Notes under the pieces: generated by a model | The model's database searches: none | What the model was told of the DNA's origin: nothing | What the model saw: only the letters and a program-made list of their open reading frames with translations | Shown: positions 1 through 51,610 of the stretch, one piece after another | How the letters are laid out: every line of letters starts with the position of its first letter | Position numbering within the stretch: position 1 is the stretch's first letter | NCBI GenBank assembly: GCA_036172245.1 | Contig: JAYWIR010000107.1 | Coordinates: 124,001-175,610, forward strand | DNA length: 51,610 bases | Direction: 5' to 3' | Source of the DNA: Raillietiella orientalis | Taxonomy: Eukaryota | Program-made: the position numbers and the translations under genes

Positions 1-793
1 TGCCAGCTGTTGAAATTAATATTGATAAACGCGAAGCGCCAGCAGGAGCGCAGGTAGGCAAGGAAGACGGCCGGAAATTCCAAGCGTTCCAGGAGCTCTA
101 GAAGGAGCTCCTGGTCGACGCAGTCGAAAGCTTTACGCAAATCGACTGCGATCGCAAGGGCTCCAGGCGCCGCATCTTCTTCCCGGCTTCCCTCCCCCCT
201 GTCAATTAAGAGTCCAGGACTTTCCCGACGTAGCTGCGCCTCGCGTTATTGCAACTGTTAGATTGTGCTGGCGAGGAACAGGTTGGTCTCCATGGTTCGT
301 CCGGGAACAGCGTATGTCTGTTCCGGACTGACCACGGAGTCCGCTACCCGTCCCAGGCGCTCAGTCAACAGTTTGGCGAGCAACTTTGCGTCCGCATTCA
401 CTACAGTGAAGAGACGCCAGTTGCCAACGTTGCGCAAGTCTCCTTTCTTAGGAAGGAGACGTACTCTAGCTGAACGGAACGAGTTGGGGACATCCCCACG
501 TTCACGGATAAGCATACATAGTTTTAGCACCAGGGGGGCCAGCTCTGCCGCGAAGTGTTGGTAGAAGTCAGCTGGCAGACCGTCTTCCCCTGGTGCTTTG
601 TTTTATCCAATTTAGTAATGGCGGAGATTATCTCCGCCATCGTGAATTCTTGGAGGAAGATGTTTATTTCTTCCTCCCTCAACGCAGGAGCACCCTCTGG
701 CAGCAGGCACTGCGCAGAGGAGCGCTCTGGTGGCCTCAGCGCGTAAAGGGAGGAATAAAAATCCCGCAGAATGCGGCAAACCTGCGCCGGTGC
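1..793 (-). mobile_element. LINE ORF2 reverse transcriptase fragment, same family as 48579-51550 (family A 3' half); runs off window start
   Basis: ORF 258..530 (RVRLLPKKGDLRNVGNWR..NADAKLLAK..EQTYAVPGR), AVDLRKAFD near 120-150; inverted homolog of ~48745-49540. Confidence 0.9.
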
Positions 794-877
794 CGCACGC
801 GTTTTTGGTCAGCACCCGTGAGCGAAGCCAAAACTAGGTCTTGTGTGGATTGGAAGTGCGGCCGTTGGAAGGCAGAA

Positions 878-2509
878 ATGCCTAAAGACGCCGCAGTACC
901 TGCGACGGGAGACGTGAGGCCCACGTCTCCCCAGCCTATGGAGGTGGGGTCATGCCCCACCAGAAAATCAGCCCCCGCCACCCCGGAGAGGGCGTGGAAC
1001 AAGGTGGCCGCGGCGGCTCCGCCGGACGTGGTCACCGAAGTGCAGGCCTACATAAAGGAGGGCTACAAACCAGCCCTCCTTTACAAGGTAGGAAATCTTT
1101 ATTCACCGCTTACAACGCGGAAATTTGGAAACGCCATCCGTAGGATGGGAATCTCTGACGAGGAGATTCTTTGCTTCTCGATTCGGAGCGGCAGGCAGTT
1201 CGCGGAGCTGATCTGCAAAGATGCAGCGCTCACACACAAACTGCTCTACACGCCCGTTTCGTTCGAAGGGCGGAATCTCCTCCCACACACGGTGGATCAC
1301 TCTATGGTGATCCACGTCACGGATACAACGGTGCGGATGACCGATGAAGCCATCCGCACTGAAATCAACAATTTCGCGGAGATATACGCGATGTGGTCAA
1401 AGCCCAACGCCTTTACTTATTGAGGCGCATTCAGTGGGCGAGTTGCCGCGCGCGTAACTCTCCGCGAAAACAAAGTACTTCCCCACGAGCTTAAAGTCAA
1501 CGACGAGCTCGTCGACGTCTGGTACGTGAAGAAGAAAAAATACTGTGGGCTGTGCAACACATTCGGGCATCTTAAAAAAAGATGCCCGGATGCCACATGC
1601 GCAACCTGCGGTGCGAAGGGCCACACTAGTGCTGTGTGCCCGAAAAACGCCGCGACAACGCCTTCAGCCCCTTCGAGAAATAAGGGGAAGAAGGCAGAAT
1701 TTACAGCAAAGAGCGATGGAAAGCCGACTTCAGAAGAAGTCGTGCACAAGGAGCAGGAGCCTCAAAAGGAGACTTCTGATCCAAATGCCGACGAGGAAGG
1801 CTGGAAAATCGCTTCTGGCAAAAAACCCAAACAAATTGAAAACAAAACAAAAAAAATCCCCAGAAAAAACTCAAAAAATCAGAACGCGAGCGTTCCGAAA
1901 TAGCCCGCGGTCGGCAAACCAAAAATTCCGCCGCGCGACTTCATAAAGGAATGCCGCGTTACAATCGAGCGCGTTTCGTCGATCGAGCGTCGATCGGCGA
2001 ACGCGACTCCCGCAACCGTCGCGAACGCCGCGGAACCGCCGCAGGAATCCTGCGACAAACACGCGAGCAGCAGCGACGAGAAAAACTTCGCGAAGGCGGC
2101 GGAGGAACTCGCGGCCACCTTAATGCATCCGCCTAAGGCTGCAAAGAAGGCCGTCAGACGTCCGGCGGAAGTTAAGGGCCCGGAAACTTCCGGGTTCGAG
2201 GCGGAAGCCGGAAACCCTCCCACCGTCGCCCTTCCGAAGAGGAAGGCGGGCCGGAAGTCGCGCAACCCTATGCGCGTCGCTCACCCTCAGGCTGAGGAGG
2301 AGGAGATGCGCTCGGATAGCGAGGAGGCGATGTCCGCAAGGTCGCGGGATCCCTCTATCGACAGCATCCGGTCGGTCCTTCCTATCGACCGCAGTCCCGC
2401 TGCAGACGTTCCGTTCGTTGCCAAAACGCCACCACCGCAGATGGACAACGACCAGCCGCGTCCCGAACACGAGGCGGCAATACACACGCCACCACCATCA
2501 TTAGTATGA
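878..2509 (+). pseudogene. A1 ORF1 (gag-like nucleic-acid binding protein, two CCHC zinc knuckles), two in-frame stops
   Basis: ORF track pieces 593..1423, 1526..1903 and 2123..2509 share one frame; CGLCNTFGHLKKRCPDATCATCGAKGHTSAVC. Confidence 0.88.
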
Positions 2510-3391
2510 TGCGTGCAATTGCCTCTTGCCGGCAGCTGCGTATAGCCTGTTGGAATGTCAACGGGCTGCGTAGCGAAAGCAAGAGGCGTAGCGTTGCCGA
2601 CACCCTGCGACCTTTCGACCTGGCACTTCTTCAACAGGTGCATGACCTCAGAGCAGAGAACGTCCAGCAAATCGAGAGGCTCACAGGACGGAGGATACTT
2701 TGGCGTGGTGGAGGAGACCACTCCCGCGGAGTGGCCTTCCTGCTAAAGCCTGCCGTCGTCAATGCGGTGCGCAGTGCACAGTTCGACGAGGAAGGTCGAG
2801 TCGGACAACTTGTCCTCAAGTGGTCCGAATCGATCGAACTCGTAGTCACGAACCTGTACGCACCTTGTACCAGCCACAGGCGCGCAGAACACACTGCGTT
2901 CTTCGAAGCCCTGCGGCGAGACTGGCTGGCCGAAGCAGGCGTGCGGAGGGCGCATCTCATAGCGGGAGACTTCAACGTTCCCCTGCTGTCGAAAGCGCCC
3001 GACATACGAGCACAATTGGTCAACGAGTTGTGTGCAGCTATACACACACGCAACTTGTTGGCCGATGAAGCCGGGGCGAGAAGCAGAATCGACCACGTGT
3101 TCCTCGATAACCACTTGTGTACGCGGAAGGGACTCGAGGAGCAATTGCGTCGGAGCTGTCCGATCACCCTCGGCTAGTGATCAACATTCATCCGCGAGAC
3201 AGAGGTCCACCCTCCGAAGCGTGGCGCCTGCCGGGGAACTGGTTGCTACTTGCAGGACCGCGCGAACATCTGCGCGCATTCCTGCGTAGTTGCGAACTGC
3301 AGACTCTCGCTGACTGGAACAAAATAAAACGCTCAGTCCGAGAGTTCTGTGACCAGTTTCCCCACCATCAACTTCCTCCAGGATTCGGCGA
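2506..3391 (+). pseudogene. A1 ORF2 N-terminal APE endonuclease, frameshifted and interrupted
   Basis: WNVNG, LQQ (QE motif), NLYAP, GDFN, RIDHVF, SDH motifs in ORFs 2506..3177 and 3117..3422. Confidence 0.9.
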
Positions 3392-6330
3392 TGCCACTCG
3401 GATACGCCGGGACGTTTATTAAAAACATTTCGACGGTCAATACAGAACGTGTTACAAGGCCCCACTGACAGCCACGCAATACCGGAACTTCCGGGACACC
3501 AGGACGCAGCCCGGTGTGGCTCTCCTCGGCAGTGGAGGGGGATATGGGAGAAAACAAAAATTAAGTAAAAGAGAAAAGCAAACCACAAAAAAAAGTTTGG
3601 AGGGCCGCAAAGGGATCACAGAAAACTGCTATGAGCGCCCATCCTTTGCAGGATGCCTTCTAGTTTCATTTTCAGTTTTCCTAGATAGGGCCATCGGGTA
3701 GCTCTCTGCAGGAAGCGAGAAGCATACTCGATGACGTCCCTCACGATGCAGTCTTCATCTTCGTCATCACCCCAGGCCGCCACGATACCACGAATGCAGC
3801 AAAGTGCTGCCAGGGCTGCGGCTGGACTGAGGGCGTCCCGCACGAAGACTGTAAACGCATCTAACGTGGCCACCATCCGGTATCCCAAAAGCCGTTTTAA
3901 GACGATCCCAAAGAATGCGGACGGCAGGGCAATCAACTAACAGGTGGGGGAGCGACTCCCGCTCCCCACACCTGGCACATGCAGGATTTACTCTTCCCCG
4001 CGTCCAGTGGAAGCGGAGCGCGTTGCAGGGTAGACCCCAATGCAGCCACAGAAGCGCCGATTCTTGCCACTTCAGGGGAAGAATCCTGGATCCAAGTAGA
4101 ACCGGGGTCCACTTCAGGTCATCCAATCGAATGCCGAGCAGCTCGCTCCATCTTCTTAATCCATGCGGCTTGAGACTAGGGCTCGTTGCATCTGTCAACT
4201 CTCCCATGGTCCAGCCGCTCATCATCTTCTCTCTGCCTGCGATACGGCAGCAGACTTGCCACCTTGGCATCCGGGTTTCGTGAAGCGCCCTTTGGAGGAA
4301 GGGCATCGCCGTAAAAAGGGGTGTGCCTTCCGCCCACGTGCAACTCGGTGGAAATTCAAGAATTTCACGGAGAGTCCGGCGGGCGTAAAAGCCGACTAGC
4401 AGGCACTTCATCCGGTCTTCGCAGCTCTGGTACTGCTTATTCCAGGTGCCAGGAGTCTCTTCCAGCCAAGCGGAGGAGTTGGCAGGTCCACAAACCATCC
4501 AGTCGTTCTCCTTTGCCAGGGTTGCCATGCGGCCGAGCAGTAGACCGCATCGTCGAATCTTCCGGCCAGAGCACAGAAGAAACGATGCGAGTCCTTCGCA
4601 GCGGGACACAAGCCTGGCCAGGAGGCGGGCCGGAATGCACCAAGCGGTGCTCCACAACTTCGCTGCGATGACGAGGGTCCGCCATCGCAGCTGGATTTCC
4701 ACGCGCTCCAGCGTCACGATGCTGAGACCGCCGTCCCGACGCGGAGCGCATAAGTCCTTCAAAGGGACACAAGGCCTCCCCTTGCCCCAAAGAGCTATTC
4801 GGAGGAGGTAATTCGTCCGCTTTTTTGATTCCACGGGGGCGGGGCAAACAAAAAGCAAGGAACGGAGGATGGGGAGAGCGAAGGCGCTCCAAACCGCGGC
4901 CCGTTCCGGCAAATGAAACTTGCCTTCCAGGAACGGGCCGATCGCCGTCTCGACTTTTTGGAGGCAGTGGACCACGCTTCCGCAGGGGAGAAGTCCCCCA
5001 ACGGCACACCGAGGTACTTGATGCACCTCACCGTGGGGATCCCCAGACGGACCCAGTCCTGCTGCCCTGCCCACGTCACTCGAACTGGCGCCACTGACGA
5101 CTCCGCCCTGTTAACCTGTAATCCGGCCCCACGGCTAAGCAGGTCGAAGAAATCTCCGACCGCCATCGCCGGGGTGGACATAGGTAAGAAGAGCAGAAGA
5201 TCGTCGGCATACGCCGCTACGGCTGGCGTGCGGGGCACGAGCTCGGCAAGGGGGCCGAAGTCACCCTGTACGCTCTCAGCACCAACTCAGTGTAGGTGTC
5301 TAAGAGCAGGGGGCTGAGGCTGTCGCCCTGCCTCATGCTTCGCCGCAGCGCCACGCCATACACCTTTTGTCCACTGAAAGTAATTGAGATCATCGCGTTC
5401 CTCCAGCAAGAGCGCAGGTAGGTAATCAAGGAGGGTGGGAAGCCCATGCGTCCCAGGAGCTCCAAGAGGAGTTCCTGGTCAACACAGTCGAATGCCTTAT
5501 GGAGGTCGACTGCGATCGCTAAGACCCCTTTCCCGCATGAGGGTCCCTACCCTGTCCCACTGGCGACCCCAAAGTAGGGTTGAAAATTTTCCCTTTCCCT
5601 TCTTACTTACTCCGCTGCGCGTGCATCCATGTGCTCGCGAAGAAGAGGTTGTCCTCCATACTTCGCCCGGGAACAGCGTAATTCTGCTCCGGGCCAATTA
5701 TAGAATCGGACATTTGCTTCAATCGCGACGCCCACAGCCCGGCAATCAACTTGGCGTCGGTGTTCAGAATCGTGATCGGACGCCAGTTGCAAAGTTTCCT
5801 GAGGTCTCCTCCCTTCGGGCGGAGCCTCACTTTGGCTGACCGAAACGAGGCGGGAACATCGCCTTCGTCTCGGATTCGCCTTGTCAACTCGAGCACCAGG
5901 GGGGCCAGCTTTTCCGCGAAACTCTGAAAGAACTCTGCGGGCAAGCCGTCCTCCCCTGGCGCCTTACGCCTCTTGAGCCTTTTGATACCGGCGAGAATTT
6001 CACCGGTCGAGAAAGCCTCATCGAGGCTTTCTCTCTCCTCCTCCCTTATCGCCACGCAACCACTCATGAGCAATCGCCGCGAGTCGTCTTGTTCGGGTGG
6101 TGTTTTGGCGTAAAGGGAGGAATAAAAACACCGCACGGAATTCCGTACAGCAGACGGGGACGAACGTTCCCGGCCCAGGTCATCCAGCATGCTGCCTGAC
6201 CCGGATTGCAAGGCTTGTCGCTCGGCTCCGGTTGGGTATTCGGCCAGGCGACGGACATTGGGGTTCCTCTCGTGACGACGCGCGTGCAAATACGCGCGTT
6301 CGTTGCGAGCCCTTCGCCGAAACCCTTGGC
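3392..6330 (-). mobile_element. Family D LINE copy D1, 3' part (linker, RT, C-terminal zinc finger, 3' UTR, terminal hairpin)
   Basis: KAPGEDG, WRPITILN, QGDSLSP, YADD, KYLG, CARCGERESLPHLLVDC; U-rich 3' UTR then AATAAA-CGTCCCGGCGTATCCGAGTGGCA. Confidence 0.9.
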
Positions 6331-6420
6331 GAGTGGACGTGTGTTTCCTTCGCTCCCGAGTGAGTCGACAGGAAGCGGTTTTTTCTTGTGTTGTTTGGTG
6401 TGGAACATCGTTGGTGTCCG

Positions 6421-8168
6421 ATGGCAGCGATGCCTGAGGACACCACGATGGAGGTAGGTGTGGAAGAGGCTTGCCCACCTTCACAGCCTACAGAATCAGG
6501 GGCGTCCGCCCCGGAATCGCTCTCGCAGCCCATGGCGAGGAGCTGGAGCGCCATGGTGGCCGCGCCGAGCGCGGTAACCGTGACCGAGATGGCGGCCTAC
6601 CGGGCAGCTGGTTACAAGCCCAGCTTGGTATACCAGGTAGGCCCCTTATTTGATGGAAAAACGGCACGCGTGTTTACGAAAGCGCTGCAAAACGCCGGAG
6701 TAAGAGAACAAGATTTTGACGGTTTGTCCGTTCTCAGCGGAGGTCAGCGAGTCAAGGTGGTGTGCAAGGAGATCACCTTGGCTCAGACTCTGATCACCAA
6801 CCCGCTGAACGTCGACGGCCGCAAGATCTTGCCGGTGACGATGGACCGCTCCGTGGTGGTCCATCTCACTGGAATAACGAGCCGTATCACTCGCTCTGCG
6901 GTAGCACAAGAACTTCGGAAGTTCGGCGAGGTGCACGCGCTGTGGCCTAAGACAACAAACTTTCAAGGCTTCAATAGCCATTTCGGAAGCCAGGCTGCAG
7001 CGCGGGTGACAGTGAGTAAGGATTGTGGGCTTCCTTACAAGCTGGAGGTCGCGCAAGAGAGCGTGGACCTCTGGTACGTGGGAAAGCCCCGGTATTGCGG
7101 CTACTGCGATACCGTAGGACACCTTCGCAAGGGGTGTCCTAACATCCAATGCGACATGTGCGGGGAAAAGGGCCACGTTCGACGTGTGTGCCCAAAACGC
7201 CCTATCCCGGTTCCTCTTGCCGCTAAAAAGGCGCAGGGTAAACGCGCACTAAAGGTCAAAAAACCTAAGGCGGACGCTGGCCGGCTGAAGCTGCCAGATC
7301 CTCAACCTCCAAAAGAGAAGACGGAGGATAAACCTTCCCAAGAGGCGGAAGGTGAAGAGGGCTGACAACATGTAGCAGCCAGAAAAAACATTAAAGCTCC
7401 TTGAAAGGAAAAGAAAGAGAAGCCGGCCGGTATGGTAAATAAACCCGGGCCGCGTTCGAAAACCATACGCGAGTTCACGGTGGCACTGGAACGTATCGTC
7501 GTACCGGAAGATGCCACCCGGGGCGACGAGCCTCCCCTCGCCGTTTCCGTCGCGCCCGAAGTTCGTGACGGCGAACCCTCTGTGCAAACAGAGGGTGAGC
7601 CGCGCGACGCGCCGGTCGACACCGAGGACGCCGCGTTCGCAAAGGCGGCGGAGGAGCTCGCGGCCACCCTGGCGTACCGTGAGAACCCCTCACGCAAGGA
7701 CGTGCGAAGGTCGGCTCCCGCGAAAAAGGCCCCCACAGGTGAGTCGGACGTGGGATCCGGAAGTGCATCCTCCTCCTCGGAGGCACCCCCCAGGAAGTCG
7801 GGACGCAAGTCCCAAAAACCCAGCTGGCGCCTCCCCTCCACCAGCGAGGACGAGAAGCAGGAAGCTAGCGGTAGCGTTGTAATCCCGGAGGGGGAACTCC
7901 CACGCTCGGAAGCCGTCGAGCCGGCCACCCCCATGGAGAAGGGTGAGCAGGGGGGCGAAGTGCTCCCTGCAGTCGCGAGCCTGAACAGCTCGCCCCCATG
8001 GAGGAGGGCCAACAGGTAGGCGCGACCCCACCTGAGGGTGACCCGCTCGAAGGGCCGTTACCCATGGAGGAGGGGGACCAGGTGCACGCAGCGCCTGACC
8101 CTCCTCCTCCACCTAGCGTCCCGCCAAAACAGGTGGCGGACGCCGCATCGCCATCTTCCCAGGATTAA
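6421..8168 (+). pseudogene. B1 ORF1, two CCHC knuckles, disrupted
   Basis: CGYCDTVGHLRKGCPNIQCDMCGEKGHVRRVC; stop at 7363-7365 replaces a Trp codon; terminal TAA 8166-8168. Confidence 0.88.
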
Positions 8169-9879
8169 CACCTGGGCTCGCCAGTCGCCGTCGGATTCGC
8201 GCCGCCTCTTGGAACTTCAACGGGCTGCGCGACGACGGTAACTGACGAGATACGGCCGACACCCTGCGTGAGTTCGACCTGGCCCTGCTGCAGGAGATCA
8301 ACGTGATCACCGCAGCAGACGCCCAGGAGATCGAGACGATCGCGGGGGGTCGGCTGTACTGGCGATGCGGCCTCCGCAACACCTGCGGGGTCGCGTTCTT
8401 CGTGAAGCCGGCCATCGACGCTGCCGTGAAGTGCGTGCGCTTCGATGACGACGGTCGGGACGGTCAACTGATTCTCAGCTGGTCCGACTCGATCGAACTG
8501 ATCGTCACGAATGTGTACGCCCCCAGCGGTAAACAGGGATACAGCGACCGTACCAGGCTGCTGGAATCCCTGAAGCGCGACAGGCTGGCGCACACGAACG
8601 TGCGAAAGGCTCACCTGATAGTTGGAGATTTCAATCTCCGCCTGCCAGCAGGTGAGCCAGAAACACAAGACAACGCGATGAATGAGTTGTGCGCCGCCAT
8701 GCGTGCGCGCAACTTGTTCGCGGGTGAGAGGGGAATGGTCCGCAGCATCGACCACGTCTTCCTCGACGCTGACCTGTGTTCACGAGTCGGCAAACGGGTG
8801 AGGGTTGTGTCGACGTTGTCGGACCATTCCCGGTTAATTTTCGAGATGCGGCCTCGCGACAAAGGACCGCAATCCAGGGATTGGCGTCTGCCGGGGGACT
8901 GGACGCGACTCTCAGGTGCGAAGAAACACCTTCGCGAATACCTGAGAGGCGTCACGCTCCGGATTCTCCAGGATTGGCACATTTTTAAGCAATTGGTCCG
9001 CGAGTTCTGTGAGCAGTTCCCCCTGGATCGCCTGCCCTGCGGATTCCGCGACGGTGCTCGCAACCGTCGGGCCTATCTACAGGCTCGTTGGTACGAGAGA
9101 ACCCCTAATGTCCGTCGCCTGGCCGAGTACCGCGCCGGGGCCGAATGCCAAGCCTGACAATCCGGGTCGGCCAGCTTGCTGGACGACCAGGGCCGGGAAT
9201 GTTCGTCCCCGGCTTCGGTACGGCATCTCGTGCGGAGTTTTTATTCCTCCCTTTACGCCAGTCAGCACCCGGATCGACACGCTTCTTGGCGCTTGCTTCC
9301 GGATGGCGCCCCGGCAATAGGGGAGAAGGAGATGGAAAGCCTCGAAGAGCCTTTTACCACCGGCGAAATTCTCGCCGGTATCAAAAGGCGCAAGAGGCGT
9401 AAAGCTCCAGGGGAAGACAACTTGCTCGCGGAGTTCTTTCAGACCTTCGCGGGAGAGCTGGCACATCTGCTGCCTAAGTTGATCAGGCTGATCCGAGACG
9501 AAGGCGATGTTCCCGCCTCGTTACGGTCATCCAGAGTGAGGCTCATTCCGAAAGGGGGAGACCTCAGGGATTTGAAGAACTGGCGTCCGATCACGATCAT
9601 GAATACGGACGCCAAGTTAATAGCAGGGCTATGGGCTTCGCGACTGGGGCAGGTGGCAGAATCCGTTATTGGCCCGGAGCAGACTTATGCTGTTCCCGTG
9701 CGAAGTATGGATGCCAACCTCTTCTTCGCAAGCACATGTGTGCACCTGCAGAGAAGAGGAAAGAGAGGGATAGAGAAAGTCGGCAACCTCACATTGGGGC
9801 GGCCAGCCGGGCTGGAAAGGGACCCCCGGGCGGGGAAGGGGGCCCTTGCACTCGCAGTCGATCTCCACAAAGCGTTCGA
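8168..9879 (+). pseudogene. B1 ORF2 5' part (APE + N-terminal RT)
   Basis: WNFNG, LQE, NVYAP, GDFN, SIDHVF, SDH, KAPGED, WRPITIMN, DLHKAFD. Confidence 0.9.
9866..9879 (+). repeat. Target-site duplication copy 1 (CACAAAGCGTTCGA) flanking family C insertions
   Basis: 13/14 match to 15439-15452 and 44437-44450; directly abuts the C1 3' end. Confidence 0.88.
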
Positions 9880-10101
9880 TTTTCACCCGGATTTCGCCGG
9901 GGCGTTTATTGTGAAATAAACTTTTACAAAGACGTGCGGTGGCTGCACCATTGCTCCAGCCACGCACGAAGAAACACAGAGCCTACCGGGTCACCGGTTC
10001 GCAGACCGGTACGGTCCACCACGGCATCAGAAGGAAGGAGAAAAAACAAAAAAAAACAAAACAAAAAAAAAAAAGAAAAGTTGGGAGGGTAAGGGTAGGG
10101 A

Positions 10102-13100
10102 TCACAGTTGCTGGTGGGGCCGTTGCATCCTTTTCAGGATGCCTGCAAACTCCTTCTGTATTCCTGGATCCAGGTGGGGCCATCGGGACGCCCTCCTTAG
10201 GAACTGGGAGGCTGGCTGGATGGCACTCTGGTCGCGTTGTCCTCCCGTAGCCTTGCTCCAAGCGGTGACGATCCCGCGTAGGCAGCACAAAGCTGCTAAG
10301 GAGGCCGCTGGCCGAAGGGCTTCGGCAACGAAGAGGGCTTTCAGTGCGTCCCTAAGGTTGCTGCAGGGGATTCCGAATGCCGCGGCAAAGCGAAACCAAA
10401 GGAGCCGAAGGGCAACACAATCCACTAGCAGGTGGGGAGAAACTCCCGTTCCCCACACCTTACGCAATTGGAATCCAACGGTCCCCAGGTCCAGAAGTGT
10501 CGGCGGGGGTTGCAGGGGAATCCCAAGTGTTGCAACAAAAGAGCCGACTCCTGCCATTTTAAGGAAAGGGCGAAAGTGATCATGAGCACCGGGGGCCACT
10601 TCAGATGTTCAATGGGAACATCGAGCAGCGCGTCCCAGCAAAGAAGTCCATGGGGAGGCGTACTCGGGGTGGCAGCGTCAGTTAGCTGACCCGTCTTCCA
10701 CTCTCCTATCTTCTTGTCCTTTCCGGAGATTGTAACTGTAACCTCCCACTTCGCCGCAACATCGCTGAACTTATGTTCCACCAGGGAGTCAAGCTAGGCA
10801 ACGAATGGGTTTCTTCCTAACCACGCTCTCTTCTTAGGATCCTCCAGGATCTCACGAAGCGTGCAACTTCTGTAACACCCAAACAGGAACCTTCGTTCCT
10901 TTTGGGAGGGTAGCATGCCCAACTGTACCCACGTGCGAACGCTCTTCTGCAACTAGGCACTACCGTTAAACGGGCGACACGTGAGCAACCCTGGGTTTTT
11001 CCGATACAGCGCAGCCACCCTCCATTGCTGGAGTCCGCATCGGTTGACACGGCGACGGAGTGCAAGAAACGACGTCAGTCCCGTCTTGCCGGTGGCTTGC
11101 TTGAGAAGGAGACGTGCAGGGACGCACCAACAGGTGCACTACAACTCTGGAACGAGTGCCAACAAGCGAAACTGGAGCTAAATCTTTAGCCGCTCCAGCG
11201 TCAGGAGGCCCAGACCACCATCCCGGCGAGGAGCGCACAAGTCCTTCAAGCGGACTCGGGCCCTCCCGTTGCCCCAAATAACGACACGGAGGAGGTCCTT
11301 TGTCCGCTTTTTAATCCTCTCTGTGGGGGGGGAAACAAAAAGCAGGGGGCGGAGGAGAGGAGCCGCGAACGTATTCTAAACCGCGGCCCGTTCAGGCAGG
11401 AAAAACCTGCCGCCTGGGAATGGGCCGATAGCCTTCTCTACTTTCTGAAGGCAGCCGGACCACGCTTCCGCAGGGGATTAGTCCCCTAACGGCACACCAA
11501 GGTACTTGAAGTACCTCATTGTGGGGATCCCCAAACGAACCCAGTCCTGCTGCCCTGCCCACGCCGCCCCAACTGGCATCACGGACGACTTCGACTTGTT
11601 CACCCTAAGTCCGGTTCCTTGATGCAGCAGGTCGAAGAACTCCTCGACCGCCGCAGCCGGGGTGGACATAGGGAGCAGCAGCAGAAGGTCGTCCACGTAT
11701 GCTGAAACGGCCGGCGTACCGGCACAGTCGTGCGGCAGGTGCGCCAGAGTTCCCCTGTACGCTCTTAGTACCAACTCAAAGTAGGTACTGAAGAGCAGGG
11801 GGCTCAGGCTGTCTTCCTGCCGGATCCCACGCCGCAACGGCACGCCGTGCAAGGTCTGCCCGCTGAAAGTAACATTGATAAGCGCGTCGCCCCAGCAGGA
11901 GCGCAGATAGGCCACTAATGAGGCTGGGAAGCCCAAGCGTTCCAGAAGCTCCAGAAGGAAATTCTGGTTGACGCAATCGAATGCTTTTCGCAAGTCGATT
12001 GCGACCGCAAGGGCTCCCTCATCCACCCGAAGATCCAACCCCTTGCCGGCGCACGCACCGGGATTCCGGCTGCACACCAAGCTCCTTTCATGTTGGAGCT
12101 CTAGCCAGGTGGATGCGTGGGACAGGTTCGCCTCTATGCTTCGCCCGGGAACAGCATATGTCTGTTCCGGTCTGATGAAGATGTTGGCAACCCGTCTTAG
12201 ACGCTCTGCCGGAACCTTAGCTATCAACTTGGCGTCCGCATTCACTATTGTGATGGGACGCCTGTTGTTCATGCTCCTCAGATCTCCTCCCTTAAGAAGA
12301 AGCCACACCTTTAAAGAACGAAACAAGGCGAGAACGTAACCTGTTTCGCGTATCAGCAAGGTGAGTTGCTGTTCCAGGGGGGTAAGCTCAGCCGCGGAAG
12401 TTTGATAAAACTCCGCGGGCATACTCTCCTCCCCTGGAGCCTTTCGTTTCTTGAGCTTTCCGATGGCCGAGAGGATCTCGTCCATCGTGAAAGGCTCGTC
12501 GAGGTTCTTTCTCTGCTCCTCCCCGATCGCTGGAGCGCCTTTTGGAAGCAGGAGTCGTGAGACGTTCCTCTCTGGAGGTGCCCTGGCATACAGGGAGGAG
12601 TAGTTACTCCGCAGCAGGCCGCGGATTTAGGCAGGTTCCGAGTGTTCCTGGCCCTGATCGTCCAGTAAGCTGGCCGATCCGGACTGCCAGGCTTGCCTCT
12701 CGGCTCCCGCTTTGTATTCCGCCAGCCTGCGGATGTCGGGGATCCTGGCGTAACGACGCGCCTGCAGGTAGGCTCGTTCGTTACGGACCTTGGTCCCAAA
12801 ACCCGTAGGTAGGCGGTGCAGAGGGAACTGGTCGGAGAACTCCTGGACCGACCGCTTGAAGCGGTCCCAATCCTGAAGTGTCCGCAGCCTGAAGCTCCGT
12901 ATGAACTTACGGAGATGTTCCGCCGCGTCCGGGATCTTCAGCCAGTCCCCTGGCAGACGCCACACTAACTAGGGGGGGCCCCTGTCGCGCGGATGGATCT
13001 CGAGGACTAGCGGGCGATGGTCGGACAGCTCGCACGGTAACTTGCCGCGCCTGCCCACGCGAGGGCACAGGTGCTCGTCAAGAAACACGTGGTCGCTGCT

Positions 13101-13682
13101 GTCTTCCATCTCCGGTGCACTGGCAAACAAATTACAGGTGTGCACCGCCATGCACACCTCGTTGACCAGGTCACTCTCGTGATTCTGCCCATCTGGTTTC
13201 AGGCGAACGTTGAAATCGCCTGCAACCAGATAAGCATTCCGCACGCCTGCTTCGGTCAGCCAGTCTCGCCGGAGGGCAAGGAAAAACTCTTTCTTCGCCC
13301 TCCTGTTCATAAGGTCCTTGCCGCTTGGTGCGTACACGTTCGTGACGATCAGATCGATCGAGTGGGACCACCTGAGAGTCAGCTGGCCGACACGACCGTG
13401 ATCGTCGAACCGCACGCCCCGAGCCGCGGCCTCGACGGCTGGCCGAAGCAGGTAGGCGACAGCGCAACTTTTCGCTCTCCCACACCTGTAGCATAGTTGC
13501 CCTCCGGAGATCCGTTCGATTTCTTGCGCTTGTTCTGCAGAGATCACGTGGATCTCCTGCAGCAGCGCTAGGTCGTAGGACTCCAGAAGGGCGGCCATGT
13601 CTCGTCTCCTGCCGGCGTCTGTCATGCCGTTCACGTTCCAAACGGCGATGCGCAGACGAAGGCGGGAAGAGATTCCCGGCAT
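10102..13682 (-). pseudogene. C1 ORF2 (APE-RT-zinc finger), multiple stops and frameshifts
   Basis: ORFs 12969..13682 (APE), 12627..12965, 11478..12485 (RT: KAFD, QEDSLSP, YVDD, KYLG), 10425..10781, 10102..10599. Confidence 0.92.
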
Positions 13683-15344
13683 TACTGCTGGGAAGGTTGA
13701 GGTGTGGGGGAGCCCTCTTCTTGCGAGGCGGGCGGGATTTCCAAGGGGATTCCGGCCTTCTCAGGCACCTGAGGCACCTGTTCGTCCTCCACCCCCTCCA
13801 TCCCCTCCGTGTCCCCGCGTCTGAGTCTCTCGGGCGACGGGTCCCGAGAGTTTCCTACGCTCATGGCACCCTCGCTTGCGGAAGCCATCTCTTCCCCTTC
13901 GACGGGGGAGACGAGATTCCTTGGCTTTGTGGACTTACGTCCAGCCTTCTTGCGCGGTGCCGTGGAAACGGAGGTTGCGCTTCCGGCGTCCACCTCGGGG
14001 TCGGAAGTGGGGGACTCCTGAGCGGAGGCCGGACGCCTTACGGCCTTCTTGCCATCCTTGGAGGGTTCTGGCTGCAACGAGGCTGCCAGCTCGTCCGCGG
14101 CTCGCGCGAAGGCCACGTCATCGATGGTGGTGTCGATGACGGACGCCGCCGCCGGCTCGATCCCCTCGCTGTTGACAGAATCAACAGAGGGGTGCTCGTC
14201 GGTAGCGGCGAGTTCTTTTTCGCAGCGGTCGGCAATACGCTCGACGACAACGGTGCATTCTTGAATTTGCTCGCTTGCCTGCTGTTTTTTCGGGCGGTAA
14301 GCTTGCTTTTTCTCCATCCTCATCTCCTTCTTTGATTTTTTGGCCGTAGCCACCTGCCACCCTGGCTCCTGGTTTGTTCCCTCGACTTGTTCGGCGTTGT
14401 TCGCCGGGCTCTCGGATGCGGCCTGGGCGTTGGGCGCGGGTTGCACAGCCTTCGCGGCAGCTTTCGCCGCCAGCCTTTTCTGCAGTAGCCGGGCACGTTT
14501 TTTAAGGTTTCTCTTGGAAACCACCTACACTGCTGCTTTAGGCCACAGCTCGTCGTGTGTCCCATGGTTCCGCATTCTTGGCACTGCACATTGGGACACC
14601 TCTATTTGAGTTGGCCCGAGGTATTGCAGAAGCCACAGTATTTCGGCTTCCCCACATACCAGAGGTCGACGGTTTTGCCTTCGACCACCAGATTGTGGGG
14701 AAGAGTGCAGCCCTCCCGAACGGTCACGCGCGCAGCAGTGAGGCCGTGTTGCAGCCCCGTGTAGTCCTAGTAAGGAGTTACTTTCCTCCACTGCGCGTGG
14801 AGCGTTCCGAACTGTTCCAAAGCGGCGCGAAACTGTTCTTTGCGCATTCCCACGGTTACGCCTAACAGGTGGACCACCATGCTGCGGTCCGCCGTAGTGG
14901 GGAGGAACCTGCGCGTCCTCATCAGAACAAGGGTTTTAAGCAGTCGTTGGGCCAGCTCTCCATGTTTGCAGATGACCTCAACGTACTGATCCCCGCTGCG
15001 GATGGTCATAGCGCTGAGCTCCTCCTGTTTTACATTGAGAGCGCGCATGCCCTTCGAGAAGGCGCGCGCGCTATCTAAAGAATATAAATCGCCTACCTTG
15101 TAGAACAATGAGGGGTTGTACCCCTCCTCTACATAGGCCGACAATTCTGCCGCGGCTGCAGGCGATGGCGCCGACACAACGGCGCTCCACGCCCGCGCTG
15201 AGCGGGGACCGATTCTGTGGGAGCGGATGCCCCCAACTCCATCGCCTCTGAGGGCGACGTTTCCGCCGCCCACTGGCTCTCCATCGCCTCTGAGGGCGGC
15301 GTTGCCGCTGCCCCCTGGCCATCCCTGGTGGTCGCGTCAGGCAT
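13682..15344 (-). pseudogene. C1 ORF1, frameshifted
   Basis: ORFs 14767..15273 and 13682..14524; colinear with the 467-aa ORF 42772..44175. Confidence 0.88.
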
Positions 15345-15438
15345 CGCTGCATGATCGACCACCGAACCACACGACGCTTGCACTGGGGGAGACTTCCTGG
15401 CACGAGGAGCACGGCGAAAACACGTCCGCCATAGAGCG

Positions 15439-15452
15439 CACAAGGCGTTCGA
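15439..15452 (+). repeat. TSD copy 2 (CACAAGGCGTTCGA) between tandem C1 and C2
   Basis: Lies exactly between the C1 5' end and the C2 3' end. Confidence 0.9.
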
Positions 15453-17543
15453 TTTTCACCCGGATTTCTCCAAGTCGTTTATTAAAAATTAAACTTTGTA
15501 TACAAATTATTAATAACTGTGGCAATGCTCCAGCCAGAAGCTAAGGACCACGGCGTCTGCCAATTCACCGGTGTCTAGACCGGTACGGTCTACCAAGGCA
15601 GCAGAAGAATGGGGAAAAACAAAAAAAAAAAAACTAAACAAAAAAAAACAAAGGTTGGGAGGGAACGGGAAGGGATCACTGTTGCTGCTGGGGCCGCATC
15701 ATCCCTCTCAGGATGCTGGCAAGCTCTTGTTTGTTGTAAACAGCCAGGTGGGGCCATCGCGACGCCCTCTTCAGGAATTCGGAGGCGCACTGGATGGCTT
15801 CCTGATCGTTAGGTTTTCCCGGCGCCGTGCTCCAGGCAGCGACGGTCCCACGAAGGCAGCACAAGGCTGCTATCGAGGACGCTGTCCGCAGGGCGTCGGC
15901 AACGAAGAAGGCTTTTAATGCGTTCCTGAGGTTTCTGCAAGGGATACCGATGGCTGCGGCAAAGCGGAACCAAAGTAGCCGAACTGCAACACAATCCACT
16001 AGGAGGTGGGGGAGGGACTTCGTACCCTGCACCTTACACAATTTGGATCCACCGCTCCCCAGGTCCAGTGGTGTCCACGGGCGTTGCAGGGGAGTCCCCA
16101 GTGCTGCAACAGGAATGCCGACTCTTGCCATTTTAGGGGGAGGATGAAGTGTTCATAAGAATCGGGGGCCACTTCAGATGTTCAATCGGAACATTCAGCA
16201 GCGCTCCCCAGCGCAGAAGTCCATTAGGAGGCGTACTCGGGGACGCAGCATCAGTTAGCTGGCCCGTCTTCCGCTCTCTCTGCTTCTCCTCTTTCCCGGA
16301 GATTTTTATTGTAACCTCCCACTTCGCCGCAACATCGCTGTCCTGATGTTCCACTAGAGAGTCCAGCGCAGCAGCGAGGGGTGTTCTTCCTGACCATGCT
16401 CTCTACTTAGGATCCTCCAGGATTTCACGGAGCGTGCAACTTCTGTAACACCCAAACAGGAACCTTCGTTCCTGATGGGAGGAATGCATGCCGAACTGTC
16501 CCCACGTACGAACGGTTTTCTGCAACCAGGCACTACCGTTTGCGGGGAGACAGGTGATCCATTCTTGATTTTTCCTTGTCTGCGCAGCCACCCTCCGTAG
16601 CTGAAGCCCACATTGGTTGATGCGGCTTCGATGGAGTGCAAGAAACGACGTAAGTCCCGTCTTGCCGGTGGCTCTCTGAAGAAGGAGACGTACAGGGACG
16701 CACAACAGGTGCACCACAACTCCGGCACAAGTGTTAAACTCCGGAACTGGAGCTGCAGCTCCAGCCGCTCCAATGTCAGGAGGCCGAGACCAGCGTCCCG
16801 ACGCGGAGCGCACAAGTCCTTCAAGCGGACTTGGGCCCTCCCGTTGCCCCAAAGGGCGATACGGAGGAGGTCCTTCGCCCACTTTTTGATCCTCTCTGTA
16901 GGGGGGCAAACAAAAAGCAGGAAACAAAGGAGAGGAGCCGCGAACATGTTCCAAACCGCGGCCGGTACAGGCAGGAAACCCTCCCGCCTCGGAACGGGCC
17001 GATAGCCGTATCTACTTTTTGAAGGCAGCCGGACCACGCTTACGCAGGGGAGTAGTCCCCCAACGGCACACCAAGGTACTTGAAGTACCTCACCGTGGGG
17101 ATCTTCAAAGGGACCTAGTCCTGCTGCCCTGCCCACGCCGCACCAACTGGCATCACGGACGACTTCGCCCTGTTCACCGTAAGTCCGGTTCCCCGATGCA
17201 GCAGGTCGAAGAACTCCTCGACCGCCGAAGCCGGGGTGGACATAGGGAGCAGTAGCAGGAGGTCGTCCGCATATGCTGATACCGCAGGCGTTCCGGCGCA
17301 TTCATGTAACAGGTGCGCCAGAGTTTCCCTGAACCATTTCAGTACCAACTCAAAGTAGGAACTGAAGAGCGAGGGGCTCAGGCTGTCTCCTTGCCGGATT
17401 CCACGTCGCACAGGCACGCCGTGAACAGTATGCCCGCTGAAAGTAACATTGATTAGCGCATCGCGCCAGCTAGAGAGCAGATAGGCCAATAATGAGGCCC
17501 GGAAACCCAAGCGTTCCAAAAGCTCCAGCAGGAGATTCTGGTC
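15453..17543 (-). mobile_element. Family C LINE copy C2, 3' portion only
   Basis: RT QGDSLSP/YADD (ORF 17115..17519), C-terminus and 3' UTR colinear with 9880-11970. Confidence 0.9.
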
Positions 17544-17580
17544 TAATAATTAATAAACGTCTTGGCGTATCCGGGTGGCA
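17544..17580 (+). mobile_element. 37-bp remnant of a family D 3' terminus
   Basis: TAATAAACGTCTTGGCGTATCCGGGTGGCA matches the D ends at 3392, 36646, 38917 and 47028. Confidence 0.8.
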
Positions 17581-20180
17581 TCGCCGAAACCTGCAGGAAG
17601 TTGATGGAGGGTAAACTGGTCACAGAACTCTCGTACTGATGGTTTTATTTTGTCCCATTCAGCGAGAGTCTGCAATTCGCAACTACGCGGGAATGCGCGG
17701 AGATGTTCGCGCGCCCCTGCGAGTCGCAACCAGTCCCCCGGCAGGCGCCACGCTTCGGAGGGTGGACCTCTGTCTTGCGGATGGATGTTGATTACTAACC
17801 GAGGGTGATCAGACAGCTCCGACGCAACTGCTGCTCGAGTTCCCACCCGCGTACACAAGTGGTTATCGAGGAACACGTGGTCGATTCTGTTTCTCACCCC
17901 GGCTCCATCGGCCAACAAGTTGCGTGTGTGCATAGGCGCACACAACTCGTTGACCAATTGTGCTCTTATGTCGGGCGCTTCCGACAGGAGGCGGACGTTG
18001 AAGTCTCCCGCTATCAGATGCGTCCGCCGCACGCCTGCTTCGGCCAGCCAGTCTCGCCGCAGGGTTTCGAAGAACGCGGTGCGTTCTGCGCGCCTGGGGC
18101 TGGTGCAGGGCGCGTACACGTTCGTAACTACGAGGTCGATCGATTCGGACCACTTAAGGACAAGTTGTCCTACTCGACCTTCCTCGTCGAACTATGCTCT
18201 GCGCACCGCATTGGCGACGGCCGGCTTCCGCAGGAAGGCCACTCCGCGGGAGTGGTCTCCTCCACCACGCCAAAGTATCCTGCCCCCTTTGAGGCTCTCG
18301 ATTTACTGGATGTCCTCTGCTCTGAGGGCATGCACCTCTTGGAAAAGTGCCAGCTCGAAAGGTTGCAGGGTGTCGGCCACGCTACGCCTCTTGCTTTCGC
18401 TACGCAGCCCGTTGACATTCCAACAGGCTATACGCAGCTGCCGGCAAGAGGCGATTCCACGCATCATACTAATGATGGTGGTGGCGTGTGTATTGCCGAC
18501 TCCGGTACGGGAGGCGGCTGGTCGTTGTCCATCTGCGGTGGTGGCGTTTCGGCAACGACCGGAACGTCTGCAGCCGCACTGAGGTCTATAGGAAGGACCG
18601 ACCGGATCCTGTCGATAGAGGGATCCCGCGACCTCGCGGACATCGCCTCCTCGCTATCCGAGCGCATCTCCTACTGCTCAGCCTGAGGGGGAGCGACGCG
18701 CATTGGGTTGCGCGACTTCCGGCCCGCCTTCCTCTTCGGGAGGGCGACGGTAAGAGAACTTCCGTCTTTCGCCTCGGACCCGGGAGTTTCAGGCCCTTAA
18801 CTTCCGCCGCACGTCTGACGGCCTTCTTTGCAGCCTTTGGCGGCTGCATTTATTTGGCCGCGAGTTCCTCCGCCGCCTTCGCGAAATTTTTCTCATCGCT
18901 GCTGCTCGCGTGTTTGTCGCAGGATTCCTGCGGCGGTTCCGCGGCGTTCGCGACGGTTGCGGGAGTCGCGTTCGCCGATCGACGCTCGATCGACGGAACG
19001 CGCTCGATTGTAACGCGGCATTCCTTCATGGACTCGCGCGGCAAAATTTCTTGTTTGCCGACCGCGTGGTTTTTGGTAAAGCTCGCGTTCTGATTTTTAT
19101 TATTTTTTCTATGTATTTTTTTTTTTGTGTGTGTGTTTCTTTTGCTTTTTTGCTTGAAACGACTTTCCAGTTTTCCTCGTCGGCAGCTGGCTCAGAAGTC
19201 TCCTTTAGGGGCTCCTGCTCCTTTTTCACGACTTCTTCTGAGGTCGGCGTCTGGTCGCTCGTTTTTTTGTTTTCTGCCTTCTTCCCCTCATTTGTCGAAG
19301 GGGCTGAAGGCGTAGTCGCGGCGTTTTTCGGGCACACAGCACTAGTGTGGCCCTTCGGGCCGCAGGTTGGGCATGTAGCATCCGGGCATCCCTTTTTAAG
19401 ATGCCCGAATGTGTTGCACAGCCCACATTTTTTTTTCCTTCCCCACGTACCAGAGTTCGACGAGCTCGTCGTTGACCTCCAGCTTGTGGGGAAGTTCTTT
19501 GTTTTCGCGGAGAGTTACGCGTGCGGCAACTCGCCCACTGAATGCGCCTCGATAAGTAAAGGCGTTGGGCTTCGACCACATCGCGTATATCTCCGCGAAC
19601 TTGGTGATCTCGACCACATCGCGTATATCTCCGCGAACTTGGTGATCTCAGTGCGGATGGCTTCCGCGGTCATCCGTACCGTTGTACCAGTGAGGTGGAT
19701 CACCATAGAGTGATCCACCTTGTGTGGGAGGAGATTTCGCCCTTCGAACGGAAAGGGCGTGCAGAGCAGTTCCTGTGTGAGCGCTGCATCTCTGCAGATC
19801 AGCTCCGCGAACTGCCCGCCGCTCCGAATCTAGAAGCAAAGAATCTCCTCGTCAGAGATTCCCATCCTACGGATGGCGTTTCCAAATTTCCGCGTTTTAA
19901 GCGGAGAATATAAGTTTCCTACCTTGTAAAGGAGGGCAGGGTTGTAGCCCTCCTTTATGTATGCCTGCACTTCGGCGGCCACGTCCGGCGGAGCCGCAGC
20001 GACCACCTTATTTACGCCTTCGCTGGGGTGGCGGGGCTGCTTTTGTGGTGGGGCATGAATCCACCTCTATGGGTTGGGAAGACGTGGGCCTCACGTCTCC
20101 CGTCGCAGGTACTGCGGCGTCTTCAGGCATTTCTGCCTTCCAACGGCCGCACTTCCAATCCACACAACACCTAGTCTTGG
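17581..20180 (-). mobile_element. Family A LINE copy A2 (partial 5' UTR, ORF1 20130->18464, APE 18467->17581)
   Basis: Inverted homolog of ~828-3391 ending at the same GGTTTCGGCGA| site. Confidence 0.92.
19572..19647. repeat. Perfect 38-bp tandem duplication frameshifting A2 ORF1
   Basis: TCGACCACATCGCGTATATCTCCGCGAACTTGGTGATC twice; single copy in A1. Confidence 0.95.
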
Positions 20181-21205
20181 TATGTTGGTAAGCCGCATTT
20201 CTGGGGACATCGCAGCACTTCAGGTCACCTGCAAAAAAGGTGCCCTCAATTCTAGTGCAAGCAACGCAAGCAACCCGAGCACACTCTTCCGGTGTGCCCG
20301 CAAAATGAAGTCCGCGTCGCGTCCGCATGGAATGCGAAGAAGCGCGCGGCCAAAGAAAAAAATAGTTCTGGCAGCGCGAGAGCGAATTGCCGCTAAAGAA
20401 CAAACTAACGTGCCTCAGGTAAAGGTGAGCTCCAAGATCCCTTCGAAAAACGTGGACAAGGTCGAGGAGGATTACGACGAGGAACCTGGATGGCAGATAG
20501 TGCAATCAAAGAGGCTGAAAAACCTCAAGGAAAAAAGTACAATAAATACCAGCGCAAAACACAGCGAGAAATTGCCGCGTCGCGAAAAAATTAAACGGCA
20601 AAATTGCACTCGTCGCTGGTGACTTTTAGCCCTCCGGAAAACTAATGCCGGAGGGATATCGACCCAGCGTTGGCGTCCGTCATCGAACGCATGCTTGATG
20701 ACGTGGCCTTTGAGCGAGCGGCGGAGAAGCTCGCTGCGTCCTTGCAGCGTCCCCTTAAATCTGCGAATAAGGCCTGAAGGCTACCGACCTCGATCAAGAA
20801 GTCGAAGATTCCGAACTTCGACGCAGAGGCGGAAAACATCCTGCAGCATCGAGGCCTCCCGCCCGAAGACCAGTCGTACGAAGAAGGCTACCCGCAAAAT
20901 TATCCCGTCCGTGGAAAAGGGAGAGATAATCGAGAGAAGCGAACGTGCGAAGAAAGTGGGAAACTCCTGGGACTCTCCTCCAGAGGTGACCCTACGCTGC
21001 GACGACGGAGGGAGGGAAAGGTTAGAGTCTGTGCCCCAGGTGAGTCAAGTGCCTGAGATGGCTGCGGTCCCCATACTCGTCCCTCCCGCCTGTCACTTGG
21101 CAGGTGCTGCAACGTCACGTTCCCAGTCTTAATGCCGGAAATCGCCTCTTCCCTCCGGTGCTACTGAAGAGATCCGCGTGATCTTTTCACACCAAGCAAC
21201 GGAGA
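20181..21205 (+). mobile_element. Family F (C-related) LINE, ORF1 3' half and first codons of ORF2
   Basis: WYVGKP plus degenerate knuckles at 20178-20300, DDVAFERAAEKLAASL, TAATG CCG GAA ATC at 21130, EIRVI..QATE at 21170-21205. Confidence 0.8.
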
Positions 21206-24200
21206 TTTCTCACTCGGTCACGTCGGGACGTTTGTATCATATAATATAAACAAAAACAGTTATATAAAATAAACCAGCTAAAAACGATGCTTCGAACCGA
21301 CGACTGAAGGTTGATGAAGGGAAAATTCCTGGCACGCAGGCCAGAATAACACAGAATGGTGTGGGGGAAGTAGGAACACAAACAAACAAAAACAAAAGAA
21401 AAAAAAATCAATGGGGGACGCCGGGACAAGGGTCTTTGGGATCGCTATGGTTCTCACCGGTATGAAAGTAATGGCACCGGCAGTTTAGCAGAGCGAGCGG
21501 GTGAGGGGTAAGGGTTGAATTCAGGACGTAGTGATCAATGAATTAATATGTTCTTAAAAGTTTGTAAACCGGCCGTGGATGCCGGCAATGTTCTCTTTGA
21601 GCACGTCACGATGATGAGGCCACTTTGCTGCCTTTTCCATGGATTCTGCTGCGAACCGGTGAACCTCCCTTTGCTGCGCTGACAACTCCAGGGCGTAGCG
21701 GACCTTCACGATGGTGCGAATGCAACACATGGATGCGAATATCGCGCCTACTGAAAATCTATTTCTCCTGAGGAAGCGACGCAGCACATCAATGGCAGTG
21801 CCTTTTCGCGCCAGGATGGCTGCAATCAGCCTTAACCACAGTTCACGGGGGTCACCGCAGTCCGGCAAGAGGTGCGGAAAAGACTCGAACTCTCCGCACC
21901 TCAAACAGTTTGGCACCGCAGATCCCCCGGAAACGATGCTTCGCTGCCTATCACGGTAAAAGCTACAGTGTAGAAAGAGCAGCACATCTTGTTTCCACTT
22001 TAAGAAGTACAGGAACTGTCCAAACCAACGAGGGAGACCACTATCTCTTCGGGGGGTACACTTAAATGTTCACTCCACCGAAGCAGGCCCTTCGCCCGAT
22101 TACGAAGCGTGGCAGTTTCCACCAGCTCCTTTGTCGTCCAGCAGCCGAGGAGCATACTGACTCCCTTAATTGAGCAGGAAAACTCCCATTTCGCCGGTAG
22201 GCAACTCTCGTTGCTTGCTCTGAGGGCAGACAGAGCTGCGACGAGTGGTGTGGCGGCCAGACGATCCGACATCTGCCTGTCCTGCATGACTTCGTCCATT
22301 GGATGACTGAGGAGAAGTCGCAGGCGCCAAAGATCTTTCAAGCACGTTCCTTTGGAAGCTGCCCACGATGAAAAAGATTCCTGCCGCCATGCATTAATGT
22401 TCATGCGGCGGCAGGAGATCCAGCTTTGGGCTTCCAGCAGTGAGGACAGCTGCCTCAGCGGGAAGCCAAACCCTATTCTGGTGTGCCGAAAGTGGAGTAG
22501 CAACCAAAGCAGTCCCTCGCTTCCCGTGCAGCGCCTCATTATAAGGCGTGCGGGTAAGCACCACGGCGTCCACCACAGCTTGGCACAGAGCCGCAGCATG
22601 CGAAACTGCACCTGCAGTTCGATGCTGTTTAAGTCGAGGATGCCCAAGCCTGCATCCTGACGAGGCGCCTAAAAGTCTTTAAGTCTAACACGGGATCTTG
22701 CAGCGCCCCACAACGCTTTGCGTAGAAGGCGCTGCGCCCAGACTTTGACTTCCTGGGGGGCTGGACAAACAAAAAACAGAAGGCGGAGGAGGGGGGCAAC
22801 GAAGGTGTTCCAGATGCAGGCCCGTTCCGGCAAGACGAACTCGCCTCCTGAGAACTGGTCAAGTGCACGCTCTGCCTTCCGAAGGCAGTCTGAGCACGCC
22901 TCTGAGATGCAGAAATCGCCCAACGGCACGCCAAGGTACCTTAGGTACCTGCCGGTGGGGATCCCCAGGCGGATCCAGTCGGACTGCCCCTCCCACGTCG
23001 CTCCAACCAAAACAACCATGCACTTGCTCCTATTGACGCTCACGCTAGCACCGCGACGGATAAACTCAAAGAAATCTTCAAGCGACGCTGCCGGGGTGGA
23101 CATGGGCAACAGGAGCAGCTGGTCGTTTGCATAGGCGGCAACGGCCGGCGTACCTGGACAGGAGCTCGGCAGGTTGGCTAGCGTCAGCATGTAAGCCTCC
23201 AGCACCAATTCAAAATACATGCTGAAGTGATGCGGGCTGAAGCTATCATTCTGCCTACTTCCTCGCGTATCCAAAACGCCGTACACGCGACAGCCACTGA
23301 AAACAATGGATGTTATCGCGTGGCGCCAGCAGGAGCACAAGTACGCCAACAGGGATGCCAGGAGCCCCAGAAGTTCCTAGAGCTCAATAAGAAGCTTTTG
23401 GTTCACGCAATCGAAAGCTTTGTGGAAATCAACTGCAACCGCCAAGGCTCCCGGGGTTTTCCTTTGCGTCCCGCACCTTTGTTGGTGAGACATCTAAGGC
23501 GTTGCTTCCGCACGACGATTCATTGCCACGCGATGCTGCAATTGCAGCCATGTGCGGATGAACAAGAGGTTCGCGTCCATGCACCGCCCAGGAACAGCGT
23601 ACGTCTGCTCCGGACTTACCACAGACTCCGCGATTTTCCCCATTTGGGCCTCCCAAAGTTTTCAGAACAACATGACGTCCGAATTTACTAATGTGATCGG
23701 ACGCCAGTTGTTCAGTTGGCGCAAATCTCCGCCTTTCGGCAGTAGACGCACCTTCGCTGAGCGAAACGAGGCGGGGACATCGCCCGAGTCTCGCATCAGC
23801 GACGAGAGTTGGAGCTCCAGGGCAATGAGCTCCGCCGCAAAACACTGAAAGAATTACGCGAGGAGTCCATCCTCACCTGGCGCTTCTCGTCTCTTGAGTC
23901 CCGAGATGGCCGGAGAAAGTTCCTCTGCCGTGAAGGGCTCATGGAGACGCGCGCGTTCCTTCTCGTCTACAACAGGTGCATCAATCGGGAAAATCAGCTC
24001 GGAGAGACTTCGTTCCGTCGGTGCCTCTTCATGCAGAGAAGATTAATAGCACCTGTCTATCCGTCGCACGTTGGCTGGAGCCGAACGTTCACAGTCCTGG
24101 TCGTCGAGCATAAGTGTCGCCCTTCTCTGCCAGCCCTGGCGCTCGGCCGTGGCCTTGTACTCGGATAATCGACCAACGTCCGCGCGCCTAAAGTAGGAGC

Positions 24201-25808
24201 GGGCCTGCAGAGAATCTCTGCTGTTGGCTACACCCTCTTCGAAGCCGCGCGGAAGCTGTTGCAAGGGAAACCGGCAGGAAAACTCTCGAGCCGCTCTTTT
24301 CAGATCGTCCCAGTCCGCGAGCTCACTTATGGCGAAGCCGCGGAGGTACTGGCGAGGACGCTCCGCCTCCTCCGGGTGACTAAGTTAGTCTGCCGGCATC
24401 CTCCGAACTCAATTCGGACGCTCCGTGTCTGGCGGGAGCAGCTCGAACTCGAGCCTGTTGTGGTCTGAAAGCACGGACGGCATGCGACCTCTCCGACCCA
24501 CTCGAGAGAGCAAGTGTTCATCGAGAAATACATGGTCCGGTGATGTTGCTATAACAGGGTTGTTAGCGAACAAGTTGCACGTGTGCACGGTAGCGAACAT
24601 CTTTTCTACTAGGAACTTTTCCCTTTTGTGTGCACTTTTCTGGGTCAGCAGGTGCACGTTAAAGTCCCCCGCAATGAAGTGCGCCATAGTAGAGTGATCA
24701 CGAGAAAACCACTGGCTCTAAACGGTACCGAAGAACTCAGTCCTTTCGGCATATCGTTCAGCACCCCAATGCGCGAAAACGTTCGTTACGACAAGGTCGA
24801 TCGAGTCGGACCACTTAAGTACAAGCTGTCCTACTCGGCCTTCCGTGTCGAAGCGAACGCCGTGCACCGCTTCCGCCAAAGTTCCTCGTTCGAGGAAAGC
24901 GATGCCGCACGTTGGTGCGACGCCGCACCTATAATGTAACCTTCCGCCGCGCGCAGTTCGATTTTGGCAGCCTGCTCTTTGGAGATGCTGTGAATCTCGT
25001 GCAGGAGCGTCAAGTATAAGTCGCGCAGAGCGTTAGCCACAAGTCGCCTCTTCTTGTCGTGTTGGAGACCGTTGAGGTTGCAGCATGCCACGGCAACACG
25101 ACGAGAAGACGCGATCGCCCTCATCACGGCTGGGATAGCGAGGCCGTGGTGCTCGCCTCTCCCGGCGAGCGGGCAGCAGACAGTACGAAGGGATGGAGGG
25201 AGCGGTTGCCACCGGTCTCCACCGTGCTGCGCGTAATCGGTGCTTCTCCCCGAGTGCGGAACCTACGGGTCCCGGGGAGAGCACTCTCCGTTCCGCGGAG
25301 TGTGTATCACGCCTCACGGCGTCAGCCCTGCAAATTCTCGATCCCGTGCCAGTAACACGTCGTTGAGCGCCGTTATAGGACTCCTTTACGGAATCTGATG
25401 CTCGCACGATTGGCGTGCGCTTGCATCCGTCCGATCGCACCGGAATCGTTTGCTCGGCGGTCATAGAGGCGAAATTGCACGCGTTGACAGCGCTGGCTTT
25501 TTCCAGGGCAGAAGAACCCTCCGCGCGGGTTTTCTTCTTCACGCGGCTGTTGTTTGCCTTAAAACAGCTAACAGATGGAGGTTGCGAAGCCTTCCTGTGA
25601 GATTTTTCTTTTCTCCTCTCGACAATCTCCCACTTGCCGTTACGATTTCCGGAAGCTTCCGCGACTTTCGTCTCGTAAACCTTCGGAGTTTTCGCTACCG
25701 TATCTAAATGCGTAGCTTTCTCCACGCCTTGAAAAGGAGGTAGCGCAGTCGCCTTTTTGGAAGTCGGAAGATTGCTCCTTTGTTGACGATTCGGTAAACT
25801 GGCTTCAA
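21206..25808 (-). mobile_element. Family G LINE, 3' part (ORF1 C-terminus, ORF2 25127->21554, 3' UTR)
   Basis: CNLNG, GDFN, SPDHVF, SDH, KAFD, YAND, RYLG, CLRCGEFESFPHLLPDC; degenerate terminal hairpin at 21210-21235. Confidence 0.85.
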
Positions 25809-26047
25809 GGTTCAGTGTATAGCGCGCACGACGACAGTTGATTAGTTAATTGTGATCGTGTGTGCCCGGAGAAAAAAAGTTTCCAGAAGAAAGTGAGTGT
25901 GGACAAGAGTGTGCTGCGTAGGATCTGCTCATACAACTACAAAAGAAGCGCCGAGGAGATCACAGCGGAAGACCTTCAAACTTCCTCAGCGGCAGTTTTA
26001 GCTGCAAGGATGCAGGCATTAGCAGGAGAGAAGAGGCCGACGTCCCC

Positions 26048-27790
26048 TTGCAGATGGAGGTAACGTATGGCAACGGCGATGCCGAGGATCGCGCCCACGG
26101 CGGGCTACGCTGCGCCGGTGGCGGCGATGCCAAGGATCGCGTCCTCGGCGGGGACGGTGAAGGTCGTACCTGTGGCGTTGACGACGAGGATCGCGCCCGC
26201 GGAGGCAACGAACACGCCTGCGGCGGCGATGCCAAGGGTTGCGCCCGCAGCAGCGGTGGCGGCAACGTCGAGGTTGCGCTCGCGGCGGCGTCCCAGGCGG
26301 GACCAGCGCGCGTCTACACTGTGCAGGGAGCGCAAGATGCGACGCCATCTTGCTCGGCTGAGGCGGTGCAGCCGTTTTCGAACGCATCGGTGGCGGCGGG
26401 GAAGGTCAGTGTGCATCCGCTAAGAAAATTCGGCAAACGTCTAAGAGGGAAAGTCAAAAAGGTAGATCGGTCTATCGTCCAGTTATGGCCAGAGGTGAAG
26501 CCTACTATTTTTAAGACTGGATTGATAAAGTTCAACAATATCAGGGAGATATATCTGTCTCTAGACAGAACAGACATAGATTTTGATCGTAACCACGCAA
26601 TCATTCCAAGCAACAACGGGTTCACGGTCTTCGCGGACTGTGAATACATTAGGGAAGGATTGATCCAGAAGAAGATCAATATTCAAGTAAGGATGGTTTG
26701 TGGCGTTGGCAAGATGCCATACACGACCGTGTTTTCAAATAGCATATCCATCTACACACTCCAACTAACGGTGTGGAAATACTTGGAGAAGTTTGGGGAA
26801 GTTCTCTACCTCGAGTTCGAGAACTTCTCAGGAAAAATCTTTTCTGGCGACATGATCGCCAACATAAAATTAAAGGAAGGCGCGGCGATCCCTGGGATAG
26901 CAGTCATTGATGAGCCATCACATTGTGTGAAAGTGCGTTATCGGCAACCGCCAATATTTTGCATTGGATGCAAGCAGTTTGGCCACAGGGCAGGCGCTTG
27001 CTCAACATCTCGATCCTACCGCTGCGGCAAGATAGGACAACAAGTCCAAAACTGCCGCAGCCGGAGGTTTGTTCGTTCTTCAAGACGCATGGGCACGGTA
27101 AATGGAGATGCCCTCAATTCGCCATTTGCAGAGGGATCAGAGGACTCTCTCCCGTGAGAGACAGGAATATAAAAGAGGCGGAAGGTCCTCAAAAGTTGGC
27201 AGGAAGGCCGAAGAAGACTAAGGAAGCCTTGCCGGTATCGGCGAACGGTCTTATTGAAGTCGGTAAAAAGGGAAAGAAAAAGATGCTCGTCTAGGAGGAG
27301 AAAGCCTCTCTTGCCCCAGAAAGAGCAGCGGAAGGCTAGAAAATGGAGACAGCACTGGAAGAAGCAAAGGTGGAAAAAGAAGCCACTCCATTGTCTTAGG
27401 ACGCCCTGCAGTCCACCGAAGAGCTGGCTAAACTGGCGTAAGAAGTGATCGAGGTGCAAAGCGGGCCCAAGCAAAAGCAAATCCTGCAGAAGATCTGCAA
27501 CGCACAGGAGACGGTGAATAAGGTGGTGGAAGTTACCGAGCGCGAGAGACTAAAGGAACAGCTTCTCGACATTAAGGCGAACTTCTGCGCAAAGGTGGCG
27601 ATAGAGGATATACCTAGGAAACTTATCGCGCGAGCAGAACACTCTACGGAGGAGGCCGAATTCACCGAGCTCACCGGGACGGAGAATAACCCTGCTAGCG
27701 GCAAAACCCGCTCCTTCTTCATCGTCTGGAAAAGCACGCTCTCCCAGACAGAAGAAGCTCAGGAAGGCCAAAAAGTCTGTCTTCCCCTTT
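26048..27790 (+). pseudogene. H ORF1 (zinc knuckles, charged C-terminal half), disrupted; start uncertain
   Basis: ORF 26048..27157 plus frameshifted continuation to ~27790. Confidence 0.72.
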
Positions 27791-30700
27791 ATGGCCTTAT
27801 ACCTGTCGACCGCCAGGAACATCAACATCTCCTCCTGGAACGTAAATGGGTTAGTCGACAAGAGAAAGAGAAAGAGGATTGTGCGGATCATCGCACAACA
27901 AGACATCGGCAAGACATCGTGTGCCTGCAACAGACCCACACGTTGGGTGTCCAAATCATCCAGCAAATGGAACGACGTTTTAATAAGCAGATGCTCGTTA
28001 GCGAGGGAGAACGAAACACGCAGGGTGTGGAGGTCTTGGTCAAGAACCAACTGGCTCCTACCATTCTGAAAATCTTCTGTCGCTTGCAGGGACGTATAAT
28101 GGGCGTATGACTGGCCTGGATCCCTCACGTTCACCTTTCCTGGGTAAACGTGTACAAGCCACACAGGTACAAATATTGATGTGCGGAGGCACTGCATGCA
28201 GCACTCCGGGAGAAGGTCGCGTCCAAGGACGTCGTGATCGTTGCTGGCGATCTTAATATCCTAGACGAACACACAAGATTCCAGGACGCCTCAGGAAGAA
28301 GGCATATCGGTGGCTGTCGGACGAGTTCTGACTGGTGTGGCGAACAGGAAGTCACAAGTCAATCGATCACGTCCTTCACAGCACCGAACTAGGGAATCGC
28401 ATTCAGGATTTTCGAGACACATTGACCACTCTGTCCGATCACCCGTTGGTGCGGTTTTTCCTAAGAACGGAGAATCCTCGGCGGAGGCAAGGCACCAGGG
28501 CGGCGCTCATCAGCATGCTTGCCTGGTTCGAGACACATTGGACATTAGGAGGTCCTGAAAACGATTCTGAAGACCACAAAAATCAGAAAAGTCGCCCACT
28601 GGGACAGCGTGAAACACAGGATATACCTGTTTGCAAATATGCAATTCAGGGATAGGCGCTTGAGGCAGGAGGCATACCGTGAGCTGAACATCCAAGATCG
28701 CTCACTCTCCAAGTACTTCGAGGAGTACGAGAGACGGTACGTCTTCCATAATGTAAAAGGGGAAGTCGGCGTGCTGGAGAAGAGAAATCTGGCAACAGAT
28801 ATCTTCTGCATCCAGTACGGTGATCAAAGACGACACACGTCTGAAGATATCGTAGATGTCTTCGAAAGGCATTATACGGACCGCTTTCGACGCGAACAAC
28901 TGTATCTGGCTACGCCAAACACCTTCCTGGGCTATCTTGAAAAGAAGCTTGACGACCTCCAGCGGAAGAGACTGGAGGAGCATTTTACCGAAGAAGAGGT
29001 GAAGACTGCGTTCGGTCAATTACGCAAGGACGTGGCAGCAGGCCCTGATGATGTCCCCATCTCTCATTATCAGAGGTACCTGCACTCCTACCTGCGTTTA
29101 TTGCACCAGTTGACCCTCTGCATCCGACAAGAAGGACGACTGCCGGAGTCTTCCAACGAGAGCAGGACGAGATTGTTGCCGAAAGGAGGCGACCTATCCA
29201 GGATAGGCCAATGGAGGCCAATCTAATCCTTAACTCGGATGCCAAGTGGTTTGCGAAGATCTGTGCCAACCGTTTAGGCAAAGATATGTCGAGGATGATA
29301 TCTCCTGTTCAGACGTGTGCGGTACCCTGGCGCCACATGCTGGACAATGTCAAGTGCGCTCAAGCTATCGTGGGACTTAGCCGATACGTCGGCGAGAACC
29401 TGGTGCTTGCGTTCACAGACATAAAGAAAGCCTTCCACACCATCGACCACGGGATGCTGCTGAAGATTTTGGAAAAGCTAAGACTTCCAGAATACTTCAG
29501 CTTCTTCGTGCAAATGATCCTAAGGAATCAACACTTCCGGATTAAAATCAATGGAATGGAAACGGCAGTCATTCGGATGGGACGAGGAGTTCGGCAGGCC
29601 GACTCGCTAAGTCCGATGCTGTCCGTTATCTAAATGGAGGCGCTCTCTTCTTTCGTCGAGAAGATCGAACGTTTGAACGGAGTGAACGTAGACGACCAGA
29701 AGCTCATTCATCTATCCTACTCCGACGATCTCCTCTTCTTCATAAGAGGAGAGAGGGATCAACAAACGTTCCTAGATGTGGAGAGCCTTATGAAAGATGG
29801 ACTGGGCTTGAAGATCAATGCCCAGAACAGCCAGCTTTTGCCCGTCGGAATACAGGATCTCTCCGCCCTCACGAGGACCAGATTCCGTACGGTACACGTA
29901 CCTGGGAGTCTACATAGCCCACGACTCCGTGTCGAATCTACTGTGAACGGAAATCCTGGGGAAAACGGTCAAGGAGGCAGCAAAATACACTTGACTGGAC
30001 TTTGGGATGAAGCGAAGGGCCAACCTGTGGAACGTAGTACTCCTTCCAAAGGTACTCTTCGGGGTGGCCTTCGGGAGGATGAACAAGGAAACCACGAGGG
30101 AGTTCGAAAAGCTGCAACGCAAAACACTGTGGGGCCACTACCGACCAAGAGTACGGCTCAAACCCCTGTGTCGTCCCAGGGAAGAAGGCGGTTCCGGGAT
30201 GAAGTCGCTTGAACACTCCATAGAAATCCTGGATACGCGACACTTCCTGGACATTGCCACTCACTGGGATGACTGTCCTTATGCGGCGCACAGGGCCTAC
30301 GCGTTGTTGCTTAACAACTCGAAAGGCCTGATGACTGCGCTGCTAGGCCGAGCAGGCGAATGGAAAAAAATCGACCCAACCTGGACGAGGAAGCAACGAC
30401 TGGTGCGAAAGCACAAAATCAAGATTGTACCGCAAAGCAGGGAACTCTAGAAGGAGGAGTCTATCGTGGTGATGCCTTGGATGCTTCCGGTTCCCTCGGA
30501 CACAAGAAGCTGGATCTACCGGCGGTCCAGAGTTACCCTGCTTCGAGTCCAGGAGTGGAGAAGAGGAGGCTACCCACACCACACTCGTATACTTAGGTTT
30601 ATAGAGATGATGTTACGAAGGTTCAACCACATGACCCGCGAGGTGTGGACCAACCACAACGAACTCGCGTAGTCGAGGGTGACCAAAATAAACCTCCGAA

Positions 30701-31315
30701 GACTCATCAAAGAAGACGATCGATACATTAGTGCCTTACAAGGAGCCGCCGGTCGCTACGGGAGTGACCGGATCAACCTGTTAGCGATCGGAACTACGCT
30801 CTGGAGGAGTGACCATCCGCCGGAAACGCAGGACAATCTCCTGATGTTTTATCATAGACGAATCCAAAGCGGGTCCAGACTTCAGTACTTCACCGGAAGA
30901 CGTGAAGATCGATTCTGCGCAGCATGTGGTGACACCGACACGAGACTTCACTTCTTGACGTTTCCCACATTGCTAGACGACTGGCTGATCCTGAAAAGTA
31001 TCATTGGACTATCCACCAGCTACACAATGGAGATACTCGCCGGGATGTTTCAGGGAGATGGTAATGTCCCCTGTTACAATCCCATGGTGAGGAAGCCTCT
31101 TCATCACCGCCATACTTGTGCGGTGCTGGAAGATGAGGAAAGCCAGGAGAGCCGCACCTCCGATAGAGATCCTTTAAGGACTCATCAAGAAGAAGATCGG
31201 CATGAGGAATTGTGGGCGAATCCTTGCCTGGACCTACCGATTCATCCTGAAGAGGATTGAAGACGACGCCCGGGAACAAACATCTGGAAACCGAACCTGA
31301 AAGCAGAACTTGTAA
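27791..31315 (+). pseudogene. H ORF2 (APE-RT-zinc finger), many frameshifts; 3' limit approximate
   Basis: ORFs 27791..28069, 28609..29226, 29211..29633, 29634..30212, 30007..30450, 30679..31260. Confidence 0.85.
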
Positions 31316-31403
31316 TATCCTCAGGGATTCAGAGTGATGTAAAGTGGGTATGTTGTATGAATGTGATTGTAGAATGAATGTGTTTTAAAAAATGGGAAAT
31401 AAA

Positions 31404-32640
31404 TTCAACCCATTCCTTGTGGGACTTAGGGAAAATTGCCGAGTCGGTGGAGGGGCGGCTGTCTGCAGCGTGTTTTCGCACGGCACGCCGCTGGCGACTA
31501 TCCTACGCAGAGGCCCCTGCGTAGGATTGGGACTTTGCCGATTTCCGAAGGGACAGCGGGTTAGAGCTGGAAGTATTCGCCCGGTGGCGATCTTCCTGCT
31601 CTCCTACCTTTCCTACTGAGGGTCTTCGGAAATTTCTTGGTTCCTGGCTTGGAGAATTGCTTCCGAGTACGGCAGCGAGGGCGGGCACGGCACGCGTCGC
31701 GCCCTCGCGCCCCTTTTGAAATGCCTTCTTCGCCGCGATTTCTCCCTTTTGGGGCGTTGCGGGCGGGGACGCCTTTTGTATAGCCGCGTATTGCTTGGGT
31801 CTTTTGCCAAGAATCCGCGGACACTGTTTTTTCTTGGGGGCAGCGGCCTTTCGTGCGTTGGTATCTTGAACGCGACGAACTTCCGCTGCTACTTTTTTCT
31901 TTGCAAGGACCATGCACTTTTTTATTTCGTGCCCGGTTTTTTTGCAGCAGCGGCATTTCGGGGTGGAACATTCCTTCTTTCGGTGTCCCTCCTTGCCGCA
32001 CAGCTCGCACGCGCGATTCTGTTCTATAAACCACAGGTGAACGACCGTGCCGTTCACCTGCAGCTTCTCGGGCACAACACGCCTGTTCGCGACGGTGATC
32101 TGCGCGCAGGCTTGTCCAATGTGGACAGAGGGGAAATCCTTCAGAGGATTGGGCCTCCTCCACAGAGCGTGCACGGTGGCGAACTTTACCAGCACACTTA
32201 TCTAGTATCTACGTATATTCCATCCTGCCTGCAGGCATGATGGCAAGAAGCTCCTCCTCCCGAACCCCGATCCGGAAGAGCTCGTCGTTGAGCTCGCCCG
32301 ATCCTCCCGTTAAGGGGCCCACTGACATTAAAACGGAGTGCAAGCATGCAGCCGGATGCCACATAAGCCTGCAACACCGCATCGCAGGGTCATGCTCTCT
32401 GGGAGATGACAACGGCGTAGCTCCTCACCGAAGGCGAGGAAACCGTCACGGAGGATGCAGCCGCTTCCATTTCAATTGATTCGAATTCAACGGCTGTCTC
32501 CTTCACACCATTTCCAGAAGTGGCCATGCTGCACAACGCTGCTTCGTCCACTTCCATGAAACACACAATTGCGAGCGAAAACTCACGCACAAAGATGCTC
32601 GATCGCGGACGCGGAGAGACGCGAAAACGTCTGCACTGTG
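31404..32640 (-). mobile_element. LINE 5' UTR and ORF1 5' half, interpreted as the 5' part of G
   Basis: ORF 31503..32195 with CELCGKEGHRKKECSTPKCRCCKKTGHEIKKC; same strand as G and complementary to the ORF1 piece at 25125-25808. Confidence 0.78.
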
Positions 32641-35600
32641 CGAACGCAGCAGATGGAACGGATCTCGGGTGGATGGCTGCTGTGGCGCTGCAGCACCGCG
32701 AAATTAAGGGGTGTCGCCTTCCTGCTCCGGCCTTCCATCGAGGCCGCAAAAAATGCGTACGGTTTGATGACGCCGTTCGCGTCGTTCGGCTGACTCTCAG
32801 CTGGTCCGACTCAATCGACGTGGTCGTCACCAACCTGTACGGTCCTAGCAGTAACGACACGTTGAGGGCTAAGGCTATTAGAGAATTCTACCTTGCCCTC
32901 GGATTCGAATGACTGACCGGAGTAATTGTTCGTAAAGCGCACTTGATCGCAGGTGATTTAAACCTGCGCCTGATTTCAGGTGCGCAGGGTACACTGAACG
33001 ACCGCTCCAACGAGTTGTGCGCACAAATGCAGACGTGCAACTTGCTGGCCAGAGATACGGACATGGAACGCAGCATCGATCACGTGTACCTTAACCCGCA
33101 CCAATGCTCTCGCGTGGGCGAAGGCGGGAAGTTACCGTCCGAGCTTTCGGACCATGGCTAAATAGTGTTCGAAGTGCATCCGCGCGACAAGGGCTCCCCT
33201 CATCAGCGTACCGTCTGTCATGGGACTGGCTGAAGCTCCCGGACGCGGCGGAACATATCCATGCGTTCATACGGAGCTTCAGGATGCGGACGCTTTAGGA
33301 CTGGGACCGCTGAAAGTGGCCAGTCCAGGAGTTCTGCGATCAGTTCCCTTTGCATCGCCTACCTGTGGGATTTGTGGAGGGGCCGCGTAACCATAGGTCC
33401 TATCTACAGGCGCGACGTTACGCGAGAACCCGAGACATGCGAAGGCTAGCGGAGTATCGAGCGCGAGCCGAGAGGCAAGCCTGGCAATACGCATCGGCCA
33501 GCTTGCTGGACGACCAAAACCGGGAGCACTCGGCTCCTGCTCAGAAGCGCGGGATTGTCCGTAAATTTTACTCCTCGCTGTACGCTAGGGGGTTTCCATG
33601 GCATGATGTCTCACGACTTCTGCTTCCAGAATATGCTTCAGCGATCAAAGATGAGAAGAAAAAGGAGCCTTTACGAGCCTTTCACGATGGACGACATCAT
33701 CTCGGTCATCGGAAAGCTCAAGAAACGGAAAACTCCAGGAGAGGACGGCCTGCCTGCAAATTTTCATCAAACTTCCTTGGCAGAGCTTACTCTTCTGGTA
33801 CATCAGCTCGCCCTGCTGTTTTGCGAGACAGGTGACGTTCCCACCTCGTTTTGTTTAGCAAAGGTGCGGCTCCTCCCTAAGGGAAGAGACCTGAGGAGCA
33901 TGGACAACTGGCATCCCATCACAATAGTGAATGTAGACGCAAAGTTGCTAGCCAAGCTGTGAACAGAGCGTCTGGGACGGGTTGTTAACATCTTCATCAG
34001 CCCGAAACACACATATGCTGTTCCCGGGCGGAGCATGGAGGCGAACCTGTTCCACGCTTCCACATGGTCAGAGCTCCAACAAAGAAGGGGCTTATTGAAC
34101 AGCCGGAATTCCGGGCGTTTGTTGGTGGAAAACGGGACGGTCGGGTGGGTAAGGGATCCCTTGCGGTCGCTGTCCGATTGCGTAAAGCATTCGACAGCGT
34201 CGTCCAGAATCTCCTGATGGAGCTTCTGAAACGCTTGGGCTTCCCGACCTCTTTGTTAGCCTACCTGCGCTCCAGCTGGCGCGACGCGCTTATTAACATC
34301 TTTTTCAGTGGGAATTCCGTGCACGGCGTACCGGTGCGACGCGGCATACGGCAGAGAGACAGCCTGAGCCCCTTGCTGTTTAGCGCCTATTTAAAATTGG
34401 TGCTGAGAGCGTACAGGGAGACTTTGGCGCACCTGCCGCGCGATTGTCCCGGTACGCCGACGGTTTCGGTATATGCAGGCGATCTGCTGCTGCTGCTCCG
34501 TATGTCCACCCCGTCTACAGCGGTCGAGGAGTTCCTCGACCTGCTGCATCGGGGAACCGGACTTACGATGAACAGGGCGAAGTCGTCCCTAATGCCAGTC
34601 GGAGCGGCGTGGGCAGGACAGCAGGACTGGATCCGTTTGGGGATTCCCATATTAAGGTACTTTAAGTACCTTGATGTGCCGTTGGGGGATTATCCCCCTG
34701 CAGAAGAGTGATCCGGCTGCCTTCAGAAGGCTCAGACGGCGATAGGCCCGTTCCAGGACGGCAGGTTCTTCCTCCACGAATGGGTCGCTGCGTGGAACGC
34801 GTTCGCGGCTCCTCTCCTCCGCTTCTTGCTTTTTGTTTGCCCCTTCTCAGCGGAGATCAAAAAAGGACTAAGGACCTCCTTGAGATCGCCCTTTGTGGCA
34901 GAGGGAGGCCCGAGTTCGTCTTGCAAACTTGTGCGCTCTGCGTCGGAATGGTGGTCCAGGTACCCTGACGCTGAAGCGGCTGGAGCTTCAGCTCCAGTTC
35001 TGAATAATTGCTTTCATGGCAAGGAACTGGTGCACACCCTGGTGCGTCCCTGCACGCCTCCTCGTCGAGCAGGTCAACGGCAACGCGGGACTCTTCTCCT
35101 ACTTTGCACTCCGAAGGCCGATCTGCCACTGCGGAATTCAGCTTCGAAGGGCGGCCAAACTCGTAAGAAACAAAGCGGGATCCATCTACGTACGCCAAGC
35201 AAACGGTCCTGCCTGGCTGCAGGAAACCTTTCGAACGTGGGCAATGAATCAGAAGCAGAGCCCGCAACTGGAGAGAATAGCTCTGGTCGGGCCGCGCGCC
35301 CACCGCACGCTCCGAGAAATCATCGAGGATCACCGAAGGAGAGCGTTGGAAGAAGGAATTTCCCTTGCTGCGGTACTGCCTCCTTTAAGGGAACATATGG
35401 GCAGCGACGTCGCGGCACAATGGGAGATTACCTTCAACATCGCTCGCAAAGGTAAGAAGGTCGGGGATTGGAGAATGGGTCAGCTGACCAACGCTGCGAC
35501 ACCGGGGACCACCCCACACGGACTGTTACGCTGAGGTGAGCAACTGGATGTTCCGGAGGAACATGTCGAGGGGCCCCCAGTGCACATGGACTCCCGCACC

Positions 35601-35905
35601 CTCCCCATGAAGTGGCAACAGTCGGCACTTTTGGTGTTGCATTGGGGTGTTCCCTGCAACGCACGCCGACACCACTGGACGCGAGAAGGTGTCATCCCCA
35701 ATTGTGTCAGGTGCGGGGAGAAGGATTACCTCCCCCACCTGTTAGTAAATTGTGTTGCTCTCCATCCCTTGTGATAACGCTTTGCCAAGACCCTGGTTAT
35801 CCCCGAAGGCAACTCCAGAGACGCTTTGCGCACCCTCTTCGTCCGTAACGCCCTACACCCGAGGCTTCGCTAGCAGCCCTGTGCTACCAACGCGAGGTCG
35901 TCCAT
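32641..35905 (+). mobile_element. Family F LINE ORF2 (APE-RT-zinc finger), resuming where 21205 stopped; 3' end deleted
   Basis: Begins TQQMERISGG; GDLN, SIDH, SDH, KTPGEDG, KAFD, YAGD, CVRCGEKDYLPHLLVNC. Confidence 0.85.
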
Positions 35906-36645
35906 GCTGCAGCGCGGGCGTGGAGTGCCGTCGTGTCGGCGCCATCGCCTGCAGCCGCGGCGGAATTATCTGCCTATGTAGAAGAGAAGTATACCCCATC
36001 GCTATTCTACAACGTAGGAAATTTGTATTCTTCTGAGAGTCCGCGCGCCCTTTCGCAGGGGATGCGCGCTCTCGATATTAAAGAGGAGTAGCGATGCGCG
36101 ATAACCATTCGTAGCGGGGGCAATGCGTAGAGGTTATCTGCAAACACGCAGATCAGGCCCAACATCTGCTCAAAACATCAGTGGTGATGCGGACACGCAG
36201 GCTCCTTCCCATTACGGCGGACCACAGTATGGGGGTCCACCTTTCAGGAGTTACCGCGCGGATGCGGAAAGAACAATTACGCGCCGCGTTGGGAAAAGAA
36301 GGCACGGACCATGCAGTATGGACCAAGCCTAAACCTTTCGAGGACTATTCTACAGTTCAGCGCGGCCTCACGGCTGCCCGTGTAACCGCACGAAAAAGCT
36401 CTACCCTGCCCCACAAACTGCTGGTCGGCAAAGAAAGCGTCTACCCCTGGTACGTGGGGAAGCCCAAATACTGTGGCTTCTGCAACACGTCGCAACACCT
36501 CAAAAAAAGGTGCCCCAACGTACAGTGCAGGTATGAGAGACAATAAGTCACTCGAGAGAAGTGTGCCCACAAACCGCTGTGAGCGTGGTTTCCGCGAGGA
36601 ACCTGAAGAAACGCGCGCGGCTGCTACAGAAAACGCTGGAAGCGA
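35906..36645 (+). mobile_element. C/F-type ORF1 fragment
   Basis: ARAWSAVVSAPSP..., WYVGKPKYCGFCNTSQHLKKRCP, NLKKRARLLQK; colinear with C ORF1. Confidence 0.85.
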
Positions 36646-37921
36646 TGCCACCCGGATACGCCGGGAAGTAGATTAAAAACATTTCTACAGTCAATACAGA
36701 ACGTGGTACAAGGCCATACTGACGACCACGAAATACCGGAACTGCCGGGACACCGGGAAGCAGCCCCGTGTGGCTCTCCTCGGCAGTGAAAGGGAATGAA
36801 GGAGAAAACAAAAATTAAATTAAAGGAGAAAAACAAACAACAAAAGGAGTTTGGTGGGCCGGGAAGAGATCACAGACATCTGCTAGGAGGGCCCATTCAT
36901 TGCAGGATGCCTTCGAGTTCCATTGTCATTTTTCCCAGATGGGACCATCGGGTAGCTATTCGGAGAAAGCGAATAGCATACTCGATGACGTCCCTCACGA
37001 TGTAATCTTCATCTTCGTCATCACACCAGGCCGCCACGATACCACGAATGCAGGACAGTGATGACAAAGATGCGGCTGGACTGAGGGCGTCCCGCACGAA
37101 GACAAGAATGTAAACGCATCTAACGATGCCATAATCCGGTAACCCAAAAGCCGTTTTAAGACCATCACAAAGAATCTGGACGACAGGGCAATTAACTAAA
37201 AGGTGAGGGATCGACTCCCGCACCCCACACCTTGCACACGCGGGATTTACACTTCCCCGCGTCCAGTGGAAGCGGCGCGCGTTGCAGGGTAGACCTCAAT
37301 GCAGCCACAGAAGCGCCAATTCTTGCCACTTCAGACGAAGAATCCTGGATCGAAGTAGAACCGGGGGCAACTTCAGATCATCCAATCGAATGCCGAGCAG
37401 CTCGCCCCATTTTCTTAATCCACGCGGCTGGAGACTAGGGCTCGTTGCATCTGTCAACTCTCCCATGGTCCAGCCGCTCATCATCTTCTCTCTGCCTGCG
37501 ATACGGCAGCAGACTTGCCACTTTCGCTTCCGGCTTTCCTGAAGCCCCCGTTGGAGAAAGGGCATCGCCGTAACAAGAGGAGTGCGTTCCGCCCACGTGC
37601 AACTCGGAGGAAATTTAAAAATTTCTCCCAGAGTTCGACAAGCGTAAAACCGGACTCGCAGGCAGTTCATGCGGTCTTCTTACCTCTGGTTCTGCTTGGC
37701 CTCGGTGCAAGCAGTCTCCTCCAGCCAAGCGGAGGAGTTGGTGGGGCCACAAACCAATCAGTCGTTCTCCTTTGCCAGAATTGTCATGCGGCCGAGCACT
37801 AGACCGCATCTTCGAATCTTCCGGCCAGGGCACAGAAGTAACGATGCGAGTCCTTCGCAGCGGGACACACGCTTAGCCAGGAGGCGGGTCGGAATGCACC
37901 AAGCGGTGCTCCACATCTTCG
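36646..37921 (-). mobile_element. Family D copy D2, 5'-truncated
   Basis: Colinear with 3392-4660, including 3' UTR and perfect terminal hairpin. Confidence 0.9.
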
Positions 37922-38916
37922 GTTGCAGACGTTCCGGTCGTTGCCGAAACGCCACCACCGCAGATGGACAACGACCAGCCGCCTCCCGAACAGGAGGCGG
38001 AAATACACACGCCACCATCATCACTAGTATGATGCGTGAAATCGCCTCTTTCCTGCAGCTGCGTATAGCCTGTTGGAATGATAGCGGGCTGCGTAGCAAA
38101 AGCAAGAGGCGTAGCGTGGCCGACACCCTGCGATCTTTCGATCTGGCACTTCTTCAACAGGTGCATGCCCTCAGAGCAGAGGACGTCCAGGAAATCGAGA
38201 GGCTCACAGGACGGAGGATACTTTGGCGTGGTGGAGGAGACCACTCCCGCGGAGTGGCCTTCCTGCTAAAGCCTGCCGTCGTCAATGCGGTGCGCAGTGC
38301 ACAGTTCGACGAGGAAGGTCGAGTCGGACAACTTGTCCTCAAGTGGTCCGAATCGATCGACCTCGTAGTTACGAACGTGTACGCGCCCTGCACCAGCCAC
38401 AGGCGCGCAGAACGCACTGCGTTCTTCGAAGCCCTGCGGCGAGACTGGCTGGCCGAAGCAGGCGTGCGGCGGGCGCATCTCATAGCGGGAGACATCAACG
38501 TCCGCCTGCTGTCGGAAGCGCCCGACATACGAGCACAATTGGTCAACGAGTTGTGTGCGGCTATGCACACACGCAATTTGTTGGCCGATGAAGCCGGGGC
38601 GAGAAGCAGAATCGACCACGTGTTCCTCGATAACCACTTGTGCACGCATGTTGCGTTCTCGAGGAGCAATTGCGTCGGAGCTGTCCGATCTCCCTCGGCT
38701 AGTGATCGACGTTCATCCGCGCGACAGAGGTCCACCCCACGAAGCGTGGCGCCTGCCAGGAGACTAGTTGCGTCTCGCAAGAGCGCGCGAACTTCTGCGC
38801 GTATTCCTACGTAGTTGTGAACTGCAGTCTCTCGCTGACTGGGACAAAATAAAACGCTCAGTCCGAGAGTTCTGTGACCAGTTTCCCCTCCATTAACTTC
38901 CTCCAGGTTTCGGCGA
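37922..38916 (+). mobile_element. Family A copy A3 (ORF1 end + APE), cut at the same linker site
   Basis: Near-identical to 2400-3391; ends GGTTTCGGCGA|. Confidence 0.92.
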
Positions 38917-40490
38917 TGCCACCCAAATACGCTAGTACGTTTATTAAAAACATTTCGACGCTCAATACAGAACGTGGTACAAGGCCCCACTGACGGCCAC
39001 GCGATACCGGAACTGCCGGGACACCGGGACGCAGCCCGGTGTGGCTCTCCTCGGCAGTGGAAGGGGATGGGAGAGAAAACAAAAATAAAATAAAAGAGAA
39101 AAACAAAATACAAAAAAAAGGTTGGAGGTCCGGGAAGGGATCACAGAAAACGGCTGGGAGCGCCCATCCTTTCCAGGATGCCTTCTAGTTCCATTTTCAG
39201 CTTTCCTAGATGGGGCCATCGGGTAGCTCTCTGCAGGAAGCCAGAAGCCTACTCGATGACGTCCCTCACGATGCAGTCTTCATCTTCGGTATCACTCCAG
39301 GCCGCCACGATACCACGAATGCAGCAAAGTTCTGCCAGGGCAGAGGCTGGACTGAAGGCGTCCCGCACGAAGACAAGACTGAAGACACATCCAACATTGC
39401 CACAATCCGGAGGGCCGTTTTCAGACGATCCCAAAGAATCTGGACGGCAGGGCATTCAACTAAGAGGTGGGGGAGCGACTCTCGCTCCCCACATCTGGCA
39501 CACGCATGATTTACTCTTCCCCGCGTCCAGTGGAAGCGGCGCGCGTTGCAGGGTAGACCCCAATGCAGCCACGGAAGCGCCGATTCTTGCCACTTCAAAG
39601 GAGGAATCCTGGATCCAAGTAGAACCGGGGGCCACTTCAAGTCATCCAATCGAATGCCGAGCAGCTCGCCTCATCTTCCTAATCCACGCGGCTGGAGACT
39701 AGGGGTCGTTGCATCTGTCAACTCTCCCATGGTCCAGCCGCTCATCATCTTCTCTCTGCCTGCGATACGGCAGCAGACTTGCCACCTTGGCTTCCGGCTT
39801 TCGTGAAGCGCCCTTTGGAGGAAGGGCATCGCCGTAACAAGGGTTGTGCCTTCCGCCCACGCGTTACTCGGTGGAAATTCAAGAATTTCACGGAGAGTTC
39901 GGCGGGCGAAAAAGCCGACTCGCAGGCAGTTCATCCGGTCTTCGCACCTCTGGTTCTGCTTGGCCAAGGTGCCAGCAGTCTCTTCCAGCCAAGCGGAGGA
40001 GTTGGCAGGTCCACAAACCATCCAGTCGTTCTCCTTTGCCAGAATTGTCATGCGGCCGAGCAGTAGACCGCATCTTCAAATCTTCCGGCCAGGGCACAGA
40101 AGAAACGATGCGAGTCCTTCGCAGCGGGACACAAGCCTGGCCAGGAGGCGGGCCGGAATGCACCAAGCGGTGCTCCACAACTTCGCTGCGATTGCGAGGG
40201 TACGCCATCGCAGCTGGATTTCCACGCGCTCCAGCGTCAGGATGCTGAGACCGCCGTCCCGACACTGAGCGCACAAGTCCTTCAAAGGGACTCGGGGCCT
40301 CCCCATGCCCCAAAGAGCTATACGGAGGAGGTCCTTCGTCCGCTTTTTTGATTCCACGGGGGCGGGGCAAACCAAAAGCAAAAGGCGGAGGATTGGGGCC
40401 GCGAAGGCGTTCCAAACCGCGGTTCCTTCCGGCAAGTGAAACTTGCCTTCCAGGAACCGGCCGATCGTCGTCTCGACTTTTTGGAGGCAG
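38917..40490 (-). mobile_element. Family D copy D3, 3' portion, fused to C3
   Basis: Colinear with 3392-4967. Confidence 0.9.
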
Positions 40491-43400
40491 GTACTTGAAG
40501 TACCTCACCGTGGGGATCCCCAAACGGACCCAGTCCTGCTGCCCTGTCCACGCCGCACAAACTGGCATCACGGACGACTTCGTCCTGTTCACCGTAAGTC
40601 CGGTTCCCCGATGCAGCAGGTCGAAGAACTCCTCGACCGCCGCAGCCGGGGTGGACATAGCGAGCAGCAGCAGAAGGTCGTGCGCGTATGCTGAAACGGC
40701 CGGCGTACCGGCACGGTCGTGCGGCAGGTGCGCCAGGGTTCCCCTGTACGCTCTCAGTACCAACTCAAAGTAGGTACAGAAGAGCAATGGGCTCAGGTTT
40801 CCCTGCCGGATCCCACGCCGCACCGGCACGACGTGCACCGTCTGCCCGCTGAAAGTAACACTGATGAGCGCGTGACGCCAGCAGGAGCGCAGATAGGCCA
40901 CTAATGAGGCCGGGAATCCCAAGCGTTCCAGAAGCTACAGAAGGAGATTCTGGTCGACGCAATCGAATGCTTTCTGCAAGTCGATTGCGACCGCAAGGGC
41001 TCCCTCCTTCACTCGACCATACAACCCCTTGCCGACGCACGCACCGGAATTCCGGCTGCGCACCAAGCTCCTTTCATGCTGGAGCTCTAGGCAGGTGGAA
41101 GCGTGGAACAGGTTCGCCTCCATGCTTCGCCCGGGAACAGCATATGTCTGTTCCGGGCTGATGAAGATGTTGGCAACCCGTCCCAGACGCTCTGCCCAAA
41201 CCTTGGCCACCAAGTTGGCGTCCGCATTCACTATTGTGATGGGACGCCAGTTGTTCATGCTCCTCAGATCTCCTCCCTTAGGGAGGAGCCGCACCTTTGC
41301 CGAACGAAACGTGGCGGGAACGTCACCTGTTTCGCGTATCAGCAAGGTGAGTTGCTGTACCAGGGGGGTAAGCTCAGCCGCGAAAGTTTGATAAAACTCC
41401 GCGGGCAGTCCGTCCTCCCCTGGAGCCTTTCGCCTCTTGACCTTTCCGATGGCCGAGAGGATCTCGTCCATCGTGAAAGGCTCGTCGAGGGTCTTTCTCT
41501 GCTCCTCCCCGATCGCTGGAGTGCCTTCCGCAAGCAGGAGTCGTGAGACGTTCCTCTCCGGAGGTGCCCTGGCATACAGGGAGGAGTAGTAACTCCGCAG
41601 CAGGCCGTGGATTTGGGCAGGTGCCGAGTGCTCCTGGCCCTGATCGTCCAGTAAGCTTGCCGATCCGGACTGCCAGGCTTGCCTCTCGGCTTCCGCTTTG
41701 TATTACGCCAGCCTGCGGATGTCGGGGGTCCTGGTGTAACGACGGGCCTGCAGGTAGGCTCGTTCGTTACGAACCCCGGTCCCAAAACCCGTAGGTAGGC
41801 GGTGCAGAGGAAACTGGTCGCAGAACTCCTAGACCGACCGCTTGAATCGGTCCCAATGCTGGAGTGTCCGCAGACTGAAGCTCCGTATGAACGTGCGGAG
41901 ATGTTCCGCCGCGTACGGGAGCTTCAGCCAGTCCCCTGGAAGACGCCACGCTGACGAGGGGGGACCCCTGTCGCGCGAATGGATCTCGAGGACTAGCGGG
42001 CGATGGTCGGACAGCTCGCACGGTAACTTGCCGCGCCTGCCCACGCGAGGGCACAGGTGCTCGTCAAAAAACACGTGGTCAATACTGTCTTTCATTCCCG
42101 GTGCACTGGCCAACAGATTACAGGTGTGCAACGCCATGCACACCTCGTTGACCAGGTCACGCTCGGGATTCTGCTCATCTGACTTCAGGCGAACGTTGAA
42201 ATCGCCTGCAACCAGATGGGCATTCCGCACGCCTGCGTCGGTCAGCCAGTCTCGCCGGAGGGCAAGGAAAAACTCTTTCCTCGCCCTCCTGTTCATCAGG
42301 TCCTTGCCGCTCGGTGCGTACACGTTCCTGACGATCAGATCGATCGAGTCGGCCACCTGAGAGTCAGCTGGCCGACACGACCGTGATCGTCGAACCGCAC
42401 GCCCCGACCCGCGGCCTCGACGGCTGGCCGAAGCAGGTAGGCGACACCGCAACTCTTCGCTCTCCCAAACCTGTACCATAGCCGCACTCCGGAGATCCGT
42501 TCGATCTCTTGCGCTTGTTCTGCAGAGATCACGTGGATCTCCTGCAGCAGCGCAAGGTCGTAGGACTCCAGAAGGGCGGCCATGTCTCGTCTCCTGCCGG
42601 CGTCTGTCATGCCGTTCACGTTCCAAACGGCGATGCGCACACGACGGAGGGAGGAGATTCCCGGCATTACTGCTGGGAAGATTAAGGTGTGGAGGAGCCC
42701 TCTTCTTGCGAGGCGGGCGGGATGTCCATGAAGGTTCCGGCCTTCTCAGGCAGCTGAGGCACCTGTTCGGACTATACCCCCTCCATCCCCTCCGTGTCCG
42801 TGCGTGGGAGTCTCTCGGGCGACGGGTCGCGAGAGTTTCCTACGCTCATGGCACCCTCGCTTGCGGAAGCCATCTCTTCCCCTTCGACGGGGGAGACGAG
42901 CTTCCTTGGCTTTGTGGACTTACGTCCAGCCTTCTTGCGCGGTGCCGTAGAAACGGAGGCTGCGCTTCCGGCCTCCACCTCAGGGTCGGAAGTGGGGGAC
43001 TCCTGAGGGGAGACCGGACGCCTTACGGCCTTCTTGCCAGCCTTGGAGGGTTCTGGCTGCAACGAGGCTGCCAGCTCCTCCGCGGCTCGCGCGAAGGCCA
43101 CGTAATCGATGGTGGTGTCGATGACGGACGCCGCCGCCGGCTCGATCCCCTCGCTGTGCACTGTGTCAACAGAGAGGAGGTCAACGGTTGCGGCGAGTTC
43201 TTTCCGGCAGCGTTCGGCAACATCGACAACGCGTTCGAGAACGACGCTGCACTCTTTAATTATCGCGCTACCCTGCTCTTTCTTCTTCTGTTGGACGGCG
43301 ATTTTCTTTTGCATCCTCCTCTCCTTCTTTGATTTTTTGGCTGTTGCCACTTGCCACTCAGTCTTTTGGCCGGCTCCCTCAACTTTTTCGGCGTTGGTCG

Positions 43401-44436
43401 CCGGGGTCTCGGGTGCGGCCTGGGTCTTGGGCGCGGGTGGCACAGCTTTCGCGGCAGCTTTCGCCGCCAGTCTTTTCTGCAGAAGCCGGGCACGTTTTTT
43501 AAGGTTTCTCTTGGAAACCACCCGCACTGCTGCTTTTGGGCACACCTCCCTCGTGTGACCCATTGTGCCGCATACTTGGCACTGCACTTTGGGACACCTC
43601 TTTTTGAGGTGGCCCGACGTATTGCAGAAGCCACAGTATTTCGGCTTCCCCACATACCAGAGGTCGACGGTTTCGCCTTCGACCACCAGTTTGTGGGGAA
43701 GAGTGCAGCCCTCCCGAACGGTCACGCGCGCAGCAGTAAGGCCGTGTTGCAGCCCCGTGTAGTCCTCGAAAACACTAACTTTCGTCCACTGCGCGTGGAC
43801 CGTTCCAAACTGTTCCAAAGCGACGCGAACCTGTTCTTTGCGCATTCGCGCGGTCACGCCTAACAGGTGGACCACCATGCTGTGGTCCGCCGTAGTGGGG
43901 AGAAGCCTGCGCGTCCCCATCACAACGGGGGTTTTAAGCAGTCGTTGGGCCAGCTCTGTATGTTTGCAGATGACCTCAACGTACTGACCCCCGTTGCGGA
44001 TGGTCATAGTGCTGAGCTCCTCCTCTTTCACAACGAGAGCGCGCATGCCCTTCAAGAAGGCGCGCGCGCTCTCTAAAGAATATAAATTGCCTACCTTGTA
44101 GAACAATGAGGGGTTGTACCCCTCCTCTACATAGGCCGACAGTTGCGCCGCGGCTGCAGGCGATGGCGCCGACACAACGGCGCTCCACGCCCGCGCTGCA
44201 GCGGAGACTCATTCTGGGGGGCGGATGCCCCCACCTCCATCGCTTCTAAGGGCGACGTTGCCGCCGCCCCCTGGCTCTCCATCGCCTCTGGGGGCGGCGT
44301 TGCCGCTGCCCCCTGGCCATCCCTGGTGGTCGTGTCAGGCATCGCTGCCTGATCGACCACCGAACCACACGACACTTGCACTGGGGGAGACTTCCTGGCA
44401 CGAGGAGCACCGAGAAAACACGTCCACCCTAGAGCG
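40491..44436 (-). mobile_element. Family C copy C3, 5' end to RT KYL motif
   Basis: Colinear with 11500-15438; same 5' terminus abutting the TSD. Confidence 0.92.
42667..44342 (-). pseudogene. C3 ORF1, best-preserved ORF1 in the window (467 aa open)
   Basis: ORF 42772..44175 with CGFCNTSGHLKKRCPKVQCQVCGTMGHTREVC; frameshift near the N-terminus, stop at 42772. Confidence 0.88.
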
Positions 44437-44450
44437 CACAAGGCGTTCGA
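44437..44450 (+). repeat. TSD copy 3 (CACAAGGCGTTCGA), continuing into host RT (HKAFDCVDQELL)
   Basis: Abuts the C3 5' end; restores the RT frame broken at 9879. Confidence 0.9.
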
Positions 44451-46505
44451 CTGTGTAGACCAGGAACTCCTCTTGGAGCTCCTGGGTCGCATAGGGTTTC
44501 CACTCTCCCTGATTTCCTACCTGCACTCTTGCTGTCGAAATGCGATAATTACCGTCTCTTTCAGCGGTCACAAGTTTCATGGCGTGCCGGTGCGACGGGG
44601 CATAAGGCAGGGAGATAGCCTCAGCCCCCTGCTCTTCAGAACCTACTTTGAGTTGGTGCTGTGAGCGTACAGGATGACTTTGGCCCCATTGCCGAGCTCG
44701 TGCCCCGGCACGCCTGCCGTAGCAACGTACGCCGAGGATCTTCTGCTCTTGTTGCCAATGTCCACCCCGGCAAAGGCGGTTGCAGACTTCTTCGAGCTGC
44801 TCAGCCGCGGGACCGGACTGCAGGTTAACAGGGCGAAGTGGTCGGTTGTGCCAATAGGTGCGGCGTTGGCAGGGCAGCGGGACTCGGTTTGTCTGGGGAT
44901 CCTTACGACGAGGTGCTTCAAGTACCTTGGAGTGCCGTTGGGGGACTACTCCCCTGCATAAGCGTGGTCCACCTGTCTCCAAAAAGTCGAGACGGCGATC
45001 GGCCAGTTCCTGGAAGGCAAGTTTCACTTGCCGGAACGGGCCGCGGTTTGGAACGCCTTCGCGGCCCCCATCCTCCGCCCCTTGCTTTTTGTTTGCCCCC
45101 CACCGTGGAATTCAAGAAGAGGACGAAGGATCCTCTCCGTATCGCCCTTTGGGGCAAGGGGAGGCCCCGAATCCCAATGAAGGACTTGTGCGCTCCGCGT
45201 CGGGACGGCGGTCTTGGCCCCCTGACGCTGGAGCGCGTGGAGAAGCAGCTGCGGTGGCGAACCCTGGCCATCGCAGCGAAGATGTGGAGCACCCCTTGGT
45301 GCACTCCGGCGCTCCTCCTGGCCAGCCGTGTGTCCGGTGCGATGGACTCGCGTCTTTTCTTCTAAGCCGTGGCCGGAAGATGCGAAGATGCGGCCTTCTG
45401 CCCGAGCGCATGGCAACATTGGCCAAGGAGAACAGCTGGATGGTTTGCTGCCCCGCCAACTCCCCCGCCTGGCTGGAGGAGAATATTGGAACGTGGGCAG
45501 TGGTTAACCAGAGAAACCACGAGACGTGCAATCGTCTCCGATGCAGCCCCTACGAACGCTGCACGCCGCGGAATCTCCTGGAGAGTCCAGCAAGATGCAG
45601 GTGGGCATAGACGACCTGCCTAGCTACGGCGCTGCCCTTCCTGAGGAGGGCACTTCACAGCAGCCGGACGACGTGGTGGCAAGTCTCCTGCTGCATCGAG
45701 GGACGGGAGAAGTTGATTAGCGGCTGGAAAACAGGAGAACTGGCCGACGCCACGACCCCGAGCGTCCAGCCGCGAGGGTTATTAAGATGGGGCGAGCTGC
45801 TCGCTATCCCCAGGGATGAGTTGAAGTGGCCCCCGGTGATGAAAGAATCCAGGATCCTGCTTCTCAAGTGGCAAGATTCGGCGTTGCTCCTGTTGCACTG
45901 GGGTCTACCCTGCAACGCGCGGCTTCCACTGGACGAGGGGAGCTGTGGATCCTGCGTGTGCCAGGTGCGAGGAGCGGGAGTCTCTCCCCCACTTTATTGC
46001 GGAGTGTGCTGCCCTATAGCCTCTTTGGGAACGGTTTGGGACGACCATCGGGCTCCCTGCGGGCAGCACTCCCAGAGAGGTTCTTCGGCCCCTCTTCGTG
46101 AAGGACGCACTGCAGCCCGCCGCAGCCATCGCAGCCTTGTGCTGCGTCCGTGGCATCGTGGCGGCATTGAGCGACGCCAACGACGAAGAAGTGGGTCCAC
46201 AGGCGAGAGATGTCGTCCCGTATGTCCAACGCTTCTTGCGAAGAGCTGCCGGATGGCCCCAATTGGGGAATATGCAGACTGAGCTCTAGGGCTTCTTTCG
46301 ACGGATGGGCCCTCCTCACAGCGACCAGTGATCCCTTCCCCGCCCTCCAACTTCTTTTTGTTTGTTTCTTTTTATTTTTCTTTTTGTCTTAACCCCATCC
46401 CCCTTCGCTGTCGGGGAGTGCCACGCCGGGCTGCGTCCCGGTGTCCCGACAGGTCGCGTGTTTACGGCCGTGGTGGGGCCTCGTACCACGCATGTAGAGT
46501 TTACA

Positions 46506-46536
46506 AATAAACGCTCCGGGCGTTCCCGGATGACAA
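46506..46536 (+). promoter_or_regulatory. AATAAA plus 3'-terminal stem-loop (representative copy); putative RT recognition or 3' processing signal
   Basis: TCCGGG-CGTT-CCCGGA; equivalents at every A, C, D and G 3' end. Confidence 0.65.
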
Positions 46537-47021
46537 CGCCGAATACCCGGGGCAGACGTTGCACAGGAAACTGTTCGCGGAACTCACGGACCGAGTCCTT
46601 AAATAGGTCACAATCCGCGAGACTCTGCAGGGTGACGCCTCGCAGGAATTCGTGAAGATGTTCTTTCGCTCCTGACAGGCTCGTCCAGTCCCCTGGCACA
46701 CGCCAATCCCTGGATGGCGGTCCCTTGTCGCGCGGCGCATCTCGAATAATAACCGGGAATGGTCCGACAGCGTCGATCCAACTGTCCTTCGTTTTCCGAC
46801 ACGTGTGCACAGGTCTTCGTCGAGGAAGACGTGGTCCACGCTGCTGACCATCGCGTGTATTTCTGTCAACAAGTTGGGCGCGCGCATGGCGGCGCAGAAC
46901 TCGTTGATCGCGTTCCTCTGTGCTCCGGGCTGATCTAAGAGCATGCGGACGTTGAAGTCCCCTGCTATCAAATGCGCCTTTCGCAAGTCCGCGTCCACCA
47001 GCCATTCGCGCTTCAAGGTTG
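46537..47021 (-). mobile_element. APE/linker fragment interpreted as the upstream part of D1 (5'-truncated)
   Basis: GDFN, SVDHVF, SDH, ...QFPVQRLPRVFG| which joins to |GFGEG.RNERAYL at 6330->6290. Confidence 0.78.
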
Positions 47022-47027
47022 TCGGCG

Positions 47028-48580
47028 TTGCCACCCGGATACGCAGGGACGTTTATTAAAAACATTTCATCGGTCTATACAGAACGTGGTACAAGGCCCT
47101 ACTGACGGCCACGCAATACCGGAACTGCCGGGACACCGGGACGCAGCCCGGTGTGGCTCTCCTCGGCAGTGGAGGGGGATGGGGGAAAAAACAAAAATAA
47201 AATAAAAGAGAAAAACAAACCACAAAAAAAACTTTGGAGGGCCGGGAAGGGATCACAGAAAACGGCTAAGAGCGCCCATCCTTTCCAGGATGCCTTCTAG
47301 TTTTATTTTCAGCTTTCCTAGATGGGGCCATCGGGTAGCTCTCTGCAGTAAGCGAGAAGCATACTCGATGACGTCCCTCACGATGCAGTCTTCATCTTCG
47401 GTATCACTCCAGGCCGCCACGATACCACGAATGCAGCAAAGTGCTGCCAGGGCAGAGGCTGGACTGAGGGCGTCCCGCACGAAGACAAGACTGAAGACAC
47501 ATCCAACATTGCCACAATCCGGTATCCGGAGGGCCGTTTTCAGACGATCCCAAAGAATCTGGACGGCAGGGCATTCAACTAAGAGGTGGGGGAGCGACTC
47601 TCGCTCCCCACATCTGGCACACGCATGATTTACTCTTCCCCGCGTCCAGTGGAAGCTGCGCGCGTTGCAGGGTAGACCCCAATGCAGCCACGGAAGCGCC
47701 GATTCTTGCCACTTCAAAGGAAGAATCCTGGATCCAAGTAGAACCGTGGGCCACTTCAAGTCATCCAATCGAATGCCGAGCAGCTCGCCCCATCTTCCTA
47801 ATCCACGCGGCTGGAGACTAGGGGTCGTTGCATCTGTCAACTCTCCCATGGTCCAGCCGCTCATCATCTTCTCTCTGCCTGCGATACGGCAGCAGACATG
47901 CCACCTTGGCTTCCGGCTTCCGTGAAGCGCCCTTTGGAGGAAGGGCATCGCCGTAACAAGGGGTGTGCCTTCCGCTTACGTGCAACTCGGTGGAAATTCA
48001 AGAATTTCACGGAGAGTGCGGCGGGCGTAAAAGCCGACTCGCAGGCAGTTCATCCGGTCTTCGTAGCTCTGGTTCTGCTTGGCCCAGGTGCCAGCAGTCT
48101 CTTCCAGCCAAGCGGAGGAGTTGGCAGGTCCACAAACCATCCAGTCGTTCTCCTTTGCCAGGGTTGCCATGCGGCCGAGCAGTAGACGGCATCTTCGAAT
48201 CTTCCTGCCAGGGCACAGAAGAAACGATGCGAGTCTTTCGCAGCGGGACACACGCCTAACGAGGAGGCGTGCCGGAATGCACCAAGTGGTGCTTCACATC
48301 TTTGCTGCGATGGCGAGGGTCCGCCATCGCAGCTATATTTCCACGCGCTCCAGCGTCAGGATGCTGAGACCGCCGTCCCGACGCGGAGCGCACAAGTCCT
48401 TCAAAGGGACTCGGGGCCTCCCTTTGCCCCAAAGAGCTATGCGGAAGAGGTCCTTCGTCCGCTTTTTTGATTCCACGGGGGCGGGGCAAACAAAAAGCAA
48501 GGCGCGGAGGATGGGGGCCGCGAAGGCGTTTTAAACCGCGGCCCGTTCCGGCAAGGGAAACTTGCCTTCCAGGAACGGGC
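47028..48580 (-). mobile_element. Family D copy D4, 5'-truncated
   Basis: Colinear with 3392-4938; ORF 47253..47948 zinc-finger C-terminus. Confidence 0.9.
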
Positions 48581-51550
48581 TGGCTGCGAAGGCTTGAGGA
48601 ATGACCGGAACTATCTCCACGCCCGGCGATTCTCCTACAAGCGCGACGTCAATCGCCTGGCGAAGTTCAAGGTTGGAGCTGAGAGGCAGGTCTGGTAATT
48701 CTTGTCTGTCTGCTTACTTGACGAAGAAGGCCAAGAGCACTTATCTCCAGCGCAGGTTTGATGCATTTTGCGAGATATCTGCTCCTTCTTTACGCAAATA
48801 GAACACCAGAGCGCTTTTTTGCGCAGAGTCTGCTGCCAAAGGGTGCCCCCGCGTTAAGGGGGGAGGAACCACACACCGTTCAACTGGTATTTACGATGGG
48901 GGAGATTGTCTTCGCCATCGAAAAACTGGAAAAGAACAAAGCACCAGAGGAAGACGGCCTTCCAGCTGAATTCTACCAACACTTTGCGGCAGAGTTGGCT
49001 TCCCTGGTGCTCAAATTGTGTTTGCCAATCCTTGAACGCGGGGTTGTCCCCAATTCGTTCCAGTCAGCTAGAGTACGTCTCCTACCTAAGGGAGGAGACT
49101 TGCGCAACTTTGGCACCTGGCGTTCCATCACTGTGGTGAATGCGGACGCAAAGTAGCTCTTGAAATTCTGGGCTGAGCGTCTGGGACGGGTAGCGGAATC
49201 CGTGGTCAGTCCGGAACAGACTTACGCTGTTCCCGGAAGAACCGTGGAGGCCAACCTGTTCCTCGCCGGAACCTTTTGGCAGTTGCAACAACGCGAGGCT
49301 CGGCTAGGTCGGGAAAGTCCTGGACTCTTTAATGACCTGGGGGAGGGAAGCCAGGGAGAGGAGGCGGCGCCTGGAGCCATTGCGGTCGCAGTCGATTTGC
49401 GTAAAGCTTTCGATTGCGTCAACCAGGAGCTCCTTCTGGAGCTACTAAAACGCCAAAGTTTCCCTGCCGTCTTCCTGGCGTACCTGCGTTCCTGCTGGCG
49501 CTTTGCGCTAATTAACATCAAATTCAGCAACCGGCATGTGTACGGCGTGCCGGTTCGTTGCAACATTCTGCAGGGTGACAGCCTGAGCCCCCTGCTCTTC
49601 AGCATCTACTTCGAGTTGGTGCCGAGCTCTTGTCCTGCACGTTTGCTGTGTCGGCTTATGCCGACGACCTTTGGCTTCTGTTTCACGGATCCACCCCGGC
49701 ATCGGCGCTTGAAGATTTCTTTGAGTAGCTGCACCGTAAGACAGGCCTTGAGGTAAACAGGACGAAGTCGTCGTTAGTTCTAACGGACACATCGCGAACA
49801 GCACGGTCGGAATGGATCCGCTTGGGGATCCCCACAGGCGGGTACATCAAGTACCTGGGCGTTCCGTTTGGGGACTTCTGCGCTGCAAAAGCGTGGTTCG
49901 ACCGTCTCCAAAAGGTGGAGTTGGCTATCGGCCCGTTCCGGGACAGCAAGTTTTACTTGCAGGAACGGGTTGCGGTGTGGAACGCTTTTGCGGCCCCCCT
50001 TTTCCGCCCCCTACTTTATGTATGTGCCATACCTCCTTAAATTCGACAAAGGACAAGGAGCCTCATTAGAAAAGCCCTCTGGGGCAATCGGAGGCCCCGC
50101 GTCCGTCTTAAAGACTTGTGCGCTCCACTCAGGGACGGTGGAGCTGGTCTCCTGACGCTGGAGCGCATGGAGCGACAGCTCCAATTCCGTAAACTTGCCC
50201 TTGTGGCAAAGTACTGGACCGTACCCTGGTGTGCACCTTTACGACTCCTGGCTCACAGGGCAACCGGCTGCCATGGATTGACCTCAATCCTAGTAGCCAA
50301 CGACCGCAGCCTCAGCCACTGTGGTTTTCAGCTGCAAGAATTGGTTGCCCTGCTGAGAGACAATCCGTGGTTCTCCTGCATCCCAGTGGACTGGACTACC
50401 TGGCTCCAGGAAACCGTTTCCGCATGGGCTAAAATCAACGGCTCCAGCGATGAGGACTTCTGCCTCCGTAGAGGCAGGCACGCTGATCAGCCACTGCAGG
50501 AGATCGTTAGCAGCCCACGGAAGATTCTGTTGGCCTCCTTTACCCCTCTTGCCCCGGTGCTGCCCTCCCTCAGGGAAGTTCGGAACAGCCAGCAGGAGGC
50601 TTCGTGGGAAGTGTTCTGCATCATGAAAGGCAGGAAATAATTATTAAAGGCATGGACGTATCGGGAACTAGCGGACCTTAGTACCCCGAGTGTCCTGCCA
50701 AATGGACTTTCACGCTGGTTCGCGCTGCCCGAAGTACCTCCAAAGGAGGTGAAGTTGCCAAGGCGTCGTGGGATAACGGCACCCTTCCCCTGCAGTTGCA
50801 GGAGACGGCGTTGCTTCTGCTCCATTAGGGACTGCTAAGAAGTGCGCGCTTGTCTCACTGGACACAGGGGAGTGTGGATGCTAATTGTTTAGACTGTGGG
50901 GAAAGAGAAACCTTTCCTTACTTAATCACTGAGCGCGTTGCCCTTCGCGATATGTGGGTCCGACTCTCGTCGATCGTGAACATTCCGCGTGGTTACCCAA
51001 AGAACATTTTTCGACTCCTGATGCGGGATGTTTCTCCAGATTCCGGGTGTGTAGCAGTGCTCTTTTGTATTTGCGGTATACTGGACAAGTGAACCGCGTC
51101 AAGGAGAGGACATGCCAGTCGGAATGCTATCCACTGGGCAACCATCTCCTTGGATAAGGCCTGCGGTTGGTGCCGACTAGGAAAACACTTACAAGCACTC
51201 GTCCGCATCCGTGACCGGATGCTGAGGCCTCCTCACGGCGTACCGTGATTCCTTCCCTTCCCTCCCCCTTTCGAATAACATTGCCCCCTTAGGCGTTTTC
51301 TTTTTTTTTTTTTTTAATTTTTGGTTTTCCTTGCCCCTACGCGAGTATAGAGGACTTTATCGGCCTTCGGGTTGGCAAGAACAAGTGCCGGAAGACATTC
51401 GGGCCATATGTTCCGACTTAAAAACAAGAACAACAAGTACAAAAAAAACAAACAAACTATGAAATGTTTTTGTGTATCAATATGAAATGTTTTTGTGTAT
51501 TTTGAAAAAATTTTAATAATGAAAGCCCCGGCTCACCCGGGTCGAAAAAA
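48579..51550 (+). mobile_element. LINE 3' half beginning exactly at the linker target site; interpreted as the 3' half of family A
   Basis: Starts AG(C)EGLRNDRNYLHARR; KAPEEDG, KAFD, QGDSLSP, YADD, KYLG, CLDCGERE; stop ~51246-51248; CCCGGCTCACCCGGG then A6. Confidence 0.85.
51458..51500. repeat. 20-bp direct repeat in 3' UTR
   Basis: TATGAAATGTTTTTGTGTAT at 51458 and 51481. Confidence 0.85.
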
Positions 51551-51610
51551 TCCACTGTTGAAAATGTCAACAGCATGGGGAGGAAACCGGCGGAGCGTCC
51601 GTAATCGAAA

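Follow-up and report, generated by a model that had tools for sequence, protein, structure and literature searches.

Sequence-specific APE LINEs, such as those of the Tx1 group, R1 and TRAS/SART, insert at a defined site within a multicopy target, with a precise 3′ junction, a fixed orientation and target-site duplications. A different kind of targeting is represented by Zepp and ZeppL, which form nested clusters by inserting into existing copies (PMC8226300, PMC3446292); according to the available parts of a further report, such clusters hold almost only that type of element over tens to hundreds of kb, and in Chlamydomonas they consist of one ZeppL family (PMC9940879). In several green algae these self-targeting clusters form centromeric DNA, and the parts of the literature at hand offer no explanation of how an element recognizes its own kind. 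Among the green-algal L1 families, two, namely Zepp and L1-1_CR, are tabulated as having (A)n tails (PMC3747384, Table 3), and the same source names the Tx group as target-specific. Finally, R1 forms tandems of head-to-tail copies with 33 nt of rDNA between them, an arrangement explained, in the accessible text, by double insertion into a preserved target (PMC5932611).

The locus described here (the whole stretch of 51,610 nt that was analysed, denoted as the window from now on) resembles the nested clusters formed by Zepp (Coccomyxa/'Chlorella' C-169) and by ZeppL-1_cRei (Chlamydomonas) in being built of L1-type LINEs, and may be regarded as the same known kind of phenomenon with a sharper targeting rule. 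However, its elements end in a conserved non-A terminus instead of an (A)n tail, at least seven lineages are present as opposed to the one ZeppL family of Chlamydomonas, and six full-length-sized copies are found, whereas Zepp arrays are described as consisting mostly of 3′ ends. With the sequence-specific APE LINEs it shares, within this one window, a defined target, precise junctions and fixed orientation, but the targets are coding sequence of sister LINEs (the APE–RT linker and RT motif A) and not rDNA, snRNA genes, telomeric repeats or a DNA transposon. A preliminary sequence-only reading of the window had proposed that a nest of this sort was not described. In view of Zepp and ZeppL this is too strong for nested, self-targeting clusters as such. 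Precise sites in ORF2 and an antisense rule are not mentioned in the available passages on Zepp and ZeppL, and no description of LINEs targeting the ORF2 of other LINEs was found in the main texts covered, although the primary Zepp papers (Higashiyama 1997; Noutoshi 1998) may contain such a rule.

Composition of the cluster

The cluster consists exclusively of L1-like (APE + RT) non-LTR retrotransposons. Nearly the whole 51-kb stretch is made of dead elements inserted into one another (Table 1), and about 86% of it matches one profile made from four of its own elements. The lineages, at least seven, are A, B, C, D, F/K, G and H, and the full-length-sized copies are A, B, C1, E, G and H. Full-length copies have a 5′ end motif in common. 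Every copy is disrupted, and open frames reach 478 aa at most. Among the 99 ORFs of at least 150 aa, Pfam Exo_endo_phos was detected in 6 and RVT_1 in 8, in colinear order within copies, while two candidate features of the plant/algal L1 type, a CCHC knuckle in ORF1 (zf-CCHC, E 0.0011, 19.4 bits) and a Cys-rich C-terminus of ORF2 (zf-RVT, E 0.0047, 18 bits), remained below the Pfam cut-offs of 20.8 and 27.5, respectively. When the RT was compared with solved structures of L1 and R2, which made up the whole comparison, human L1 ORF2p was matched at 7e-40 and the R2 proteins at 1e-11 to 7e-17, and the RT motifs KAFD and YADD aligned with KAFD and FADD of L1. The top named database matches, at 30–35% identity, were from fish, frog, amphioxus, Closterium and land plants, with no chlorophyte protein among them. 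A protein atlas search returned generic RVT_1 alone, and a metagenome scan with the RT alignment yielded 80 loci, all of them relatives at 33% identity or less (the contig of a 70% relative, P0060, was not recovered). The ORF that reads through the junction of B and C1 gave two distant matches in a homologue search. Scans of the window for tRNAs and Rfam families gave 0 matches, so that no RNA-gene target is concealed in it.

Table 1. Elements, fragments and target copies in the window, ordered by position (^, nick site).
Feature	Positions	Strand	Description
A0	1..793	-	A-family fragment, 82% identical to A-right, profile 2809-3604; adjoins A 5′ end on the opposite strand
A-left	794..3391	+	A from its 5′ end to nick site T1 (...CCAGGATTCGGCGA^)
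D1, 3′ part	3392..6330	-	3′ end ...CCGAGTGGCA meets A at T1; extends to its own T1, the insertion site of B
B-left	6331..9879	+	5′ end motif GTGGACGTGTGTT to T2 (...CACAAAGCGTTCGA^, reads ..AVDLHKAFD)
C1	9880..15439	-	Full-length, 5560 bp; newest of the tandem series at B's T2; 3′ end ...CCGGGTGAAAA
T2 target copy	15440..15452	+	13 nt ACAAGGCGTTCGA between C1 5′ end and C2 3′ end; target-site duplication of the repeat insertion
C2	15453..17545	-	C-family 3′ part, 2.1 kb, 82% identical to C1; 5′ limit 8-9 nt beyond its own T2 position
d	17546..17578	+	Final ~33 nt of a D-type 3′ terminus, meets A2 at T1; junction with C2 on the opposite flank unexplained
A2	17579..20180	-	A-family 5′ part, profile 38-2653, ends at T1; 91% identical to A
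F-left	20181..21205	+	Profile 736 to ~1840; host of G
G, 3′ part	21206..25794	-	3′ end ...GACCGAGTGAGAAA adjoins F
H	25795..31434	+	Divergent, full-length-sized (5640 bp), within G; flanks TTGACGATTCGG / TTGCCGAGTCGG match 10/12
G, 5′ part	31435..32637	-	ORF1 with sub-threshold CCHC knuckle; 5′ end motif GTGCAGACGTTTTCGCG
F-right	32638..35901	+	Profile ~1922-5200; 3′-truncated
K	35907..36645	+	ORF1 fragment related to C, profile 194-936; carries D3 at ...GGAAGCGA^
D3	36646..37923	-	D-type 3′ part, 1.28 kb; 87-88% identical to other D copies
A3	37924..38916	+	A-family fragment, profile 1610-2653, ends at T1
E	38917..44436	-	Chimera; 3′ end adjoins A3 at T1, 5′ end adjoins B's T2 duplication
B-right	44437..46536	+	Begins with the target-site duplication (14 nt, CACAAGGCGTTCGA); 3′ end ...CCCGGATGACAA adjoins D1 at T1
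D1, 5′ part	46537..47021	-	5′-truncated, profile 2167; terminates in GGGTATTCGGCG, duplicated as GGGTTTCGGCG at 6313-6323
T1 remnant	47022..47028	+	TCGGCGT, copy of A's T1 target between D1 5′ end and D2 3′ end
D2	47029..48580	-	Separate 5′-truncated D copy, 1552 bp; the older of the D copies in tandem at T1 of A
A-right	48581..51550	+	From T1 to A 3′ end (...CCCGGGTCGAAAAAA)

Nested elements and their target sites

Two nests are found, with four and two levels, respectively. The split halves of the outer one are complementary and, as had been proposed, rejoin at matching positions of the profile: the left half of A stops at 2653 and its right half begins at 2649, the 5′ part of D1 stops at 2670 and its 3′ part begins at 2634, and B-left stops at 3506 while B-right begins at 3474. 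By a rough estimate, the odds of three pairs rejoining by chance within ~36 of 5594 positions are ~2e-6, and the overlaps between halves are target-site duplications. Excision of the inserts in silico reopened the reading frames of A (132 aa; 794–3391 joined to 48581–51550), D1 (403 aa; 3392–6330 and 46537–47021) and B (311 aa; 6331–9879 and 44451–46536). In the case of B, the frame runs across the join solely when one copy of the 14-bp duplication is removed, and with both copies kept a stop appears 19 nt downstream. The restored D1 and B frames each gave one colinear HSP against the uninterrupted ORF2 of G. The outer nest, A[D1[B[...]]], is real. The second nest, F[G[H]], spans 20181–35901, so that the proposed insertions of G into F and of H into G hold; the joins in F and G lie near the ORF2 start and ORF restoration tells nothing there, and no convincing repeat that could be a target-site duplication was seen at the junctions of G with F. 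As for A0, it does not qualify as a proven host of A, since the 60-nt 3′ flank of A does not align with the expected part of an A-family element.

The 3′ junctions are exact and lack poly(A), the last base of the element joining the nick directly, and none of the 11 3′ ends carries an A tract longer than 6 nt, the terminus being ...CCGGGTG plus a short tail. Two targets recur, which bears out the idea that several diverged lineages are nested by repeated insertion at defined ORF2 sequences. T1 (...TTCGGCGA^; also given as ...TTCGGCG(A)^) lies between the endonuclease (APE) and RT domains and receives D- and B-type ends, and T2 (...GCGTTCGA^; also given as ...AAGCGTTCGA^) lies inside RT motif A (KAFD) and receives C-type ends. 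The exact T1 and T2 junction strings gave 0 matches in viral contigs. In the window, TTCGGCG occurs only in the A copies (A, A2 and A3) and in D1, and all four copies that carry it are occupied, versus none of the five that lack it. Similarly, GCGTTCGA is found in B only, where it is occupied three times, whereas the seven intact copies with GCA or GCT are all empty. D1 in A and B in D1 differ in both host and insert, and D2, with its 7-nt target remnant, represents a further event at T1. Target-site duplications accompany several insertions: 14 bp at T2 of B (13/14 matching), 11–12 bp at T1 of D1, 12 bp around H, and a weak one at T1 of A (TGGCTGCGA versus TTCGGCGA). D-type ends are also found at a second site, in K (...GGAAGCGA^), and A-type 5′ ends adjoin hosts at three positions (profile 736, 2809 and 4313), which points to specificity for a short sequence and not for one locus. 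Altogether, eight distinct host positions are used. The earlier proposal of a fixed hierarchy of families is not supported: D and B share T1, D is also found at K, and host choice appears to follow the exact string.

Every 3′ junction with a known host is antisense to it (10/10), as had been noticed before; the eleventh 3′ end, that of A at 51550, has no identified host in its 60-nt flank, and the adjacencies known from the 5′ end alone are also on opposite strands (4/4). A strand bias of the short nick motif SGA was considered as the cause and discarded, because this motif is only 55% sense-biased, against which eight clearly separate antisense events give p ~0.008. Nor does a chromosome-wide cause, such as the direction of replication, fit with orientations that alternate within the nests (A0−, A+, D−, B+, C−; F+, G−, H+). 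The idea that the RNA 3′ end pairs with the target for priming was dropped, since no microhomology was seen by eye at the junctions.

The tandem at T2 and the rearranged interior

The sequence-only reading had a single element, C, filling 9880–44436 at its edges. This had to be rejected, since the region at T2 of B comprises C1, C2 and the 5′ part of the chimeric E in tandem, with three copies of the 14-bp target duplication; C1 and C2 are merely 82% identical, so that C2 is no copy of C1. E combines a D-type 3′ segment of 1.6 kb (95% identical to D2) with a C-type 5′ segment of 3.9 kb (90–94% identical to C1), the two meeting at a 47-nt deletion near position 40500. With T1 at its 3′ junction and a T2 duplication at the other end, E cannot be the product of one simple insertion. 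In human cell-culture studies, the resolution of a new L1 cDNA on an L1 already present is reported to have given rise to L1 chimeras and to deletions of the target. Such a model would account for E: its D-type 3′ part, having been primed at T1 of A3, would have joined an older C-type copy of the same orientation near the homologous position, with loss of the intervening DNA. In E, unlike in that model, a 47-nt deletion lies at the join, between families that are ~58–70% identical.

A second tandem lies at T1 of A, where 47022–48580, left out of the earlier pairing of halves, proved to be the target remnant followed by D2. The architectures C1–13 nt–C2 and D1–7 nt–D2 are like those of R1 tandems, but here the host is the ORF2 of another LINE and the tandem members are diverged subfamilies (82% identity). 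Of the Russian-doll nest claimed for 794..51550, the outer part stands, while the interior between 17.5 and 38.9 kb forms no clean nest. At least five of the inner junctions are rearrangements, and A2 and A3 make an inverted pair with 91% identity that includes the junction.

Growth of the cluster and competing explanations

The observations are probably best accounted for by sequence-specific target-primed reverse transcription on the sense strand of the host, with the target being regenerated and re-used. In this model, the cluster would have grown by insertion into copies already present. The sequence itself shows that the endonuclease of the element nicks the sense strand of the host straight after a short defined sequence (T1 or T2), which leaves the new copy antisense to its host, and that this copy is flanked by an 11–14-bp target-site duplication. 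The order of nesting is then simply the order in time. Because the duplication would rebuild the sequence upstream of the nick, recognition would lie mostly 5′ of the nick and the same site could be struck again, yielding the head-to-tail tandems with a duplication between members (C1, C2 ... E at T2 of B; D1, D2 at T1 of A). The host would be chosen by the exact target string it carries and not by a family hierarchy, and the interior would have been scrambled later through the chimeric element, deletions and possible duplications.

It could be argued that the recurring junctions go back to a small number of insertions that were multiplied by segmental duplication and unequal exchange within a satellite-like LINE cluster, so that the apparent site specificity was inherited. 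The three junctions of A with D-type ends (3391, 17578 and 38916; A/D1, A2/d and A3/E) are identical at the join, with divergence alike on both sides (A–A3 93.1%, D1–E 3′ part 92.4%), and from this they may be copies of one event; the inverted A2/A3 pair, the chimeric E and the rearranged inner junctions point the same way, and ZeppL clusters of Chlamydomonas expand and contract, consistent, in the available part of that report, with unequal exchange (PMC9977147). Nevertheless, B in D1 and D1 in A occupy the same homologous site with unlike hosts and inserts, C1 and C2, in spite of their divergence, end exactly at the same 13–14-nt duplication, D1 and D2 are of unequal length and have different flanks, and duplication leaves at least eight distinct antisense host sites unexplained, all of which makes this view unlikely as a general account. 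Somewhat less probable still is that insertion was aimed solely at a region (for example the centromere or heterochromatin, as has been suggested in the case of Zepp), with no sequence preference, and that sites and orientation reflect chance plus a weak nick bias. In a window made almost entirely of LINEs any insertion would land in a LINE, the host positions are as many as eight, and the minimal common nick motif is short (SGA^). Yet two unrelated events should fall within ~20 nt of the same homologous position in only ~0.7% of pairs, and this is seen at both T1 and T2; moreover, occupancy tracks the exact target string perfectly, and antisense orientation at every junction exceeds what the motif bias would give.

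That some of the nest arose through misassembly, by wrong joins of repeats that are 82–95% similar, is the least probable of these explanations and seems very improbable indeed. The public run matches amount to one run with 0.11 of the sampled words, and several inner junctions look odd (17545/17546, 35901/35907 and ~40500). However, the window contains no N, and the outer nest is consistent throughout, with halves that are complementary and not duplicated, duplications rightly placed and frames restored, features that mis-joins would not make.

Sequence-specific priming into regenerated targets offers, for this window, base-level answers to how a LINE might recognize its own kind: exact nick sites in conserved ORF2 codons, an apparent recognition upstream of the nick, a strict antisense rule and a re-use of regenerated targets that would explain tandem arrays. 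The evidence for the targeting rule comes from one window; if the rule applied genome-wide, it would mean that retrotransposons compete in nature by inactivating the reverse transcriptase of their rivals, and it would offer a model for the growth of LINE-only chromosomal domains and an APE-type nuclease with ~8–12-nt specificity for study. A more far-reaching idea, which we regard as possible but rather doubtful, is that these lineages are obligate LINE-in-LINE parasites, each reading a short sense-strand string in the ORF2 of a rival (one of them in the catalytic motif A block), inserting in antisense only, disabling the host and building an alternating, centromere-like LINE-only array. Escape by synonymous changes (GCG to GCA or GCT at T2) would then amount to a single-codon arms race, and the strand rule over at least eight sites would be mechanistic, for example through nicking of the R-loop-displaced sense strand at transcribed copies, and not the by-product of one recognition sequence.

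With regard to the 3′ ends themselves, a candidate stem-loop (CCCGG/CCGGG) showed 85.5% of cells paired and three compensatory pairs, but it was equalled by 71–87 of 500 shuffles and is not significant. By eye, the D-type terminus and the antisense strand of T1 are alike at 10 of 14 positions, a likeness that was not relied on.

Composition and affinities of the LINE cluster

The window (GC ~57%, free of N) matches itself across its whole length, on both strands, at 64–95% identity, and about 86% of it aligns with a profile derived from four elements after their reconstruction. Since most of the remainder was assigned at the protein level to H, a divergent copy, and to the 5′ part of G, and tRNA and Rfam scans of the window gave no matches, the window is a cluster of LINEs only. 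Among 99 stop-to-stop frames of at least 150 aa, Pfam recognized the endonuclease domain (APE, Exo_endo_phos) in six and the reverse transcriptase domain (RT, RVT_1) in eight, and every copy is broken, because no frame in the whole window exceeds 478 aa. Among solved structures, the RT is nearest to human L1 ORF2p (7e-40, vs ~1e-15 for R2), its KAFD (motif A) and YADD aligning with KAFD and FADD of L1. The APE domain matched the L1 endonuclease weakly, and the ORF1 CCHC knuckle and the ORF2 C-terminal zf-RVT both scored below threshold; the elements are here called L1-like.

Among 1.84 billion representative proteins, the close relatives were just two metagenome fragments, P0060 (70% identity) and P0063 (64%), all others being at most 36% identical. 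As P0060, from a public metagenome contig outside the window, holds an intact 619-aa RT frame (65–71% identical to C1 and E), living relatives of these dead copies probably exist. Regional identity matrices separated an A lineage (A, A0, A2, A3; 82–94%), a C lineage (C1, C2 and the 5′ part of E; 81–94%), the sister groups B and D (73–80%), F and K, which are related to C (66–79%), G as a group of its own, and H, at most 62% identical to every other lineage. C1 (15237–15319) and E (44235–44317) each carry two repeats of a 42-bp unit, with 87–90% matches and in corresponding positions close to their 5′ ends; this is a family feature rather than a local accident.

Nested and tandem insertions

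Coordinates of the elements, their parts and their ends within the window
Feature	Position	Strand	Remark
A-left	794–3391	+	stops at profile 2653
A-right	48581–51550	+	begins at profile 2649
D1 5′ part	46537–47021	-	stops at profile 2670
D1 3′ part	3392–6330	-	begins at profile 2634
B-left	6331–9879	+	stops at profile 3506
B-right	44437–46536	+	begins at profile 3474
C1	9880–15439	-	full length, 5560 bp
Target copy, 13 nt	15440–15452		separates C1 from C2
C2	15453–17545	-	82% identical to C1
E 5′ part	up to 44436	-	then 14-nt target copy, then B-right
D2	47029–48580	-	5′-truncated; parted from D1 5′ end solely by TCGGCGT, remnant of A target
F	20181–21205, 32638–35901	+	
G	21206–25794, 31435–32637	-	
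H	25795–31434	+	5640 bp; direct repeat on both sides matching 10/12
3′ ends	3392, 9880, 15453, 17578, 21206, 31434, 36646, 38917, 46536, 47029, 51550		
5′ motif	6333 (B)		
5′ motif	15429 (C1), 44427 (E), 32637 (G)	-	

The sequence-only reading had paired the outer halves of A, D and B at matching positions, and their profile coordinates do meet within overlaps, which are target-site duplications: CACAAAGCGTTCGA / CACAAGGCGTTCGA in B, and GGGTATTCGGCG / GGGTTTCGGCG in D1, the latter with five additional nt at the 5′ end of B. One check that it had proposed, excision in silico, restored frames across the joins of D1 (403 aa), A (132 aa) and B (311 aa). In B, this required the removal of one copy of the 14-bp duplication; with both copies kept, a stop follows 19 nt past the join. 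Once restored, the frames of D1 and of B both aligned to the uninterrupted ORF2 of G, each in one colinear HSP. The proposed insertions of G into F and of H into G, both antisense, were likewise supported by the split F and G and by the H repeat, for which a chance expectation of ~0.02 was estimated (500 nt searched).

Two structural corrections apply to a reading that was otherwise largely right. The element “C”, taken as one split copy, is instead three copies at a single site in B, in the order B-left, C1, a 13-nt target copy, C2, the inner region, the 5′ part of E, a 14-nt target copy and B-right; moreover, the outer layout had not accounted for D2, a separate copy. Such tandem copies are what would be expected of a site-specific element that re-enters a target kept intact by its own duplication. 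The same architecture is documented for R1 tandems, which resemble C1/C2 and D1/D2 in preserving a target duplication between the copies (PMC5932611). Since the sequence downstream of the nick had already been replaced by the earlier insert, target recognition would lie mainly upstream of it.

Nick sites, element ends and orientation

Two nick sites (^) recur in the host ORF2. T1 (host sense strand ...CCAGGATTCGGCGA^AGG) is located between the APE and RT domains, and T2 (...CACAAAGCGTTCGA^CTG) encodes ..HKAFD within the motif A block. T1 is occupied in A, A2 and A3 by D-type 3′ ends (...CCGGGTGGCA) and in D1 by the 3′ end of B, and T2 of B by C-type 3′ ends (...CCGGGTGAAAA). A fixed targeting hierarchy among families, as previously inferred, was not supported; occupancy tracks the exact target string. 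All four T1 copies with TTCGGCG are occupied, and none of the five without it (TTCCGCG in B, TTTGGGA in C1 and E, TTTGTGG in F, TTCGAAG in G). At T2, GCGTTCGA is present in B only, where the site was used three times, and seven intact copies with Ala codon GCA or GCT are all empty; natural variants at unoccupied sites include TTCCGCG, GCATTCGA and GCTTTCGA. D-type ends also lie at a second site, ...GGAAGCGA^ in K, which indicates specificity for a short sequence and not for a single locus. The flank preceding the A3 5′ end (37908–37923, TCCACATCTTC) is similar to that following the A 3′ end (51551–51560, TCCACTGTTG), and A-type elements may have a nick motif of their own, ...GTGGA^ on the host sense strand. 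The last 60 nt (51551–51610), the 3′ flank of A, match no element family of the window.

Poly(A) is absent at all eleven 3′ ends, in each of which a short tail follows the common pattern AATAAACG-YCCCGG-loop-CCGGG-TG. The CCCGG..CCGGG inverted repeat shows three compensatory changes as a stem, yet was not significant against shuffles. Full-length B, C1 and E and, in variant form, G share the 5′-terminal motif GTGGACGTGT(G)TTT, which may serve as a start site or as an internal promoter.

Wherever the host of a 3′ junction could be identified, the insert is antisense to it, as claimed earlier, in 10 of 10 cases (B, C1, C2, D1, D2, D3, E, G, H and d, a 33-nt D-type 3′ end), and four adjacencies seen from the 5′ end alone (A|A0, A2|F, A3|D3, E|B-right) are also on opposite strands. 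The sole common nick motif, SGA^, is 55% sense-biased; given this bias, eight clearly separate antisense events have p ~0.008. The three A|D-type junctions, similarly divergent on the host side (93.1%) and the insert side (92.4%), may be copies of one event. Because the strand alternates level by level, from A0(-) through A(+), D1(-) and B(+) to C(-), a chromosome-wide cause does not fit, and the antisense rule is relative to the host element.

Comparison with Zepp clusters and departures from simple nesting

For this one window, the likeliest history is that LINEs were inserted into sister LINEs by target priming, in a sequence-specific and antisense manner and with re-use of targets, after which the cluster would have been rearranged. 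The pattern had not been recognized as described. However, LINE clusters in which nested elements “target existing copies” are already known as Zepp/ZeppL at green-algal centromeres (PMC8226300, PMC3446292, PMC9940879, PMC11005252 and a CENH3 preprint), and the window likewise holds a nested LINE cluster. Its elements differ in lacking poly(A), (A)n being given in Table 3 of PMC3747384 for two green-algal L1 families, Zepp and L1-1_CR. They also belong to many lineages rather than a single one, many of the copies are of full-length size, and insertion occurs at exact nick sites in ORF2 and strictly antisense. No description of these nick sites and this antisense rule was found in the literature searched, which did not extend to the primary Zepp papers, and any novelty would be limited to them within that literature.

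At 17543–17579, C2 stops 8–9 nt beyond the T2 position of its own sequence; TAATAA and then ~30 nt from the 3′ end of a D-type element link it to A2, exactly at T1. Since endonuclease target sites lie on both sides of 17545/17546, two breaks made by the nuclease may have been joined there, with loss of the intervening DNA. E (38917–44436) has a C-type 5′ part, 90–94% identical to C1, as far as ~40500; after a 47-nt deletion, a D-type 3′ part follows, 95% identical to D2. Relative to the position that corresponds by homology to the D2 5′ end, the switch lies 29 nt upstream, and the flanks of E derive from different target sites (a T1 junction at the 3′ end, a T2 duplication at the 5′ end). E is a chimera, in which a new D-type cDNA would have been resolved on an older C-type copy, much as new cDNAs reportedly resolve on older copies in human L1 chimeras.

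Further odd junctions occur at 35901/35907 (F profile 5200 against K profile 194) and 37923/37924 (D3 against A3), and A2 and A3 form an inverted pair outside simple nesting. ZeppL clusters have been described as growing and shrinking (PMC9977147). Inside A2, a 38-bp unit is perfectly repeated in tandem (2.1 copies, 19572–19649); A lacks this duplication.

Follow-up and report, generated by a model that had tools for sequence, protein, structure and literature searches.

The 51.6-kb window, which is the whole stretch of DNA that was analysed and the source of all the evidence given here, consists of nested L1-like APE/RT non-LTR retrotransposons that lack poly(A) tails, and in it copies of two related families, D and B, adjoin the same short coding site of other LINEs. 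Nesting follows the order H1 > (D2, D1) > B > A elements on three levels, where H is the name given in this analysis to the host LINE family (Table 1). How the junctions are built, how the elements are nested and how occupancy goes with presence of the site can be read directly from the window. We consider it likely that D and B insert by site-specific target-primed reverse transcription between GG(A/T)TTCGGCGA and a following A, via a sequence-specific endonuclease.

Table 1. Positions of the nested elements and of their target sites in the window.
Feature	Positions	Strand	Description	Basis
H1 5' part	828..3391	+	Outermost host LINE: 5' UTR, ORF1, APE endonuclease, linker to LPPGFG	tblastn map
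Target site in H1	3381..3391	+	GGATTCGGCGA, predicted nick at its end	
D1 3' part	3392..6313	-	Linker, RT, C-terminal region, 3' UTR; 3' end ..GCGTATCCGAGTGGCA at 3392	
Right TSD copy	6314..6325	-	From B insertion in D1: GGGTTTCGGCGA, then AGGGCTCGC (EGLA..)	
B 5' part	6326..9880	+	Full-length 5' end, ORF1, EN, RT to motif A	
B 3' part	44437..46535	+	RT from motif A, C-terminal region, 3' end ..AATAAACGCTCCGGGCGTTCCCGGATGACA	
D1 5' part	46537..47021	-	EN C-terminal third to LPRVFG; 5'-truncated near 47021	
TCGGCGT	47022..47028	+	7 nt, target-derived remnant between D1 5' end and D2 3' end	
D2	47029..48579	-	D copy, 1551 nt, 5'-truncated, second insert at one H1 site	
H1 3' part	48580..51546	+	Linker from ..GCGAAGGCTTGAGG, RT, C-terminal region, 3' end ..CCCGGCTCACCCGGGTCGAAAAAA	
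H2 5' part	17581..20180	-	Second H copy, ending GGTTTCGGCGA at 17581	
D3	17543..17580	+	31-37 nt D-type 3' end remnant adjoining H2 site	
H3	37924..38916	+	Third H copy: EN residue 28 to linker, ending GGTTTCGGCGA	
D5	38917..40490	-	D-like 3' part, 1574 nt, adjoining H3 site	
D4	36646..37921	-	D copy at other target, directly after ..CTGGAAGCGA in ORF1 of A-like element	

A terminus search of the window found exactly five 3' termini of D type (..GCGTATCCGGGTGGCA) and one of B type (..CCCGGATGACA), and WCGCCGA, the complement of TCGGCGW, lies directly after five of the six. Four of these junctions, each in a different host copy, fall at the homologous P-x-G-F-G codons of the EN-RT linker, and every one of the four inserts is antisense to its host LINE; the fifth (47029) is at the same H1 site, behind the 7-nt TCGGCGT. 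The contacts listed in the initial annotation were all recovered. In H1, GGATTCGGCGA (3381-3391, plus strand) runs straight into a D 3' end in reverse complement, and a D 3' end comes directly after GGTTTCGGCGA both at 17591-17581 (minus strand) and at 38906-38916 (plus strand), while TCGGCG occupies 47022-47027 with the next D 3' end running from 47029. The B 3' end (..GGATGACA, 46535) adjoins minus-strand GGGTATTCGGCG ending at 46537, and the B 5' end (6326) adjoins minus-strand GGGTTTCGGCGA at 6325-6314. The host peptide, which had been said to resume at 48579, is back in frame at 48580/48581, where ..GCGAAGGCTTGAGG encodes (E)GLRND. The proposal that B and D have one specificity is supported: both adjoin the same site, in antisense, at homologous linker codons.

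The bare heptamer TTCGGCG is not enriched in the window (12 found, 12.3 expected) and is unoccupied in 7 of its 12 occurrences, and WCGCCGA occurs 19 times on the two strands. If the events were independent, the binomial probability of finding five of six termini at WCGCCGA would be ~1e-18; the association with junctions is strong although the heptamer is not enriched, and chance therefore does not explain it. The longer site GG[AT]TTCGGCGA occurs four times, each time at a D/B junction. Linkers that carry TTCGGCG are occupied in 4/4 LINE copies (H1, H2, H3 and D1), and those without it in 0/5, which read GGGTTTTGGGACC (A1 and A3), GGATTCCGCGACGG (B, where the linker is uninterrupted within the 5' part), GGATTTGTGGAGG (E13) and GGCTTCGAAGAGG (E10). 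Because a perfect TTCGGCGAGG at 6922 has no insert and D4 sits at a target that has only GCGA in common with the linker site, the recognition rule is neither fully sufficient nor fully strict.

D carries the site itself and was hit there by B, as had been suggested: D1 is split exactly at the site, its halves are collinear, and an 11-12 bp duplication (GGGTATTCGGCG / GGGTTTCGGCG) flanks the insert, the left copy being the GGGTATTCGGCG in which the D1 5' part ends at 46537. The initial annotation had described a degenerate duplication of ~16 bp; the duplication stands, and its length is better given as 11-12 bp for B and ~7 bp for D, for which a 7-nt remnant is seen. Duplications of the A elements measure 15 bp, and that of the right H1 flank is degenerate (CTGCGA vs CGGCGA). 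The RT of B is divided between its two parts, with residues 1-217 at 9218-9880 and residues 213-382 at 44437-44946, and a single open frame (3770-5110) traverses the D1 3' part. Of the D and B endonuclease domains in the window, that of B is the sole complete one, and its reading frame is broken.

The mechanism that we favour would begin when the D/B machinery nicks another LINE on its coding strand, directly after GG(A/T)TTCGGCGA, the sequence for G-F-G-(E/D) in the stretch that separates the endonuclease and RT domains. The 3' OH exposed by the nick would prime cDNA from an element RNA that lacks poly(A) and has AATAAA, a short GC hairpin and TG(G/A)CA at its 3' end; priming from a coding-strand nick would make the insert always antisense to its host. 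A second nick 7-12 nt upstream would give the duplication. Any LINE copy with the site, D itself included, would serve as a target, and repeated hits would build the nest H1 > (D2, D1) > B. The endonuclease is presumably the determinant of specificity.

The relatedness of B and D, also part of the earlier reading, is borne out by identities of 82-87% for the RT region, 66-75% for the 1.2 kb at the 3' end and 77% for the C-terminus of EN, and by 3' ends that have a common plan (AATAAACG, GC hairpin, TG(G/A)CA). D and B are best explained as two sister families of L1-like non-LTR retrotransposons that encode an APE. The hairpin, tried as a proven structure, was set aside and is treated as a motif, because it has only 5 pairs with little covariation.

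Domain searches point to the same class. PF03372 scored above the Pfam cut-off on 6 of the 40 scanned frames (E 6e-13 to 1e-5; Exo_endo_phos on 2320-3174 of the H1 5' part at 6e-13), and a seventh frame (41832-42839) matched it below the cut-off. ORF2 has an N-terminal apurinic-like endonuclease domain, its best match among solved structures being the human L1 endonuclease (1.6e-5), and no match to the R1Bm or TRAS1 EN was obtained at E <= 0.01. The RT (PF00078 at 1.4e-20) is closest to L1 ORF2p, the best PDB match being human L1 ORF2p at 6.8e-32 vs R2 at 7e-12 or weaker. Database matches were plant L1-like ORF2s with PF03372, PF00078 and PF13966, the best named ones at 24-30% identity. Protein searches with the RT frame gave a single relative at 69%, on a JGI contig of 2.9 kb that starts after the linker, and otherwise L1-like proteins at 24-34%; no Tx1 protein was among the named protein-search matches, and a protein atlas returned generic RT clusters only. 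Target-site duplications, variable 5' truncation, insertion into a multicopy target at a single defined sequence and nested clusters formed by insertion into earlier copies were all found. Instead of a poly(A) or A-rich tail, the elements end in AATAAACG, a 5-6 bp GC hairpin and TGGCA, TGACA or TGAAA; six terminal A were seen in H alone. According to the sections available of PMC3472496, an A-tail is not universal in the L1 group, in which stringent L1 lineages exist.

The recurrent junctions might instead descend from a single ancestral H–D junction, copied later by segmental duplication or by retrotransposition of a D-carrying H, without any targeting. Alignments do cross the junction: 828-3422 aligns with 20180-17550 (89%, the identity of H1 with H2), 2401-6312 with 37924-41776 (83%) and 17550-18576 with 38947-37920 (91%). 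Host and insert have diverged to a similar degree (H1-H3 93.1%, D1-D5 92.3%), and junctions J1, J2 and J3 are alike on both flanks (91-93% on the H side, ~92% on the D side), so that part of the recurrence could be copying and not re-insertion. Copying cannot, however, yield B in D1, with another insert, another host family, both junctions and a duplication, nor can it place two D copies in one H1 site, where D2 and D1 lie in tandem with TCGGCGT between them. These are separate events, and the window does not fit the outcome that would have gone against the initial annotation, one ancestral junction with no further insertions. The 5' ends and lengths of the five D inserts all differ (>4.4 kb, 1551, 1574, 31-37 and 1276 nt), the D-like part of D5 extending at least 33 nt past the D2 5' end. 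The D copies abutting H1 and H3 are not mutual closest relatives, since D2 and D5 are more alike (95.1%) than D1 and D5 (92.3%; Fisher p = 0.003). H1 and H2 are separate H insertions, because both have complete 5' ends with different 5' flanks. Copying could merge two of the five junctions at most; one copied junction does not explain the five D 5' ends, the tandem in H1 and the closeness of D2 to D5, and we regard this origin as quite unlikely.

A second alternative keeps the targeting and moves its source. The endonuclease would be weakly specific (cutting approximately between GCGA and A), and the exact site would be set by pairing of the nicked DNA end (..TTCGGCGA-3') with a read-through RNA (..GGCA-UCGCCGAA..) from source copies already at such sites. 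Site choice by RNA pairing is described for R1/R2-type elements. TCGCCGAA comes after each D copy that sits in a linker, and a transcript reading past the end of D would thus contain sequence complementary to the target end; the off-site D4 junction shares just the 4 nt GCGA, and ACGCCGA, the 7 nt between D2 and D1, could be RNA-templated. The 12-nt upstream B duplication and the strict GG(A/T)T context argue, on the other hand, for protein recognition outside the paired stretch. Pairing as the main determinant of the site is therefore judged unlikely; within the favoured mechanism of sequence-specific nicking, read-through RNA carrying UCGCCGAA may still pair with the nicked DNA.

Finally, the region is repeat-rich, and its junctions might have arisen through misassembly or through ectopic recombination among dispersed LINE copies. 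D5 is chimeric, with a D-like 3' end and a 92% A-like 5' end, joined to the A-like element at 40490/40491 and 47 nt short of collinearity. The 5' flanks of D3, D4 and D5 do not continue the host of the 3' flank, which requires large deletions or recombination. Neither process would put base-complete 3' termini five times at one host-frame nucleotide, in one orientation and with duplications, and this explanation is very improbable. On 36000-51610, the DNA run X1 (9% of sampled words) gave 438 short pieces, mostly less than 95% alike, and among the pieces listed the short X1 contigs had no joint or loose end at 38916, 46536, 47028 or 48580, which tells neither for nor against the junctions. An inversion between the inverted H1/H2 repeats, considered for the odd flanks, leaves the junctions unaffected, and twin priming was rejected as the source of the inverted H–D arrangement, since the inverted partner adjoins D at its 3' end and not at its 5' end. 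The other side of D3 adjoins the A2 5' end; A2 is not the 3' part of A3 (~530 nt of mutual overlap in A1 coordinates) and may be that of H2.

Outside the window, a 17-nt terminus-plus-target pattern was matched by 120 stretches of metagenome contigs. In 80 loci of these stretches, blastn and tblastx found no similarity to the window, so the matches are attributed to chance in unrelated DNA.

The behaviour of D and B is best read as Tx1L-like and Zepp-like, a variant of known site-specific LINE insertion; in both comparisons the likeness is one of behaviour. Zepp has a poly(A) tail, whereas the elements here lack poly(A), are antisense at exact nucleotides and may form a guild of families. In the excerpts available of PMC8226300 and PMC3446292, Zepp and ZeppL of green algae are L1-group LINEs in nested clusters at putative centromeres; like the present nest, these clusters arise by insertion into existing copies and are mostly 5'-truncated, and the same excerpts name no nucleotide-precise target motif for Zepp. 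Tx1L and Tx2L of Xenopus laevis occupy one site inside the DNA transposons Tx1D and Tx2D (parts of PMC1950540 and PMC6719617), and Tx1L has a sequence-specific APE endonuclease that targets another transposon (PMC1950540, in part). As far as these excerpts describe it, Tx1L is, like D and B, an APE-encoding non-LTR retrotransposon with a specific target sequence inside another transposable element. The target of D and B is coding sequence of LINEs, including close relatives and their own family, whereas that of Tx1L is a DNA transposon, and here several sister families with different targets share one nest. The target classes listed for target-specific non-LTR retrotransposons in the accessible part of PMC4640811 include 'transposons'. 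R1/R2-type elements, as far as the partial sources describe them, resemble D and B in that they insert with nucleotide precision into a multicopy sequence, make defined duplications or deletions, do not depend on poly(A) and have a structured 3' end. They differ in clade, EN and RT here matching L1 ORF2p, and in target, which here is the ORF2 of another retrotransposon and not an RNA gene or simple repeat. Among the papers that our literature searches listed, none reported LINEs with a target in the coding sequence of other LINEs.

As a parallel to D and B within this nest, the A family is found three times at CACAARGCGTTCGAY, in RT motif A of B, each time with a 15-bp duplication. A broader, tentative reading, which we hold possible but doubtful, is that sister L1-like families form a guild in which each one aims, with nucleotide precision and strand specificity, at a conserved motif in the coding sequence of rival LINEs. 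The target would be the G-F-G-E codons of the EN-RT linker for D and B, with an occasional second site for D in ORF1, and the H-K-A-F-D codons of RT motif A for A. The LINEs would parasitise and disable one another, and escape would come through one- or two-base changes of the site, such as B's own linker variant, TTCCGCGAC. If true, this would be a transposon arms race and also a safe haven for the host genome. To our knowledge, few site-specific LINEs have targets other than rDNA, small RNA genes, telomeres and simple repeats; such elements are sought as natural safe-harbour insertion tools. Close L1-like families with different short, exact targets would offer a natural comparison of the endonuclease and 3'-RNA changes that re-aim an APE-type LINE. 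The nest would also clearly exemplify transposons whose niche is the coding sequence of other transposons, which would let nests grow without hitting host genes.

The window (51.6 kb, G+C 54–61%) consists almost entirely of APE-type non-LTR retrotransposon copies. Exo_endo_phos and RVT_1 were detected by Pfam on many of its frames, and tblastn with the window's own frames delineated about 17 fragments, on both strands, in the order ORF1 – EN (APE endonuclease) – linker – RT – C-terminal region. Among solved structures, human LINE-1 ORF2p was matched by the RT (6.8e-32) and the EN (1.6e-5), and no R1Bm or TRAS1 endonuclease was found at E ≤ 0.01. In a large protein collection, the nearest relative is 69% identical and lies on a 2.9-kb contig; the remaining matches, mostly plant L1-like ORF2s, are 24–34% identical. 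Two more divergent LINE families with different 3′ ends, E11 (25922–31000, +) and E10 (21560–25235, −), lie within the nest, and E11 has only 27–40% protein identity with other LINEs of the window.

Flanks and frames give a consistent three-level nest. The host LINE H1 is split at the P-x-G-F-G codons of its EN–RT linker, and two antisense copies of family D (D1 and D2), 7 nt apart (TCGGCGT), lie between its halves. D1 is interrupted at its own linker (..CCCCGGGTATTCGGCG on one side, GGGTTTCGGCGAAGGGCTC on the other) by an element of the related family B, which is flanked on both sides by 11–12 nt (GGGT(A)TTCGGCG). B itself is broken in RT motif A, and elements of a further LINE family, A, fill the break. 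H1 stands head to head with a 5′-truncated H-like RT fragment (9–805, −; 82% identical to H1's RT), about 20 bp away (805–828), and the 5′ end of H2, a second host copy, adjoins a truncated ORF1 of another family (20178–20181).

Features of the nest, with positions and strands in the window
Feature	Position	Strand	Remark
H1, 5′ part	828–3391	+	stops after CTTCCTCCAGGATTCGGCGA (L P P G F G)
H1, 3′ part	48580 to near 51546	+	resumes with ..GCGAAGGCTTGAGGAATGAC (E G L R N D)
D2	48579 to 47029	antisense to H1	1551 nt
D1, two pieces	47021 to 46537; 6325 to 3392	antisense to H1	extends into its own endonuclease domain
B	6326 (complete 5′ end); 46535 (3′ end)	+	
B RT, residues 1–217	9218–9880		
B RT, residues 213–382	44437–44946		
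H2	20180 to 17581	−	ends at same linker nucleotide as H1; adjoins 31–37 nt D terminus (D3)
H3	37924–38916	+	ends at same linker nucleotide as H1; adjoins 1574-nt D-like segment (D5)
A-family 15-bp duplication, three copies	9866–9880; 15439–15453; 44437–44451		
3′ ends compared	3392; 9881; 15454; 17580; 36646; 38917; 46535; 47029; 51546		

The coordinates on which the initial annotation had based a common target for B and D, TTCGGCG(A), were all correct on re-reading. Exactly five copies of the D terminus (3392−, 17580+, 36646−, 38917− and 47029−) and a single copy of the B terminus (46535+) were found in the window, and (A/T)CGCCGA directly follows five of these six. The heptamer TTCGGCG is not enriched in the window (12 found, 12.3 expected) and is unoccupied in 7 of its 12 copies, so that it is the junctions, and not the frequency of the word, that carry the signal. 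With 19 copies of WCGCCGA in the window (both strands counted), the probability of finding five of six termini at it by chance is about 1e-18, provided that the events are independent. All four occurrences of the extended word GG[AT]TTCGGCGA coincide with a D or B junction.

TTCGGCG is present at the linker of four LINE copies (H1, H2, H3 and D1), each of which is interrupted there, while the five readable linkers with another sequence are intact (A1 and A3, GGGTTTTGGGACC; B, GGATTCCGCGACGG; E13, GGATTTGTGGAGG; E10, GGCTTCGAAGAGG), that of B differing from the target by two bases. Site presence predicts occupancy, with exceptions: B's ORF1 has an unoccupied TTCGGCGAGG at 6922, and the target of D4, ending in ..CTGGAAGCGA in ORF1 of an A-like element (36642–36661), has only GCGA in common with the linker site. 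The proposal that D carries the site itself and was struck by B held: the D1 linker is a perfect site, split there by B, so that D is open to insertion by its relatives.

At the junctions, complete element 3′ ends abut one and the same nucleotide of the host, with a single orientation, duplications lie upstream of this nucleotide and 5′ ends are variably truncated. Such an anatomy typifies target-primed reverse transcription that starts where the host coding strand is nicked, just 3′ of GGCGA. For Tx1L, an APE endonuclease with sequence specificity has been shown biochemically (PMC1950540), and one of this kind would make the nick here. Alternatively or additionally, the site may be determined by pairing of the nicked end ..TTCGGCGA-3′ with read-through RNA, ..GGCA-UCGCCGAA, from source copies already in such sites, which would be consistent with the 4-nt overlap of D4 and with ACGCCGA, the 7-nt spacer that separates D2 from D1. 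R1 and R2 elements provide a precedent for such pairing. We note, as an observation only, that the site core TTCG-G-CGAA is a 9-bp palindrome, in which symmetric nicks would yield 7-nt TCGGCGA, as in the D1–D2 spacer; the B duplication is 12 nt.

Poly(A) tails are absent from the 3′ ends of families D, B, A and H. The ends have a common plan: AATAAA(CG), a GC hairpin of 5–6 bp (CCCGG..CCGGG) placed 4–9 nt before the end in all four families, and a short tail (TGGCA in D, TGACA in B, TGAAA in A, TCGAAAAAA in H). RNAalifold gave five hairpin pairs, two with compensatory change. Shared AATAAA and hairpin without poly(A) fit a stringent type of 3′-end recognition.

Family A (3′ end ..AATAAACGCCCCGGCGAAATCCGGGTGAAA) lies antisense within B's RT motif A (codons H-K-A-F-D, CACAARGCGTTCGAY). 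Its duplication is found at the A1 3′ end (9881), between A2 and the full-length A1 5′ end, and at the full-length A3 5′ end (44436). These copies are three of the four GCGTTCGAY words in the window; the fourth, 20690 (−), is unoccupied, as are the seven other RT motif A copies (GCATTCGA or GCTTTCGA).

The 5′ flanks of D3, D4 and D5 do not continue the host found at the 3′ flank. D3 joins the A2 5′ end (17543–17545), 9 nt beyond A2's own RT motif A (the KAFD codons, the A-family target position), which may be either coincidental or the trace of a further targeted insertion. The truncated 5′ end of D4 joins H3 at EN residue 28 (37915–37930) with CG..TGC microhomology, which implies an insertion-linked deletion or a rearrangement, and the D-like part of D5 joins A3 nearly collinearly. 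The seemingly full-length element at 38917–44436 (−) is a chimera, with its 3′ 1574 nt 92–95% D-like, the remaining 4 kb about 92% A1-like and a joint (40490/40491) from which 47 nt are missing in comparison with either parent. The discordant 5′ flanks would be explained by deletions that accompanied insertion or by subsequent recombination among adjacent LINEs.

Since the junctions H1|D1, H3|D5 and H2|D3 have both flanks in common (identity 91–93% for H copies, about 92% for D copies), part of the H|D recurrence could be copying of one junction and not re-insertion. Five lines of evidence, however, speak against the single ancestral junction that the initial annotation had set against its own reading. 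B in D1 combines a different insert family with a different host family, with both junctions and the duplication present, and B and D are 66–75% identical over the 3′ 1.2 kb. One H1 site holds two D copies, and D inserts have five distinct 5′ end positions; the D-like part of D5 extends at least 33 nt past the D2 5′ end before the A-like joint without the 47 nt. D2 and D5 are 95.1% identical, against 92.3% for D1–D5 and 92.7% for D1–D2 (62 vs 98 differences, Fisher p = 0.003), so that the D copies adjoining H1 and H3 are not sister copies. H1 and H2 each have a complete 5′ end, with different 5′ flanks. Together, these results indicate at least three independent insertions (B, and two D into H1), and more probably five.

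Among the papers listed by searches of the openly accessible literature, none reported LINEs aimed at a coding site of other LINEs. The observation in the initial annotation was confirmed and its interpretation is supported with reasonably good confidence, limited to that degree because all evidence comes from one window. Targets described for site-specific non-LTR elements include "transposons" (PMC4640811), Tx1L in Tx1D being the classic case (PMC1950540; PMC6719617), and Zepp/ZeppL L1 elements are described as inserting into earlier copies to form nested clusters (PMC8226300, PMC3446292). D and B resemble Tx1L in having their target within another transposon, and the LINEs of the window resemble Zepp/ZeppL in inserting into earlier copies and forming nested clusters.

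Follow-up and report, generated by a model that had tools for sequence, protein, structure and literature searches.

Evidence for repeated insertion of a LINE family at one nucleotide of the H-K-A-F-D codons of a related LINE

LINEs of one family, here called C, lie as a head-to-tail array inside the reverse transcriptase (RT) codons of a related LINE, the host E4, in a 51,610-nt stretch of Raillietiella orientalis DNA (the window). The data support at least two separate retrotransposition events at the same nucleotide of E4. It is proposed that C integrates by target-primed reverse transcription at the H-K-A-F-D codons (the KAFD site) of the ORF2 of sister LINEs and that re-entry into this site builds the array, a reading to which a probability of roughly 0.6 is given. 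The observation is real, and it is a variant of the known site-specific behaviour of LINEs such as R1, Tx1L and Zepp. The features of the window are listed in Table 1.

Table 1. Positions of the C array, its host and the surrounding LINE copies in the window. TSD, target-site duplication; GFG site, the insertion site of the sister lineage B.
Feature	Position	Strand	Description
E2	828-3391	+	X-type LINE, 5' end to GFG site (...GGATTCGGCGA)
M, 3' part (E3)	3392-6325	-	B-type LINE, GFG site to 3' end; 3' end in E2 GFG site
E4 duplication, left copy	6314-6325		Within M 3' part; TCGCCGAAACCC
Host E4, left half	6326-9879	+	5' UTR, ORF1, endonuclease, RT up to KAFD
TSD copy 1	9866-9879	+	CACAAAGCGTTCGA; final 14 nt of E4 left half; codes H-K-A-F-D
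C1	9880-15438	-	Full-length family C LINE, 5,559 bp; 3' end ...CCGGGTGAAAA
TSD copy 2	15439-15452	+	CACAAGGCGTTCGA; between C1 5' end and C2 3' end
C2	15453-17543	-	3' 2.1 kb of a second C element, different subfamily
F	17544-17580	+	37-nt B-type 3' end (...CCGGGTGGCA) adjoining GFG site of X; left side adjoins C2
X	17581-20180	-	X-type LINE, 5' end to GFG site; 89% identity to E2
Non-C LINE pieces	20181-32420		Mixed fragments
ORF1 fragment	~20.2-21.2 kb	+	Outside family C
Element G	~21.2-25.9 kb	-	Outside family C; KAFD intact at 23411
Element H	~25.9-31.3 kb	+	Outside family C; divergent, lower GC
ORF1 fragment	~31.5-32.2 kb	-	Outside family C
P	32421-35900	+	LINE, C-like 3' module (73% identity to C1); 3'-truncated, joined to Y1
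Y1	35900-36645	+	ORF1 fragment, cut by Q after ...GGAAGCGA
Q	36646-37921	-	B-type 3' module
Y2	37922-38916	+	5'-truncated X-type fragment, ends at GFG site
'C3' 3' part	38917-40500	-	B-type, 89-99% identity to E3, N, Q; 40-77% to C1
'C3' 5' part	40501-44436	-	C-type, 90-95% identity to C1; same 5' end as C1
TSD copy 3	44437-44450	+	CACAAGGCGTTCGA; initial 14 nt of E4 right half
Host E4, right half	44451-46535	+	RT from C-V-D-Q to 3' end ...CCCGGATGACA
M, 5' fragment (Z)	46536-47016	-	Endonuclease region to GFG site
E4 duplication, right copy	46536-46548		Within Z; ACGCCGAATACCC
N	47029-48579	-	5'-truncated B-type; after GFG-like 12-mer (47017-47028), before TGGCTGCGA and R
R	48589-51546	+	LINE from GFG site to 3' end ...CCCGGGTCGAAAAAA

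The exact 14-mer CACAARGCGTTCGA was found on the plus strand at 9866, 15439 and 44437 without a mismatch, at the positions given by an earlier, sequence-only reading of this DNA, and each copy lies at an end of a family C element. When up to two mismatches were allowed, the window contained seven matches versus 0.81 expected, a number reached by none of 100 shuffles. The junctions were also as that reading had described them: at 9879/9880 and 15452/15453 the C 3' end, in reverse complement TTTTCACCCGGATTTC, comes next after the 14-mer and has its only two exact copies in the window there, and at 15438/15439 and 44436/44437 it is preceded by an identical C 5' end (...AGAGCG). Both C junctions (2/2) have ...CGA^, and at a general KAFD address C 3' ends would adjoin TCGAACGCYTTGTG. 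In the host frame the left copy reads LALAVDLHKAFD and the right copy HKAFDCVDQELLL. A tblastn search with the C1 RT as query matched RT residues 1-217 to the left half of E4 and residues 213-382 to the right half, indicating that the two halves overlap by exactly 14 bp. Alignment to L1 ORF2p placed H-K-A-F-D in RT motif A, and each of the seven RT genes left uninterrupted in the window has the motif once. Homology between the E4 and C1 5' UTRs runs from ...TGGCG... onward, and the bases before this point match the target of each element, indicating that the 14-mer is derived from the target. Together, these results support the view that the 14 bp arose by genuine duplication of a target site within the H-K-A-F-D codons of another, related LINE.

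C1 encodes an ORF1 with an RRM-like region and a CCHC motif, followed by an AP-type endonuclease (PF03372, E 1.8e-12; 12972-13760, minus strand) and an L1-like RT (PF00078, E 1.4e-20; 11481-12626, minus strand). The order is thus ORF1-EN-RT, with the APE domain upstream of the RT, and the copy is dead, carrying stops and frameshifts. The 14-bp direct repeat around C1, the 5'-truncated relatives N, Y2 and M and the lack of terminal repeats are traits of non-LTR elements. Among solved structures, the C1 RT matched human L1 ORF2p best (E 7e-32); the endonuclease matched archaeal and bacterial exonuclease III chains best (E 4e-7). L1 endonuclease chains came next (E 4e-6 to 1e-5), and none of the chains matched at E <= 0.01 was named R1 or TRAS. 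Against longer proteins the C1 RT gave 59 matches, the best of which were about 30% identical L1-like proteins carrying PF13966. By these best matches family C would be an L1-like LINE and a candidate member of the L1 clade.

A 3' poly(A) tail is typical of L1. Neither C nor B ends in one; C has a short GAAAA tail, its terminus being ...GGGTGAAAA, with 4 A (the family C 3' end is also written ...CCGGCGAAATCCGGGTGAAAA), and the B terminus is ...GGGTGGCA. A 3' terminal two-hairpin fold was observed in C1, C2, E4 and Q, with weak z-scores of -1.8, -2.3, -0.4 and -0.7, and three of the seven folded windows were offset by a few bases.

Only C1 is a complete family C copy. C2 corresponds to C1 positions 1-2089 with 82% identity, and its break lies 7 nt downstream of the KAFD nick position in its own sequence. 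The third copy, taken by the sequence-only reading as a plain family C element, turned out to be a chimera (38917-44436) that is C-type only in its 5' ~3.9 kb; its 3' 1.6 kb belongs to the sister lineage B, with the crossover at about 40500 (+/-100). At its 3' end 'C3' has entered another target, namely Y2 at its GFG site (38916/38917), so that only its 5' end belongs to the KAFD array. In the proposed order host-TSD-C1-TSD-C2...C3-TSD-host, the duplications and junctions stand, with C2 and C3 corrected in this way. The C-type part of 'C3' was also considered as the missing 5' part of C2 and was ruled out: the two overlap by ~470 bp of C coordinates and are thus different elements.

The host E4 is itself an insertion. 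Its halves total 5,639 bp, versus 5,559 bp for C1, and it is flanked by a 12-13-bp duplication (TCGCCGAAACCC and ACGCCGAATACCC) and splits the minus-strand element M at its GFG site, so E4 is one insertion into the GFG site of M. R is likely the other half of E2 (2,564 + 2,958 = 5,522 bp), and N may have been a further insertion at that GFG site of E2/R. Three nesting layers are closed: M lies within E2/R, E4 within M and the C array within E4. E2/R would also hold N, and every layer in the window nests antisense. A twin-priming inversion was ruled out for E2 and E3, as the 3' end of E3 adjoins E2 and E3 pairs with Z across E4. Simple nesting did not close for 17544-40500, the interior of the array, which is rearranged. 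The junction pairs F, 'C3' and N each bridge two different target sites, and F is a rearranged junction because its left side adjoins C2.

The sister lineage B shows parallel behaviour, with a fixed site in a target that is kin. B 3' ends were found after ...GGCGA in the endonuclease-RT linker (the GFG site) of four different kin copies, namely E2, Y2, X and M. All six B 3' ends follow GCG(A/T)^, four of them at this same GFG site. One B 3' end follows GGAAGCGA in an ORF1, where the C1 and C3 homologues read GGCGGCGA, which is taken as the probable pre-insertion sequence of that site. At a GFG address of B, 3' ends ...CCGGGTGGCA would adjoin TCGCCGAAACC. One of these GFG insertions, that of E4 into M, has a 12-13-bp duplication, and at least seven of the eight insertions are antisense to their target.

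How far the specificity of C extends beyond E4 is where the strongest alternative applies. Both C 3' ends of the window (2/2) lie in one host copy at one locus, so a general specificity for KAFD codons, that is, a genome-wide address, is inferred from a single target locus. Homing could instead have been local: the first C would have reached KAFD fortuitously, or because nicking loosely favours ...CGA^, and the resident copy would then have drawn later C elements, for example by pairing of read-through RNA or cDNA, without any general address in RT genes. The single occupied target fits this account, as seven of the eight RT genes that keep the KAFD motif carry no C insertion and four of the seven GCGTTCGA octamers in the window are empty. 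Among the empty KAFD sites are those of M (CATAAGGCATTCGA, two mismatches, same downstream context) and G (one mismatch). The 'C3' chimera shows that C and B recombined with resident copies here. On the other side, none of the empty KAFD sites equals the 14-mer that was used, each departing from it by 1-4 bases. Two C subfamilies separated by dS ~0.3 also share the identical nucleotide and the 14-bp stagger, and the one fixed site used by B in four target copies shows that sequence-addressed insertion exists in this group, which lends indirect support to a general address in C. Local homing alone is considered fairly improbable. Metagenome scans gave no match to the 3' end of C or to that of B, and a protein search with the host-left ORF for other '...KAFDFHPDF' junctions gave two matches at 28-29% identity, neither with a junction.

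A second alternative accepts a single C insertion and derives the array from tandem duplication or unequal crossing-over of the unit made of C plus 14 bp, with no re-insertion. Consistent with it are the regular spacing of the units, 5,573 bp between 9866 and 15439, and the almost neutral divergence of C1 from the C-type part of 'C3' (dN/dS 0.71, within the control range of 0.65-1.55). For C1 and C2 the comparison gave a different picture. Their dN/dS was 0.31 over 161 codons and 0.36 over 331 codons, versus 0.93 and 1.33 in wrong-frame controls, indicating that they come from separately evolving active lineages and are therefore separate insertions. Among the C1/C2 differences 45% are synonymous versus 25% expected (binomial p 4e-11), a bias that cannot arise in dead tandem copies. 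The divergence of the 3' UTRs noted by the sequence-only reading was confirmed, with 69-77% identity over the last ~450 nt and 83-91% upstream, and the C1/C2 dS of 0.29-0.38 is of the order of this 3' UTR divergence. In addition, the most divergent copy, C2, sits between the two most similar ones, and none of the stops and frameshifts found is common to C1 and the C-type part of 'C3'. An old tandem duplication, named beforehand as the result that would overturn the claim of at least two insertions at one nucleotide, is thus rejected for C1 and C2 by the synonymous bias, and the claim itself is borne out by their identical 3' junctions and dN/dS values. Tandem duplication as the sole origin of the array is very unlikely; C1 and the C-type part of 'C3' could, however, be related by a duplication soon after insertion.

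It is still less probable that the 14-mer belongs to the element, as part of its 5' end or as transduced sequence, in which case there would be no duplication and nothing would be learned on a staggered cut. The host is continuous as well if the 14-mers next to the C 5' ends are the ones removed, but the B-type E4, with its homologous 5' UTR, has its own different target before it, and the match to the host codons would need a coincidence. That the tandem and nested order is an assembly artefact of a window made up nearly entirely of repeats is hardly credible, since divergence among the copies is 7-18%, much more than would let an assembler collapse or chain repeats, and the three nested layers close with matching duplications and full-length sums.

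Under the preferred reading, target-primed reverse transcription at the KAFD codons, the coding strand of the target would be nicked at GCGTTCGA^C and cDNA would be primed at this nick, which would place C always antisense to its target. The second strand would be cut 14 bp upstream, giving the exact 14-bp duplication; this nick order is inferred. Since each insertion leaves the recognised sequence restored at either flank, further C copies would re-enter it and produce the head-to-tail array. E4 was entered by at least two C subfamilies, that of C2 and that of C1 and the C-type part of 'C3'. Later damage to the array would have cost C2 its 5' part, and the 'C3' chimera would stem from recombination of the outermost C copy with a B-type element that sat in a different target at a distance of 5.5 kb. 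Weighing against this reading are the single target locus, the empty KAFD sites and octamers, the almost neutral divergence of C1 from the C-type part of 'C3', the rearranged interior of the array, the three junction pairs that bridge two targets and the lack of guide-like complementarity in the C UTRs. Specificity may come from an endonuclease preference for ...CGA^ together with pairing of the target with 3' read-through transcript sequence, and pairing of the nicked target with read-through sequence has been proposed for R1. A guide RNA was considered and rejected, as matches between either C UTR (5' or 3') and the host flanks are no longer than 7-8 nt, a length expected by chance.

Several features of C are found in R1 (R1Bm and Drosophila R1, in 28S rDNA): an AP-type endonuclease, one defined target sequence with a fixed stagger and no long poly(A) tail. 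R1Bm is described as inserting 'into a 14-bp region', with an endonuclease that cuts both strands specifically (PMC1919474), and tandem R1 copies parted by a duplicated target have been explained by two insertions into one site (PMC5932611). In contrast to R1, the target of C is a coding motif of another LINE rather than rDNA, and its RT is closest to L1 ORF2p, with no R1- or TRAS-named chain among the endonuclease matches at E <= 0.01. As expected of a sequence-specific LINE such as R1 or Tx1L, the separate insertions C1 and C2 share the nucleotide and the duplication length, and their 3' junctions are identical. Tx1L, a Xenopus element of the Tx1 clade, is likewise a site-specific AP-endonuclease LINE addressed inside another mobile element: 'Tx1L inserts into the Tx1D sequence' (PMC1919474), and transposons are among the known LINE targets (PMC4640811). 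However, Tx1D is an unrelated DNA transposon, whereas C enters RT codons of a sister LINE, and the elements of the window are related in layers, with B hitting X-type elements and both B and C hitting B.

Zepp and ZeppL, L1-clade elements of green algae in centromere or telomere clusters, resemble the window in their nested insertion into kin copies. Clusters of nested Zepp elements are described in PMC3446292, in passages that give no nucleotide-level ORF2 address or fixed duplication. Zepp arrays are described as mostly 3' ends, whereas three full-length layers are present here. In tandem dimers of transposable elements, a double insertion at one target keeps the target in the tandem junction (McGurk and Barbash 2018, PMC5932611), and the C1-C2 junction fits the same mechanism, differing in that the inserted copies come from subfamilies at dS ~0.3 and have entered codons of a motif in a related element.

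A wider reading is offered tentatively and falls somewhat short of even odds: L1-like LINE lineages of this genome may form a guild with heritable, nucleotide-level addresses in each other's ORF2 (H-K-A-F-D for C, G-F-G for B), inserting antisense with 12-14-bp duplications, the address residing in the endonuclease and/or the 3' module and possibly in read-through target sequence, so that homing and re-entry would give self-perpetuating, gene-free LINE islands. If so, it would supply a concrete molecular account of why Zepp-type, centromere-associated clusters target themselves, for which there is as yet no explanation. That the targeted motif serves as a persistent neutral site and disables a competitor, as the sequence-only reading had suggested, is speculation.

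Known targets of site-specific LINEs are rDNA, telomeres, small-RNA genes, microsatellites and one DNA transposon. In the open-access literature searched, no report was found of a LINE addressed to the RT codons of another LINE. If the proposed reading is true, C would be a LINE addressed to the conserved catalytic-motif codons of a sister LINE, unlike the known targets, and with a second lineage at another ORF2 site this would amount to parasite-on-parasite homing in which no host gene is needed as a safe harbour. The short targets GCGTTCGA^C and TTCGGCGA^, together with two alternative 3' modules, would provide a natural swap system for target choice by AP-endonuclease LINEs. The nucleation and growth of LINE-only islands such as Zepp/ZeppL clusters would likewise gain a mechanism that can be tested at the sequence level.

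Exact copies of the 14-mer CACAARGCGTTCGA lie at positions 9866, 15439 and 44437, as the sequence-only reading had reported; each is on the plus strand, and the junctions are likewise identical. The sequence TTTTCACCCGGATTTC follows directly at 9879|9880 and 15452|15453, and this exact 16-mer was found at those two junctions only in the window; ...AGAGCG directly precedes the 14-mer at both 15438|15439 and 44436|44437. When up to two mismatches were allowed, seven matches were obtained against 0.81 expected, a number reached in 0 of 100 shuffles; of the four extra matches, three are KAFD codon blocks (H-K-A-F-D codons of the reverse transcriptase, RT) in other RT genes, and the fourth is unrelated. 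The proposed order of three family C LINE copies stood for C1, which lies between 14-mers, and had to be amended for C2, of which only 3' sequence is present, and for 'C3', which is a chimera.

The 14-mer is coding sequence of the host LINE E4, with ...LALAVDLHKAFD on its left and HKAFDCVDQELLL... on its right. With the C1 RT as tblastn query, the left half of E4 corresponded to residues 1-217 and the right half to residues 213-382, indicating that the halves overlap by exactly 14 bp; together they measure 5,639 bp, near the 5,559 bp of C1. TCGCCGAAACCC lies before the E4 5' end and ACGCCGAATACCC after its 3' end (...CCCGGATGACA); beyond these flanking repeats, E3 and Z (77-79% identical to E4) are the halves of a single minus-strand element, M. 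E4 is one single insertion, and therefore 9880-44436 is all inserted material. The duplication measures 14 bp for C and 12-13 bp for E4, the latter at the GFG site (G-F-G codons of the endonuclease-RT linker) of M. The KAFD block is single-copy in seven uninterrupted RT genes of the window and pairs with SIDAEKAFDKI in the alignment to L1 ORF2p; we take it to be RT motif A, with the catalytic Asp. The 14-mer is unlikely to be C's own 5' end, since the homologous 5' UTR of E4 has a different sequence, that of E4's own target, in front of it.

Coordinates of the LINE copies and target addresses in the window
Feature	Position	Strand	Description
C1	9880-15438	minus	LINE, 5,559 bp, between first two 14-mer copies
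C2	15453-17543		3' 2.1 kb only; 82% identity to C1
B-type 3' end, 37 nt	17544-17580	plus	between C2 break and GFG site of element X
'C3'	38917-44436		chimera, crossover ~40500; C-type 5' 3.9 kb + B-type 3' 1.6 kb
E4	6326-9879 and 44451-46535	plus	host LINE, left and right halves
E3 (M half)	3392-6325	minus	begins at G-F-G codons of linker
Z (M half)	46536-47016	minus	terminates at G-F-G codons of linker
E2	828-3391		2,564 bp; looks like half of an X-type LINE with R
R	48589-51546	plus	LINE, G-F-G site to 3' end ...CCCGGGTCGAAAAAA; unrelated flank beyond
GFG-site B 3' ends	E2 3391; Y2 38916; X 17581; M 46536		
GFG address	3381-3391, 17581-17591, 38906-38916, 46536-46548, 6314-6325		GGNTTCGGCG(A/T), between endonuclease and RT

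C1 encodes a CCHC knuckle in ORF1; its endonuclease matches Exo_endo_phos (E 1.8e-12) and its reverse transcriptase RVT_1 (E 1.4e-20). Among solved structures, human L1 ORF2p was closest to the RT (E 7e-32), and exonuclease III chains matched the endonuclease best (E 4e-7), followed by L1 endonuclease chains (E 4e-6 to 1e-5). The closest database proteins were L1-like at only ~30% identity, and metagenome scans and protein searches returned no metagenome relatives and no close proteins. The C1 sense strand terminates in ...CCGGCGAAATCCGGGTGAAAA without a long poly(A). A long tract, A-rich on the plus strand and T-rich in element sense, is located ~160-200 nt upstream of the C 3' end (10036-10080 in C1, 15610-15650 in C2). 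Two small hairpins, GUUUAUU...AAUAAAC and CCCGG-loop-CCGGG, the latter with wobble or compensating changes, are common to the last ~45 nt of C, E4 and the sister lineage B (9880-9929, 15453-15502, 46481-46535, 36646-36695); fold z-scores of these regions were weak (-0.4 to -2.3), and the conserved pair is suggestive only.

C1 and C2 had been proposed to be separate insertions, with an old tandem duplication as the alternative. The dN/dS between them was 0.31 in the RT region (161 codons) and 0.36 in the ORF2 C-terminal region (331 codons), versus 0.93 and 1.33 in two wrong-frame controls on the C-terminal stretch, and synonymous changes made up 45% of differences against 25% expected (binomial p 4e-11). 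The dS of 0.29-0.38 is of the same order as the 3' UTR divergence (69-77% identity). These values indicate that most divergence arose under ORF2 selection, in active lineages before insertion; the separate origin of C1 and C2 is thus upheld, and divergence as dead tandem copies is ruled out. C1 and the C-type part of 'C3' differ in a nearly neutral manner (dN/dS 0.71 overall, 0.48-1.18 by segment; controls 0.65-1.55) and have no stop or frameshift in common among those found in either, and they go back either to one master that inserted twice or to a duplication at a very early stage. C2, the oldest or most divergent copy, sits between these two similar copies, a position that insertions into both duplicated 14-mers fit better than unequal exchange.

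The break in C2 lies 7 nt downstream of the position at which its own KAFD block would be nicked. Simple nesting does not explain the 17544-17580 bridge between C2 and the X GFG site, and three junction pairs (this bridge, 'C3' and the B-type copy N) span two target sites. In 'C3', the stretch from the 5' end to ~40500 shares 90-95% identity with C1 and 57-81% with E3. In the remainder, identity to C1 is 40-77% and that to the B-type copies (E3, N and Q) 89-99%. The 3' end of 'C3' is not at KAFD and follows ...GGTTTCGGCGA in the X-type element Y2, so that 'C3' bridges two targets, one in Y2 (GFG site) and one in E4 (KAFD site). Its simplest reading is a recombinant of two direct-orientation copies with loss of the intervening DNA, the parents probably being a B copy inserted in Y2 and a C copy already present at the 14-mer on the right. 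Nascent L1 cDNA can recombine with a resident copy, an event from which the same product would be expected. In C coordinates, C2 and the C-type part of 'C3' have ~470 bp in common, indicating that at least three C elements were once present.

Lineage B behaves likewise, with a different address. Its elements end in ...CCGGCGTATCCGGGTGGCA (also given as ...CCGGGTGGCA; E4 variant ...GGATGACA), and GCG(A/T) directly precedes all six B-type 3' ends in the window, four of which follow (G)GNTTCGGCG(A/T), the G-F-G codons, in four different copies (E2, Y2, X and M). The Q 3' end (36646) follows GGAAGCGA in an ORF1, where the C1 and C3 homologues read GGCGGCGA, taken here as the pre-insertion sequence. 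The N 3' end (47029) follows GGTTGTCGGCGT, and its truncated 5' end is adjoined by TGGCTGCGA and then R. E2 and R (2,958 bp) sum to 5,522 bp with 45 kb of nested insertions between them; from this sum and the N/R junction they are read as one 5.5-kb element, split at G-F-G by the tandem pair M and N with the architecture of the C array. Decay of the repeats and a look-alike motif on the endonuclease antisense strand make this reading less secure. The layers are thus E2/R (plus) holding M and N (minus), M holding E4 (plus) and E4 holding the C array (minus).

Other LINEs were also observed. The plus-strand LINE at 25900-31300 has lower GC (51-53%) and is much more divergent (RT 27-40% identical to C1, motif FTDIKKAFHTIDH); it lies head-to-head with the minus-strand LINE G (~21.2-25.9 kb). 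At 21190-21240 the G 3' end (reverse complement ...TCTCACTCGGTCACGTCGGGACGTTTGT) adjoins ...AACGGAGATT in a plus-strand ORF1 fragment, a different target from those above. At 35895-35905, element P is cut ~390 nt short of its 3' end and joined head-to-tail to Y1, itself without ~230 nt of its 5' end; this join resembles the product of a deletion more than that of an insertion.

At least seven of eight insertions are antisense to their target, which places the nick on the target coding strand after ...CGA, at GCGTTCGA^C for C and TTCGGCGA^ for B. The element anatomy, the exact junctions, the duplication lengths, the separate derivation of C1 and C2 and the recombination in 'C3' are established. 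In the proposed mechanism, target-primed reverse transcription would start from ...CGA-3'OH, the second cut would fall 14 bp upstream, and later C copies would re-enter the duplicated target. Specificity may come from endonuclease preference together with pairing of the nicked strand to target sequence on read-through transcripts, the mechanism we favour; such a model has reportedly been put forward for R1Bm. Comparison of the C UTRs with the target revealed no internal guide.

A fixed stagger is known among site-specific AP-endonuclease LINEs: the target region of R1Bm is 14 bp (PMC1919474), as is the C duplication. The same paper describes Tx1L, a LINE addressed to another transposon, Tx1D. 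Transposons are among the LINE targets in a passage of PMC4640811, and Zepp forms nests of self-targeting L1-like LINEs according to excerpts of PMC8226300 and PMC3446292. Double insertion is a source of tandem transposable elements in part of PMC5932611, where tandem R1 copies arise by re-entry into a duplicated target, as proposed for C. In the open-access full texts searched, neither a LINE addressed to a codon block of a related LINE's RT nor two sister lineages with two ORF2 addresses in closed nests was found.

In the window, seven of the eight RT genes retaining the KAFD block are unoccupied, each 1-4 bases off the used 14-mer, and GCGTTCGA octamers are empty in 4 of 7 cases. The main rival, a first hit by chance followed by array growth through homing to the resident copy, is considered unlikely. 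The address might also offer a lasting neutral niche whose use disables a competitor, as the sequence-only reading suggested. The array phenomenon itself is real and well anchored in sequence. Its generality is what we infer, since all evidence for C comes from one host copy: with a probability of about 0.6, family C would target KAFD codons in general.
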